DNA of 64,000 bases. It comes from Takakia lepidozioides (taxonomy: Eukaryota; Plantae; Bryophyta). Below, piece by piece: positions 1 through 64,000 of this stretch (positions within the stretch are counted from its first letter, which is position 1; every line of letters starts with the position of its first letter). The stretch covers positions 55,428,001 to 55,492,000 of the forward strand of contig CM060731.1 of assembly GCA_030704615.1 (NCBI GenBank), written 5' to 3'. The position numbers and the translations under genes are program-made. The notes beneath the pieces are model-generated. The model did not search any database, was not told the origin of the DNA, and saw nothing but the letters and a program-made list of their open reading frames with translations.

Positions 1-2393
1 GCTATGGAATCACACCTCCACCTTCATGCATGTAGCTTGAAACAATACTTTCCACTTCAATGTGCGACTTCCAATCGTCGATGGACTCCGCAGATCCACT
101 TACATGGTGCCTGTGAGCCTTGGTCTTTTGCTATACTGAACCTCGCACTTGCCAACTTCGTGCGGTGTTCGATGGCTCCGAATTCCTACGCTATAGTTTG
201 TTGTCCTCCGCAACTTGGGAGACCTGGATCCCAACGAGGGAGGACTTTGCAGAGTGACTGAAACTTACCTTTGTTCCAAATTCAAGCTCAAACGGGGCAC
301 AGTTTATTTGGAAGAAGAAAGGAAGGATGTTCCTGGACAGGTTGACGAACCATTGTCGTGCTAGGTAACGACGGAGGTTGCAGAATCGAATGGCACGTAC
401 CCCCATCAGACACCATCCTGTACCGAGCTGTGGGAATGCCATTCCCTTTCGAATCAGTCGCTACCCAACCATCCACACAAGGAGTCCGGAAACCGACAAG
501 GCGGCCACTGCCAACAGAGAGGTATGCAACGATAATCATTCCCGACCTGGACCGTCAAGACCCTCCATAGCTTCTCGTGTGGACGTATTCGACATTTCCG
601 ACGAGGAAGATGACTATATTGAGGTACCCATGTCCTCCACACGGTCGTTCAAATCCGGCATGGACGTCTCTGTAGGTGCTACGCATGTGCCCCGAGCATA
701 ACTCCAACCCAGTCCATTGTGCAGCTCCTACGACAACATCACCTCGATGGTTCTCGCTCCGAGCTGGCTGCTCTCGACTATGCCAAATTCCCAGTCAGAA
801 AGGTAACGTTTCTGCCTCCCGAAGTCGATGGCAATGTCATCTTCGAGTTTCCACCTGTTTCTTCGTCAAACAAAGCCTCCGGGATGTTAACAGACATGGA
901 TCGAAAGCATGACGGACACCCCTGGTGTGTGACGAAGACTAGTAGCACGGAAATTGCTGATGGTGTTCGTGTATGATATGTCCTCTATGCGGGGAAGCTG
1001 AGGTGCCTCAATCCCACCTGCTTCCACTTTCTCTCCAAAGGAGGGCGGAGAAACGAGACGGATTGGACTGGCACACGCATCATCTATTCATTGTCTCCAG
1101 CCAAGCTCCTGCGGGTTCTTTCAAGTGTGCACATTGCAAAGAACCACCGACGTGCATGTCCATGTGCAGAGCCAAGCAATATTACGTTATCCATTGCTCC
1201 CGGACTTGACTAGAGCTTGCATACACGTTGGGGTCCACTGCCACCCCTTGGCGAGAGGCAACATGCGTGAGGCTGTGCAGGAAGCACACGACATCATAAA
1301 AGAGGAGGTGAAATTGAGCCCCGGAGCCAGACCAAAGCAGATTCAGCTGAAGGCAGCCCACAAGATTGCTCTTGGCAAAATCATGTCTGAAGATGGTTCC
1401 GACCGAGAGCCCTTGACCGAAGACGAGATGCGTGACCTCTTGGAGTCCGTCTCGCACGTTTGTAGTCCGAATGTGCGGAATCACATCGTATCTTGCAAGC
1501 AGGAGTTCGGCAGGGGGTCGGACATGTACTCAATCCTGGAGGTGAAACGAATGACTGGATATGACTACATCCAAGGTAGCAGGTTTCCAGGGCAAGGCAG
1601 CGAATCCGATCGTTGTTACATTTCAAAATGTTGACGTGTGGGCCTGGGAGTGGAGTCGACTTGGTCACTCGCATGACAACTGGAAACTTGTCGAATGCTT
1701 GGGTGATGTTTGATCACATCAAGCGAATTACAAACCATCAGTGGGTGACTATGGGTGCGCATGTTTATGACTATCACTCCAAGAGGCTCATGACGATTGC
1801 AATCTGCGAGATGAAAGGGGAGGACACACAGTCGGAGATGCATCTGTGGGAGGGCATAAACGAGCAGATGGCAAGGGCGGGATTGCCAGAGCCCAATTTC
1901 AGGGGATTCATGGCAGACAACGCTCAGGCCAACTGGGCAGCGGTGCGGCGTGTGTACGGTGAGGACCCCAACGTGCCAATGGAGGGGAAAGAGAGATCCT
2001 GTGGATTCCATTGGATGCAGAGTCTATCCCACTACACTACCAAATTTTTTGCTAGCTCATTCCAGGCTGAACACCGTGTCCTTTGTACGGCGTGGAAGGA
2101 TGCACCCACATTTGATGACGCGGAGGTTAAGTTTGCTATCATCGAGGCTTGGTGGAACAGCTGTTCACAATGAGGTGTACACCATCACCATTTCAGAATT
2201 ACCCACCTGCAATTGCACCGACTTCCAGATCATGGCGAACAAGGGGGCATCATACTGCCCTTGCAAGCATTTGTACTACGTGTACCTAAAGAGACTCCGT
2301 TGTAATTCCACAACTCATTACTTCATACATGCACCAGGGTTGAGCCCCCAGGAGGTTCACACTCTTCTGAATATGGATCCAGGGGACCAGTGA
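1..2393 (+). mobile_element. Mutator-like (MULE) transposase, family 1, copy 1: GCM-like Zn domain, DDE core, SWIM finger; frameshifted and internally deleted
   Basis: Consecutive ORFs give WCVTKTS..CAGKLRC..CAHC..C..GVHCHP (WRKY-GCM1 type), VMFDH, FMADNAQ..SCGFHW (MULE D..CxxH) and CNCTDF..CPCKH (SWIM). At ~2159 it jumps to SWIM, skipping the NxAExxH segment seen in copy 2. Starts at the window edge. Confidence 0.8.
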
Positions 2394-3236
2394 GCTTGGC
2401 TTGCGGTCCCAATACAATGGTACGCCCATCCTTTTCGGATAGTAGAACTGTACTGCTGCCAGTACCTCAGACTCTGGCCACAGAAAGGTCCGACATATGT
2501 CTTGCCTACCAGTAACCTGTTTTGCTCGAACTAAGATATTACTATATCGTTCACTTGTTTCCACGTGCATGTATTTTTGTATGTTGGAGGGTTCATGTTT
2601 TCTGCTTTCCGAAAACTTGCTTTCCTCATTCGACCTCCGACAAGGAAATGCGGCGCCGCATTTCCAAAGTATCGTGTAGGTACTGTAGAGGCGGCCTTCG
2701 CCAACACCAAACCGCTCCGAAATTTTGCACGTGCCAACCCTAATGCGGCACCTTATTTCCCAGTTCAGTTGCAAACCTTTCCCGCCGAATACCCGAAGAA
2801 GACAGAATTGTGAAGTACTGCAGACTCTATTGGTGCAGACTCCATTGGTTCAATCGCGGCAAAAGGGTCAGCTTCATTCCAATGTTAAGGCATGTAAAAC
2901 CGCGGAATACTCTATACAGGCCAGTATGCGACGTCATTTTGTAGTGGTATACTGGATTTCCCGTTGCACGGTCACTTATTTCCATGAGCGGATCTAAAAA
3001 ACCATGAGCGGACTTGTTACTGACGACATATCTTCGCCGCATTACATGATCTGGAACGTCCAAAAACGGCAAGGTCAAATAAAAAACTATTATTTTAATA
3101 CTTGTTTAATCTGCCGCATTTCCAAATTTGGAGGAGTCCGCTCATGAAATCCGCGTATCTTAGACTTCGGCTCACCGCTCATGCGGCTCATGGCTCATGG
3201 CTCATGGTTTCTGCTCATGAAATAGTAAACCTCCAG

Positions 3237-4874
3237 GGCGAGTACGGACATCCCCCTCTAGGTGCTCACCTCTGCGGTGCAGAGGTGTCCCTTTGATCTT
3301 CTCTCGCAATGTTGTCGCCCATTTCAGTGGATTCTTCGACCTCGAAGCTGTTCGCACCAACAATTCCTCCCTGTCCGGCCCAAAGCCCCATTGTTTCCCG
3401 CTCAGGAACTTGTAGTACGTGGCTTGCTGCATGATTGCTCTGTCGATGTCCTCCGTTGTGGCCGTCACTACGTCCACCAGATGTGCGGCAGAAGACGCTC
3501 GCCAGGAGGAGTGGACCGATTCTGCCATATTCGTGTTCGGCATGTCCGTGTCGGAATCCAAGCACCGCTCCTAGAAGGACACAAACAATGGTGAGGGACC
3601 AATTGAAATGTCCGTAACAGAAAGACAAATGAACGAAAATGACAGCAGCCTACCTCCCGCATGTACTGTCCGAACTGTCGATACCGAAAATGCCACCACC
3701 CCAACCAGCTGTGCAATGCTCCCAGATTGGTTGTCTCCACTGCACCTGACGTGTTCCACCAAGCCTCGATGATAGCAAACTTAACCTCCGCGTCATCAAA
3801 TGTGGGTGCATCCTTCCACGCCGTACAAAGGACACGGTGTTCAGCCTGGAATGAGCTAGCAACAAAATTTGGTAGTGTAGTGGGATAGACTCTGCATCCA
3901 ATGGAATCCACATGATCTCTCTTTCCCCTCCATTGGCACGTTGGGGTCCTCACCGTACACACGCCGCACGCTGCCCAGTTGGCCTGAGCGTTGTCTGCCA
4001 TGAATCCCCTGAAATTGGGCTCTGGCAATCCCGCCCTTGCCATCTGCTCGTTTAGCCTCCCACAGATGCATCTCCGACTGTGTGTCCTCCCTTTCATCTC
4101 GCAGATTGCAATCGTCATGAGCCTCTTGGAGTGATAGTCATAAACATGCGCACCCATAGTCACCCACTGATGGTTTGTAATTCGCTTGATGTGATCAAAC
4201 ATCACCCAAGCATTCGACAAGTTTCCAGTTGTCATGCGAGTGACCAAGTCGACTCCACTCCCAGGCCCACACGTCAACATTTTGAAAATGTAACAACGAT
4301 CGGATTCGCTGCCTTGCCCTGGAAACCTGCTACCTTGGATGTAGTCATATCCAGTCATTCGTTTCACCTCCAGGATTGAGTACATGTCCGACCCCTGCCG
4401 AACTCCTGCTTGCAAGATACGATGTGATTCCGCACATTCGGACTACAAACGTGCGAGACGGACTCCAAGAGGTCACGCATCTCGTCTTCGGTCAAGGGCT
4501 CTCGGTCGGAACCATCTTCAGACATGATTTTGCCAAGAGCAATCTTGTGGGCTGCCTTCAGCTGAATCTGCTTTGGTCTGGCTCCGGGGCTCAATTTCAC
4601 CTCCTCTTTTATGATGTCGTGTGCTTCCTGCACAGCCTCACGCATGTTGCCTCTCGCCAAGGGGTGGCAGTGGATCCCAACGTGTATGCAAGCTCTAGTC
4701 AAGTCCGGGAGCAAATGGATAACGTAATATTGCTTGGCTCTGCACATGGACATGCACGTCGGTGGTTCTTTGCAATGTGCACACTTGAAAGAACCCGCAG
4801 GAGCTTGGCTGGAGACAATGAATGGATGATGCGTTGTGCCAGTCCAATCCGTCTCGTTTCTCCGCCCTCCTTTG
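3237..4874 (-). mobile_element. MULE family 1, copy 2 (central and 3' part, includes catalytic-E region)
   Basis: Near-identical reverse copy of 1035-2159. Continues through a probable GT-AG intron (3653-3571) into DMPNTNMAESVHSSW. Its 5' end is fused to a hammerhead cleavage site at 4875. Confidence 0.8.
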
Positions 4875-4912
4875 GACTAGTTTCGCTCAGCGCGTGAGCT
4901 CATCAGTTGGAA
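4875..4912 (-). ncRNA. Hammerhead ribozyme core (unit A1), truncated at the GUC cleavage site
   Basis: Reverse complement reads ttccaa-CTGATGA-GCTCA cgcgc TGAGC-GAAA-C ta GTC, then MULE sequence replaces the stem I 3' strand. Confidence 0.8.
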
Positions 4913-5262
4913 AGAAAAGGAATGAGATACAAACCCCACCCCCCGCTTATATACTACTAGGAGTGAAATGCCTCGTGTGGACAATCTTCCAGTGGATGTC
5001 TCGTGAGGAGAAAAACCATCCAACAGATGTCTCGTACGGAGAGAATAGTCCAAAAAGTCTTGGTGGGAGAAAGTCATCCAGTGGATGAAAACAAGTTCTC
5101 GACAAGAGAGAACTAGATCCAAAGAATAAAAATCATTCAAATAGTCAATTGCATATCTCTCAAATACAACTAACTCCGTGAGTTTATGACTATGCAACAA
5201 CCAATTATGCTGAAGTTAGAGCATGTTGTGCAAAGTCGTAAGGGCTGAAACCACTTCGAAAG
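4875..5262 (-). mobile_element. Non-coding unit A1, upstream part (TATA box plus hammerhead)
   Basis: Matches 39961-40176 apart from a ~170-bp deletion in that copy. TATATAA at 4953-4947. Confidence 0.7.
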
Positions 5263-5293
5263 GGTTTAGGGTTTAGGGTTTAGGGTTTAGGGT
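5261..5293 (+). repeat. Interstitial telomeric tract (TTTAGGG)n
   Basis: agggtttagggtttagggtttagggtttagggt. Confidence 0.95.
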
Positions 5294-5295
5294 GA

Positions 5296-5787
5296 CCTTT
5301 TGAAGTTGTCGAGTTTTAGATGCGTTTGTATCCCCTACTTTAGATCATTGCATTGTTATGTGCTCTTTGTCTATACGGCATGCCATAAACTCCCTCTCGA
5401 GTAGTGCATGTGAGATCTGCATCTAAGTTGTTCCTAGTGTGTCCATTCTTTTGCAAAACAGAGATAGGGTTCTTATTATCATGTGCATCCAGTGAAATAG
5501 TTCTCATACGCACATTTGCCTCTTGCATAGGTTTGCAGTTGCATTTCAGGACACCTCGCATACTTCTATTCTAGTTTCCTGTCTCTCAGGATCTCTTCTT
5601 TCAGGTTTGATTCACAGGATCTGAAATTTTTCCAGGGGTGCATAACTGGCCCCCCCTAAAACTTGTTTGCCCGGATCGTGTTTATCTTGCACCCGGTGCA
5701 TCCGCGTTATACTCCTACACTTGTTTTGACGCTTTATGTGAACCCTAAATTTTCTTATAGTGTTAGCTGCAACACATCTTTAATCGC
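5296..5787 (+). mobile_element. Non-coding unit A1 body and 3' part, containing GTGAACCCTAAA
   Basis: Matches 15043-15449 and 17168-17378 (+) and 36078-36403, 39455-39903 and 40395-40514 (-). Confidence 0.75.
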
Positions 5788-5907
5788 TGTTAGAGGACTG
5801 CCAGGGACTTAGACATTTTTACGGGATCTGAGGAGTACCCTTAATTTTTGCACAGATTGAGACCAACAGGAGCCTTAGGGGTGACAGCAGCGCACTGTAG
5901 AGGGGGG

Positions 5908-6030
5908 TTACACAGCCCAACACAGCCAGTCACAGCCGACACAGCCGACACAGCCCGTCACAGCCATCACAGTCCGTCACAGCCCGTCACAGCCACACAA
6001 CCAGTCACAGCTTGACACAGCTGTCACGAC
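5908..6030 (+). repeat. Degenerate (ACAGCCR)n minisatellite in the gypsy leader region
   Basis: Repeated cacagccc/acagccgac/cacagcca units. Confidence 0.6.
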
Positions 6031-6579
6031 CATAGGGAACGGAAAGCAGGACATGGAACAACTGTGGGGAACAACATCTGCGAATGGAACATGATTAGTT
6101 CACGGATGACGGTTAGTGAGGGAAACGGTTAGAACAACGGGTAGGAAAATAAAGCGATGAGCGAGGACTGGAGGGGGGGCACTTCTTGACATGACTTGGG
6201 GAGAGCACTACTGGACAAGACGGAGGGAAATGAGACAGAGAGCGTATCTCTTAGCAGAAAGATGAAGAGTACGAAGTAGGAGAAGTGACGATCTGTTGTT
6301 ACTTGATGAATGCAAGCTATAGAATTGTAATGTAGAGTAGATTAGAGACACCATGGCTTCAGCCTGATACTTGATACATATTAATCTGATACATACTTCA
6401 TACTCCCACTGTGTAGAGAGATATGAGTGAAGCTGTGGAATGAATGGATGAGTTGATGGAATCCGATAGATTGATGAAGCAAACTGATACTTAATTATCA
6501 ATTGTAAGGTAGCTAGCTAACATGAATGCGGAAAGGAAAACAAATAGGAAACACCCCCATGAAACACTAGCTGTAGGTC

Positions 6580-7179
6580 ATGACTGATTGTTCTGAGCGG
6601 GCTGAGTACTTAGAGATTTCCAACTCTTCTATCTTGGAGTTTCCGCCTCGGATAGCGAAGGGATGGGTGAGTAAAAGCCGCGCGACATTTGGCGACCATA
6701 CTGGGGATCTGGGTCATGAACAACCAGATGTGACAGGCATCTGGTGGGATCGTGGAGGATGGAGAATTAAAGAATTTGATGTGAATCAAATTCCTTGTGA
6801 AACTGAGAAGGAAAGATTGTCCAAACGATTCTTCCAGAGGTTTTTGGAATTGCCGGACGGTTGTAAAGAAAACATTCTTAAGAGAGTGCATGATGCTGAC
6901 CCAGAGTGGGGTCTGGAGAAAGGAGTGATAAAGATTTATCAGGTGGCCTGTAGAGGAAGAGCACGTTGGTTACCAACATTGTTATATGTGATAGCATTGC
7001 TATCCATTAAGCGAGTAGAGTTTGAAGGCTGGGAGGAAAGAAAAGTGAATGTTTATACTCATATGCATGAAGAGCTTGTACTGGTAAAGAATTGGATTCC
7101 AAAGGATATTTTGTGGATCAAACTCACACCAAGAACAGCTTTCCAGACTTGTTTGCCATATGGTTATATGGTAACATAG
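6580..7179 (+). CDS. Unknown 199-aa ORF upstream of gypsy gag (possible accessory ORF)
   Basis: Same strand and purine-rich composition as the downstream gag-pol. No motif recognised. Confidence 0.4.
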   Translation: MTDCSERAEYLEISNSSILEFPPRIAKGWVSKSRATFGDHTGDLGHEQPDVTGIWWDRGGWRIKEFDVNQIPCETEKERLSKRFFQRFLELPDGCKENILKRVHDADPEWGLEKGVIKIYQVACRGRARWLPTLLYVIALLSIKRVEFEGWEERKVNVYTHMHEELVLVKNWIPKDILWIKLTPRTAFQTCLPYGYMVT

Positions 7180-7297
7180 ACTTCAAGTATAGCCAAGGGT
7201 GCATTGAAGCTTGAAAGAAACCCAGGCATATACGAGAGATATTACAGAAGAGAGTTTTGGTTATTGCCACATTAAAAAGAAATGAAAGACATGGGAC

Positions 7298-10200
7298 ATG
7301 AGTGATGAAAGAGAAGCTAGACGCCAGAGATATTCAGCAAAAAGAGAAAGCTATCTGAAAGCTAATTATCCATATCTTTGGGAGAGAGGAATAGACATAG
7401 GGGAATCATCTGGACCTCTCACACCATTAAGATCAAAGAGTACATCACCCATACTGGAAGAACTAGAGTTGGATGCCACTCCTTCTGTTTCTCTGCAAGA
7501 AAGATTAAGGGAATTGGTACGGGAAGAAGATCAATCACGAGGTAAAAGATCTGAGGTACATCCCTGGATAAAAGATTTGACAGAAATCTTTGATAAGAGT
7601 TGGCATGGAACACCAAAAGCAGGAACTCCAGTTTCTGAAGCGGAAGGTGAAGAAGGAGGAGAGGATGTGGCAGAGCCAACGGAGAGTTCAGACTCTCCAA
7701 CACCAGTGCAGTTGAGTTACATGAGTGAAGAAGAAACCCAAGGGCAAAACTTGGAGGATGAAAATAGAGAGAAGAAATTGGAAGAAGAAGAATATGAAGA
7801 AGTAGACCCAACAGCTGAGGTTGAGACTACAACCAGGACATCCCAACCCGTTGGACCTGGATCAAGTGGAGCACTTGGATCACAGGCCAACGAAGGTGTC
7901 GGCTCAGGGGGATCAGGCGGGCTGCCTGGATCTGGCTCTGGGGGGACAGGGAGTGTGGGCAGTAGTGCAACTGAAGCTGGGAATACTGTGAATACCGTGG
8001 GGCCGGAAGCAGGGAGTGCTCAAGGGCCACCACTTGGTGGAAGATCCACCACAAAAACAACAGGTCCAGAAGGACCAGCACCAACAAGGGTGCCAGCACC
8101 TGTCAGTGGGCAGAAGGTAGGGCCACAGATGGAGTTATAACCAACACAGGCAAAACCACCTTTTCCAATATATTCAGGAAAAGGGGATCCCGATGTACAC
8201 ATTAGCCAATTTGAGCACATGTGTATAGTGAACAATGAGAATGGCGATGATGCCAAGATGAGATTGTTTCCATGTTCACTTATAAAGAAAGCAAGTGAAT
8301 GGTATGCAAGATTCCCTGATAATCATTTCATAACCTGGAATGGCTTGAATACAACATTCCGAAATAGGTTCAGGACAAGTAAAACTGAGGATGAAGTGTA
8401 TGGAAGTTTACAACAGTTAAAGAAGCATGAAACTGTTGAGGAGTATATGGAAAAGATGGAATTGATGATGAAAAAGCTGGCTGCAGTACCAGCACCAGGT
8501 TTACAGAAGACTTGGTTTGTGAGTGGATTAAGACCAGAGTTGCAAAAGAAAGTGGATATGTTACCCCATAATACAGTGGAGGAGGCATTTGAAACTGCAA
8601 ACAGAATTGAGCAATTGGGAATGCTCAGGAGAGAGGAAAGGGATGAAGAAGACTCTGAGGATGAGTCAGATGAAGAAGAAGAGCAAGAACTAAAAAGGAA
8701 GAGTAAGAGAAAGGAGAAGTTGAAGAGGGATAACTATGAGAAAAGATTGGAAGAAATCTTGAAGAAGTATGCCACAGAGGCTGCAACACATTGGAGGAAG
8801 GGTGTATGGTGTGCAAAGTGCCAGAATGAAGGCCATACCACCACAGAATGCCACATGAAGGAGAAACACTGTACTATCTGTAAAATGGATAACCATTCTA
8901 CTGAGAATTGTTATTACAACAGAAGGACAGCTGCAAGAGAACCTAGGCAAGTAAGGGTGCATCAGGTGCAGCCCCAGCCAAGAAGAAACAATGATCAGGA
9001 CCACTACGGTAGGTCTGGTGGTTATAACAATGGCATGGAAGGGAGAGGTAATTCAAGAGGGAATTACCAAGGAAATTCCAGAGGCAACTATCAGGGTAAT
9101 CCAAGGGGGAATTACCAGCCCGGGAATCAGGATTACAGAAATAATCCAAGAGCAGACCAAGGGCGAGGACCCAATGGTGAAGAACTATGTTACTATTGTA
9201 ATCAGCCAGGACATCGCAAGGCAGCCTGTTCATTCTGGATAAGACACCAGAATGAGATGAGAGCTCCTGTGAATGAGGGCCCAGTGGTGGCAGCTCACAT
9301 GGTTAGGCCATGTATTGTACCAGAAGTAAGAACAATGATAGTAACCAGAAGCAAAGCTAAATTAATACCTCCGGTAGTTGAGGAAGATGATGATAATGAA
9401 GGTGGCAGTGATATACCTGAAGATGATGGGGCTTGGAGAGAGGAGAAGGAACTGCACAAGGAAGTGGCAGATACCATAAGGGAAATGCAGAAGAGTACTG
9501 ATATTCCTGTGACAGATTCCTCTGATTCTGATGGAGAAGAAGAAGCCAGGGAGGAGGAAAGGAAGAAAGAAGATGCGGACATGAAAAGTAATGAAGAGAC
9601 TTTGGCTGAAGTAATATGCCAGACCAAAGCAGAGATTACCATTGGACAGCTATTGGCTGTGGCACCTTATTGTAGGCACAGGCTGTATCAAGCAATCAAT
9701 CGAATTGCCCAGGAGACAGGAAACACAGACCTGAACAGCAAGGTGACCAGTTATACTGTGAAGCCGGAAGGGCAAGAAACAGTCATGGACTTTGATGATT
9801 CTATGCCAGTAATCCAATTGAGAATTGGAAGCACAGAACTAACTGATGTACTGATAGATGGAGGTTCTGGAGTAAATATCATGACAGACCAATTGAGAAA
9901 GAAGCTTGGTCTAAGTAACATGAAACCAGCCCCATTTACAGTAACAATGGCAGATCAAAGAAGTGTACAGTCATTGGGATTAATAAGAGGAGTTAAGATA
10001 CAGATACAGAAGATGATCTTTATGATCACAGTAACTGTGTTGAAGATGGATGAAGTCATGGAGGCTTACTCCTTATTATTGGGACGTCCGTGGCTGAAAC
10101 AGGCCAGGGTATTCCATGACTGGAATTCTCAGTTACTAACCGTGCATAATGGGATACACGAGATACAAATTACCACAAAGAAATCTAGTAGATTACCTGC

Positions 10201-11193
10201 TACAAGAAGACCTCGAGGAGTCAGAGAGTATGACTGGAGAGGAGGACTGGATGAGGAGCAGGAAGCTACCCTATTTGCTGCACACCCAGAGTGGGAGCAA
10301 GTTGCAGAGATGCGGCTGGAAAGCCTAAGTTGTTTAAGAGGTATCTGCTGTGGTGTAGTGACAACAACACCAACTGAAGAGGAAACCAGCAGTTACCCAT
10401 CACATTTCTATGAAGAAAGAGAAGGAGAAATGGAAATCCTAGAGGAACCAGCCATTGTGAGCTTACAGGATGAAGTGGTGACTGGTTGGACAATCACAGC
10501 TGATGAGCAGGTGAGGGAAGTGAATGTGGGAACTAAAGAGGAACCGAGGATGGTGAAAGTAGGAGCTGATTTGGAGCCAGAATTCTTTGAAGAAGCTAAG
10601 AGCTTGTTCATCAAATACAGAGATGTATTTGCTTGGAGCTATGAGGATCTAAAATGAATACCACCTGAAGTCTGTCAGCATAAGATTGAACTGGAACCAG
10701 GGTCAGTACCAATCAAGCAGGCGAGGTACAGAATGAATCCCAACTACACACAGAAGGTTGGAGAAGAGATCAAGAAGTTGGCTGAGGCTAAGTTTATATA
10801 CCCAATAGAGTACACAACTTGGTTGTCACCCATTGTTATAGTTCCCAAGAAGAATGGTAAACTAAGAGTATGTGTGAACTACAAGAAGCTGAATGCTTGT
10901 ACAAAGAAAGATCCTTTTCCTTTGCCATTCACAGAAGCAGTATTGGACACTGTGGCAGGCCATGAGATGTACTCATTCATGGATGGGTTCACTGGTTATA
11001 ATCAAGTGCAAGTGGCAGAAGAAGATCGAGGAAAGACAACTTTCATCACAGACTGGGGTGCTTATGCATACAAAGTCATGCCCTTTGGACTTTGTAATGC
11101 ACCAGCAACATTTCAGAGAGTAATAAGTGAATCTTTTCAAGAGTATCTAGATGATTTCATGCAGGTGTTCTTGGATGATTTCAGTGTGTACAG
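7298..11193 (+). mobile_element. Ty3/gypsy LTR-retrotransposon gag-protease-RT polyprotein; two nonsense codons; truncated in RT
   Basis: ORFs 7298, 8219 and 10733 share one frame (stops at 8138 and 10655). Gag YSGKGDPDVHISQF..LFPCSL..ASEWY; CCHC knuckles (CYYCNQPGHRKAAC); protease LIDGGSGVN; RT KKNGKLRVCVNY, DPFPLP, MPFGLCNAPATFQR, FLDD. Unrelated sequence follows; no RNase H or integrase. Confidence 0.93.
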
Positions 11194-12364
11194 CTCGTAC
11201 CTTCAATGGTCAGGTCTTCCTCAACTGTGGTCAGGTCTTGCTGAGAACGTTGAGAGGCAGCACCCTCCTCCGGTACCAGATCGACGGTCGATCCCATTGC
11301 CTTCGCTGCAGCAGGTTGGAAATCAAGCAGGAACTGGGCTTCAGCTCGTGGAATCGGTTTTGCGGGAGACTACTCCGCCCTCCCCCTGATTGCCTTATGC
11401 TTCCTCATTCTTGCAGGTGAAGGTGTCTGCTGCAATTGAATCTGCTTCATTCGCCTGGGTGGGGGGGAAACGGCCTGGTCCGGTTCAGAAACAAGTTGAA
11501 GGACGGGCTGCTTCTTCTTCGTCTTTGCTGGAGAAGGGCTAGACCCCTGCTGGCGATTCTCCATGACCTTTGAAGGCGGGTCGCTCTCTGGGCCTTGGAA
11601 GCCGCGTCCTTGAAACGCACAGGGCTAGGACCGGCAGGAAGACCCGTGCTCGTGGATCGGCTGGGTGTGCGTGCTGCAGCTAGCTCCACGGACTCTGCCT
11701 GCGGCTCTTTGAATTCCTGCGATCCCTCCAGCACGTCCACATTTCCGGTTAGGCATGCAAACATCTTCTACAGTCAAGTCTCCTAGCATACAGTCTAAGA
11801 ATTGCAGAAGAAAAATGAGGCGGGTTTCGGTGCTCGATCAGCTGGTGAATCCCGATAGCACGGAGCTCTCACTGGTGGCTGGGTTGCCTGCGTGGCCTGA
11901 TGCTGCGAGATGGCAATCTCCTCCTGTAGACGCATCTGCTTCCTCCCCTTCGGCATTGGCCTACGTCCGAAGTACAATTTTTGGAGCTTGCAACGATGTC
12001 TCTTCTCTGGTGCACGCACTCCCTCCCTCTCAGGTTCGAGCATAAGAAGAACAGAGACAAGGAAAAGGGGCGAAGAGTGCAGATGGAAAGGGCGCGAGAG
12101 GGGTGACTGAGGAGACACGACAAAAGAAGATGAAATGGCGGTGATACAGCACTTGGGTTCGAAAAGGTTGGAGGAAAGTGTCTCCTCGTGGACTTTGCGT
12201 CATTACAAAATTCGAATAGTTCAGGATACGCCTTCCGTCCGAAAAACAAACATCATTATCCAATGGTCAGGCCGTGCCGCCTCATGCCACTTCAGTCAGA
12301 TAGAGTGCAGACATGTGCCGCAATTTCGTTGCTCCACGTGTTCAAATTTGGAGTTGGAGTGAAA

Positions 12365-13800
12365 ATGCGAATGCGGCGCCGCATTTCCGTTAAGTACCAT
12401 CACGAAGCTACACATCCGTGCTTGTTGGAAGAAAATACGGCACCGCATTTCCGTCCCACAGCTCCATGTATGAGATACAAAAGGGAAATGCGGCGCCGCA
12501 TTTCTGTTCAGGAATGTCGAAACGTGCGATCCGGACGGAAATGCGGCACATCATTTCAGTTCCCGTGGTTCATGATTTTCAATCTGAACGGAAATGCGGT
12601 ACCGCATTTCCGTTCCCCCTTCACATACCTTAGTTCATGAACGGAAATGCCGTGCCACATTTCCGTTCGGGAAAGTATAAAGGTCTCACCTGAACGGAAA
12701 TGCGGTGCCGCATTTCCGTCCCACAGCTCCAGGCCTCAGATACAAAACGGAAATGCGGCGCCGCATTTACGTTCTAGAATGTCGGAAGTTGCGACGCATT
12801 TCTGTTCCCGCTGTGAACGATTTTCAGTCAGAACGGAAATGCGGTACCGCATTTCCGTTCTGTAGAGTATTAAGGTCTGACCCTGGCGGAAATGCGGCGC
12901 CGCATTTCCGTTTTGGAATGTCAGAAGGTGCGACTCCGACGGAAATGCTGTACCGCATTTCAGTTCCGATGTTTCACGATTTTTCATAAGAACGGAAATG
13001 CGGTGCCGCATTTCCGTTCTGGAGAGTATGAAGGTCTCACCCGGGCAAAAATGCGGTGCCGCATTTCCGTTCTAGCTTGTGAGGGAGGTGCGACTCGGAT
13101 GGAAATGCGCTGCCGCATTTCAGTTCCGATGGTTCACGATTATCAGTCAGAACGGAAATGCGGTACCGCATTTCTGTTCTGGATAGTATGAATGTCTCAA
13201 GCGGTCGGAATTGCACTCTGCTCCATGCATCAGATACAAAACGGAAATGCGGCGCCGCATTTCCGTTCTGGAATGTCGGAAAGTGCGACTCGGACGGAAA
13301 TGCGGTGCCGCATTTCTGTTCCCGTTGTTCATAATTCTCAGTCAGAACGGAAATGCGGTACCGCATTTCCGTTCCACCTTCACATACCGTGCTTGCTGGA
13401 TGGAAATGCGTTACCGCATTTCCGTTCTGGAGAGTATGAAGGTCTCACCCGGGCGGAAATGCGGTGCCGCATTTCCGTTCTGGAATGTCGGAAAGTGCGA
13501 TTCGGACGGAAATGCGGTGCCGCATTTCTGTTCCCGTTGTTCTTGATTCTCAATCAGAACGGAAATGCGGTACCGCATTTCCGTTCCACCTTCTCATACC
13601 GTGCTTGCTGGATGGAAATGCGTTACCGCATTTCCGTTCTGGAGAGTGTAAAGGTTTCCCTCGGACGGAAACTCGGTGCCGCATTTCCGTCGCTCTGGTG
13701 CATGACGAAGATGCAATACGGAAATGCGGCGCCGTATTTCCGTCCAGGAGCAATCGAAAGAATCACTCCGGACGGAAATCTGAAACCCCATTTCCGCATG
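12365..13800. repeat. Tandem array, ~53-bp period, ~27 units, each with the palindrome GGAAATGCGGYRCCGCATTTCC
   Basis: Palindromes at about 12484, 12537, 12589, 12696, 12749 ... 13296, 13349, 13402, 13455, 13508, 13561, 13614, 13667, 13720. Spacer types recur with a 212-bp higher-order period. Confidence 0.92.
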
Positions 13801-13895
13801 CTGAACCTGAATGGGTTGCATTGTTCCGAAACGACAGAATTGCGGCCAGTCTTGATGAGCACAACTTGGTTGTCTGACCGTTTTAACTAAAAGTC

Positions 13896-15042
13896 ATGGC
13901 TCTTGTCAGTGCGAACGCTCCTGTCTGTACCGAAAATACTGCTGGATCCACCCTCAGGAGAAACTTTCAGGAGATGTTATTTCGTCGCCGATTCGGCCAT
14001 CATTGTCTAACTTACCAGCTATGGAATCACACCTCCCACCTTCATGCATGTAGCTTGAAACTATACTTTCCACTTCAATGTGCGACTTCCAATCGTCGAT
14101 GGACTCCGCATGGTGCCTGTGAGCCTTCGTCTGTCGCTATACTGAACCTTGCACTTGCCAACTTCATGCGGTATTCGATGACTCCGAATTCCTACGCTAT
14201 AGTTTGCTGTCCTCCGCAACTTGGGAGAGACTGGATCCCAAACGAGGGAGGACTTTGCAGAGTGACTGAAACTTATCTTTGTTCCAAATTCAAGCTCAAA
14301 CCGGGCACAGTTTATTTGGAAGAAGAAAGGAAGGATGTTCCTGGACAGGTTGACGAGACCATTGTCGTGCTAGGTAACGACGGAGGTTGCGGAATCGAAT
14401 GGCACGTACCCCCATCAGACACCATCCTGTACCGAGCTGTGGGAATGCCCATTCCCTTTCCGAATCAGTCGCTGCCCACACCATCCACAAAGGAGTCCGG
14501 AAACCGACAGGCGGCCACTGCCAACAGAGAGGTATGCAACGATAATCATTCCCGACCTGGACCGTCAAGACCCTCCATAGCTTCTCGTGTGGACGTATTC
14601 GACATTTCCGACGATGAAGATGAGTGCATTGAGGTCCCCATGTCCTCCACACGGTCGTTCAAATCCGAGATGGACGTCTCTGTAGGTGCTACGCATGTAC
14701 TCTCGAGCATAACTCCAACCCGGTCCATTGTGCAGCTCCTACGGCAACATCACCTCGATGGTTCTCGATCCGAGGTGGCTGCTCTTGACTATGCCAAATT
14801 TCCGGTCAGGAAGGTAAAATATCTGCCTCCCAAAGTCGATGGCAATGTCATCTTCGAGTTTCCACCTGTTACTTCCTCAAACAAGGCCTCAGGGATGTTA
14901 ACAGACATGGATCGAAAGCATGACGAACACCCCTGGTGTGTGACGAAGATCAGTAGCACGAAAATTGCTGATGGTGTTCGTGTACGATACGTCCTCTGTG
15001 CGGGGAAGCTGAGGTGCCTGAATCCCGCCTGCTTCCACTTTC
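13896..15042 (+). mobile_element. MULE family 1, copy 3 (5' part, up to the GCM-like domain)
   Basis: 14019-15042 aligns with 1-1032. It ends in ..RYVLCAGKLRCLNPACFHF, then unit A1 follows. Confidence 0.8.
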
Positions 15043-15449
15043 TTAGATCATTGCATTGTTATGTGCTTTGTGTCTATACGGCATGCTATAAACTCCCTCT
15101 CGAGTAGTGCATGTGACATCTGCATCTAAGTTGTTCCTAGTGTGTCCATTCTTTTGCAAAACAGAGGTAGGGTTCTTATTCTCCTGTGCATCCAGTGAAA
15201 TAGTTCTCATACGCACATTTTGTCTCTTGCATAGGTTTGCAGTTGCATTTCAGGACACCTCGCATACTTCTATTCTACTGTCTCTCAGGATCTCTCCTTT
15301 CAGGTTTGATTCACAGGATCTGAAATTTTTCCAGGGGTGCATAACTGGCCCCCCCTAAAACTTGTTTGCCTGGATCGTGTTTATCTTGCACCCGGTGCAT
15401 CCGCATTGTACTGCTACACTTGTTTTGACGCTTTATGTGAGCCCTAAAC
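15043..15449 (+). mobile_element. Unit A1, 5'-truncated copy ending in a telomeric tract
   Basis: Matches 5340-5749. Confidence 0.75.
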
Positions 15450-15517
15450 CCGAAACCCCTAAACCCTAAACCCTAAAACCCTAAAAAACCGTAAACCCTA
15501 AACCCTAAACCCTAAAC
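15442..15517 (-). repeat. Interstitial telomeric tract, (CCCTAAA)n on +, with variants
   Basis: ccctaaacccgaaacccctaaaccctaaaccctaaaaccctaaa... Confidence 0.95.
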
Positions 15518-15680
15518 TTGTGAGGCTATCCAAAGTCTTTTATCTTGGAATGTTTTGTGCTTTGTGACTATGCACAACGTGCTACACTATTGACGGGCAA
15601 GCGGGCCCTCTTGGTTCTGAAACTTGAGCATTCGCATTATACTCAAGCTCTAAGCTTTGAGGGTGTTCTAAACCCTAAAC

Positions 15681-16658
15681 TTCATGAGGGCTTTTTGAAA
15701 TTTCCTAGTTAGCGTCCTTTGACAGACCTATGGTATGTTGGAAGAGGGCACGGAACTTGCGTTCCTATCTAGTTCGTGCTATGTTACAAATCTAGAGGCT
15801 AGTTGTATTTGAGATATGCAGTTAGCTTCTAGTTTGGATGATTATCCATTTTGGAGAGATCATTAGGATGTTTTATATCTAGATTTTCATGCGTTGGATA
15901 TTTCTCCGCTGCCGAGAAAACTTTGGATGTTTTTCATCTAAGTTTTCATGTGTTGGACGATCTCTCCAGCCAAGACAATTTTGGATGTTTTCCATCCATT
16001 AGGTATTTTCCCTCCCCCCCCGAGACAAGTTCACTTTCCGCAGTATATAAGCGGGGTGAGGGGTACATATTGTATCTCTTTTCCTTCTCTTTCCCACTGA
16101 TGAGCTCAAGCGCTGAGCGAAACTAGTTTGGGGATTATAGAGATTCGCTTTGCTGCATCTTGTGTTCTTGTCTCTTTGTCTCATTGGCGGCGTTGTTGTT
16201 GTTGTTGAGATTTGATCTTCTGCATAGTTCATCGCATTCATTTGTTTTGTGTCTATTGTAGTGCATGTTTTAAACTCTTTTTCGAGTGTTAGATCTCCTT
16301 CTAAGACTGTTCTTTAGTGTGTCTATTCTCTTTCTTAGAGATAGGTTACTATTCTCATGTCCTTACAGTGAATTAGTTTCATCACACACACTTGCCTCTT
16401 GCATATCTTTGCATTTGCACTTTAGAACGTTGCAACATCACTCCCACTCTGTTCTATTCTAGTTTTCTGTGTCTCAGGATCGATTCTTTTAGTTTTGATT
16501 CACAGGCTAGATATTTCTACAAGTTTTCTAAGGTGTCCATAACTGGCCCCCCTAAAAACTTGTTTGCACTTTGCTACTAATGCACTCGGTGCATTCGCGG
16601 CTCGAACTCTGTTGCACTGCTACATGTATATGTTTCCACTCTTTTGTAGACCCTAAAC
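15681..16658 (+). mobile_element. Non-coding unit A2 (diverged relative of A1) with TATA box, hammerhead and telomeric 3' end
   Basis: Colinear similarity to A1 (tagttgtatttgaga, tgtctcaggat, gattcacagg, cataactggcccccctaaaa). TATATAA at 16044-16050. Ends gtagaccctaaa. The 5' boundary is approximate. Confidence 0.7.
16091..16134 (+). ncRNA. Minimal type I hammerhead ribozyme (unit A2)
   Basis: ttccca-CTGATGA-GCTCA agcgc TGAGC-GAAA-C ta GTT-tgggga. Stems I and II pair; stem III is the palindrome ACTAGT. Confidence 0.85.
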
Positions 16659-16758
16659 CCATAAACCCCAAACCCTAAACCCTAAACCGGTGCATCCGCG
16701 TTGTACTGCTACACTTGTTTTCACGCTTTATGTGAACCCTAAACCCTAAACCCTAAAC
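16651..16758 (-). repeat. Two telomeric tracts flanking a ~50-bp 3'-terminal piece of unit A1
   Basis: CCCTAAA tracts at 16651-16688 and 16735-16758 enclose ggtgcatccgcgttgtactgc...tatgtga. Confidence 0.9.
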
Positions 16759-17168
16759 TTGAAGGTGGGGCATATAAGTTTTCCAACTTAGGGGTTGAGA
16801 CTTGACCCTATGTTTGTGAGTGCCTTGAGCGCATGCTTGCCCATAGTGAGCAAGATTTTTGTCGCTAAACAAAGAGAAGCAAACATAAAAAAGCTTACGG
16901 TTGGAGCGAAAGTGCCTCATTCTTCAATTAGAGAACTTTATCTCGTGAGGGCGGGAGTCATTGCATAAGACATAATAGTCTTATAGCATCCCTTTAGGCA
17001 CGATAGGCGCACTTTGTATGCATTTGTCTTGGTTTCCATTGCATTTGTATTTGGGTCCGAACCGGCCCCCCTTAAAATTTACTGTGTCTTTTTCCAGTAT
17101 TTTTTCTACTTTTTGTTACCTTTGCAAGCCTTTCTTGACCACCCTAAACCCTAAAAATCCTAAACCCT
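16759..17168 (+). mobile_element. Unit B 3' part plus telomeric tract
   Basis: Matches 39196-39434 and the reverse of 37283-37665. Ends ttgaccaccctaaaccctaaaaatcctaaaccct. Confidence 0.8.
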
Positions 17169-17378
17169 TCTAGTTTCCTGTCTCTCAGGATCTCTCCTTT
17201 TCAGGTTTGATTCACAAGATCTGAAATTTTTCCGGGGGTGCATAACTGACCCCCCTAAAACTTGTTAGCCCGGATCGTGTTTATCTTGCACCTGGTGCAT
17301 CCGCGTTGTACTGCTACACTTGTTTTGACGCTTTATATGAACCCTAAACTTTCTTACAGTGTTAGCTGCAACACATCA
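17168..17378 (+). mobile_element. Unit A1 3' fragment
   Basis: Matches 5568-5778. Confidence 0.75.
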
Positions 17379-18259
17379 TCGAAATTCGTTCAATGGGCCA
17401 ACGGATGGTTGCCCATCCAAATGATTTTCGTTCGCTTTGAAACTTGGCCAGGGTGTTCAATGTACCCTCTGATACGTCCCAGTGTAATACGAGATCAATC
17501 GAAAAATCGTTCGATTGTCCAATGAGGCGTTCACTTGTCATCTGGTTTTTGTTCAATGCGAAAAAGAAATCTTGCAATGCGTGCACGACTATTGCACCCA
17601 TTGAACGGATGTGGTTGAAGCCCCTCTTTTGCCCGTATGTGTGCGACACATGTGCGAAGACACAACAGACGAATAAATCATTTGTCTCCCCATCGACGCA
17701 AGCCATTCCACAATTTAATTGAATTTAAATTTATTTTAAGCCAATAAATAGGTTTGCGCTGCCTTTCAGTGGGGGTTTCTGGCACGTATCGATTTTGTTT
17801 TTGGCTCAATTTTGTTCTGCGGCTTCCAGCATCCCACGACTACTCCCCCGCCAAAATTTGGACCAATAAAAAATGCCCCAAAAAAAAAGTGTTCTCTTCG
17901 CTCACTATTGCGAAACTCTCTATGAAGAGTGCATGAAGTAAAACACAAATCAAGTTTGGAGTGCAAAATAGGGAAGAAACTGTGGTTTTGGGTCCAAATG
18001 AATTTTGATCGCTCCCAAATTTGGCACGCACGTTGCATATGGCTACATTACACGCCCCATTCAAAAACGGAATGAAAAAAAAGTCACGAGCACACGAAAC
18101 ACAGTCCAACAGGTCCCAAAGCAATAGCAGCTCCAACAGAATACATTCAACGGGTGAACGGATGGTTGCCCATCCAAATCATTTTTGTTAGCTTCCAAAC
18201 TTTGCCAGCACGTTCCAAACATCCTCTCACAGGTCTCGGACTAATATCAGATCACTATG

Positions 18260-19648
18260 TAGAACATATCCATTGAAGAAATGGCGGACATGCCATCTTG
18301 CAATTTGACAGAGACTGTGCACAACGCATGGTTGCAACAGTCTGGGAAACGCGGTCGGGATTTGTATGTGGCAACAACAGATGATCTGATACGTGCCTTG
18401 CAACAACAAACCAGATACCGAGATTTCTTGCGAGGTGGGGTTGGTGGCAAAGGTCCGGACAAACTGGAGTTGATGTTGCGTGCTGCAAATAGATCTGGGG
18501 ATCCAAGCAAGATAGCACGGGCGGTGAGCATGTATGCCCAGGGAACGCCACTTGTTTCAAGAGTTCCACATCTTGAAGGGGAGGAGAGATTCGGCTACTG
18601 TAAGAGGAAATTGAACACCCAACCTGGTTCGGAATCCGATTCGCACAGGGCAGACCGTGATAACTTCTCGAAGCCTCGTGTTCCCCTGTATGACAAATCC
18701 ATTTCCGGAATCTCCATTGTGGAGGAACCTCCGACACGACGGCAGGCTCTAGCATCAAACAATACCACTGAAATGGTGCAGGAGAGAAACTACCCCCTTC
18801 ATGTGCTGAAGTCCGCATGCCCTGACCACGTTTGGCACATAAAACACACAAATGCAGGGTCTCGTGTAAAATGTACAGCAATCAGGGCAACTAATTTCGA
18901 GAAATGTACTTCATCTATATCCAGGGGCGGTGCCCGGACTCCTGCTCCTACTTTCACGGGTTTGATGCGTCCATACGGCCAACCAGAAGCCAAGAACCAC
19001 AAGTTCTGGTTTTGCGCAGACGATTGTGGTAGATGTGTGCATGGAACTGTGCGACCTTCCGTGGTGATGAAGCCAGCTCCTCCAACCATTTGGCCCGTCA
19101 AGATGGGAACACATCTCACAAGTCAGGAGATTGCAATGGTGGAGGAGGTAGGCTTTTCCCTTGCGAGACAACCCCAACTGCATGCATGTGCTTCTACTTC
19201 TGCGTCCTCTCGGGTCCCTCCGACAAATCCTGACTTGTGGCCAACCAAACGAGATGGAAAGCTGGTTTGGCGTTTCCCTCCAACCGCTGAACATTTCGGC
19301 AAAGTGGAGTCCGCAAGAATGCTCCAAGCTCGTGTTGCAAGCACCACGGAAGTACCCGATTCAGGGTATGGTTGGGTGTACACAATGATCACTTCGACAT
19401 TTGCTGTTCATGACAGGGCCTATGACGTCACGGTTTCCAATTTCCCCAATTGCACATGTCCTGATTTTGTGAATATGCTATTAACCAGTTTGGGCAAGAG
19501 AGGAAAAATTCATACCTTGCAAACATTTGTATTACATATTTTTGAAGAGGATGGTTTGCGATCCCAAGCGTGACAATTTCGTTCACCAGGCCACGCTGAG
19601 TTTCAACGAGGTCGATAATCTGTTGCAGCGGGATTCAACACATAGGTA
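18260..19648 (+). mobile_element. MULE family 2 transposase, C-terminal half with SWIM finger
   Basis: DMPSCNLTETVHNAW..DLYVATTDDLIRA..GPD..LMLRAA is paralogous to 3202-3561. SWIM CTCPDF..(frameshift ~19505)..PCKHLYYIF. Confidence 0.78.
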
Positions 19649-21047
19649 GCATCAACTATCACTTCGTGTATCTGGAATGTGATGAATGTGCAATCTGGAA
19701 TGTGCAATCTGAAATGTGCTTTTTATGGACTATGAGTATGCAATCTGGTGTGTGGACAACCATGCTATGAACTGTGCAATTTGCAACATTGTCATGGACA
19801 TTCAATTCAATTCAATTCATTTGCAATATCGTAGCTGGTGCAATGATATGGCATCCCTTATCCCTCCATTATGCTTCGAACTATACTCAGTGAGGTCTCA
19901 GTGGCAACTTTTAAAAGCACATGCATCATTGCTCCTTTTGAAGTCTACATGTTCTCCTGTCGTTATGCACTACAATCATCTTTTATTCAGGTAATGATTC
20001 TTTGCATTAATCCCATGGTCATAGGACCATCCTCGGTTATAGGCGCCGCATGTTCATGTTGACGTGACAGATGGGGATACAGTGCCACGTCAGCATTTGC
20101 CGCCATGTCAACCTGATGACATCACGCTCACGCCACGTCAGCGTGGGTGCACGCTCACGCCACGTCACTCCTGCGTGAGCACGCGCTCACGTGCTCACGC
20201 CATTGCGTCGTTGTCCCCTGGCCAAGGTATGATCATCATCGAGGATCAAATCGCCTTACTGCATCAACTATTACTTGCGACCGCTCATGATGCCGTTTTT
20301 TGGCATCACTTTGAGGTACATACCAGATCAGCATAAACACTTGAGCCTTTAAGAATGAGTTGAAGGTGTTGCAATTCCAAGAGCCCAGCCTGATAATGTA
20401 GACCAGTCATCATGCTATTTCTATGTTCCATGAATGCACAAAAGGTCTGGATCTGGTTTTCCAATCATCTCTCCAAAACTCAATCAGAGTGGAGTGCTAC
20501 AATGAGCATAATCATAACTTTATAGACAACACCAGCTCAAAGGGTATTCCAAAAGGCTAGTTCGATAAGTTAAGCCAGCCCCTATGTATTTTGAAAAAGC
20601 CCAACAAGACCACTGCTTGGTATTCTTCCAAGTCAAGTACAACTTGGTACTTTCCAAGTTAACATAGTAAAACTGAACCTGTTTCAAATTCAAAGGATGG
20701 TTCCAATGGCATCGCTTGGCAACCTTAAACAGGTGTTATGTAATCTGAAAAGCCCATCACGCCAGCTGCTTGGTAATCTCTAAGTTAAAACAGTGTAACC
20801 GGGGCTATTTTAAATTTAGAACTCTGACCTCAATGGTCAAAAAGGACCGTTTGGTACTTACCGTGTTAAATCAGCATGAGAAGGCCTATCTTAAGCATCA
20901 TTGGATAGCCTTATAAGGTCTGGAGATGGTACTCCAGCACTTAGTCAATGGTCCAAATTAATTGTTGGAACCCTTTGACTTTAACATCAACACTAGGGCT
21001 ATCAAAGAGGCAAAATTAATAATGCTAGGGACATTTGCACTACAAAA

Positions 21048-22900
21048 TCATCCTATCATTCTAGATTTAACTAGGAATGAACTCAGCTTTCGCGGATTCC
21101 TCCAACAAATCATCGCTCGAGGAAGAAACCGAAGCTCTGGGACTTGCTGAAGCAACTCGTGGAGTCTAGGGTTTAGGGTGGCCCCCAAGTTCAAGGCTCG
21201 AGTGTACGAAGAGTAGTCGAGCTTAAGAACAAGGGGGGCCCGTTTACCCTCAACTGCGCGTTGCGTCTGTTGGTCGAGTAGAGCGGATCTGAGGTCGTAG
21301 GAGATCTTGGTGAAGCAACTCCGGATGATCGCCGCCGGATAACCTCGGGCTCGAAGACGTTTGTAAAACAAAAGTCGCAAATGGTTGAACCCTTGGATGG
21401 TGCTTTCTCGTATTACGTACCGTTGGAGCTCGCCGATGATGAAAGCTTTCTTTTGGTGATGTGGATGCCACGAGGACCAAGGCAAGTATTGATACTTGCT
21501 ATGGGCCTTTTGATGACATCTAGTAGAGAGCCGTCGAGTTTGGATGAAGTCGTCTCCTTTGAGGAAGGTGATATCCAAGATGTCGGCGGACGTCGGGCTT
21601 ATGGCGGTCGTGATTTTGATGCCATCGAACATGGAACCGTAGTTCCGTAACCAGGACCGGAGTCTCTTTTCGGAGCCTACCCAGATGCCAAAGCCGTCGT
21701 CGATATAGCGCTTAAGATAAAGCAGCTCTTGCTCCGATGGGCACACGTACTCCATGTACATCTCCAACCGACAGAGGAACAAACAAGCGTAAACAATTGC
21801 AAAGTTGTTCCCCATGGCCGTCCCGCGAATTTGGTGCCAAAAACTACCATTGAACTCAAGGTAATGGTGTTTCAAGACTAATCTAGCGAGGGTCATGATC
21901 AGGTCTTTTTTGTGTTTGGTGAAATTACCTCCAATAGCACATTCGAGCTCATACAAGCCGAGCTCGGTGATGATGCTGGGATATAGAGATTCCACGTCAA
22001 ACGTAAAAAGAAGAGCATGCGAGGGGACCTCGAGTTGGGAAACCTCTCGAAGAAGCGTGAGAGAATCAACCAAATGAGTGGGTTCCTTGAGAAGTACCGG
22101 AAGGAGTTGGTGATGGAGCCAAATTGAAGCATGCTCGAAGATGTAGTTGTTGTAGGAACAAATGGGTCTTCCAACAAGCACGGGTTTGTGCACCTTCGGA
22201 ATGAAGTACAAAGCACAAGCTCGAAAGTCCATGGACGACCGAGGGCGTTGGCAGATGTAATTCCATTATTTGGTGGAGATCGCAAACCTGTAGATTGGAT
22301 GGCAAGCTAGCACCTCCAACCTCGACCAAAGTTCTTCCCACGGTACGGAATCCACGGGACGATAAACTTCGGTGTCTGAGAGTTGCCGCATCGCCTCTTG
22401 CATGTACCAAGACTTGTCCATAAGCACAAGACCAAGATTTTTGTCGGCCGGCTTGATGACAAGGTCCGGATCCGACCTCAATCTTTTGAGAGCAAGTCTC
22501 AAGTGTCTCGGCAGACAAGGTCGTGCATTGCGGGCGATTCGATCCAAACGGCTAGACAAAAGATCATTACCTTCTCGAATGATGGCCTCGAGCGGTTGAG
22601 ATTCCACTGGCGGATTGAATGATGGATTCGGAACGCGCCAAAGAGGAACCTCGTCGTTGTCTTTGCCGGAGAAGAACGTTTGCAACCTCAAGCTTCGAGC
22701 AAAATTGTTGAATTCGGTGATGATTGAAGATCGGGAAGGGGGAAGAGGACGAGGAATGTAATTGAGACCAAGGCCCAGGAGTTGTCGCTCCGCAAAGGAG
22801 AGAACCCTCTTGCTATAGTTGTGGATAGCAGTGTTGGTGACCCTGCATTCCACTTGGGAGGGAGTCTTCCTAGTAAAGAGCAACAAAGCGTAAGCCTTCG
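21048..22900 (-). CDS. Penelope-like element reverse transcriptase, no GIY-YIG endonuclease; one in-frame stop at 22266-22268
   Basis: LGLGLNYIP, IKPADKNLGLVLMD, YFIPKVHK, GRPICS, TFDVESLYPSI, QIRGTAMG, RYIDD, thumb HQK..YQYLPWSSWHP..K..GEL.RY, RARGYP. ORFs 22266-22886 and 21048-22232 share a frame. Ends LVKSRMIG* without an endonuclease. Confidence 0.92.
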
Positions 22901-22903
22901 GGT

Positions 22904-23735
22904 CTACAAGCGGGTACTAGAAGAGACTCCTCGTGCACCCCCGCGTTTGTGAGGAGGTACGTATGGCCGCTTCGTCGTCGTCGTCGTCGTCGCACCCTTC
23001 GTCGTGGCCGGTTTTCCGTTGACCCTCGCTGAAGGTTTTCGGCCTCCCGTACCAGAACCGGTTGTGCGGTTCGGGCCTGACCTCTTGTTGAAAGAGGTAG
23101 GTGACGCAGCAGAACGGGTGGAGACCCGGATACCTTTCTGCTGCTTGCCGTTTCCCGACTTTCCGCCAGGATTCGCCTTAGGCTTACTAGCCGGTTTGGT
23201 CCCAAGCTTCTGGGCCTTAGGTTTCACCTGGATGGAATTCACCACCTTCTTCACCTCCTTGAGTGCTTCCTTGATCACCTCGCGTTTCACGAGGGTAGCA
23301 ATGGACGGTTCCACAGGGAGGGTCTCCGCTTCTTCCATAGCACCTTCCCGAGCAACGTTGCGAGCGGCGATAGCTGCGGCCTTGCTGACGTCGGAAAGTT
23401 GTTTGTGAATGAGAAATGCATCTACTTGAGTAACAAAGAGATTGCTAAGATGAAGATGCCACGACTCGATGGAAGACTTAGACTTGTCACCTATCAAATT
23501 TCGGCCACTGGCATTGCACAGTGTAAGCTCGGGTGGCCCTCTAGATACCCGCACAACACTGGCGACGGGGTTTGTACTCCTCAGAAGACGGCCCTTCACA
23601 GCAGTACTTGGTGGTTCAACATTTGTTTGCGCCTTCACAAATCGTGCCTCTGGTTGCCCCAACACGGTGATAATCTCGACAAAGCTGCTATGCTCCAGCA
23701 ACACACCAACATGCCATGGGAGCAGAGGCTCAATG
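22904..23735 (-). CDS. Probable ORF1 of the Penelope-like element (helical segment, then basic K/R/G/T-rich tail)
   Basis: Co-oriented ORF ending ~17 nt before the first in-frame TTG of the RT. Contains SIATLVKREVIKEALKEVKK followed by a basic tail. The true start is uncertain; the annotated N-terminus runs through a G/C-run tract. Confidence 0.6.
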
Positions 23736-23812
23736 GAGTGGAGGGGGAGCGGGCGGGGGCCCGGGCTGGGTGCGGGGCGGAGGGGGTGGGGGTGGGGCCG
23801 GGGGGTGGGGAT
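23735..23812 (+). other. G-run tract, potential G-quadruplex
   Basis: About ten runs of 3 or more G in ~75 bp. Confidence 0.6.
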
Positions 23813-25466
23813 TTGACAGGCGGGCTCCGGCAGCGCAGGGCTCAGGCAAGGAGGGCCCACGGTCTCGCGCATTTAACTCCATGTCTAGTGTAAACCAAAT
23901 TTATACATGCACAATGTTGAATGGCATACGTTGTGAGTTAATGTCAAACTGAACGAAAAGCGAGGGATGGACTGAAACTTCTGGACGGAAACTCGTGAAC
24001 GGAAACGTCAACAGATGAATGAGATTTGGATGAAGTTTCGATGTAAGATTCTGGCCGTTCGATCGGATTAGGGTAAGAACGGACGGTCATGACATGCTGT
24101 TTTAATTTAGGTTTTGGGGGGCGCATTACAATCCCCCAGTGCTCTTCATTTTTCATTGTTTCCTCGCTCTATCTCTCTCGCTCTCTCTCTCTCGCTCTAC
24201 TGTGTCTCGTAATCTTTGAGCCTGTGTACCTCTGTTGCTTGCATTCTAATTGCTTACACAATTCTGAGCCTGTTTGGAGGAGATGGAATGTTGTCAAAAG
24301 CTCGGCTAGCCTGTACTGATATACCGCTCTTGCTGTGGCTTGATATTAGCTTCTTTCAGGAACTGAGCCTGGTTTGTCCATCCATTACTTCGATTGATAG
24401 CATTGATCTGCACAACGAATTACTTCACCTCAATGTATTTTGTGAGCCCGCTCAATCGCGACTGTAGCAGAGAGGGAGAGGAGACTTTCGACATTTGAAG
24501 GAGTTTTGCGGACTCCGGTACCAGAGAAAAATCTTCCTCTCTTCCGTTTTCTATGAGATAGATAATCCGCATAGTCTTGACTACCTTATTCAGAGAACAA
24601 TGAAGCTAGAGTAGGTTAATTTATCTTTTCACAGACCGTTGCTTCTCATTAGCTAGCTAATTTCATTTGCAGTGAACGAGCAGTATTATCTGCATTGGCT
24701 GTGAAGGATTTTTTGCACCATATCAAGATAACTCCATCCTTGCATGCGCACCCATATAAGAGTGGCGAAGTTTTGGAACGATGGAGACATTGAGAGGACA
24801 TTGCAACTCTGTTAATCTGATGTGAATGAGAGAATATTAATGTGCAGCACCTGGTGCAGGAACACTAGTGCAGAGCGTTTCGATTGAGACAGGAGCGGAT
24901 TGGCGGATGAATTGAGCGACAGGAGTTGCAATAAGGCTAAACCTCTACTTACACGTAAGTGCTTCGACCTTGTTGATGTGTTTGAAACTAATTTATTTGG
25001 TTCTTGAAAGGAGGAAGGTCTCCTAGTGGAAGGTCTCCTAGTTGTTTTCGTTGAGTTTTTGGATCTTGATACTGCCTTCGTTCAGTTAGAGTTAGTACCA
25101 ACTGTGCCTTGGGAGCTCATGGTCCCTCTGGCCCTGGGGTAGTTATGGTAGAGTACTTCTTGTGTGGCAGATGACTTGGGGAAAAAGCTGTTAACATTGC
25201 GGGCTGTCTATTCAGGTCTTCTCCCATCGTGTATCTTAATAAAATACTATCAAGGTTGGTCAGCCTGCAAGATACAGCTCCAGATATGGCGGATACACCG
25301 GGGGCTGCTATTTCACGAGCGGCATGAGCATGAGCGGAAAAAAACACTCTAGGTCCTCACGCGAATTTCTCCCCTCCTGAGCGCTCGATCTGTGCCCGTC
25401 TTTCTTTCTTTACACCTTGCGTTCGCGGAGTTCCTTCCCGCCGCAGTGCTAGTCTGATAGCAACTC

Positions 25467-25680
25467 ATGGGCACAAGGCGGGATCTCATTTTCATTCAAG
25501 AAGGCGGCTCTGAGATTGCCAAGCTCCGCTCTCCTAAGACAGCTGCGGATGTTTTGAATGCTCTACGGCGTAATGGGGATCTGTTTGATCAAGAGGGAGT
25601 TCTGCTGCTTGGGAGTGATTCCTTGGACCCAGGAGACTATACCTTTAAGCAGGTTGATGCTCCTTCAACAACAGACACAA
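25467..25680 (+). CDS. Probable N-terminal header exon of a Crinkler/CR-type protein (ubiquitin-like, tentative)
   Basis: MGTRRDLIFIQEGG..DVLNALRR.GDLFDQEGVLLLGSDSLDPGDYTFKQ. Follows a CT-rich 5' UTR-like stretch and ends at phase-1 GT donor candidates. Partial repeats at 31153-31260, 48360-48468 and 62866-62970. Confidence 0.5.
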
Positions 25681-28169
25681 GTAAAGGCAGTGGTAAACCC
25701 TTCTCCCTGTCATCGGGGTTTTGTCATCGGGATAATTTAGGTTTTCCTGTGGCGGTCTGAGTTTCTTAGGGCTCGGCAGCCTGAGTTTGCTGATAGTGAG
25801 GTTTAAGTACTTAGGGTTTGTTGTCACCAGATCGTTTCAAGGTTATTGAAAGCTTTGCAAACTTTGTGAAGGCAGGCAGAAGCTCCACTTGCCTTCACTC
25901 CATAAATTTTTGCAAGGCTTTCGTAGCAAGGGTTGTAGGGTATGTCTTCTTGTACTTACTGGAGCTGTTTGTCCCGTAGGTTATGTTTACTCCCGCAGGG
26001 TCCCCTAAATCCCCAACGTCCCGTTTGGTGTAATTCAGAGGTTGTGTAGATTCTTGGCACCTAGGTTGCTGATGCTGGGATCTTTTCTTGATTCTTTTCA
26101 TAACTAGGGTTTGTTTGATGCGTGGCTGCAAATATGAGTAGTATCGTTCAAACCCCTCATTTCTCATGAGTGCCTAGGGTTGTCTTTATTTGTTGCATCG
26201 AGTAGATTACTTAAGTTTTTCCTTATCTGGTTATCTGTAGTTACTCCTGATGAATGAATGAGTTCTCTTTGTTTCCTTTCCCTGAAATATCCTGCAGGTA
26301 GGCATCACCCAGGGTAATTCTCTAGAATGTATTTTCTAGAACGATGCTAATCAGCCTGCTCATAGAGCTGTCGAGCAGTCTGATAAGAGCCAGCGTATGG
26401 CAGCGTCCAATTTATATTCCTAGTCATTTTGTTGGTTGATAGATTGCTGCGGGCAGCGCCTCCTACCCTCAGAGAATGGCTGAAGAAAAAGTTGCCGGAT
26501 CATGTTCTATGGTTTTCAGTTGCCATTTTGTTGAGCTTGCTGCATTGCACTGCTTCTTGGAAATGTCTGGTCGTGAACCTTTGTGGGCACTTTTTGTGCA
26601 AGGTCAGAGGGCAAGCCCTTCTGAATCTCTTGAAGCGCAGTGGTCGGTCAGATTGCGGCAGATGATGGCAGGTTTAAAGTGTTGTGTGGCCTGAAACCCT
26701 AACTCTAAACCGTCATTTTGGTAGTTCACTTGTGAGTGATTGCCGTCCTGGCATCCACTTCTATTTTTATTGTGAGGGAGAGGGAGTCTTCCTTTGTGTC
26801 TCTGGAGCTCTCTTGGATTTTTTGCATCCATAACCATAACCGCAACAGTTTTAGACAGGCTCAATGGCATCCCAAGAGTATGTACAGGGTTAGGGTTTCA
26901 AATCTTCATCTGATTTTTGTTACGTCTCTTGCTTCTTGGTTGAACGGTGTTGTGTCTGTCTTCGCAGACTACTTTCTTTGTGGGATTGTTGGTTATGGAA
27001 ACCATGGTTGATGGTTTAGGGTGTCAGATAGTGCGTCAAGGAGGGAGTCTGGTGAGTGTAAGTTTGTAGGGTTTGCTACCAATGTGTGAAGAATGAGTTT
27101 CTGTTCTCTCTTCAGTACTTTGATGCATGTGACCTGCGAATCAGTAGTGTTGTTCAAACCTTTACGATTTCTTGAGTACCATCTTCAGAAGATAGAAAGC
27201 TCTAGCCGAAATTGTGCGCATGTTTTGAGCTGTTAATTGGTCGATGACAGAATGTGGTTGTTGGTGACTTATGTGAGTTAACCAAAACCGCCTTGGCTGC
27301 AGAACCTTCTGTGACAGTGTTCACCCATTAGCTAGGGTGTCAGATAGTGCGTCATGGAGAGAGTCTGGTGAATGTCGATGGGTTGCCTAGGGCAGTCTGA
27401 GCCCGTTTGTTTTTATGTCTGCAATTCTGATGATGGGCAGGCACATTTGAATTCTTGCAAGACAATTGGGCAGTTGATTGTTGAACCTGCTGCAGTTACT
27501 GATTTGTTCAATGCGTAGCTTGGAGTCAAGTGTTTGCAATTTTTTTGGTTTCTTGGCTGCGTTGTGCACTCAGGGTTTCAACAGCTTCTCCCAATCCCGT
27601 GTGTGATCCTGTGTACGGTTGATACATGCAGTTTATTCATTCGATAGATCCATGTTAACAAGTAAAATATGAGGGGGGTCCTTTGAAAGACACGGTTGTT
27701 TGTTAGGACAGGGTATTTCAAACTGAATCTAGTATCTTGAGATATTTGCATATTTTTAGCATTACAAGCAGCTTCTTGGTAGTGTTTATGGTTTGTTTTT
27801 TTTTTCGTTATGTTTTTTGCTTTGAACCCTCTGAAGCTGCTGGTATGTTATCAATAGTACAGTGATTGCTGTCCTTACACCCTCTTCTAATTTTATTCCA
27901 AGTCGTTTTGTTGGTTGATACTTGTGGTTTATTCTTCTGTAGCACCCCCAGCAGGTAACTGGGTTTGCACTTGAAGGTTTCCAGACCTAAAGGACTATTA
28001 TTTTCTTAAGGTCGGTCAGATTGCGGCAGATGAGGGCAGGTTTAAAGTGTTCTGCGTTCTTGTCTTCTTTTCTCTTCGGTGTGTTACGTTTTCCCAGTCT
28101 ATATACATTGTCTATCACTGTTGTGGTTCTTGCCAAGATCCAGGTAGGGTACATGTATTGGTTGTGCAA

Positions 28170-28560
28170 TTGTTGGTCTTATGATGATTGGCTGTAAGGC
28201 CAACCATAATCTTTTGTCATTACGACCATGGTGGGTTAAGTTTATGTCACTGTACAACTTCTCCCAGTAAAGCCTCTTCTGATCCCTTACAAGCTGATTG
28301 ACCACTTTACGCAGTTGGTAGTATCTAGACCAGAGCATTTTTTCATCTTTGATATTACAGCAGTCCTTATAGAGCGCCTGCCTCTCAGCAATCTTGAGCT
28401 TGATCTCATGGGTCCACCAATTTACTGCTCTACCACAGATAATTAGTTTCCTTCCATGACTCTATTAGCAGCAGAAGTGGCGAAGCTCTCCAAGAATCTA
28501 CAGCACCTTCTACCTCCCTCCTTGTATCACCATGGGCAAGAGGAGAGATCTTGAAGATTT
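28170..28560 (-). pseudogene. Non-LTR retrotransposon ORF2 fragment (EN-RT linker)
   Basis: WWTHEIKLKIAERQALYK..WSRYYQLRKVVNQLVRDQKRLYW..KRLW. Further copies at ~29500-29895, 50520-50900, 51860-52250, 59880-60270 and 61230-61605. Confidence 0.65.
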
Positions 28561-29022
28561 TGCAGTTTATCTGTTTCGTCATTGAGCCTTTGGCTGGACT
28601 CGTTTTTGTTAGCTCTGAGTTTGTGAATCAACGATCTTTCAGAATATTGTGTCAAACCATTCCTAAGTGCTGAGGGTTTGCAGATTAGTTTTTTTCTCAG
28701 CTATGGCTACTGTAAGGGTTGAGCACCTCAGCACACCTCGAGTATTCTTGGTTGGTCACATACGTCTGTTGTGGGGATACTTCTTTTGTAGCACCTACAG
28801 CAGGTATCAGGGTTTTGCTTTACTTCCTGGTTTTGTTGCTTTTCTTTGCTTTTCTGTCTTGAGTTCGAGTAGTTTAAGCAGTCAATGAACACAAGGTCAG
28901 GTGCTTAAAGTTTGCAAATAATTTATTTATTCCGTAGGATGGAATCTGCTCAGATTCAAGATTGGATTGTCGCACCCGCAGCTTCCATTCGCTTCCCTCC
29001 CAGCAATTTCAAGCTCTCTTTA

Positions 29023-29053
<31 letters not shown>

Positions 29054-30159
29054 TCGCTGTACTTGTTCGCTATCGGTCTCTTGCGCTAGTGTGCACCGCA
29101 GCACTAAAGTTCATTACTGCATGTTAGCCACACCGTACCGTGGCCCAGGTTATGTAGATTCTTGGCACCTTGAATTCAGAATCTTTGCTTGATTATGACC
29201 TGTTGTTCTACACGCCCACATACTCATGCAGGTATGCTTTAGGACCGTGTAGGTGAGCCGGAGCAGTTAGGGTTTTGTGCTAAAATGTGTTTTGCTAGCT
29301 CATTGAATGTCCAAGTTTTCCAGACTTAAAAGGACACTTATTTTCTTAAGGTCGATCAGGTTGCGGCAGATGAGGGCAGGTTAAAAGCGTTCTGCATTCT
29401 TGTCTTCTTTCTCTTTGGTGTGTTATGTTTTCCCAGTCTATATACATTGTCTATCACTGTTGTGGTTCTGCCAAGATCCAGGTAGGGTACATGTAGGGTT
29501 GTGCAATTGTTGGTGTTATGATGATTGGCTGTAAGGCCAACCAGAATCTTTTGTCAATATGACCATGGTGGGTTAAGTTTATGTCACTGTACAACTTCTC
29601 CCAGTAAAGCCTCTTCTGATCCCTTACAAGCTGATTGACCTCTTTACGCAGTTGGTAGTATCTAGACCAGAGCGTTTTTTCATCTTTGATATTACAGCAG
29701 TCCTTTTAGAGCGCCTGCCTCTCAGCAATCTTGAGCTTGATCTCATGGGTCCACCAATTTACTGCTCTACCACAGATAATTAGTTTCCTTCCATGACTCT
29801 ATCAGCAGCAGAAGTGGCAAAGCTCTCCCAAGAATCTACAGCACCTTCTACCTCCCTCCCTTGTATCACCATGGGCAAGAGGAGAGATCTTGAAGTGACT
29901 GTGTAAAGTGTGGAGGGTAAAAAGTGGACTAGAAAGTGTTAGCAATTCTTGTTCCTGGGTTGGGTCCTTGGCAGACACGGTTGTTTGTTATTTAGATGTC
30001 GAATTCTGGATGTGCACTCAGGGTTGCGCACTCCTGGCAACTAGGTGTGGTGTAAGTTTCTTGGCTGCGTCCACCCATCAGGGTTTGCAAATAATTTATA
30101 AATTGTGCGCATGTTTTGAGCCGTTAATTGGTCGATGACAGAATGTGGTTGTTGGTGAC

Positions 30160-30965
30160 TTACGTAGCCTTGTGGACATTGACCCCGCGCCCAGTTTGAG
30201 CGGGAACAAAAGGGATAGAACGTACCTCTGTCAGGGGCTGACGTTGGTAGTAAGACTTACCTTGATATATAGAATTAATCCGGGTTTTCCAGATATCCTC
30301 TAGAAATCCCTTCACACAAGCATCAATCTGCTGTGTGTGGCCTCAGCAGGGCCTGGGCTTTCGGCTCAGCCTCGAGACTTTCAAAGTTGGTAAACAGGGG
30401 TACAGGCACAATTCCCTTGATAGATTTGAAGAGAGCGTCTCTTTGGTGAGAGAACCCTGGACAGTGTATCAAAAAATGAATACTGTCTTCAGATAGCCCA
30501 CACAACGGGCAATTGCACTCTCTCTTTCCTCTCTGCTTCTGTTTGCTGTTCAAAGGTAGGCTTCCTGCCCTGAGTTTAAATTTCAGTCTAGTGCCGAGAG
30601 TGGGTAGACCCTTGAGGTCATCCAAGATGTCCTCCCCATGTCACTGACTGGAAACAGGTTCAGGGAAGTTTTCTGCCTAACTTCATTTTCATCAGACAAT
30701 CTCATGGCAAAAGACATGGCTTTGGACACTACAGCCTCTAAGTCAGATTTATCCAGCAGGGTCAAGACTTGCGGCTCCAGGTCCACGTCCTTGAGAATCT
30801 CTTCTACTCTCTTCTGCCAGGACTTAGCCTGTTTGACAGGGCGGTCCTGTTTCCAAGATATAGAGTCGATTAACTTAGGATATCTGGTGTTGGGCATATG
30901 TTGCAGCTGACCCCACCATCTGACCTTGAATTCATCTCGTCGGGAGCTTAAGGACGGAATGCCAA
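30160..30965 (-). pseudogene. Non-LTR retrotransposon ORF2 C-terminal fragment (CCHC zinc knuckle)
   Basis: KLRAGSLPLN..CPLCGLSEDSIHFLIHCP; reverse copy of 48655-49478. Confidence 0.75.
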
Positions 30966-32075
30966 AGATTCAAGATAGAACAACAATAGAACAATAGTGG
31001 AAAGAAAAGGGACAATTCTTCATGATTAGTTTGTTTCTTAGCTATGACTAGTGTTAGGGTAGTGACACTCGGTTAACGATCTCCCTTTGAAGGTGGGGTT
31101 ACTTTATTTTCATACTTGCCCTCTAGACACCCGATGACAATGCAAATCAATATGGGGATTTGTTTAATCAAGAGGGAGTTCTGCTACTTGGGAGCGATTC
31201 CTTGGACCCAGGAGACTATACCTTTAAGCAGGTTGATGCTCCTTCAACAACAGACACAAGTAAAGGCAGTGGTAAACCCTTCTCCCTGTCATCGGGGTTT
31301 TGTCATCGGGATAATTTAGGTTTTCCTGTGGCGGTCTGAGTTTCTTAGGGCTCTGCGGCCTGAGTTTGCTGATAGTGAGGTTTAAGTACTTAGGGTTTGT
31401 TGTCACCAGATCGTTTCAAGGTTATTGAAAGCTTTGCAAACTTTGTGAGGCAGGCAGAAGCTCCACTTGCCTTCACTCCATAAATTTTTGCAAGGCTTTC
31501 GTAGCAAGGGTTGTAGGGTATGTCTTCTTGTACTTACTGGAGCTGTTTGTCCCGTAGGTTATGTTTACTCCCGCAGGGTCCCCTAAATCCCCAACGTCCC
31601 GTTTGGTGTAATTCAGAGGTTGTGTAGATTCTTGGCACTAGGTTGCTGATGCTGGGATCTTTTCTTGATTCTTTTCATAACTAGGGTTTGTTTGATGCGT
31701 GGCTGCAAATATGAGTAGTATCGTTCAAACCCCTCATTTCTCGTGAGTGCCTAGGGTTGTCTTTATTTGTTGCATCGAGTATTTGTGGAGTTCTTGATAC
31801 TTAGGTTTGTTTCTGGAGTTTGTCTGGACAATGATTAGCTAGAGTAACGAGTTGCCTTGTGGTGATTTGAGATTCTTAGGGTCCTGTGGCCTGAGTTTGC
31901 TGATAGTGAGGGGTTCGTTTGTCACCGGATCATGGTAACTTCTGCCTTGATATTCTGGTAGTTGACTGTCATTTTGGTCGTTCACTTGTGAGTGCTTGCC
32001 GTCCTTGCATCCACTTCTATTGTTTTCTGAGTCATGTTGTTGCTGTTGTTGCTGTTTGTGATACATCTCAAGCAG

Positions 32076-33470
32076 GTTATCGCAAAGATCGTTCCGAAGC
32101 TTGGATCAGGTACATGCTGCTCCCACAGCTACCTGAGCTCCCCCAAATAAGGCCGGTCTTGAAAAGGTATTGTTCCCTGAGCAGCATCGGAAGCTTCCTG
32201 TAACGCCGCAGACCTATGAGTCTGTATCAGCAACAATGCCCGAGTTGGCGGCGAATGTTTTAATCGAGACAGATGGTTCAAGACTTCCTTGTTTAGTGGG
32301 AGCCTTCCTATCGCGCCAACTTGAGGAGATAGTCACCGAGATACAAACATCGTTCCTCGTTGCATGCGGCGGCTTGCAAGAGTTCTTTGGCTTTTTCAAG
32401 CAATATGTGGCCGGTTTTAAGGTCACGTTTTCGTTCAATTCTACTGAAAGGGCGCGGTACAGTTTCACCCAAACTACTGCACACCGGACAAGGCCTGATA
32501 CGATTGGCATAGCCTTTGGATGCACCTTCCTAGTAGGTGAAGACAAGGTTGGCAACTTGCTTGCAGCTGAAATCGATCTTCGTTCTAAGATGAGGTCGCT
32601 TAATCCGATGTTTTATGGGGAATTGAAATTTATTCTAGGCTACATAGCAGCAGGCACTGAATTTCAGTGGGTGTACATCGGCAGGAGAGTTCCGAAGGAG
32701 TTGTATCCAGTGGGTCGACGTCTTAACCTATCAGATATTTCTGATCGCTGCCATTTTTACTCAGCGTAGGCTATGCCTTCCAGCTAATGAAGAAAATGCA
32801 TGACTCTGTTCCGGTAGTCCCAGGTCGCCGTGCCATGTTTTCTTTGGAAAAGTCACCGGATGGAAGGAGGAGTATTTACTTTTATGATGACAAAGTGGCG
32901 AAGCACATTAGAGACTTTTCTAGTTATAGTGCTGACCAGGGGACGGATATTACCATGATAAAGAGGGCTTATGTTGCTGCGAGAACATGTAAGTTTCTGC
33001 CGCAGATGGTGGCATTGCCTTTCGAAACTGCTCATGGATCCTACAGAGTTGAGTTTGGTCCTCTTGGATACCAATGCAGATTGGAGTCTGAAGAGGAATG
33101 CAGGTGGATGGCTCAGTGTGTCTGCCAAGCCTTATGTATCCTCCACAGTGCGGGCCTGGTGCACAGGGATATCCGACTCCCAAATATTGTGCGCCTTTCA
33201 GATACAGATTTCATGCTCATCGACCTCGAATCTGTAGCAGATTTTCCTTTCAAATTGTTTGATGGATTTCAGCCTTTCTCAGCCTGGTGTCCGGAGATGT
33301 ATGAGGGCAACCAGTATACGCCCTTTTCAGACATGTATAGTGTTGGCAAACTCCTGGATAGTATATCCCCGTTGCAAGGACAGCACATGCTGAAGACTTT
33401 ATAAGGAAGCTCACTGACAAACAACTCAGTTCATCACAGGCATTACAACATCCTTGGCTATCAGAGTGTG
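32076..33470 (+). pseudogene. Crinkler/CR-type PD-(D/E)xK nuclease-like plus protein kinase exon (K1); three 1-nt frameshifts
   Basis: RPDTIG..FLVGEDK, FYGELKFILGYIAAG, LVHRDIRLPNIV, LIDLE, SDMYSVG, ALQHPWL. Colinear with 45943-47330. AG acceptor at 32074-32075. Frameshifts lie in homopolymers (~32163, ~32756, ~33368). Confidence 0.78.
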
Positions 33471-33892
33471 GGTTTATCCTCATTCATCTCTCATTTTGTG
33501 ACCTTGATGTTTGCTGATGTTTGTGCAAGGTGGTAAAACCTTGTCCTTAGTTGCTACATGTTTGAGGCTCTGCTCTTAAATCTGCAATTGGATTCTCTTT
33601 AACCTATATTCTCTGATTGACCTTTTGTACACTGTTTTATGGCACCTCCAGTTTTTCACATAATTCTAGATGATCTAATCAAACAGACTAAAAAGAAATG
33701 AGAGGTAATTGTTGTTGGCCAAATGAGAGGGAATCCCAGAAAACTGGAGCTGTTGGAATTCATTCTGATTGCACTGTAATTCTTCGAAAGAGTTGTCTGC
33801 TCTGAGCTGGGCATCCCGCTTATTTGAGTCTGCGGTTCTTGCTTAAGCTTGTAGCAAAGTGGTTGTCTAATATGTTGGATGTGTCGTTTGCA

Positions 33893-34160
33893 GGAGTTTT
33901 GACTAGAGGCGGTGGAAAGCGACTGTTGATGCACTTGCTGCTGTGCACTTCTTCATGGGGACATTCGATGCCCTAATATCTTGGTTGATTTTAGGGGGCA
34001 TTAAGGTGTTTGTTTGATCGATTTTGGTATTTCACGACCCATCACCAGTACTGAAGATCGCAAGAGAGAGTGTGTGCAACTGGAAGTCATGTTGGAACAT
34101 GTGCAGAAACTCGGCGATCTTGCTCATAGGGAGGGCATCCCTGCTGGGCGTGTACACTGA
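33893..34160 (+). pseudogene. Degenerate minimal kinase C-terminal fragment (absent from the ORF track)
   Basis: LHGDIRCPNILVDFRGH*GVCLIDFGISR, downstream of a ttgcag acceptor. Confidence 0.6.
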
Positions 34161-36055
34161 ATTTTGATATGTGCAGAATGTTGCTACGAAGAACTTAGTT
34201 CTTGGAGACAAGTGTTGCTGGTTTAATTTTGGAAACCCATGAACTCATTCTGCCATCTGTGTACTCTAGGAGAATGAACCAGAGATTCTTGTACCCAGAG
34301 TGTATAGAGGTTTTTTGGTTTCAAGTGTCCAATAGATCTGTACAGACAATGACCAGCATTTTTTCTTAATGTTTAGGAGAGTTCTTTGTTGGCCTTACTG
34401 GATTTTTTTGGACTCTGCAGATGGGCCTTGGCCATGACAGCCTCAGTTAGGGGACTCCATGATTTCAAAATTCGAGTCAGCAATCCCTTTGATGCACTCT
34501 TATCTTGTTCTTCCGGCAGTCATGTTGGATCATGTTGAAGTTGACCATTGAGGCAGGATTTTGACCTCCGCAACTGCATAGGTGGTTTCACCAATTCTGA
34601 TAACATCCCTGTTCTGGGCTTCCCATGTAATCGTTGATTCCATGTTGAACTCACAGTTCACTCTTCAAGCTAGCTTCCATCAGATAATTGTAGATGTGGA
34701 TAAAGACAAAACTAAAAACTCTGTTTCAGTTTTCGCTCGAGTAAACAAGGTATTCATTATTGTTGATGTGTCATTATTATTCCTCGGAACAAAACAAGAA
34801 AGACAGAGATGAATGGACTTCATTGTATATGAAACCAGAGGCTGGTTTATAGAGCAGTACTTTCAATTTGACAACAACGTTGTTTCATGCTATAAATTTC
34901 AAATGCTAAAAATTTCACTAAGTTTATGAAAAACAAAGATATTGCTTCAATGCTGAATCGAAATGGGGGGGTTTAGGGTGAAGTACCCTAAAACTTTTGA
35001 GGACTCGGTGGTTTGTTTAGATTAAAATCTATAATGAATCAGACCACGATTTCTTGAAACTCTAATAGGAGGGGGCACTAACAAGCCAACCCCTACAAGT
35101 GTCTACTTAAAGGTAATCCATCAGTCGCACCAAGATAATATTTGCAAAGGACACTCTGAAAGATAGCCCTCTGAACTCACAATTCAAATTCGAACCCCAA
35201 AGTTCAAGACATGTGGAGAGGTTCAGAAGTTTATTGCATGTACTAACCATGCTAAGTAGTATAAGCAGCAGTAGAATGATACAATTTCTAAATTGACCGT
35301 ACAAAATTTTAGGCTTTCTCATTGGACCAACAATGCCCAAGGATGTGAAACCACAATCGGGAAAAAGGGAAAGTGAATGATGGCCCTCAAATCATGTAGA
35401 AGGAACTAATGAAATTTAGTCTTCAACTTGACTTGGTGCAAGAGCCAGACTCCCTTAGCCTGTAAAAGTAGACAAGGGTAGAAACACATATAAATGAGTA
35501 GAACTGACCAAGAATTGCCAAGAGTCCCTAGAAATCCTGCACCAAAAACTTGCACAATGAGTAACTAAGAGAACATGCCAAAATTAACTGCCTTGAACAT
35601 TACATTCAATTTTCCAAGCTCATTCTATAGAATACCAATACCTTTTTAGCTTACTAAAAAATTGAATATGAAACATAAACAACCACAACGAGCTCTGAGA
35701 GATCCGACCTCCAAAGCTCCAAACCAGGGCGAGGTCTACATGCAAACAAGGGCATTTAGCATAATTGTATCACGAAGCTTGGCAGGTCATTCAAAATTGG
35801 GTGTCATCATTCGGTTGACCTAATCACTCTTAAATACAAGTGGTGATCGCTCAACAAATATACAAGATTATGTAAGGATCTCAACAACAGTACTGAAGGG
35901 ACCCAAACCTCTTTGCCATCGTTTATTGCAGTTACCACCTCTTGCAACCTTTCAACCTCTACCTCTTTACTTGCCACTTTCTACCTGCTCTAACCTAAAC
36001 CCTAAACCTTAACTCATTCCTTATTCTATAATGTGAAAAGCTAGTTTGCAACATT

Positions 36056-36403
36056 TTTAAGGGTTTAGGGTTCAGGGTTCACAGAAAGTGTCAAAACAAA
36101 ATGTTGTGCGAGTACAACGTGGATGCACCGGGTGCAAAATAAACACAATCCGGGCAAACAAAGTTTTAGGAGGCCTGTTATGCACCCTGGAAAAATTTCA
36201 GATCCTGTGAATCAAACCTAAAAAGAGAGATCCCGAGAGACAGGAGGAAACTAGAATAGAAGTATGTGAGGTGTCCTGAAATGCTGAAATGAATTGCAAA
36301 CCTATGCAGAGGCAAAAGTGCGTATGAGAACTATTTCACTGTATGCACAGGAGAATATAACCCTATCTCTGTTTTGCAAGAGAATGGACACACTAGGAAC
36401 AAC
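36056..36403 (-). mobile_element. Telomeric tract plus diverged, 5'-truncated unit A1
   Basis: gggtttagggttcagggttcacagaaagtgtcaaaac..., the reverse complement of the A1 3' part. Confidence 0.75.
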
Positions 36404-37257
36404 ACTTTCACTGTAGTGCTGGATGAAGCGTAGGTGTTGGGAAGGAAAAAATGTAAAATGACTATGAATCCCTACGAGACGAAAGAGCTAAGGTCCATTT
36501 TTCTCCGTTGATCAAAGCCCTAGTGGGGCCATCTATGGCATTGGCCAGAAAAAAAGCATTTGGAAAGTATTGTTGCTAGTACAGGTTTTGTAGCTTTGAA
36601 GCTGGAAGAGGGACATGGACATAGGTTCGCTGATTGCAAAAGAAGGGGGGTGGTGGCCGGTTCAATTTCTTCTGCTCCATTTTCTTCATGGACAGATGTG
36701 CGTCGTTCAGGTTCTGAAATTCTGCAGCGAGTACCTGAAGCTAGAGGATGATCATATGGAGGACAATGCACAGTATCTGCTGGAAAAGTTCAGAGGCCGT
36801 CGAAGGTGTTTGGTAAGTTGTGTCGAGCGCCTTCTGAGGAAGGCTAGAGGAAGATGGGATATAACGGTAGTAGACAACTATTTCAAGGAGATCACAAGCA
36901 ACACCAATGACAGCACTTCCATTTATTATGCTGTGAGCGCTCTGTGTGGAGCAAAAGGAACATTTGTCCTGAAAGAAGAATCGTTCAATGGTGCTTCCTT
37001 GGTGCAAAGAATAGGAACCTCCTTTGCCTATGCAGGGAGGGGAGAAACATACCGTTTCAAACGGACGGAGATATGACTTTGCTCGAGTGTGTGGCCTTGG
37101 ACAGCTACACCATTCAACAGGTTCCCAATTCACTTTCTCTATAGTCGAACCGACAGTCCATCATAGCATCATGAACTATTTGACGATCAACCATTCATTT
37201 GAGAAATCACTTAAAGACTACATGGTTGATTGCAAGGATGATCCCAGTGCAATGGGT
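36404..37257 (+). pseudogene. Fragment of a probable CR-type P-loop NTPase gene
   Basis: FTVVLDEA*VL (Walker B-like) at ~36405-36440, then YLLEKFRGRRRCLVSCVERLL and LLECVAL. Stops and frameshifts present. Ends at a telomeric tract. Confidence 0.4.
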
Positions 37258-37963
37258 AGGGTTTAGGGTTTAGGGTTAGGGTGGTCAACAAAGGCTTGCA
37301 AAGATAACAAAAAGTAGAAAAAATACTGGAAAAAGACACAGTAAATTTTATGGGGGGCCGGTTAGGACCCAAATACAAACGCAATGGAAACCAAGACAAA
37401 TGCATACAAAGTGCGCCTATCGTGCCTAAAGGGATGCTATATAAGACTATTATGTCTTATGCAAGGACTCCCGCCCTCACGAGATATAAGGTCTCTAATT
37501 GAAGAATGAGGCACTTTCGCTCCAAACGTAAGCTTTTTTATGTTTGCTTCTCCTTGTTTAGCGACAAAAATCTTGCTCACTATGGGCAAGCATGCGCTCA
37601 AGGCACTCACAAACATAGGGTCAAGTCTCAACCCCTAGTTGGAAAACTTATATGCCCCACCTTCAAAAAGAGGTTCGTACCTCTAAGGAAGAATGGGAGG
37701 GATTACCGCATAAGGTCATCGACGAGAAGGTTAGGTCGGCAGAGGCTTGCGCATGCCCATAGTCCTCTGATCGCTCGAGATGAACTCGAGGGAGGATCAA
37801 CCAAGTCCCTTCTCTCCGACCATGGGGCGTACGACAGGGGGAACCGTGTAGTCGGGGCTAAATTAGCTTGCCCGACACGATTACCATATACCCCCAGCCA
37901 CCTTCCCCATTGTAAAGCGGTGGCTAAGATGGCGTCAAACGGAAGGCTCTATACGCCCGTGCT
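37256..37963 (-). mobile_element. Telomeric tract (37256-37282) plus 5'-truncated unit B
   Basis: gtagggtttagggtttagggttagggtggtcaac..., the reverse complement of unit B. Confidence 0.8.
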
Positions 37964-39207
37964 TCTCGTCACGAAGTCCCAACCAAGCAATCCACCCATT
38001 CTACACATCAACAGAGATCCAAACCCACTTATGTGTCTATCTCCTTCTATCGAATTTGTAAACTACATTTGCTGCAAGAGAGCAACAGCCATGAGCATAA
38101 ATGACCTGTTAGAAGCACGCATGTGACCATCTCTGTCATCTGCTAGTCAGTACAGTGTTCGTAAGAGAAATGAAGTGAAATGAAATGAAATGGTGTTTTA
38201 TAACGTCCGCGGAAAGCTCAGAAGAAAGAGAGAAAGAAGCATGAGATTGCAATGACCTATCTGAGGGGAAGAGGTCACCGCTGCGTTTTTTCACCATGCA
38301 GAAAAATTTGACAAGAGTCTCTACGAACTCTGCTATAGGCAACTCCTCAATTTCCTTCTCCCTTCTCCCTGTCATCGGGGTTTTGTCATCGGGATAATTT
38401 AGGTTTTCTTGTGGCGGTCTGAGTTTCTTAGGGCTCTGCGGCCTGAGTTTGCTGATAGTGAGGTTTAAGTACTTAGGGTTTGTTGTCACCAGATCGTTTC
38501 AAGGTTATTGAAAGCTTTGCAAACTTTGTGAAGGCAGGCAGAAGCTCCACTTGCCTTCACTCCATAAATTTTTGCAAGGCTTTCGTAGCAAGGGTTGTAG
38601 GGTATGTCTTCTTGTACTTGGGAATTATCCCATATCGTTTGCACATAGTGAGGGTGTTTTTCTAGTATATAAGGATAGGCTTGGCTCTTAGGACTTCATC
38701 TCTTGGTGTTCCACTGATGAGCTTGAGCAATCAAGCGAAACTTGTTTGGAATAAAACACCTTAACTCTTTTTGTGTCTCCACACTTAGAGAAGTCGAGAG
38801 TCTAGTCCTTGCCCGCCCGGGCAATTTGGATCGAAGGGGTGCTCGGCTCCAAGGGGAATCCCAACCCTTGGATACTTCCGAGGTCTTTTTTCTTTCCGAA
38901 GCACGGGCGTATAGAGCCTTCCGTTTGACGCCATCTTAGCCACCGCTTACAATGGGGAAGGCGGCTGGGGGTATATGGTAATCGTGTCGGGCAAGCTAAT
39001 TTAGCCCCGTCTACACGATTCCCCCTGTCGTACGCCCGATGGTCGGAGAGAAGGGACTTGGTTGATCCTCCCTCGAGTTCATCTCGAGCGATCAGAGGAC
39101 TATGGGCATGCGCAAGCCTCTGCCGGCCTAACCTTCTCGTCGATGACCTTATGCGATAATCCCTCCCATTCTTCCTTAGAGGTATGAACCTCCTTTTGAA
39201 GGTGGGG
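37964..39207 (+). repeat. Inner inverted repeat arm (partner 43717-44955)
   Basis: Matching ORF translations on opposite strands (38136-38489 vs 44435-44776; 38480 vs 44259). Confidence 0.88.
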
Positions 39208-39434
39208 CATATAAGTTTTCCAACTAGGGGTTGAGACTTGACCCTATGTTTGTGAGTGCCTTGAGCGCATGCTTGCCCATAGTGAGCAAGATTTTTGTCG
39301 CTAAACAAGGAGAAGCAAAAATAAAAAAGCTTAGGGTTGGAACGAAAGTGCCTCATTCTTCAATTAGAGAACTTTATCTCGTGAGGGCGGGAGTCCTTGC
39401 ATAAGACATAATAGTCTTATTGCATCCCTTTAGG
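38619..39434 (+). mobile_element. Unit B (TATA at 38666-38672, hammerhead), broken at 3' and capped by TTTAGGG
   Basis: Matches 40512-41296 and 43717-44305 in reverse. catccctttagg|gtttaggg here versus catccctttagg|cacg in the uninterrupted copies. Confidence 0.8.
38705..38760 (+). ncRNA. Minimal type I hammerhead ribozyme (unit B)
   Basis: ggtg-ttcca-CTGATGA-GCTTGA gcaa TCAAGC-GAAA-C tt GTT-tggaa..cacc. 6-bp stem II closed by a GNRA loop. Confidence 0.87.
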
Positions 39435-40514
39435 GTTTAGGGTTTAGGGTTCAGGGTTCACATAAAGCGTCAAAACAAGTGTAGCAGTACAACGCGGATG
39501 CACCGGGTGCAAGATAAACACGATCCGGGCCAACAAGTTTTAGGGGGGGCCAGTTATGCACCCCTGGAAAAATTTCAGATCTTGTGAATCAAACCTGAAA
39601 GGAGAGATCCTGAGAGACATGAAACTAGAATAGAAGTATGCGAGGTGTCCTGAAATGCAACTGCAAACCTATGCAAGAGGCAAATGTGCGTATGAGAACT
39701 TTTTCACTGGATGCACAAGATAATAAGAACCCTATCTCTGTTTTGCAAGAGAATGGACACACTAGGAACAACTTAGATGCAGATCTCACATGCACTACTC
39801 GAGAGGGAGTTTACGGCATGCCGTATAGACACAGAGCACATAACAATGCAATGATCTAAAGCAGGGGATACAAACGCATCTAAAACTCGACAACTTCAAA
39901 GGGTGAGACCACGAGGCAAGATCATGCAAAGTAGTGAAGCCAAATCTTTATAGACCCCAGACTAGTTTCGCTCAGCGCGTGAGAAAGTCATCCAGTGAAT
40001 GAAAACAAGTTCTCGACAAGAGAGAACTAGATCCAAAGAATAAAAATCATCCAAATAGTCAATTGCATATCTCTCAAATACAACTAACTCCGTGAGTTTA
40101 TGACTATGTAACAACCAATTATGCTGAAGTTAGAGCATGTTGTGCAAAGTCGTAAGGGCTGAAACCACTTCGAAAGGAACGCACAACTCGTAAGAGCTTT
40201 GCACACGCAGACCATCGCGCAACCATCGTCTTGCTAAAGCCTGCAGCTGTGTTGTCCTGAACGTGTCCAACCACGATTCCCACCTTCCGACCTCCAAGAC
40301 GAAACACGGCTCGGTCTTCGTATTGTTGCCTCATCACATGAATGAGCAGCTTGGTCAAAAGAATGAAGATCAACATCTGCCTCCATTACGTGAAGGCGAT
40401 TAAAGATGTATTGCAGCTAACACTGTAAGAAAGTTTAGGGTTCACATAAAGCGTCAAAACAAGTGTAGCAGTACAACGCGGATGCACTGGGTGCAAGATA
40501 AATACGATCCGGGC
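39429..40514 (-). mobile_element. Telomeric tract plus more than one monomer of unit A1 (tandem junction), with TATA and the 5' half of the hammerhead deleted
   Basis: The A1 3' end occurs twice (39455 and 40433). Hammerhead 3' half ..TGAGC GAAAC ta GTC tgggg at 39983-39955. Confidence 0.75.
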
Positions 40515-41296
40515 AAGGACTCCCGCCCTCACGAGATAAGGTTCTCTAATTGAAGAATGAGGCACTTTCGCTCCAACCGTAAGCTTTTTTATGTTTGCTT
40601 CTCCTTGTTTAGCGACAAAAATCTTGCTCACTATGGGCAAGCATGCGCTCAAGGCACTCACAAACATAGGGTCAAGTCTCAACCCCTAGTTGGAAAACTT
40701 ATATGCCCCACCTTCAAAAAGAGGTTCGTACCTCTAAGGAAGAATGGGAGGGATTACCGCATAAGGTCATCGACGAGAAGGTTAGGTCGGCAGAGGCTTG
40801 CGCATGCCCATAGTCCTCTGATCGCTCGAGATGAACTCGAGGGCGGATCAACCAAGTCCCTTCTCTCCGACCATCGGGCGTACGACAGGAGGCATCGTGT
40901 AGTCGGGGCTAAATTAGCTTGCCCGACACGATTACCATATACCCCCAGCCGCCTTCCCCATTGTAAGCGGTGGCTAAGATGGCGTCAAACGGAAGGCTCT
41001 ATACGCCCGTGCTTCGGAAAGAAAAAAAGCCTCGGAAGTATCCAAGGGTTGGGATTCCCCTTGGAGCCGAGCAGCCCTTTGATCCAAGTTTGCCCAGGCG
41101 GGCAAGGACTAGACTCTCGACTTCTCTAAGTGTGGAGACACAAAAAGAGTTAAGGTGTTTTATTCCAAACAAGTTTCGCTTGATTGCTCAAGCTCATCAG
41201 TGGAACACCAAGAGATGAAGTCCTAAGAGCCAAGCCTATCCTTATATACTAGAAAAGCACCCTCACTATGTGCAAACGATATGGGATAATTCCCAA
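40512..41296 (-). mobile_element. Unit B directly downstream of RT copy 2 (pLTR-like position)
   Basis: Same strand as the RT, starting ~165 nt after its stop codon. TATATAA at 41248-41242. Confidence 0.75.
41154..41209 (-). ncRNA. Hammerhead ribozyme (unit B)
   Basis: Exact reverse complement of 38705-38760. Confidence 0.87.
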
Positions 41297-41459
41297 GGCA
41301 ATAATAATGCCACTAAAGCACTAATTTAGCCTCCAAGTCAAAACTGCATTAATTAGTCAATGGTCCAAATTAATTGTTGGAACCCTTTGACTTTAACATC
41401 AACACTAGGGCTATCAAAGAGGCAAAATTAATAATGCTAGGGACATTTGCACTACAAAA

Positions 41460-42587
41460 TCATCCTATCATTCTAGATTTAACTAGGAATGAACTCAGCT
41501 TTCGTGGATTCCTCCAACAAATCATCACTCGAGGAAGAAACCGAAGCTCCGGGACTTGCTGAAGCAACTCGTGGAGTCTAGGGTTTAGGGTGGCCCCCAA
41601 GTTCAAGGCTCGAGTGTACGAAGAGTATTCGAGCTTAAGAACAAGGGGGGCCCGTTTACCCTCAACTGCGCGTTGCGTCTGTTGGTCGAGTAGAGCGGAT
41701 CTGAGGTCGTCGGAGATCGTGATGAAGCAACTCCGGATGAACGCCGCCGGATAACCTCGGGCTCGAAGACGTTTGTAAAACAAAAGTCGCAAATGGTTGA
41801 ACCCTTGGATGGTGCTTTCTCGTATTACGTACCGTTGGAGCTCGCCGACGACGAAAGCTTTCTTTTGGTGATGTGGATGCCACGAGGACCAAGGCAAGTA
41901 TTGATACTTGTTCTGGGCTTTTTGATGACATCTAGTAGAGAGCCGTCGAGTTTGGATGAAGTCGTCTCCTTTGAAGAAGGTGATATCCAAGATGTCGGCG
42001 GACGTCGGGCTTATGGCGGTCGTGATTTTGATGCCATCGAACATAGAACCGTAGTTCCGTAACCAGGACCGGAGGCTCTTTTCGGAGCCTACCCAGATGC
42101 CAAAGCCGTCGTCGATATAGCGCTTAAGATAAAGCAGCTCTTGCTCCGATGGGCACACGTACTCCATGTACATCTCCAACCGACAGAGGAACAAACAAGC
42201 GTAAACAACTGCAAAGTTGCTCCCCATGGCCGTCCCGCGAATTTGGTGCCAAAAACTACCATTGAACTCAAGGTAATGGTGTTTCAAGACTAATCCAGCG
42301 AGGGTCATGATCAGGTCTTTTTTGTGTTTGGTGAAATTACCTCCAATAGCACATTCGAGCTCATACAAGCCGAGCTCGGTGATGATGCTGGGATATAGAG
42401 ATTCCACGTCAAACGTAAAAAGAAGAGCATGCGAGGGGACCTCGAGTTGGGAAACCTCTCGAAGAAGCGTGAGAGAATCAACCAAATCAGTGGGTTCCTT
42501 GAGAAGTACTGGAAGGAGTTGGTGATGGAGCCAAATTGAAGCATGCTCGAAGATGTAGTTGTTGTAGAAACAAATGGGTCTTCCAAG
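41460..42587 (-). pseudogene. Penelope-like RT, copy 2; 5'-truncated and capped by telomeric repeats
   Basis: Highly similar to 21048-22175. Stops at tcttccaa|gtttagggtttaggg. Confidence 0.9.
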
Positions 42588-42632
42588 TTTAGGGTTTAGG
42601 GTTTAGGGTTCAGGGTTGAGGGTTCAGGGTTT
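42587..42632 (+). repeat. Telomeric tract with TTCAGGG/TTGAGGG variants
   Basis: gtttagggtttagggtttagggttcagggttgagggttcagggttt. Confidence 0.95.
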
Positions 42633-43716
42633 TTGCCCCACCAGATTTTCTTCCTGAATCACCTCATCCGCTACAGGTGCTGCAGTGTCTTGATATTCTA
42701 CCCCTGGTACTTCCGTCACAGGTGTGGGTATTACATGCACAATAGGGTTTCCCCTGGACAACCGTTGCACCTCTGGAATCACCGTTTCCCTTACCAAGCC
42801 AGAGTTTTCATAGAGAAGGTCACCCTTCTCAATTTCGGCCACGACCTGCTCTGTAGTGGGAATGTCCAACCTTTCTCCTTCCTGAGCAATTGGTGGTGAT
42901 GCCACAACATATACTAGTTGTGGAACCTCCAAAACAACAGAGTCAATTGGTTGTGGTCAACAAAGGCTTGCAAAGGTAACAAAAAGTAGAAAAAATACTA
43001 GAAAAAGACACAGTAAATTTTAAGGGGGTCGGGACACATGAGGGGTTGCCCCTGTGGTGGGGGCAGCGGCAGCGATAGGTACGGGGGGCTGAAGCACCCT
43101 TAGTGCCCAAGGCACTCAAGGAGGCGGAGGCGCTCACTAGGTGGAGCCCCGCACACCGGGTTGCGGTGGGGGTGGCTCCACAAGGGGTGGTGGTAGCTTA
43201 GCGGGACTTAGTGGGGGTGGCATAGGACTCACCATGGGGGCGGAGACCTCGTGGTGGGAGTCGTGGGGAGTCTTGGGACTCATCACGGTCCATAGGGGCC
43301 GTGGTGAGTGGGCCAAGACTCACCGCGACTCATCACCGGGAGTCGAGGGTTTTCGTGGTGGTTCGCCATAAAATGGCATGGCTGGTTGTGAAACCCCCGC
43401 GGACAGCTACAGAAGTATATATAGGGAGTAGTAACCCCGAGAACAGTGCAAGCCCGTTGGTGACCAAAAACTAGTGAGTAAGCGAGCGAGCCGGAAATCG
43501 ACCAAAGAGTAGGGAGCTGTTCCGGACTGCCAACTACCAAAGGGAATTCCCGCTGGTTCCAAATCGGTGGAGGGTTCTTTGGGAGAACAAAGGGGGACCG
43601 TTATGCCCCGTTGAGCAGCCGAAGCTCCAAGTTGGCCCGGCGGCCAGATTGGGAGTCAGGCGCGCGTATCAAAGCGAATAACTATGACTTGAGGGGAGCT
43701 TACCGAAGTGAGGGAC

Positions 43717-44305
43717 ACCCCACCTTCAAAAAGAGGTTCGTACCTCTAAGGAAGAATGGGAGGGATTACTGCATAAGGTCATCGACGAGAAGGTTAAGTC
43801 GGCAGAGGCTTGCGCATGCCCATAGTCCTCTGATCGCTCGAGATGAACTCGAGGGAGGATCAACCAAGTCCCTTCTCTCCGACCATGGGGCGTACGACAG
43901 GGGGAACCGTGTAGTCGGGGCTAAATTAGCTTGCCCGACACGATTACCATATACCCCCAGCCGCCTTCCCCATTGTAAGCGGTGGCTAAGATGGCGTCAA
44001 ACGGAAGGCTCTATACGCCCGTGCTTCGGAAAGAAAAAGACCTCGGAAGTATCCAAGGGTTGGGATTCCCCTTGGAGCCGAGCACCCCTTCGATCCAAAT
44101 TGCCCGGGCGGGCAAGGACTAGACTCTCGACTTCTCTAAGTGTGGAGACACAAAAAGAGTTAAGGTGTTTTATTCCAAACAAGTTTCGCTTGATTGCTCA
44201 AGCTCATCAGTGGAACACCAAGAGATGAAGTCCTAAGAGCCAAGCCTATCCTTATATACTAGAAAAGCACCCTCACTATGTGCAAACGATATGGGATAAT
44301 TCCCA
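43717..44305 (-). mobile_element. Unit B 5' part
   Basis: Reverse complement of 38619-39207. Confidence 0.8.
44164..44219 (-). ncRNA. Hammerhead ribozyme (unit B)
   Basis: Exact reverse complement of 38705-38760. Confidence 0.87.
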
Positions 44306-45942
44306 AGTACAAGAAGACATACCCTACAACCCTTGCTACGAAAGCCTTGCAAAAATTTATGGAGTGAAGGCAAGTGGAGCTTCTGCCTGCCTTCACAAAG
44401 TTTGCAAGGCTTTCAATAACCTTGAAACGATCTGGTGACAACAAACCCTAAGTACTTAAACCTCACTATCAGCAAACTCAGGCCGCAGAGCCCTAAGAAA
44501 CTCAGACCGCCACAAGAAAACCTAAATTATCCCGATGACAAAACCCCGATGACAGGGAGAAGGGAGAAGGAAATTGAGGAGTTGCCTATAGCAGAGTTCG
44601 CAGAGACTCTTGTCAAATTTTTCTGCATGGTGAAAAAACGCAGCGGTGACCTCTTCCCCTCAGATAGGTCATTGCAATCTCATGCTTCTTCCTCTCTTTC
44701 TTCTGAGCTTTCCGCGGACGTTATAAAACACCATTTCATTTCATTTCATTTCTCTTACGAACACTGTACTGACTAGCAGATGAGAGAGATGGTCACATGC
44801 GTGCTTCTAACAGGTCATTTATGCTCATGGCTGTTGCTCTCTTGCAGCAAATGTAGTTTACAAATTCGATAGAAGGAGATAGACACATAAGTGGGTTTGG
44901 ATCTCTGTTGATGTGTAGAATGGGTGGATTGCTTGGTTGGGACTTCGTGACGAGAACAGAGAAACGCTGTGCGGCAGGGAACAGATTAGACACTGTTATG
45001 ACTGGTTGGCTGTTTGCTTCCGTTCTTACACTCAAAACGAATCCAATTCTGTGGTTGGCTGGTTGGATGTTTCGAGGGTTTGCACGAATCCTCAACTTCC
45101 ATTACAAAACGTTGGCACTACAAGGTCAGCATGATGGTCCAATTGTGGAACCCAACAAAGACATGCTGTTTGAAAAGGCCCGAATTGTGTGCATGGAGGC
45201 AATGAAGTATTCCATCCTCGATGGGGGCAATGTGAATAAGTCAAAGCTGGTTTTGCATCCCCGAGAGTCAGAGTAAGTTTTCTTACAGCATCCAGATAAC
45301 CAGATTTTGGACCCAGATGGGTTGGTACGGCGGCTGGTGTATTATGATAGGGAGTAAAGGAAGAAGTTGCCGGAGAACGTGGATGAAAGCCGAAAAGGGG
45401 CGGCAGCGAGCAGTGATGCTACTGGATGTGAGAAAAATGGAGACGGTTGCCTGGAGAATCATAGCAATGATTTGCAACAGCCCTCTGCAAACCATGACCC
45501 CGATACAGATGGTGACAGTTTGATGGGCCCTGAAAGTGTGAGCAAGGAAAACACTAAGAGTTTGGGGGTCACACATTGGTGTTGGAGCTACCTGGTATGG
45601 GATGGTTGAACTTGCTGGTTGCAGCATGGGATGTGTGCGCATATAAAGAAGGCTGCTCAAATTAAGCAACTGGTCATCTGGCGGCTCGCTGGTTATCTCA
45701 TTTCCCCCCTGAATTCTGTATTGTAAGTCCTAGTACTCGATAAATACTTTGATAAATGTAGCCAAGCCCTCGGGAGTATCCAACTTTTGAAAAGTGGTGG
45801 TGAAGCTGTATATATTTTAAAACTTTTGATCCAGACAAAATTGGTGTAGAGGACTCTCCCTGTATAAGAAAGGCTTTCTTATAGCCTCCCGCATTTTACC
45901 AAATAACTTCAGGTGTAGCCAATAGAGTCAGCCTCTACAGTT

Positions 45943-47330
45943 TCATGTAATTTGTACAGGAGATAACCAAGCATCTTCCAATGCCTTCTCTGCAGTCCAC
46001 TGCTTAGACTTAAGACTGCTAATAAACCGCTGAGCAGTACCGCAATGTGGGGATTGCAGAAGTACTCCCAGCTGATACAAATCTGACTGGGGAGTGTAGT
46101 GGCCGTCCTCCAACATGTCCTCGCTCCAATCAGCAAAAGGCAGAAATCCTTCTGGCAATTTGAATGGAGATTGAGCTACCGTTTCAAGGTCTATGAGCAT
46201 GAACCCCTCCGCTGAAACCTGCACAATATTGGGCAACCGGATATCCCTATGGACGAGGTTTGCCGCATGCAGGACAGACAAAGCCTTTAACACGTCCCGA
46301 GCCAACAGCTTCATATCGTTCTCCGACCTCAACAACGGGGAGTAGCCCAGCGGACTGATCACAATATTATAAGTACCTCTACGATCCATTTCAGGCTCTG
46401 AAATTACCTCCGGAAGAGAAGGGACTCCTCGTGCAACATTGTAGGCCTGCCGAATCAGTTCAAAAGTGGTCCTTTTCTCAATACAATACCTTGGGAAGTT
46501 CCTTATTGCCTTCCGAACACTGCTCGGCTGAAAGTATATCGTCCTATCCCCACATTCTTCTTCAGAAAACATTGCCCGCCGGCCTGGCACTTCCGGGATT
46601 GACTCCACCATCTTCTTCATGATCTCATAGGCATTGCCAAGGCTGAGTAACAAGAAGAGGCGGTCAGAAAGGTTCAAGACATTAAGACATGGGTTGATTC
46701 GAAATGCCCTCTTTCCATCCTTGTCGATATAAACCCATTGGAAGGCTGTGCCTGCTGCGATATAGCCGAGAATGAATTGAACCTCCCCATAAAACATCGG
46801 ACTAAGTGGCATCATCTTTCTCAAAATATCCTCTTCAGCAGCAGGTAAGCCGGCCAGCTCGGCCTCACCAACCAGAAAAGTGCATCCACCGGCAATTCCA
46901 ATCATGTCAGGCCTCAGCTGTTTTCCAATAGTTTTGGTGCTAGAAGTACCTGTCTTGCTTTCACTAGTATAGAACAAAAGCTGGGCATTCAAAGCAGGCA
47001 TGCAGAACCGGTCATACAAAGAGAATACCGTCTTAAAACAAAATCCCACAAATATGGATACGTCCTGCTCTGATACTGGAGGGGCAACATTGGCAAGCAA
47101 CAATGCTGATAGCGTCACAGGGAGCTCTGACTCATCTGCCTCCACGATGAAATCCCATGCCTGAGAGGGCAACTTCTGTCGGAGTGTCAAGTAGGTAATT
47201 TTGCACACAGGAAGCTTTCCGTGATCCGTAGGAAACAATACTGCTGTTAGCTCACAAGAGTTTTGTGGGAGCTTGATAGGCTGAGGCCGCAGCAGAGAAT
47301 GGATCCACATTCCAGACCTTTCAATCAATT
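45943..47330 (-). CDS. Crinkler/CR-type PD-(D/E)xK-like plus protein kinase exon (K2), open frame
   Basis: RPDMIG..FLVGEAE, FYGEVQFILGYIAAG, LVHRDIRLPNIV, LIDLE, SDLYQLG, ALEDAWL. No ATG start; begins after a ccag acceptor at 47331. Confidence 0.8.
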
Positions 47331-48654
47331 CTGGTGGACACAAATAACAATTCAGTTAAGCATAGCAAGGAAGACCAGAACAGAGTAACAAGAAGCAAGG
47401 AAATGCACAATGGTAGTAATTATCATACTAATGAAGTAATTAATTAACATATAAGACACATAAGATTCGTGATGGTTCATCTAACCAAAGGAGCCTCCTC
47501 ATCATCAAACTTTATAACATAAAAAAAGACAAGCTCAGACTGCCCTAGGCAACGTGATCTCACACTCTAACCATCATCCCATGTTGTTGAGTTGCATCTA
47601 TCATGTAGTGCACAACCAGAATTCCACATATAAATAACAAACAACCGTGTCTTTCAAAGGACCCTCCTGCGCTGGAAAGCTGGCTGTCATGGTGGACATA
47701 CCGATACTACCAATTGGGAGCATATGTTCGCAATGTAAGTGTTCGCTTTCTCCATACACTGTGCAACTCGTTACTCTAGCTAATCATTGTCCAGACAAAC
47801 TCCAGAAACAAAACCTAAGTATCAAGAACTCCACAAATACTCGATGCAACAAATAAAGACAACCCTAGGCACTCATGAGAAATGAGGGGTTTGAACGATA
47901 CTACTCATATTTGCAGCCACGCATCAAACAAACCCTAGCTATGAAAAGAATCAAGAAAAGATCCCAGCATCAGCAACCTAGGTGCCAAGATTCTACACAA
48001 CCTCTGAATTACACCAAATGGGACGTTGGGGATTTAGGGGACCGTGCGGGAGTAAACATAACCTACAGGACAAACAGCTCCAGTAAGTACAAGAAGACAT
48101 ACCCTACAACCCTTGCTACGAAAGCCTTGCAAAAATTTATGGAGTGAAGGCAAGTGGAGCTTCTGCCTGCCTCACAAAGTTTGCAAAACTTTCAATAACC
48201 TTGAAACGATCTGGTGACAACAAACCCTAAGTACTTAAACCTCACTATCAGCAAACTCAGGCCGCAGAGCCCTAAGAAACTCAGACCGCCACAGGAAAAC
48301 CTAAATTATCCCGATGACAAAACCCCGATGACAGGGAGAAGGGTTTACCACTGCCTTTACTTGTGTCTGTTGTTGAAGGAGCATCAACCTGCTTAAAGGT
48401 ATAGTCTCCTGGGTCCAAGGAATCGCTCCCAAGCAGCAGAACTCCCTCTTGATTAAACAAATCCCCATATTGATTTGCATTGTCATCGGGTGTCTAGAGG
48501 GCAAGTATGAAAATAAAGTAACCCCACCTTCAAAGGGAGATCGTTAACCGAGCGTCACTACCCTAACACTAGTCATAGCTAAGAAACAAACTAATCATGA
48601 AGAATTGTCCCTTTTCTTTCCACTATTGTTCTATTGTTGTTCTATCTTGAATCT

Positions 48655-49478
48655 TTGGCATTCCGTCCTTAAGCTCCCGACGAGATGAATTCAAGGTCAG
48701 ATGGTGGGGTCAGCTGCAACATATGCCCAACACCAGATATCCTAAGTTAATCGACTCTATATCTTGGAAACAGGACCGCCCTGTCAAACAGGCTAAGTCC
48801 TGGCAGAAGAGAGTAGAAGAGACTCTCAAGGACCTGGACCTGGAGCCGCAAGTCTTGACCCTGCTGGATAAATCTGACTTAGAGGCTGTAGTGTCCAAAG
48901 CCATGTCTTTTGCCATGAGATTGTCTGATGAAAATGAAGTTAGGCAGAAAACTTCCCTGAACCTGTTTCCAGTCAGTGACATGGGGGAGGATATCTTGGA
49001 TGACCTCAAGGGTCTACCCACTCTCGGCACTAGACTGAAATTTAAACTCAGGGCAGGAAACCTACCTTTGAACAGCAAACAGAAGCAGAGAGGAAAGAGA
49101 GAGTGCAATTGCCCGTTGTGTGGGCAATCTGAAGACAGTATTCATTTTTTGATACACTGTCCAGGGTTCTCTCACCAAAGAGACGCTCTCTTCAAATCTA
49201 TCAAGGGAATTGTGCCTGTACCCCTGTTTACCAACTTTGAAAGTCTCGAGGCTGAGCCGAAAGCCCAGGCCCTCCTGAGGCCTAGTTTTTGGGCAAATCA
49301 CACACAGCAGATTGATGCTTGTGTGAAGGGATTTCTAGAGGATATCTGGAAAACCCGGATTAATTCTATATATCAAGGTAAGTCTTACTACCAACGTCAG
49401 CCCCTGACAGAGGTACGTTCTATCCCTTTTGTTCCCGCTCAAACTGGGCGCGGGGTCAATGTCCACAAGGCTACGTAA
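48655..49478 (+). pseudogene. Non-LTR retrotransposon ORF2 C-terminal fragment
   Basis: RWWGQLQHMPNTRYPK..KLRAG..CPLCGQSEDSIHFLIHCP..IWKTR. Repeated at 49846-50255 and ~61870-62680 (-). Confidence 0.78.
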
Positions 49479-51361
49479 GTCACCAACAACCACATTCTGT
49501 CATCGACCAATTAACGGCTCAAAACATGCGCACAATTTCGGCTAGAGCTTTCTATCCTCTGAAGATGGTACTCAAGAAATCGTAAAGGTTTGAACAACAC
49601 TACTGATTCGCAGGTCACATGCATCAAAGTACTGAAGAGAGAACAGAAACTCATTCTTCGCACATTGGTAGCAAACCCTACAAACTTACACTCACCAGAC
49701 TCCCTCCTTGACGCACTATCTGACACCCTAAACCACAACCATGGTTTCCATAACCAACAATCCCACACAGAAAGTAGGCTGCGAAGACAGACACAACACC
49801 GTTCAACCAAGAAGCAAGAGACGTCACAAAAATCAGATGAAGACCTTTGAACAGCAAACAGAAGCAGAGAGGAAAGGGAGAGTGCAATTGCCCGTTGTGT
49901 GGGCAATCTGAAGACAGTATTCATTTTCTGATACACTGTCCAGGGTTCTCTCACCAAAGAGACGCTCTCTTCAAATCTATCAAGGGAATTGTGCCTGTAC
50001 CCCTGTTTACCAACTTTGAAAGTCTCGAAGCTGAGCCGAAAGCCCAGGCCCTCCTGAGGCCTAGTTTTTGGGCAAATCAAACACAGCAGATTGATGCTTG
50101 TGTGAAGGGATTTCTAGAGGATATCTGGAAAACCCGGATTAATTCTATATATCAAGGTAAGTCTTACTACCAACATCAGCCTCTGACAGAGGTAGGTTCT
50201 ATCCCTTTTGTTCCCGCTCAAACTGGGCACGGGGTCAATGTCCACAAGGCTACGGCAAACAACGTCCTATGAGTACAATCTATCTTGAATCTGAGCAGAT
50301 TCCATCCTACGGAATAAATAAATTATTTGCAAACCCTGATGGGTGAACGCAGCCAAGAAACTTACACCACACCTAGTTGCCAGGAGTGCGCAACCCTGAG
50401 TGCACATCCAGAATTCGACATCTAAATAACAAACAACCGTGTCTGCCAAGGACCCAACCCAGGAACAAGAATTGTTAACACTTTCTAGTCCACTTTTTAC
50501 CCTCCACACTTTACACAGTCACTTCAAGATCTCTCCTCTTGCCCATGGTGATACAAGGGAGGGAGGTAGAAGGTGCTGTAGATTCTTGGGAGAGCTTTGC
50601 CACTTCTGCTGCTGATAGAGTCATGGAAGGAAACTAATTATCTGTGGTAGAGCAGTAAATTGGTGGACCCATGAGATCAAGCTCAAGATTGCTGAGAGGC
50701 AGGCGCTCTAAAAGGACTGCTGTAATATCAAAGATGAAAAAACGCTCTGGTCTAGATACTACCAACTGCGTAAAGAGGTCAATCAGCTTGGAAGGGATCA
50801 GAAGAGGCTTTACTGGGAGAAGTTGTACAGTGACATAAACTTAACCCACCATGGTCATATTGACAAAAGATTCTGGTTGGCCTTACAGCCAATCATCATA
50901 ACACCAACAATTGCACAACCCTACATGTACCCTACCTGGATCTTGGCAAGAACCACAACAGTGATAGACAATGTATATAGACTGGGAAAACATAACACAC
51001 CAAAGAGAAAGAAGACAAGAATGCAGAACGCTTTTAACCTGCCCTCATCTGCCGCAACCTGATCGACCTTAAGAAAATAAGTGTCCTTTTAAGTCTGGAA
51101 AACTTGGACATTCAATGAGCTAGCAAAACACATTTTAGCACAAAACCCTAACTGCTCCGGCTCACCTACACGGTCCTAAAGCATACCTGCATGAGTATGT
51201 GGGCGTGTAGAACAACAGGTCATAATCAAGCAAAGATTCTGAATTCAAGGTGCCAAGAATCTACATAACCTGGGCCCACGGTACGGTGTGGCTAACATGC
51301 AGTAATGAACTTTAGTGCTGCGGTGCACACTAGCGCAAGAGACCGATAGCGAACAAGTACA

Positions 51362-51397
<36 letters not shown>

Positions 51398-54300
51398 TAA
51401 AGAGAGCTTGAAATTGCTGGGAGGGAAGCGAATGGAAGCTGCGGGTGCGACAATCCAATCTTGAATCTGAGCAGATTCCATCCTACGGAATAAATAAATT
51501 ATTTGCAAACTTTAAGCACCTGACCTTGTGTTCATTGACTGCTTAAACTACTCGAACTCAAGACAGAAAAGCAAAGAAAAGCAACAAAACCAGGAAGTAA
51601 AGCAAAACCCTGATACCTGCTGTAGGTGCTACAAAAGAAGTATCCCCACAACAGACGTATGTGACCAACCAAGAATACTCGAGGTGTGCTGAGGTGCTCA
51701 ACCCTTACAGTAGCCATAGCTGAGAAAAAAACTAATCTGCAAACCCTCAGCACTTAGGAATGGTTTGACACAATATTCTGAAAGATCGTTGATTCACAAA
51801 CTCAGAGCTAACAAAAACGAGTCCAGCCAAAGGCTCAATGACGAAACAGATAAACTGCAAAATCTTCAAGATCTCTCCTCTTGCCCATGGTGATACAAGG
51901 GAGGGAGGTAGAAGGTGCTGTAGATTCTTGGGAGAGCTTCGCCACTTCTGCTGCTAATAGAGTCATGGAAGGAAACTAATTATCTGTGGTAGAGCAGTAA
52001 ATTGGTGGACCCATGAGATCAAGCTCAAGATTGCTGAGAGGCAGGCGCTCTATAAGGACTGCTGTAATATCAAAGATGAAAAAATGCTCTGGTCTAGATA
52101 CTACCAACTGCGTAAAGTGGTCAATCAGCTTGTAAGGGATCAGAAGAGGCTTTACTGGGAGAAGTTGTACAGTGACATAAACTTAACCCACCATGGTCGT
52201 AATGACAAAAGATTATGGTTGGCCTTACAGCCAATCATCATAAGACCAACAATTGCACAACCAATACATGTACCCTACCTGGATCTTGGCAAGAACCACA
52301 ACAGTGATAGACAATGTATATAGACTGGGAAAACGTAACACACCGAAGAGAAAAGAAGACAAGAACGCAGAACACTTTAAACCTGCCCTCATCTGCCGCA
52401 ATCTGACCGACCTTAAGAAACTAATAGTCCTTTAGGTCTGGAAACCTTCAAGTGCAAACCCAGTTACCTGCTGGGGGTGCTACAAAAGAATAAACCACAA
52501 GTATCAACCAACAAAACGACTTGGAATAAAATTAGAAGAGGGTGTAAGGACAGCAATCACTGTACTATTGATAACATACCAGCAGCTTCAGAGGGTTCAA
52601 AGCAAAAAACATAACGAAAAAAAAAACAAACCATAAACGCTACCAAGAAGCTGCTTGTAATGCTAAAAATATGCAAATATCTCAAGATACTAGATTCAGT
52701 TTGAAATACCCTGTCCTAACAAACAACCGTGTCTTTCAAAGGACCCCCCTCATATTTTACTTGTTAACATGGATCTATCGAATGAATAAACTGCATGTAT
52801 CAACCGTACACAGGATCACACACGGGATTGGGAGAAGCTGTTGAAACCCTGAGTGCACAACGCAGCCAAGAAACCAAAAAAATTGCAAACACTTGACTCC
52901 AAGCTACGCATTGAACAAATCAGTAACTGCAGCAGGTTCAACAATCAACTGCCCAATTGTCTTGCAAGAATTCAAATGTGCCTGCCCATCATCAGAATTG
53001 CAGACATAAAAACAAACGGGCTCAGACTGCCCTAGGCAACCCATCGACATTCACCAGACTCTCTCCATGACGCACTATCTGACACCCTAGCTAATGGGTG
53101 AACACTGTCACAGAAGGTTCTGCAGCCAAGGCGGTTTTGATTAACTCACATAAGTCACCAACAACCACATTCTGTCATCGACCAATTAACAGCTCAAAAC
53201 ATGCGCACAATTTCGGCTAGAGCTTTCTATCTTCTGAAGATGGTACTCAAGAAATCGTAAAGGTTTGAACAACACTACTGATTCGCAGGTCACATGCATC
53301 AAAGTACTGAAGAGAGAACAGAAACTCATTCTTCACACATTGGTAGCAAACCCTACAAACTTACACTCACCAGACTCTCTCCTTGACGCACTATCTGACA
53401 CCCTAAACCATCAACCATGGTTTCCATAACCAACAATCCCACAAAGAAAGTAGCCTGCGAAGACAGACACAACACCGTTCAACCAAGAAGCAAGAGACGT
53501 AACAAAAATCAGATGAAGATTTGAAACCCTAACCCTGTACATACTCTTGGGATGCCATTGAGCCTGTCTAAAACTGTTGCGGTTATGGTTATGGATGCAA
53601 AAAATCCAAGAGAGCTCCAGAGACACAAAGGAAGACTCCCTCTCCCTCACAATAAAAATAGAAGTGGATGCAAGGACGGCAATCACTCACAAGTGAACTA
53701 CCAAAATGACGGTTTAGAGTTAGGGTTTCAGGCCACACAACACTTTAAACCTGCCATCATCTGCCGCAATCTGACCGACCACTGCGCTTCAAGAGATTCA
53801 GAAGGGCTTGCCCTCTGACCTTGCACAAAAAGTGCCCACAAAGGTTCACGACCAGACATTTCCAAGAAGCAGTGCAATGCAGCAAGCTCAACAAAATGGC
53901 AACTCAAAACCATAGAACATGATCCGGCAACTTTTTCTTCAGCCATTCTCTGAGGGTAGGAGGCGCTGCCCGCAGCAATCTATCAACCAACAAAATGACT
54001 AGGAATATAAATTGGACGCTGCCATACGCTGGCTCTTATCAGACTGCTCGACAGCTCTATGAGCAGGCTGATTAGCATCGTTCTAGAAAATACATTCTAG
54101 AGAATTACCCTGGGTGATGCCTACCTGCAGGATATTTCAGGGAAAGGAAACAAAGAGAACTCATTCATTCATCAGGAGTAACTACAGATAACCAGATAAG
54201 GAAAAACTTAAGTAATCTACTCGATGCAACAAATAAAGACAACCCTAGGCACTCATGAGAAATGAGGGGTTTGAACGATACTACTCATATTTGCAGCCAC

Positions 54301-54741
54301 GCATCAAACAAACCCTAGCTATGAAAAGAATCAAGAAAAGATCACAGCATCAGCAACCTAGGTGCCAAGAATCTACACAACCTCTGAATTACACCAAACG
54401 GGACATTGGGGATTTAGGGGACCCTGCGGGAGTAAACATAACCTACGGGACAAACAGCTCCAGTAAGTACAAGAAGACATACCCTACAACCCTTGCTACG
54501 AAAGCCTTGCAAAAATTTATGGAGTGAAGGCAAGTGGAGCTTCTGCCTGCCTTCACAAAGTTTGCAAAGCTTTCAATAACCTTGAAACGATCTGGTGACA
54601 ACAAACCCTAAGTACTTAAACCTCACTATTAGCAAACTCAGGCCGCAGAGCCCTAAGAAACTCAGACCGCCACAGGAAAACCTAAATTATCCCGATGACA
54701 AAACCCCGATGACAGGGAGAAGGGTTTACCACTGCCTTTAC

Positions 54742-54955
54742 TTGTGTCTGTTGTTGAAGGAGCATCAACCTGCTTAAAGGTATAGTCTCCTGGGTCCAAG
54801 GAATCACTCCCAAGCAGCAGAACTCCCTCTTGATCAAACAGATCCCCATTACGCCGTAGAGCATTCAAAACATCCACAGCTGTCTTAGGAGCGCGGAGCT
54901 TGGCAATCTCAGAGCCGCCTTCTTGAATGAAAATGAGATCCCGCCTTGTGCCCAT
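54742..54955 (-). CDS. Probable CR-type header exon (ubiquitin-like, tentative), copy 2
   Basis: Two amino-acid differences from 25467-25680. Confidence 0.5.
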
Positions 54956-56522
54956 GAGTTGCTATCAGACTAGCACTGCAGCGGGAAGGAACTCCGCGAA
55001 CGCAAGGTGTAAAGAAAGAAAGACGGGCACAGATCGAGCGCTCAGGAGGGGAGAAATTCGCGTGAGGACCTAGAGTGTTTTTTTCCGCTCATGCTCATGC
55101 CGCTCGTGAAATAGCAGCCCCCGGTGTATCCGCCATATCTGGAGCTGTATCTTGCAGGCTGACCAACCTTGATAGTATTTTATTAAGATACACGATGGGA
55201 GAAGACCTGAACAGACAGCCCGCAATGTTAACAGCTTTTTCCCCAAGTCATCTGCCACACAAGAAGTACTCTACCATAACTACCCCAGGGCCAGAGGGAC
55301 CATGAGCTCCCAAGGCACAGTTGGTACTAACTCTAACTGAACGAAGGCAGTATCAAGATCCAAAAACTCAACGAAAACAACTAGGAGACCTTCCACTAGG
55401 AGACCTTCCTCCTTTCAAGAACCAAATAAATTAGTTTCAAACACATCAACAAGGTCGAAGCACTTACGTGTAAGTAGAGGTTTAGCCTTATTGCAACTCC
55501 TGTCGCTCAATTCATCCGCCAATCCGCTCCTGTCTCAATCGAAACGCTCTGCACTAGTGTTCCTGCACCAGGTGCTGCACATTAATATTCTCTCATTCAC
55601 ATCAGATTAACAGAGTTGCAATGTCCTCTCAATGTCTCCATCGTTCCAAAACTTCGCCACTCTTATATGGGTGCGCATGCAAGGATGGAGTTATCTTGAT
55701 ATGGTGCAAAAAATCCTTCACAGCCAATGCAGATAATACTGCTCGTTCACTGCAAATGAAATTAGCTAGCTAATGAGAAGCAACGGTCTGTGAAAAGATA
55801 AATTAACCTACTCTAGCTTCATTGTTCTCTGAATAAGGTAGTCAAGACTATGCGGATTATCTATCTCATAGAAAACGGAAGAGAGGAAGATTTTTCTCTG
55901 GTACCGGAGTCCGCAAAACTCCTTCAAATGTCGAAAGTCTCCTCTCCCTCTCTGCTACAGTCGCGATTGAGCGGGCTCACAAAATACATTGAGGTGAAGT
56001 AATTCGTTGTGCAGATCAATGCTATCAATCGAAGTAATGGATGGACAAACCAGGCTCAGTTCCTGAAAGAAGCTAATATCAAGCCACAGCAAGAGCGGTA
56101 TATCAGTACAGGCTAGCCGAGCTTTTGACAACATTTTCTGCTTGCCTGCGTCTGTGGGCCTCTCTGCTGTACGCGGGCTCGTCTTTGAGCGTTCTTGTTT
56201 CGGATTCAGCCTGCGTGTGCAAGCGTTTTGGCTTTTGTGTGCGTGCGGGTTCTCGGCGGGGTTGTTCGAGGTAATAAAGCTTCCGCCGCGGTTGATCATC
56301 AGCTGCGTGGATACTATTCTTTTTTGTGCGTCTGTTGTTTCTCTTGATCATGTGCCTGGACGGACGAAGTGGTTGGTGTGTCGAAATTAAACCATCACTC
56401 ATTCGGTGATCTAGGGTTTGGTGGGCGGTGTACAGGTTGAACATGGATAGCGCTTTTTAAGTCGCTTGATTAGCCCGTCCTTTCTTCTGGAGCTTCTTTC
56501 TTCGCTTGCAACTCTTTGCCTG

Positions 56523-56757
56523 ATGGAGGACATGGAGGTGGTTGACGCCTACGGAGACCTCCGCCAACTCTTGCAGGCGAAATGTCTAGGTTCGAAGTTC
56601 AGTGATACCGACATCAAGAGATTGGTGGATGCGGGATTTGAATCAGAAACTGATCTTAAAGCAGGCGATAGGGAATCCTTGATGAGCACTCTTCCTGGAC
56701 GACCTGGTAAAGTGGCCGTTCTCCTCAAGACATTCGCCCAATCTGAAGCCACCACAG
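56523..56757 (+). CDS. Probable SAM-like header exon
   Basis: MEDMEVVDAYGDLRQLL..FSDTDIKRLVDAGFESETDLKAGDRESLMSTLPGRPGKVAVLLKTF, ending acag|gtgcgt (phase-1 donor). Confidence 0.5.
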
Positions 56758-57912
56758 GTGCGTTTGGTCTAATTCGGAGGTTATGACGTTTTAGGGTTTT
56801 CTTAGCATGAAGACTGTTTTTTCGTTCAATTTTTTTCTTCGAATACCGCTGCTGATGCTGGGATCTTTTCTTGATACTTTTGATAGCTAGGGTTTGTTTA
56901 TTTCACGCTACAAGTATCAGTAATTCTTAACATTCAAAAGTCCACAAACGATCACTATCACTTCTATTAGCAACCCCCTTGTGAGAAGGAAGCGACAAGA
57001 GAAGGGCAGAGATAACTAAGAAAGAGGAGGTCTCTAAGAAAAAGGAGAACATTGATGGGATTGTAGGAGGAAACTCGCTCTGACATGTGCCAGTAGAGCA
57101 GGATTAGACTGGATATTTCAAGCAGAGTGAATCACATGGTCTTAATTTGGGCCTCCAATTCTTTTGGAGCAATCAGAGATTGATCAACAAGTAGCATATT
57201 GGTGTGAGGTAGATATAGAGTCATTTCAATCGCATAATGTCCTTCTTTAATTTTTTAACCATCTCATAAAACTCAGCACACAACATCACTTCAAACAGGG
57301 TTTAAGTCTCAGATCTTGTGAGAAGAAAAGATGTCCTAACCTGGTCAGGTTTAGGGTTTAGAGTTTGTCGTCACCGGGTCATTTGCTCCTTTTGAAGAGG
57401 AAATGATAATATTAGGTATGACTTCAGAATCCTTGGTTGATTATGATCTCAAATGCCAATGAGCAGCTTGTCTTCTAACGCATTCCTTCGTCAGGTGCAG
57501 AACCTTCTGTGACAGTGTTCACCCATTAGCTAGGGTGTCAGATAGTGTGTCATGGAGAGAGTCTGGTGAATGTCGATGGGTTGCCTAGGGCAGACTGAGC
57601 CCGTTTGTTTTTATGTCTGCAATTCTGATGATGGGCAGGCACATTTGAATTCTTGATGGGCAGTTGATTGTTGAACCCGCTGCAGTTGCTGATTTGTTCA
57701 ATGCATAGCTTGGAGTCAAGTGTTTGCAATTTTTTTGGTTTCTTGGCTGCGTTGTGCACTCAGGGTTTCAACAGCTTCTCCCAATCCCGTGTGTGATCCT
57801 GTGTACGGTTGATACACGCAGTTTATTCATTCGATAGATCCATGTTAACAAGTAATATATGAGGAGGGTCCTTTGAAAGACACGGTTGTTTGTTATTTAT
57901 ATGGCTCTACAG

Positions 57913-60731
57913 CAGATTACTTAAGTTTTTCCTTATCTGGTTATCTGTAGTTACTCCTGATGAATGAATGAGTTCTCTTTGTTTCCTTTCCCTGCAATAT
58001 CCTGCAGGTAGGCATCACCCAGGGTAATTCTCTAGAATGTATTTTCTAGAACGATGCTAATCAGGCTGCTCATAGAGCTGTCGAGCAGTCTGATAAGAGC
58101 CAGCGTATGGCAGCGTCCAATTTATATTCCTAGTCATTTTGTTGGTTGATAGATTGCTGCGGGCAGCGCCTCCTACCCTCAGAGAATGGCTGAAGAAAAA
58201 GTTGCCGGATCATGTTCTATGGTTTTGAGTTGCCATTTTGTTGAGCTTGCTGCATTGCACTGCTTCTTGGAAATGTCTGGCCGTGAACCTTTGTGGGCAC
58301 TTTTCGTGCAAGGTCAGAGGGCAAGCCCTTCTGAATCTCTTGAAGCGCAGTGGTCGGTCAGATTGCGGCAGATGATGGCAGGTTTAAAGTGTTGTGTGGC
58401 CTGAAACCCTAACTCTAAACCGTCATTTTGGTAGTTCACTTGTGAGTGATTGCCGTCCTCGCATCCACTTCTATTTTTATTGTGAGGGAGAGGGAGTCTT
58501 CCTTTGTGTCTCTGGAGCTCTCTTGGATTTTTTGCATCCATAACCATAACCGCAACAGTTTTGGACGGGCTCAATGGCATCCCAAGAGTATGTACAGGGT
58601 TAGGGTTTCAAATCTTCATCTGATTTTTGTTACGTCTCTTGCTTCTTGGTTGAACGGTGTTGTGTCTGTCTTCGCAGGCTACTTTCTTTGTGGGATTGTT
58701 GGTTATGGAAACCATGGTTGATGGTTTAGGGTGTCAGATAGTGCGTCAAGGAGGGAGTCTGGTGAGTGTAAGTTTGTAGGGTTTGCTACCAATGTGTGAA
58801 GAATGAGTTTCTGTTCTCTCTTCAGTACTTTGATGCATGTGACCTGCGAATCAGTAGTGTTGTTCAAACCAACGATTTCTTGAGTACCATCTTCAGAAGA
58901 TAGAAAGCTCTAGCCGAAATTGTGCGCATGTTTTGAGCTGTTAATTGGTCGATGACAGAATGTGGTTGTTGGTGACTTATGTGAGTTAACCAAAACCGCC
59001 TTGGCTGCAGAACCTTCTGTGACAGAGTTCACCCATTAGCTAGGGTGTCAGATAGTGCGTCATGGAGAGAGTCTGGTGAATGTCGATGGGTTGCCTAGGG
59101 CAGTCTGAGCCCGTTTGTTTTTATGTCTGCAATTCTGATGATGGGCAGGCACATTTGAATTCTTGCAAGACAATTGGGCAGTTGATTGTTGAACCTGCTG
59201 CAGTTACTGATTTGTTCAATGCGTAGCTTGGAGTCAAGTGTTTGCAATTTTTTTGGTTTCTTGGCTGCGTTGTGCACTCAGGGTTTCAACAGCTTCTCCC
59301 AATCCCGTGTGTGATCCTGTGTACGGTTGATACATGCAGTTTATTCATTCGATAGATCCATGTTAACAAGTAAAATATGAGGGGGGTCCTTTGAAAGACA
59401 CGGTTGTTTGTTAGGACAGGGTATTTCAAACTGAATCTAGTATCTTGAGATATTTGCATATTTTTAGCATTACAAGCAGCTTCTTGGTAGCGTTTATGGT
59501 TTGTTTTTTTTTTCGTTATGTTTTTTGCTTTGAACCCTCTGAAGCTGCTGGTATGTTATCAATAGTACAGTGATTGCTGTCCTTACACCCTCTTCTAATT
59601 TTATTCCAAGTCGTTTTGTTGGTTGATACTTGTGGTTTATTCTTTTGTAGCACCCCCAGCAGGTAACTGGGTTTGCACTTGAAGGTTTCCAGACCTAAAG
59701 GACTATTAGTTTCTTAAGGTCGGTCAGATTGCGGCAGATGAGGGCAGGTTTAAAGTGTTCTGCGTTCTTGTCTTCTTTTCTCTTCGGTGTGTTACGTTTT
59801 CCCAGTCTATATACATTGTCTATCACTGTTGTGGTTCTTGCCAAGATCCAGGTAGGGTACATGTATTGGTTGTGCAATTGTTGGTCTTATGATGATTGGC
59901 TGTAAGGCCAACCATAATCTTTTGTCATTACGACCATGGTGGGTTAAGTTTATGTCACTGTACAACTTCTCCCAGTAAAGCCTCTTCTGATCCCTTACAA
60001 GCTGATTGACCACTTTACGCAGTTGGTAGTATCTAGACCAGAGCATTTTTTCATCTTTGATATTACAGCAGTCCTTATAGAGCGCCTGCCTCTCAGCAAT
60101 CTTGAGCTTGATCTCATGGGTCCACCAATTTACTGCTCTACCACAGATAATTAGTTTCCTTCCATGACTCTATTAGCAGCAGAAGTGGCGAAGCTCTCCC
60201 AAGAATCTACAGCACCTTCTACCTCCCTCCCTTGTATCACCATGGGCAAGAGGAGAGATCTTGAAGATTTTGCAGTTTATCTGTTTCGTCATTGAGCCTT
60301 TGGCTGGACTCGTTTTTGTTAGCTCTGAGTTTGTGAATCAACGATCTTTCAGAATATTGTGTCAAACCATTCCTAAGTGCTGAGGGTTTGCAGATTAGTT
60401 TTTTTCTCAGCTATGGCTACTGTAAGGGTTGAGCACCTCAGCACACCTCGAGTATTCTTGGTTGGTCACATACGTCTGTTGTGGGGATACTTCTTTTGTA
60501 GCACCTACAGCAGGTATCAGGGTTTTGCTTTACTTCCTGGTTTTGTTGCTTTTCTTGCTTTTCTGTCTTGAGTTCGAGTATTTTAAGCAGTCAATGAACA
60601 CAAGGTCAGGTGCTTAAAGTTTGCAAATAATTTATTTATTCCGTAGGATGGAATCTGCTCAGATTCAAGATTGGATTGTCGCACCCGCAGCTTCCATTCG
60701 CTTCCCTCCCAGCAATTTCAAGCTCTCTTTA

Positions 60732-60767
<36 letters not shown>

Positions 60768-63700
60768 TGTACTTGTTCGCTATCGGTCTCTTGCGCTAGT
60801 GTGCACCGCAGCACTAAAGTTCATTACTGCATGTTAGCCACACCGTACCGTGGGCCCAGGTTATGTAGATTCTTGGCACCTTGAATTCAGAATCTTTGCT
60901 TGATTATGACCTGTTGTTCTACACGCCCACATACTCATGCAGGTATGCTTTAGGACCGTGTAGGTGAGCCGGAGCAGTTAGGGTTTTGTGCTAAAATGTG
61001 TTTTGCTAGCTCATTGAATGTCCAAGTTTTCCAGACTTAAAAGGACACTTATTTTCTTAAGGTCGATCAGGTTGCGGCAGATGAGGGCAGGTTAAAAGCG
61101 TTCTGCATTCTTGTCTTCTTTCTCTTTGGTGTGTTATGTTTTCCCAGTCTATATAACATTGTCTATCACTGTTGTGGTTCTTGCCAAGATCCAGGTAGGG
61201 TACATGTAGGGTTGTGCAATTGTTGGTGTTATGATGATTGGCTTAAGGCCAACCAGAATCTTTTGTCAATATGACCATGGTGGGTTAAGTTTATGTCACT
61301 GTACAACTTCTCCCAGTAAAGCCTCTTCTGATCCCTTACAAGCTGATTGACCTCTTTACGCAGTTGGTAGTATCTAGACCAGAGCGTTTTTTCATCTTTG
61401 ATATTACAGCAGTCCTTTTAGAGCGCCTGCCTCTCAGCAATCTTGAGCTTGATCTCATGGGTCCACCAATTTACTGCTCTACCACAGATAATTAGTTTCC
61501 TTCCATGACTCTATCAGCAGCAGAAGTGGCAAAGCTCTCCCAAGAATCTACAGCACCTTCTACCTCCCTCCCTTGTATCACCATGGGCAAGAGGAGAGAT
61601 CTTGAAGTGACTGTGTAAAGTGTGGAGGGTAAAAAGTGGACTAGAAAGTGTTAGCAATTCTGTTCCTGGTTGGGTCTTGGCAGACACGGTTGTTTGTTAT
61701 TTAGATGTCGAATTCTGGATGTGCACTCAGGGTTGCGCACTCCTGGCAACTAGGTGTGGTGTAAGTTTCTTGGCTGCGTCCACCCATCAGGGTTTGCAAA
61801 TAATTTATAAATTGTGCGCATGTTTTGAGCCGTTAATTGGTCGATGACAGAATGTGGTTGTTGGTGACTTACGTAGCCTTGTGGACATTGACCCCCGCCC
61901 CAGTTTTGAGCGGAACAAAAGGGATAGAACATACCTCTGTCAGGGGCTGACGTTGGTAGTAAGACTTACCTTGATATATAGAATTAATCCGGGTTTTCCA
62001 GATATCCTCTAGAAATCCCTTCACACAAGCATCAATCTGCTGTGTGTGGCCTCAGCAGGGCCTGGGCTTTCGGCTCAGCCTCGAGACTTTCAAAGTTGGT
62101 AAACAGGGGTACAGGCACAATTCCCTTGATAGATTTGAAGAGAGCGTCTCTTTGGTGAGAGAACCCTGGACAGTGTATCAAAAAATGAATACTGTCTTCA
62201 GATAGCCCACACAACGGGCAATTGCACTCTCTCTTTCCTCTCTGCTTCTGTTTGCTGTTCAAAGGTAGGCTTCCTGCCCTGAGTTTAAATTTCAGTCTAG
62301 TGCCGAGAGTGGGTAGACCCTTGAGGTCATCCAAGATGGTCCTCCCCCATGTCACTGACTGGAAACAGGTTCAGGGAAGTTTTCTCTGCCTAACTTCATT
62401 TTCATCAGACAATCTCATGGCAAAAGACGGCTTTGGCTTTGGACACTACAGCCTCTAAGTCAGATTTATCCAGCAGGGTCAGACTTGCGGCTCCAGGTCC
62501 ACGTCCTTGAGAATCTTCTTCTACTCTCTCTGCCAGGACTTAGCCTGTTTGACAGGGCGGTCCTGTTTTCCAGATATAGAGTCGATTACTTAGGATATCT
62601 GGTGTTGGGCATATGTTGCAGCTGACCCCACCATCTGACCTTGAATTCATCTCGTCGGAGCTTAAGGACGGAATGCCAAAGATTCAAGATAGAACAACAA
62701 TAGAACAATAGTGGAAAGAAAAGGGACAATTCTTCATGATTAGTTTGTTTCTTAGCTATGACTAGTGTTAGGTTAGTGACACTCGGTTAACGATCTCCCT
62801 TTGAAGGTGGGTTACTTTATTTTCATACTTGCCCTCTAGACACCCGATGACAATGCAAATCAATATGGGATTTGTTTAATCAAGAGGAGTTCTGCTGCTT
62901 GGGAGCGATTCCTTGGACCCAGGAGACTATACCTTTAAGCAGGTTGATGCTCCTTCAACAACAGACACAAGTAAAGGCAGTGGTAAACCCTTCTCCCTGT
63001 CATCGGGGTTTTGTCATCGGGATAATTTAGGTTTTCCTGTGGCGGTCTGAGTTTCTTAGGGCTCTGCGGCCTGAGTTTGCTGATAGTGAGGTTTAAGTAC
63101 TTAGGGTTTGTTGTCACCAGATCGTTTCAAGGTTATTGAAAGCTTTGCAACTTTGTGAGGCAGCAGAAGCTCCACTTGCTTCACTCCATAAATTTTTGCA
63201 AGGCTTTCGTAGCAAGGGTTGTAGGGTATGTCTTCTTGTACTTACTGGAGCTGTTTGTCCCGTAGGTTATGTTACTCCCGCAGGGTCCCCTAAATCCCCA
63301 ACGTCCCGTTTGGTGTAATTCAGAGGTTGTGTAGATTCTTGGCACTAGTTGCTGATGCTGGGATCTTTTCTTGATTCTTTTCATAACTAGGGTTGTTTGA
63401 TGCGTGGCTGCAAATATGAGTAGTATCGTTCAAACCCCTCATTTCTCGTGAGTGCCTAGGGTTGTCTTTATTTGTTGCATCGAGTATTTGTGGAGTTCTT
63501 GATACTTAGGTTTTGTTTCTGGAGTTTGTCTGGACAATGATTAGCTAGAGTAACGAGTTGCCTTGGTGATTTGAGATTCTTAGGTCCTGTGGCCTGAGTT
63601 GCTGATAGTGAGGGGTTCGTTTGTCACCCACCGATCATGGTAACTTCTGCCTTGATATTCTGGTAGTTGACTGTCATTTTGGTCGTTCACTTGTGAGTGC

Positions 63701-64000
63701 TTGCCGTCCTTGCATCCACTTCTATTGTTATTCTGAGTCATTTTGTTGCTGTTGTTTGTGATACATCTCAAGCAGGTTATCGCAAAGATCGTTCCGAAGC
63801 TTGGATCAGGTACATGCTGCTCCCACAGCTACCTGAGCTCCCCAAAATAAGGCCGGTCTTGAAAAGGTATTGTTCCCTGAGCAGCATCGGAAGCTTCCTG
63901 TAACGCCGCAGACCTATGAGTCTGTATCAGCAACAATGCCCGAGTTGGCGGCGAATGTTTTAATCGAGACAGATGGTTTCAAGACTTCCTTGTTTAGTGG
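57913..64000 (+). repeat. Segmental duplication, copy 3 (direct copy of 26203-32300), running off the window
   Basis: Colinear with copy 1. Includes the start of kinase exon K1 at 63776. Small indels increase toward the end. Confidence 0.92.

What the first reader, a model, noticed from the sequence alone, without database searches (positions are those of the whole stretch)
15043..44305. Telomere-primed retroelement system: endonuclease-less Penelope RT plus several hammerhead-bearing non-coding RNA partners
Seen: an RT with all Penelope motifs but no GIY-YIG domain. Three non-coding families (A1, A2, B) share one layout: TATATAA, a hammerhead ~40-50 nt downstream, 0.5-0.9 kb of body, a conserved hairpin, then ACCCTAA(A). 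Copies are 5'-truncated and their 3' ends abut telomeric tracts in the polarity expected if a G-rich chromosome 3' end primed cDNA synthesis. Unit B sits right behind RT copy 2. Established: EN-deficient PLEs (Athena, Coprina, bdelloid Terminons) attach to telomeres, and PLE pLTRs carry minimal hammerheads. Inference: A1 and A2 are non-autonomous, retrozyme-like RNAs mobilised in trans to chromosome ends or breaks. That would be a multi-component plant analogue of Terminons or HeT-A/TART.
Basis: partly seen in the sequence, partly recalled or inferred. Interest (0 to 1): 0.92.

Follow-up and report, generated by a model that had tools for sequence, protein, structure and literature searches.

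The report
Telomere-attached Penelope-like retroelement stack
This plant-type genome region holds stacked, cut-short copies of endonuclease-free Penelope-like retroelements that were copied onto telomere repeats. Two of the three supposed "non-coding partner RNAs" are these elements' own ribozyme-bearing tail ends (the third, A1, is unresolved), a kind of element already known from spike moss, fungi and rotifers.

Summary
There is an endonuclease-free Penelope-like RT with an upstream ORF1. There are five intact minimal type-I hammerheads, each 47-53 nt after a TATATAAG box. There are many 5'-truncated copies whose 3' ends run into (CCCTAAA)n in the polarity expected for priming by a telomeric G-strand end.

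- B is physically the 3' region of the RT element. A same-organism DNA contig spans RT, TATA, hammerhead and B body.
- A2 carries a broken RT C-terminal remnant just upstream of its TATA box.
- The order RT, TATA(A/T)-type box (weak in Cryptomeria, degenerate in L007), hammerhead, 0.1-1.9 kb body, CCCTAAA recurs in Selaginella (there on a neighbouring copy in the chain), Cryptomeria, Closterium and an unnamed relative.

So at least A2 and B are pseudo-LTR-like tail modules of endonuclease-free (Coprina-type) PLE lineages, seen as 5'-truncated additions. They are not stand-alone RNA genes. A1 shows no RT remnant and could still be a non-autonomous derivative.

The "conserved hairpin" has no folding or covariation support.

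Details worth keeping:
- One junction falls on the hammerhead cleavage site.
- A 37-nt tail is present only on A1 ends joined to non-telomeric DNA.
- A telomere-complement 12-mer sits inside RT codons in four lineages.

Verdict: new member of a known kind. The scan noted the same system on other pieces of this genome.

The parts
15043..15441 (+). A1-lineage 3' fragment, 5'-truncated, joined on its left to a repeat shared with 1-1032
   Evidence: 94-95% identical to 5340-5749 and 39859-39429. Ends in ...TATGTGAG followed by CCCTAAA.
15442..15517 (+). C-strand telomeric tract with variant units
15518..16659 (+). A2-lineage PLE 3' portion. Broken RT C-terminal remnant at 15524-15780. TATATAAG box at 16044-16051 (53 nt before the core). 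Hammerhead at 16091-16134, cleaving between 16128 and 16129. 531-nt body.
   Evidence: tblastn E 4e-13 to RT residues 297-390. blastx gives 47 homologue hits. Hammerhead anatomy.
16660..16688 (+). C-strand telomeric tract after the A2 3' end
16689..16758 (+). A1 terminal 48 bp (16689-16736) plus a telomeric tract (16737-16758)
16759..17167 (+). B-lineage 3' fragment (16759-17141) plus a telomeric tract (17142-17167)
   Evidence: 96-98% identical to 37666-37258 and 40717-40513
17168..17377 (+). A1 3' fragment, one CCCTAAAC unit (17342-17349) and a 28-nt tail (17350-17377) joined to non-telomeric DNA
20941..23872 (-). RT copy 1. ORF1 at 22904-23872. RT at 21048-22886 with one in-frame stop at 22266-22268. 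The copy is 3'-truncated 107 nt after its stop codon and has no hammerhead module.
   Evidence: ORFs. Homologues. ORF1 is similar to the ORF1 of L005 and L002, E about 1e-11. Homology to copy 2 ends at 20941.
36056..36403 (-). Telomeric tract (36056-36077) plus an A1-like 3' fragment (36078-36403, 85-87% identical to A1)
37258..37965 (-). Telomeric tract (37258-37283) plus the 3' 680 bp of B with its natural end
   Evidence: A contig of run X6 joins 40513 to 37460, which shows the canonical B.
38617..39434 (+). B copy starting 8-11 nt upstream of its USE-like box. USE-like box at 38628-38637, TATA box about 38666, hammerhead core at 38714-38740. It is 3'-truncated and healed by TTTAGGG repeats.
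39429..40388 (-). Telomeric tract (39429-39456) plus the longest A1 copy (39457-40388). This copy has an internal deletion of about 170 bp that removes the TATA box and the 5' half of the hammerhead. No RT remnant lies upstream.
40389..42586 (-). RT copy 2 (41460-42586, 5'-truncated), then a USE-like box (41277-41286), a TATA box (about 41241-41248), a hammerhead (cleaving between 41168 and 41167) and the B body to 40513. This is followed by an A1-type terminal 79 bp (40434-40512), one CCCTAAAC unit and a 37-nt tail.
   Evidence: A DNA contig of run X1 spans 41016-41934.
42588..42640 (-). Telomeric tract capping the 5'-truncated RT copy 2, with CCCTGAA and CCCTCAA variant units
42953..44307 (-). 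Variant B copy. Head with USE-like box (44287-44296) and hammerhead core (44184-44210). A different 680-bp middle. B terminal 81 bp (42953-43033) with no telomeric repeats.
4876..5786 (.). Outside the given span. A1 head on the minus strand (5263 to 4876) ends at the hammerhead cleavage site and is joined to unrelated DNA. Then (TTTAGGG)4 at 5264-5292. Then the A1 body on the plus strand (5295-5749) with a 37-nt tail.

Best explanation
WHAT IT IS
The region is a fossil stack of endonuclease-deficient Penelope-like retroelements of the Coprina type, from at least three diverged lineages (RT/B, A2, A1).

ELEMENT ORDER
A full element reads: ORF1, RT, about 200-300 nt, TATATAAG box, about 50 nt, minimal type-I hammerhead, 0.5-0.9 kb tail region, and one or a few CCCUAAA units at the RNA 3' end. 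In the B lineage a plant snRNA-type USE-like box precedes the TATA box.

HOW IT WORKS (steps 1-3 and 5 inferred from junctions and from the published model for Athena and Coprina; step 4 rests on element order alone)
1. A G-rich telomeric 3' end, or a healed break, anneals to the CCCUAAA units and primes cDNA synthesis by the element's RT.
2. Synthesis usually stops early, which gives 5'-truncated copies.
3. Telomerase re-caps the end, and the next element is added.
4. The TATA-hammerhead module works like a PLE pseudo-LTR. In head-to-tail arrays it can start transcription of the next unit downstream. The ribozyme trims the RNA.
5. RNA ends made by the ribozyme, or the RNA's true 3' end 37 nt past CCCUAAAC, can also be copied onto non-telomeric breaks.

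WHAT THE UNITS ARE
B and A2 are tail modules of RT-bearing elements, seen alone because of 5' truncation. A1 is unresolved. The stack is now interstitial, in two opposite orientations, with unrelated repeats and a host kinase exon between the parts.
For: RT FAMILY
- The RT C-part has homologues in Cryptomeria, Ginkgo, Selaginella and Closterium at 38-70% identity.
- A profile search also reaches Microbotryum and Coccomyxa.
- None of these carries an endonuclease family.
- The DKN motif and the invariant RT residues are present.
- The Selaginella homologue lies between CCCTAAA tracts behind an ORF1.

B IS THE RT ELEMENT'S TAIL
- B follows RT copy 2 in the window.
- A same-organism DNA contig of depth 1225 covers RT end, TATA box, hammerhead and B body.
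- RT and B depths are similar.

A2 COMES FROM AN RT-BEARING ELEMENT
- It has an RT remnant, E 4e-13.

CONSERVED ORDER IN RELATIVES
- L002 is a tandem array with period 4330.
- L003 has the hammerhead 635 nt after the RT stop, then a CCCTAAA tract.
- L004 and L005 are 3937-nt rotated contigs in which CCCTAAACC sits 8 nt before the ORF1 ATG.
- L007 shows the same order, though its TATA box is degenerate.
- In L001 the body of the hammerhead unit is 97.8% identical to the RT copy's 3' region; the region between that RT's stop and the shared body holds no hammerhead.
- Sources.

HAMMERHEAD AND PROMOTER
- Hammerhead covariation is strong.
- The helix III 6-mers are palindromic in four different versions.
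- The TATA box lies 40-58 nt upstream of the core in all seven lineages; the Cryptomeria box (TATTTATT) is a weak match.

JUNCTIONS
- Polarity of tracts against element 3' ends.
- Junction at the cleavage site within 2 nt.
- A chimera of B body with an A1 3' end.
- The A1 tail is present on 3 of 3 ends joined to non-telomeric DNA and on 0 of 4 ends joined to tracts.

LITERATURE
- PMC8557442, PMC4209133, PMC6431247, PMC13159263 and PMC11167929.
Against: - No formal phylogeny with reference Coprina, Athena, Naiad or TERT sequences could be built.
- In the Selaginella locus the RT-linked copy has no hammerhead between its stop codon and the shared 3' body, and the hammerhead-bearing copy has no RT similarity directly upstream. 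RT-hammerhead contiguity is therefore not shown in that lineage.
- A1 shows no RT remnant in about 450 nt upstream of its hammerhead, where A2 has one.
- A1-type 3' ends are the commonest in the window, 7 of about 12. This would fit an efficient non-autonomous template.
- The A2 RT remnant is broken and is not close to any retrieved RT (at most 47% identity). A2 could therefore be a cut-down derivative rather than a recent truncation.
- One tract (5264-5292) is followed by a sense A1 body. The simple chain model does not predict this.
- No transcript ends could be seen. The runs were held as contigs only, and the two possible RNA runs cover only 38260-38619 and 39981-40306.
Confidence: 0.75

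Rival explanations
1. The TATA-hammerhead-body-CCCTAAA units (A1 at least, perhaps A2) are dedicated non-autonomous RNAs. They are transcribed from their own promoter, trimmed by the ribozyme, and copied in trans by the PLE RT onto chromosome ends. That would make a split system of an enzyme-coding element plus passenger or template RNAs.
For: - A1 has no RT trace upstream and supplies most 3' ends in the window.
- An A1 3' end is fused to a B/RT copy. Both RNAs were therefore used in one reverse-transcription event.
- A TATA-type box aimed at the hammerhead recurs from Closterium to this genome, and weakly in the conifer.
- The B lineage has an exact TCCCATATCG box 28 nt upstream of its TATA box.
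- Animal PLE-derived non-autonomous hammerhead elements are known (preprint 10.64898/2026.07.22.740005).
- Unchecked notes of this scan on other pieces of the genome say the same.
Against: - B and A2 are physically tied to RT coding sequence.
- No copy in the window begins at the predicted start site or at the cleavage site. The 5' ends are scattered.
- Copies with the promoter also contain sequence upstream of it, which a transcript from that promoter could not supply.
- RT and B depths are similar in the DNA run.
Confidence: 0.3
2. The units are LTRs of an LTR retrotransposon, or plant LTR-type retrozymes mobilised by Gypsy elements.
For: Direct repeats that carry a promoter and a hammerhead look superficially like retrozyme LTRs (PMC5680766).
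Against: - The hammerheads are type I with a minimal palindromic helix III.
- The units end in telomeric repeats and lie behind a PLE RT.
- No LTR-element proteins lie next to them.
- From my own knowledge: plant retrozymes carry type III hammerheads.
Confidence: 0.02
3. The telomeric tracts are interstitial relics of chromosome fusion, or assembly errors, and lie next to the elements by chance.
For: - The arrays are interstitial and face opposite ways.
- One tract does not fit the chain model.
Against: - Ten junctions start exactly at element 3' termini with the same polarity.
- Variant units sit next to the element end.
- The same architecture occurs in Selaginella and Closterium loci.
- DNA contigs from other runs reproduce the junctions.
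Confidence: 0.03

Closest known systems
Coprina-clade endonuclease-deficient PLEs, including Sm1 and Sm2 of Selaginella moellendorffii (Gladyshev and Arkhipova 2007, as cited in PMC8557442, PMC4209133 and PMC13159263)
   Same: - RT family: 49% identity to a Selaginella protein that lies between CCCTAAA tracts, and a profile hit to Microbotryum.
- DKN motif, no endonuclease, ORF1 plus RT.
- Hammerhead in the pseudo-LTR region.
- The 3' end is complementary to the telomeric G strand.
- 5'-truncated copies are capped by telomeric repeats.
   Different: - Another host genome.
- Three co-resident lineages with different tail regions, plus a chimeric copy.
- The arrays are interstitial here.
- Clade placement rests on nearest named relatives, not on a tree with reference sequences.
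Athena elements and Terminons of bdelloid rotifers (PMC6431247, PMC12477314)
   Same: - Endonuclease-free PLE RT.
- Head-to-tail chains of 5'-truncated units separated by short telomeric tracts.
- Unrelated or host sequence between units.
- Priming by G-rich overhangs on reverse-complement repeats at the RNA 3' end.
   Different: - There the hammerhead sits immediately before the terminal repeats. Here it lies 0.5-0.9 kb upstream, just after a TATA box.
- No giant units or accessory enzymes are seen here.
Animal non-LTR retrozymes and other pseudo-LTR-derived non-autonomous PLE sequences (PMC7229834, preprint 10.64898/2026.07.22.740005)
   Same: - Minimal type-I hammerhead with a short palindromic helix III that suggests action as a dimer.
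- Derivation from the PLE pseudo-LTR.
   Different: - Those form tandem arrays and circular RNAs and are not attached to telomeres.
- Non-autonomy is not shown here, except possibly for A1.
HeT-A, TART and TAHRE of Drosophila (PMC5537684)
   Same: Works alike (from my own knowledge):
- Head-to-tail terminal arrays.
- A promoter in the 3' region that can drive the next unit.
   Different: - Non-LTR (LINE) clade, no ribozyme, and no telomerase in the host (from my own knowledge).
- Here telomerase repeats alternate with the elements.
Plant telomerase RNA genes with a type-3 USE plus TATA promoter (PMC8287931, PMC6765143)
   Same: - The B lineage has TCCCATATCG upstream of its TATA box.
- The RNA carries CCCUAAA template-like units.
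   Different: - The USE-TATA gap is 28 bp. Arabidopsis uses 23-24 bp for Pol III and 32-34 bp for Pol II.
- The USE-like box is significant only in B and Closterium.
- The body has T-runs.
- There is no evidence of a telomerase RNA fold.

Membership tests
Penelope-like element (RT) | PLE-type RT core with N-terminal motifs and a DKN/DKG motif | tested here: met
   The sequence shows IPKVHK..GRPI, FDVESLYPSI, QIRGTAMG, RYIDD and ADKN. All invariant columns of a 14-protein family alignment are present. Homologues carry the families DUF8422 and HTH_animal plus weak RVT_1.
Penelope-like element (structure) | Hammerhead ribozyme in a pseudo-LTR region, and an optional 30-40 bp tail | tested here: met
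   Hammerhead with covariation. A 37-nt tail lies beyond CCCTAAAC on three A1 ends. This matches the tail described in PMC11167929 and PMC8557442.
EN-deficient PLE (Coprina/Athena grade) | No GIY-YIG endonuclease at either end of the RT protein | tested here: met
   The ORF ends at the homologues' C-terminus. More than 100 homologue clusters carry no endonuclease family. The sequence downstream is the TATA-hammerhead module. Pfam finds nothing in ORF1 or the N-terminal piece.
EN-deficient PLE (Coprina/Athena grade) | 3' ends joined to telomeric repeats in C-strand polarity, with 5'-truncated copies capped by repeats | tested here: met
Coprina clade | RT groups with reference Coprina sequences in a phylogeny | tested here: inconclusive
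   The nearest named relatives are Selaginella and Microbotryum. The literature places both hosts' elements in Coprina (PMC8557442, PMC13159263). No reference sequences were available for a tree.
Athena/Terminon | Hammerhead immediately upstream of the terminal reverse-complement telomeric repeats | tested here: not met
   The hammerhead lies 504-832 nt upstream of the 3' end.
Chlamys-derived PLE-X (EN-minus, Selaginella) | CxC motif, and insertion at a fixed 28S rDNA site | tested here: not met
   There is no CxC motif in the N-terminal piece. The flanks are telomeric tracts, not 28S. The LSU-like fragments at 28925, 51300 and 60710 lie in other repeats.
Hammerhead ribozyme, type I | Conserved core, three helices, open helix I | tested here: met
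   The core is invariant in 6 lineages. 12 of 14 pairs are compensatory, and no shuffle out of 500 reaches the observed values. Rfam models do not score it, probably because helix III is only 2 bp.
Hammerhead ribozyme, type I | Self-cleavage | not testable with these tools
   Indirect only. One genomic junction falls on the predicted cleavage site within 2 nt.
Non-autonomous retrozyme-like partner | No coding descent in the unit, a discrete 5' end, and amplification beyond the autonomous element | tested here: inconclusive
   Not met for B or A2. A1 has no RT trace, but its 5' ends are scattered and no genome-wide counts were possible.
Plant LTR-type retrozyme | Type III hammerhead inside true LTRs (type III requirement is from my own knowledge) | tested here: not met
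   The topology is type I, and the units end in telomeric repeats.
Plant snRNA / telomerase-RNA type-3 promoter | USE (TCCCACATCG) at a fixed distance from the TATA box | tested here: inconclusive
   B: 1 mismatch, 28-bp gap, p about 9e-4. Closterium: 2 mismatches, 32-bp gap, p about 0.012. A1, A2, Selaginella, Cryptomeria and L004 are not significant. Consensus and spacing are taken from PMC11961915 and PMC8287931.

The most novel reading that the evidence does not exclude
The tail module is a transcription unit in its own right. A conserved TATA promoter (with a USE-like box in some lineages) fires straight into the hammerhead. The ribozyme removes the capped leader. The resulting uncapped RNA, which ends in CCCUAAA, serves as a dedicated template for the PLE RT at chromosome ends and breaks. 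A1 would be a pure template lineage. This would be a split 'RT gene plus template RNA' system, halfway between a retrotransposon and telomerase with its RNA.
Probability: 0.22. Interest if true: 0.8.

Novelty: new member of a known kind. Interest (0 to 1): 0.42.

Why it matters
- A 2025 review calls telomere-attached PLEs rare in plants and cites only Selaginella (PMC12477314). This window and its relatives show the same element family in another plant-type genome, and RT homologues in a conifer, Ginkgo, a zygnematophyte alga and Coccomyxa.
- The layout is shared: a promoter aimed at a minimal hammerhead, inside the 3' region.
- The window also keeps molecular fossils that bear on an open question, namely what the PLE hammerhead does:
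  - a junction at the cleavage site;
  - a tail copied only at non-telomeric ends;
  - a chimera between two lineages' RNAs.
- These observations turn into direct tests with RNA end mapping and RT assays.
- It does not establish a new kind of telomere system.

Tried and rejected
- Rfam at gathering and E-value thresholds gave no hammerhead hit.
- The other five CUGAUGA...GAAA matches (26247, 30670, 48925, 54135, 62381) have no helices and are chance.
- The local Pfam copy gave nothing for the RT, ORF1 or neighbouring ORFs, and only weak RVT_1 for homologues. The families DUF8422 and HTH_animal appear only in precomputed annotations.
- phmmer against PDB gave no match, so no TERT comparison was possible.
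- The 3' hairpin has no support from folding or alignment.
- Expression could not be judged. Only contigs were available, and the two possible RNA runs touch only a 260-bp repeat of another family and the A1 upstream region.
- A USE-like box as a general feature is rejected. It is significant only in B and Closterium.
- An RT remnant upstream of A1 was not found.
- A close A-lineage RT among the 143 retrieved proteins was not found.
- The papers of Gladyshev and Arkhipova 2007 and Arkhipova et al. 2017 are not held. Their content is cited second-hand.
- The RT was searched as separate pieces around its in-frame stop.

Full report
**What is in the sequence**

Two-unit TTTAGGG matches occur 27 times against 0.03 expected. 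A search for the hammerhead core found ten matches. Five have real helices: 16097 (+) and 4906 (-) of one type, and 38714 (+), 41200 (-) and 44210 (-) of a second type. Each sits 47-53 nt downstream of TATATAAG. The other five matches have no pairing and are chance.

Rfam scores none of them at any threshold. An alignment with hammerheads from five related loci nevertheless shows an invariant core. In that alignment 86.7% of cells are paired against 65.8% in shuffles (0 of 500 shuffles reach it). Compensatory changes occur in 12 of 14 pairs, and slid controls give 26-48%.

Helix III is a 2-bp stem with a 2-nt loop. Its 6-mer is a palindrome in four different versions: ACUAGU, ACCGGU, ACAUGU and AUCGAU. 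This is the minimal, probably dimer-acting, PLE hammerhead of Cervera and de la Pena (PMC4209133).

**The RT**

On the minus strand, ORF1 (22904-23872) is followed by an RT frame (21048-22886) with one in-frame stop. Copy 2 (41460-42586) is 5'-truncated against a telomeric tract.

- The RT C-part finds proteins of 555-640 aa in Cryptomeria, Ginkgo, Selaginella and Closterium.
- A family profile also reaches Microbotryum and Coccomyxa.
- None carries an endonuclease family. The window ORF ends where they end.
- The DKN motif and all invariant RT residues are present. There is no CxC motif.
- ORF1 is related to the ORF1 of two relatives.
- The Selaginella homologue lies behind an ORF1 and between CCCTAAA tracts.

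The literature places Selaginella and Microbotryum elements in the EN-deficient Coprina clade (PMC8557442, PMC13159263). I could not build a tree with reference sequences.

**What A1, A2 and B are**

*B.* B follows RT copy 2 directly. The RT stop is at 41460, a USE-like box at 41277-41286, the TATA box near 41245, and the hammerhead cleaves between 41168 and 41167. A 920-nt DNA contig from a run of the same organism label covers 41016-41934 at depth 1225. RT and B depths are similar. RT copy 1 simply lacks this part; its homology to copy 2 stops 107 nt after the stop codon.

*A2.* The stretch between the telomeric tract at 15517 and the TATA box is not a separate fragment. Positions 15524-15780 encode RT residues 297-390 at 44-47% identity (E 4e-13), and 47 homologues hit it. 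It is broken by a stop and a frameshift. Its apparent telomeric ending is a motif inside RT codons.

*Relatives.* The same order, RT then a TATA-type box (weak in Cryptomeria, degenerate in L007), then a hammerhead 40-58 nt later (distances measured in seven lineages), then 0.1-1.9 kb, then CCCTAAA, is found in:
- Cryptomeria, as a tandem array with period 4330;
- Closterium;
- an unnamed relative whose two 3937-nt contigs are rotations of each other, with CCCTAAACC 8 nt before the ORF1 ATG;
- L007.

In Selaginella the body of a hammerhead unit is 97.8% identical to the RT copy's 3' region, but the stretch between that RT's stop and the shared body holds no hammerhead, and the hammerhead-bearing copy has no RT similarity directly upstream.

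So the unit is the element's pseudo-LTR-like tail. In arrays its promoter faces the next ORF1.

*A1.* A1 is different. Its longest copy (39457-40388) carries about 450 nt upstream of the hammerhead with no RT similarity (best E 0.2). A1-type ends are the most frequent in the window.

**Junctions**

Seven of ten multi-unit tracts, and three single units, begin exactly at an A1, A2 or B 3' terminus on the C-rich strand. The downstream neighbour is a 5'-truncated copy. This is the published Athena and Coprina pattern (PMC6431247, PMC8557442).

- Variant units (CCCTGAA) sit next to the element end. This suggests the RNA itself ends in one to three repeats.
- At 39434 a B copy is cut short and followed by TTTAGGG repeats and an inverted A1. 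This reads as a break healed by telomerase and then extended.
- At 40513 a B body continues into an A1-type terminal 79 bp. This is most simply a template switch between two RNAs.
- Three A1 ends carry 28-37 nt beyond CCCTAAAC, and all three abut unrelated DNA. The four A1 ends at tracts lack it (p about 0.03 by my count). This resembles the PLE tail and the two RT start sites shown for an EN-positive PLE (PMC11167929).
- At 4876 an A1 head ends on the predicted cleavage site, with 2 nt of ambiguity, and continues into a sequence found intact at 1034. The polarity fits copying of the upstream cleavage product onto a broken DNA end.

**What failed**

- The "conserved hairpin" is conserved sequence without structural support.
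- No transcript ends could be read.
- The USE-like box is exact in all three B copies. It is significant in only one other lineage, and its 28-bp spacing matches neither polymerase class (PMC8287931).

**Setting**

The parts lie at 15043-17377, 20941-23872 and 36056-44307. They face opposite ways. They are separated by an ORF with a SWIM-like CxC..H motif, large repeats, and a protein-kinase exon. The stack is therefore interstitial now.

**Verdict**

These are endonuclease-free Coprina-type PLEs with ribozyme-bearing tail modules, stacked by telomere-primed reverse transcription. This is a known kind in a further host. The multi-component reading survives only as a possibility for A1. Other readers and follow-up agents of this scan noted the same system on other pieces of this genome. 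I used their notes as leads and tested what I could in this window.

Noticed in passing
window 21165-21178 and 41577-41590; L001 7616-7629; L002 and L006 RT C-termini: A telomere-complement 12-mer, CCCTAAACCCTA, lies inside RT codons (T-L-N-P) about 130 nt before the stop. It is exact in the window RT, Selaginella, Cryptomeria and L006. It is near-exact in L004 and in the A2 remnant. It is lost at synonymous sites in L007. This suggests selection on the nucleotides. An internal annealing or template site is a guess.
   Followed up: partly
window 3752-5786 with 1-2159 and 14018-15043: A sequence that is continuous at 1-2159 is split elsewhere at the same point. One half (14018-15043) is joined to a sense A1 body. 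The other half (4875-3752, inverted) is joined to an A1 head at the hammerhead cleavage site. (TTTAGGG)4 followed by a sense A1 body at 5264-5749 does not fit the simple chain model.
   Followed up: partly
window 15347-15362, 16547-16562, 17063-17078; L004 about 2850: A C-run followed by TAAAA (GGCCCCCC(C)TAAAA) lies 95-115 nt before the 3' end in A1, A2 and B. A relative has a similar motif. Its role is unknown.
   Followed up: no
window 24287-32299, 47763-64000: Three copies of a repeat of about 6 kb, 98% identical, with strong AT skew, internal 583-bp repeats and no ORF over 110 aa. It carries fragments resembling large-subunit rRNA at 28925-29052, 51300-51419 and 60710-60829 (46.6 and 43.3 bits, just below Rfam's threshold of 50). 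A 260-bp piece of it abuts two B copies with a 3-nt microhomology.
   Followed up: partly
window 32787-33404: A protein-kinase domain fragment (Pfam Pkinase, E 1.9e-10) lies between the element arrays, so host coding sequence is interleaved.
   Followed up: no
window 18281-19573: A 430-aa ORF with no Pfam hit ends in a CTCPDF...H pattern that recalls the SWIM zinc finger of MULE/FAR1 transposases. This resemblance is from memory and was not tested.
   Followed up: no
L004 and L005: Two runs each gave a 3937-nt contig of the same element, and the two are rotated relative to each other. This is the signature of a tandem array or a circular molecule of one ORF1-RT-hammerhead-tail unit.
   Followed up: no
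window 42913-43100: DNA-run word depth jumps to about 46,000 against 1,000-2,000 for the PLE parts. A very high-copy repeat overlaps the variant B copy.
   Followed up: no
window 39981-40306: Contigs from two runs guessed to be RNA cover the A1 upstream region and continue into the TATA region as in the 5-kb copy. On the other side they continue into a sequence like 34213-34240. This is possible read-through or host-linked transcription.
   Followed up: no

Follow-up and report, generated by a model that had tools for sequence, protein, structure and literature searches.

Penelope-like elements (PLEs) that are deficient in an endonuclease (EN) prime at exposed chromosome ends or at breaks, and telomeric repeats then cap their truncated 5' end (PMC3846280). 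This model stems from Gladyshev and Arkhipova (2007), as cited in PMC3846280 and PMC6431247, and published support for it is found in PMC3846280, PMC6431247, PMC8557442 and PMC4209133. Telomere-associated transposable elements are considered rare in plants by a 2025 review, in which the Penelope-like example is that of Selaginella (PMC12477314).

In this report, we describe a stretch of 64,000 nucleotides from the bryophyte Takakia lepidozioides (contig CM060731.1; hereafter the window, in which all positions are counted), where truncated units of three families, called A1, A2 and B, are joined by tracts of telomere repeats. The locus shares several features with EN-deficient PLEs of the Athena/Coprina type, namely a PLE-type reverse transcriptase (RT; motifs YIDD, KPADKNLG and LxLGxKxIP, with DUF8422, HTH_animal and faint RVT_1 domains in homologues), reverse-complement telomere repeats at the sense-strand 3' end, as at all A1, A2 and B ends, 5'-truncated and telomere-capped head-to-tail copies (PMC6431247, PMC3846280), and a hammerhead ribozyme in the 3' region or pseudo-LTR, as is also predicted here. 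A terminal location is typical of these elements without being strictly defining, and the array in the window is interstitial.

The PLEs of Selaginella moellendorffii have in common with the locus a plant host, TTTAGGG telomeres, an endonuclease-less RT and a telomere-like motif within the end of ORF2, and type-I hammerheads have been reported in their pseudo-LTRs (PMC4209133). They differ in host and in belonging to diverged families, and the likeness in array structure is drawn through papers that cite the 2007 work. Athena elements and Terminons of bdelloid rotifers (PMC6431247, PMC8557442) are likewise EN-less; their 3' end bears telomere repeats in reverse complement, and their 3' region a hammerhead. 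However, the repeat stretch of Terminons lies immediately 3' of the hammerhead, whereas the two are some 520 to 860 nt apart here, and Terminons extend over tens of kb while the present units measure about 1 to 4.4 kb. Coprina elements of fungi and protists are also EN-less, telomere-associated and equipped with hammerheads, but theirs reportedly have a long helix III and work as monomers (PMC4209133), in contrast to the minimal helix III with ACUAGU predicted here, which is of the metazoan/Selaginella type. Non-LTR retrozymes, which are non-autonomous PLE derivatives of animals (bioRxiv 10.64898/2026.07.22.740005), resemble A1 in being non-coding, hammerhead-bearing and related to PLE tails. 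Unlike them, A1 terminates in telomere repeats and is a member of chains joined by telomere tracts.

LTR retrozymes of plants carry two type-III hammerheads in direct LTR-like repeats, together with a primer-binding site and a polypurine tract, and are mobilised by Ty3-type elements; the units in the window differ in having a single predicted type-I hammerhead each, with helix I open, telomere-repeat ends and no LTRs. Telomeric head-to-tail arrays are also formed or targeted by HeT-A, TART and TAHRE of Drosophila, which replace telomerase, and by SART and TRAS of Bombyx, whose endonuclease cuts telomere repeats. These are non-LTR (LINE) elements, whereas the window holds PLEs alternating with telomerase-type repeats.

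Structure of the chain

The chain at 15043–17378 is made of five units and five tracts (Table 1), and repeat mapping places every recognisable unit on the + strand, all matches to reference copies being in + orientation. It had been described beforehand as head-to-tail truncated units joined by telomeric tracts, with one orientation, kept 3' ends and differing 5' truncation, and the mapping bears this out. Shuffles would be expected to contain the 13-mer telomere word CCCTAAACCCTAA 0.01 times, whereas the window contains it 16 times. Within the chain, A1 keeps 399, 46 and 171 nt, and B 382 nt.

Table 1. Coordinates of the chain, its neighbouring elements and the predicted ribozymes in the window
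Feature	Position	Strand	Remarks
Unit 1, A1 tail	15043–15441	+	399 nt kept; 94–95% identity to A1 at 5340–5749
Tract 1	15442–15517	+	C-strand telomere repeats, 76 nt
Unit 2, '165-bp piece', 'tel' and A2	15518–16649	+	1,132-nt 3' part, assigned to a second PLE family
Telomere-like motif inside ORF	15668–15680	+	CTAAACCCTAAAC, 13 nt; codons Leu-Asn-Pro-Lys of decayed ORF2
TATA-like box	16044–16051	+	about 45 nt upstream of A2 hammerhead; read directly
A2 hammerhead (predicted type I)	16089–16135	+	minimal helix III; predicted cut after 16128
Tract 2	16650–16688	+	from repeat map
Unit 3, last 46 nt of A1	16689–16734	+	match to A1 reference copies
Tract 3	16735–16758	+	canonical repeats throughout
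Unit 4, last 382 nt of B	16759–17140	+	96.7% identity to 37278–37965 (- strand)
Tract 4	17141–17168	+	from repeat map
Unit 5, last 171 nt of A1	17169–17339	+	match to A1 reference copies
Last (fifth) tract	17340–17349	+	10 nt
Common flank F	17350–17377	+	28 nt, directly after the 10-nt tract
Autonomous endonuclease-less PLE, nearly intact	21048–23872	-	ORF1 and ORF2
ORF1	22904–23872	-	322 aa
ORF2	21048–22886	-	about 620 aa; single in-frame stop at 22266–22268
Second copy of autonomous PLE	40513–42586	-	5'-truncated inside ORF2; begins directly after tract 42587–42632
Second chain	36056–43033	mostly -	A1, B, inverted B, near full-length A1, A1 fragment, B with RT element, B fragment
A1 hammerhead (predicted), upstream copy	4876–4955	-	CUGAUGA and GAAA cores
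B hammerhead (predicted)	38706–38753, plus copies		CUGAUGA and GAAA cores

Each family has a single fixed 3' end to which (CCCTAAA)n is attached in one register. A1 ends in ...TTTATGTGA(A/G), B in ...TTGACCA and A2 in ...TTTTGTAGA, each followed directly by CCCTAAA. Unit 1 has the canonical 3' end, and its 5' truncation falls at a junction with MULE-like DNA that lacks a tract. The tracts themselves have two parts: variant repeats (CCCTGAA, CCCGAAA, CCCATAAA and others) cluster beside each unit's own 3' end, and the side touching the following unit always finishes in canonical repeats. In tract 1, for example, variants occupy the first two thirds and the last three repeats, which adjoin the following unit, are canonical. 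Read on the G strand, five independent junctions have the form ...AA followed by GTTTAGGG.

Unit 2 contains a decayed ORF2 C-terminus, a 3' UTR, a TATA box, a predicted hammerhead and the tail. The preliminary description had divided this region into a 165-bp piece, a telomeric tract and an A2 unit; its order of A1, A2 and B units and the other tracts stands, but the supposed tract is internal to an ORF and the 165-bp piece belongs to the same unit as A2. Sensitive BLAST against the window matched 15590–15774 to the RT element. In a DNA alignment that took in the window ORF2 copy, a Selaginella locus (L001) and a related contig (L002), the 3' end of the RT ORF aligns collinearly with all three parts, from the piece across the 13-nt word to the first part of A2. 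From 15518 onwards, frame 0 aligns locally to ORF2 residues 296–368 with a protein score of 138 (shuffle maximum 47), and past a frameshift the alignment reaches the end of ORF2 with a score of 71. The 13-nt motif occupies the site equivalent to 21167–21179 and 41579–41591 in the ORF2 copies of the window, and equivalent motifs are present in L001, L002 and a further locus, L008. Since this motif is internal to the ORF, the chain has five units and not six. Judged by sequence comparison, unit 2 is a tail from a second PLE family with part of ORF2 still attached.

Several other readings of this region were discarded. The 13-nt motif was ruled out as a junction tract, because the ORF2 remnant runs through it, and since the 165-bp piece reads in frame as part of that remnant, its origin as a telomerase RNA copy was rejected too. 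An 8-mer matching CTCACAAG at 15517–15524 reaches into the beginning of the remnant; Arg-Gly-Tyr-Pro codons of ORF2 can be read from about 15522 onwards, so that much of the 8-mer is element sequence. A full-length A1 starting at the ORF-internal motif was also dropped, as its first 45 nt or so align to A2/ORF2 no better than shuffles.

Source elements and predicted ribozymes

The nearly intact element at 21–24 kb provides the RT partner of the chain. Its ORF2 carries YIDD together with the N-terminal motifs KPADKNLG and LxLGxKxIP (LGxKxIP), the last two of which we take to mark it as a PLE-type RT, and it ends 29 residues past a conserved CW motif near the C-terminus. No GIY-YIG domain was found in ORF2, and PF01541 was found in none of its 53 homologues. 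These homologues, of 450–660 aa, include proteins of Selaginella moellendorffii, Cryptomeria japonica, Ginkgo and Closterium and show DUF8422, HTH_animal and faint RVT_1 domains; the Selaginella RT homologue P0014 is 49% identical to ORF2. The nearest ESM Atlas clusters contain Rotifera proteins with the same domains. Searches of Pfam with the RT ORFs gave no match even at E = 10, nor did Pfam searches with 42624–42932, 18281–19573 and 13896–15107. The single ORF2 sequence gave no match in the PDB, where the family profile matched RTs only, weakly, these being prokaryotic.

The truncated second copy links the coding element to the chain units. In this copy the ORF2 stop at 41460 is followed by about 265 nt of UTR, a TATA box, a predicted hammerhead and a B tail; as B is contiguous with the RT ORF, B is the 3' tail of the autonomous endonuclease-less PLE. 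A1 is about 70% identical to A2. The near full-length A1 copy at 39452–40177 (-) has no ORF: about 390 nt of upstream region precede a predicted hammerhead, and some 530 nt of tail follow it. The A1 unit, of about 970 nt, outnumbers the coding element here and behaves as a non-coding relative of A2.

The candidate ribozymes are predicted type-I hammerheads with an NUH triplet and conserved cores. That of A2 would have CUGAUGA and GAAA cores, a GUU triplet, a helix I of 6 bp and a helix II of 5 bp. Across A2, A1 and B, the cleavage triplet is GUU or GUC and helix II has 5–6 bp, while helix I has 6–7 bp in A2 and B, the scored copies excluding A1, which ends at the cleavage site. Helix III is minimal, with a 2-nt loop, and the palindrome ACUAGU is found in the A copies; hammerheads with a short helix III have been described for PLEs including those of Selaginella (PMC4209133). 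Compensating changes are seen in helices I and II when nine distinct hammerheads, drawn from the window and from related contigs, are compared. The best local Rfam matches are to hammerhead families, with scores far below the gathering scores (for A2, Hammerhead_HH9 at 17.9 bits). An Rfam scan of the whole window returned no hammerhead, the weak matches appearing with scans of short stretches. The B hammerhead, with a predicted cut after 38746, is preceded by a TATA-like box similar to that of A2. From the predicted hammerheads to the terminal tract downstream, the distance is about 520 nt in A2, 530 nt in A1 and 860 nt in B.

Related loci repeat this layout. Three contigs (L002–L004), whose RT is 56% identical, carry the same 3.9-kb unit in permuted form, as tandem arrays would be expected to yield. 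Their order is ORF1, ORF2, about 250 nt (253 nt), hammerhead, about 430 nt, a short C-strand tract and the next unit, and the layout of the copy at 40513–42586 agrees with it. Cryptomeria has two identical RT genes 4,330 nt apart. Among 78 further loci from a metagenome scan, many have tracts both just before ORF1 and downstream, with a hammerhead 250–420 nt past the RT. In the Selaginella locus L001, C-strand tracts flank the element on the sense strand, and no hammerhead was found there with a simple pattern. When 81 related loci were oriented by their RT, 95 C-strand tracts against 2 G-strand tracts were counted on the sense strand. The polarity of the tracts, on which the proposal of alternating synthesis had been made to depend, is thus non-random, and the rule holds across the family.

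Within the plant clade, the end of the RT ORF contains the telomere-like word CTAAACCCT, which is sometimes longer and whose nucleotides are conserved between lineages that share only 49–70% protein identity. It is conceivable, though we consider it unlikely, that CTAAACCCT serves as a second internal site for docking or for seeding telomerase and that, taken together with the two-part tracts, in which element-templated variant repeats are followed by canonical ones, the chains are direct, ordered records of single healing events. Should this be true, the chains might report the starting register of plant telomerase, on the basis of the five G-strand junctions given above.

Growth of the chain and alternative explanations

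The chain is, in our judgement, probably a decayed head-to-tail array of 5'-truncated tails of endonuclease-less PLEs, of at least three families, built by telomere-primed reverse transcription alternating with telomerase. Beyond the anatomy, polarity, RT partner, hammerheads and comparative layout presented above, we infer telomere priming, a role for telomerase, and the number and order of the rounds. A round would begin with an element RNA carrying C-strand telomere repeats past its 3' end, which would pair with the G-rich 3' overhang of a chromosome end or healed break. The element RT would then extend this G-rich 3' end, the cDNA would terminate early or erode, and telomerase would add fresh G-strand repeats to the end, on which the next element RNA could be primed. 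The growing end would formerly have lain to the left of 15043, making A1 at 17169–17339 the oldest unit and A1 at 15043–15441 the youngest.

Fixed 3' ends, variable 5' ends and a single orientation fit such a cycle of cDNA synthesis and capping. A tract that starts in fixed register with the 3' end of a unit is expected if it was copied from RNA, and canonical repeats beside the next, older unit are expected if telomerase synthesised them on truncated cDNA. The preliminary description had proposed this cycle, for which support is partial: polarity, the fixed and variable ends and the two-part tracts all speak for it, with the number of units reduced from six to five. It had also mentioned a second, less regular chain of opposite polarity at 36056–43030. 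Mapping confirms this chain, most of which occupies the - strand. It has C-strand tracts (-) at 36060–79, 37257–81, 39429–58, 40433–42 and 42587–632, and includes one inverted B (38617–39434).

It is possible, though less likely, that the chain was instead copied as a block rather than in five rounds, through a read-through RNA, template switching by the RT, or segmental duplication and unequal recombination; block copying of an earlier chain, or template switching, would suit the locus no less than five rounds do. Duplicated sequence is indeed present: 14018–15448 is paralogous to 1–1032 plus 5340–5749, and 37963–39207 has an inverted duplicate at 43718–44956. Moreover, the junction of the A1 3' end, AACCCTAAAC and F recurs in three copies in the window (5741–5787, 17340 and, on the - strand, 40396–40442), where the attached A1 measures at least 455, 171 and 84 nt; this threefold junction with differing A1 lengths indicates that DNA-level duplication or a co-transcribed flank acted here. 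The predicted hammerheads of unit 2 and of A1 at 39452–40177 are uncut, which implies that the templates were read-through RNAs. The RT of PLEs can initiate internally on their RNAs, which hold multiple copies (PMC11167929), and priming at a tract within a read-through transcript would therefore be plausible. Against copying of the entire chain as one block stand the single-copy state of junctions 1 to 4 within the window, tracts that are unlike in length and variant content, and the presence of three families with different truncation points.

We regard as unlikely a history in which the chain grew at an internal double-strand break, one broken end being lengthened by PLE cDNAs and telomerase before it was rejoined. 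Double-strand breaks have also been described as priming sites of EN-deficient PLEs (PMC3846280), and the two chains of the window diverge, leftwards at 15–17 kb and rightwards at 36–43 kb, both abutting non-telomeric DNA; if priming took place at a break, the 28 to 38 nt of F behind the 10-nt tract could have been copied from a co-transcribed flank. Several rounds, however, need an end that persists through cell generations, during which the acentric partner would be lost, and an old subtelomere rearranged later would give the same picture. An assembly artefact, in which the repeats of this repeat-rich region were collapsed or misjoined, is highly improbable, given that the window has no Ns, every junction is distinct, the copies are 92–97% identical and not identical, and the same architecture occurs in independent assemblies of other organisms.

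Growth by alternating PLE reverse transcription and telomerase is thus our preferred account of the array, whose present position is not a terminus: on the same sequence piece, the locus is followed by at least 37 kb to the right and preceded by at least 49.95 Mb to the left, and is therefore interstitial. Its left edge at 15043 meets MULE-like DNA without a tract, and the MULE-like sequence has the same break point in the copy at 1032. The array is a fossil, now internal, that was later reshaped by duplication and by joining to other DNA.

Significance for the family

This mode of chain growth is already known in spike moss, rotifers and fungi, and the locus is a good new example of it and not a new mechanism. 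The window adds a further plant host, and brings together side by side a near-intact autonomous element, its tails and a non-coding relative. Judging from ORF2 similarity, the homologues in Cryptomeria, Ginkgo and Closterium suggest that the family is broader in the green lineage than the literature says. Although the suggested mechanism has already been published, such chains are useful natural records of the extension of broken or shortened chromosome ends.

Junctions between telomeric tracts and units

Where a tract meets the next unit, the sequence has the form AAAC|TT at four independent junctions, so that, read on the G strand, the added repeats begin with G-TTTAGGG following a cDNA end in AA. 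One junction is found three times in the window, each time as the 3' end of tail type A1, a 10-nt tract and 28-38 nt of a common flank, F. Beyond F the three sequences differ and are mutually unrelated. Either this junction was duplicated, or F travelled as a flank with the A1 RNA. A variant repeat, CCCTGAA, recurs beside unit 3' ends, and in a related element from another sample (L005, 2443-2566) a tract alternates five times between CCCTGAA and CCCTAAA.

The rule that C-strand tracts lie on the sense strand of the reverse transcriptase (RT) has exceptions. Its clearest departure within the window is a 33-nt tract which is of G-strand, i.e. wrong, polarity relative to the + strand A1, and from which the units on both flanks are oriented outward. 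The second chain (36056-43033) has at its left edge two short tracts of opposite polarity, 51 nt apart.

Positions of junctions, tracts and associated features
Feature	Locus	Positions	Strand
AAAC|TT junctions	window	15517, 16758, 17349, 42587	
A1/10-nt tract/F junctions	window	5741-5787, 17340-17377, 40396-40442	
CCCTGAA repeats	window	36060-36079, 39429-39458, 42587-42632	
33-nt tract	window	5261-5293	
Short tracts, second chain	window	35994-36008, 36060-36072	
Non-PLE DNA, second chain	window	36404-37256, 42633-42952	
Large-subunit rRNA fragment	window	28925-29052	-
Large-subunit rRNA fragment	window	51300-51419	+
Large-subunit rRNA fragment	window	60710-60829	-
Telomere-like word in RT ORF	window	15668-15680, 21167-21179, 41579-41591	
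Telomere-like word in RT ORF	L001 (Selaginella moellendorffii)	6615-6630	
Telomere-like word in RT ORF	L002 (related element)	2123-2133	
Telomere-like word in RT ORF	L008 (related element)		
Inverted-repeat arms	window	1034-2159, 3752-4876	

Captured and rRNA-derived sequences

DNA foreign to the Penelope-like element (PLE), including a 153-aa ORF, is trapped between units at two places in the second chain; captured DNA of a similar kind is known from rotifer arrays. The large-subunit rRNA fragments are embedded in a repeat of about 6 kb, three copies of which are present in the window. Selaginella PLE families that insert themselves at a single 28S rDNA site have been described (PMC8557442).

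A telomere-like word in the RT ORF and a hammerhead-associated end

Near its end, the RT ORF itself contains a telomere-like word, CTA AAC CCT, read as the codons Leu-Asn-Pro. Its nucleotides are conserved across five plant-type lineages, although protein identity is only 49-70%; in the RT ORF of a related family, whose host has CCCTAA repeats, the word is missing at the equivalent position.

On the - strand, an A-type upstream region terminates at 4876, no more than 2 nt from a predicted hammerhead cleavage site, and there abuts one of the two 1.1-kb arms of an inverted repeat. This terminus is consistent with an RNA end generated by the ribozyme at the predicted site.
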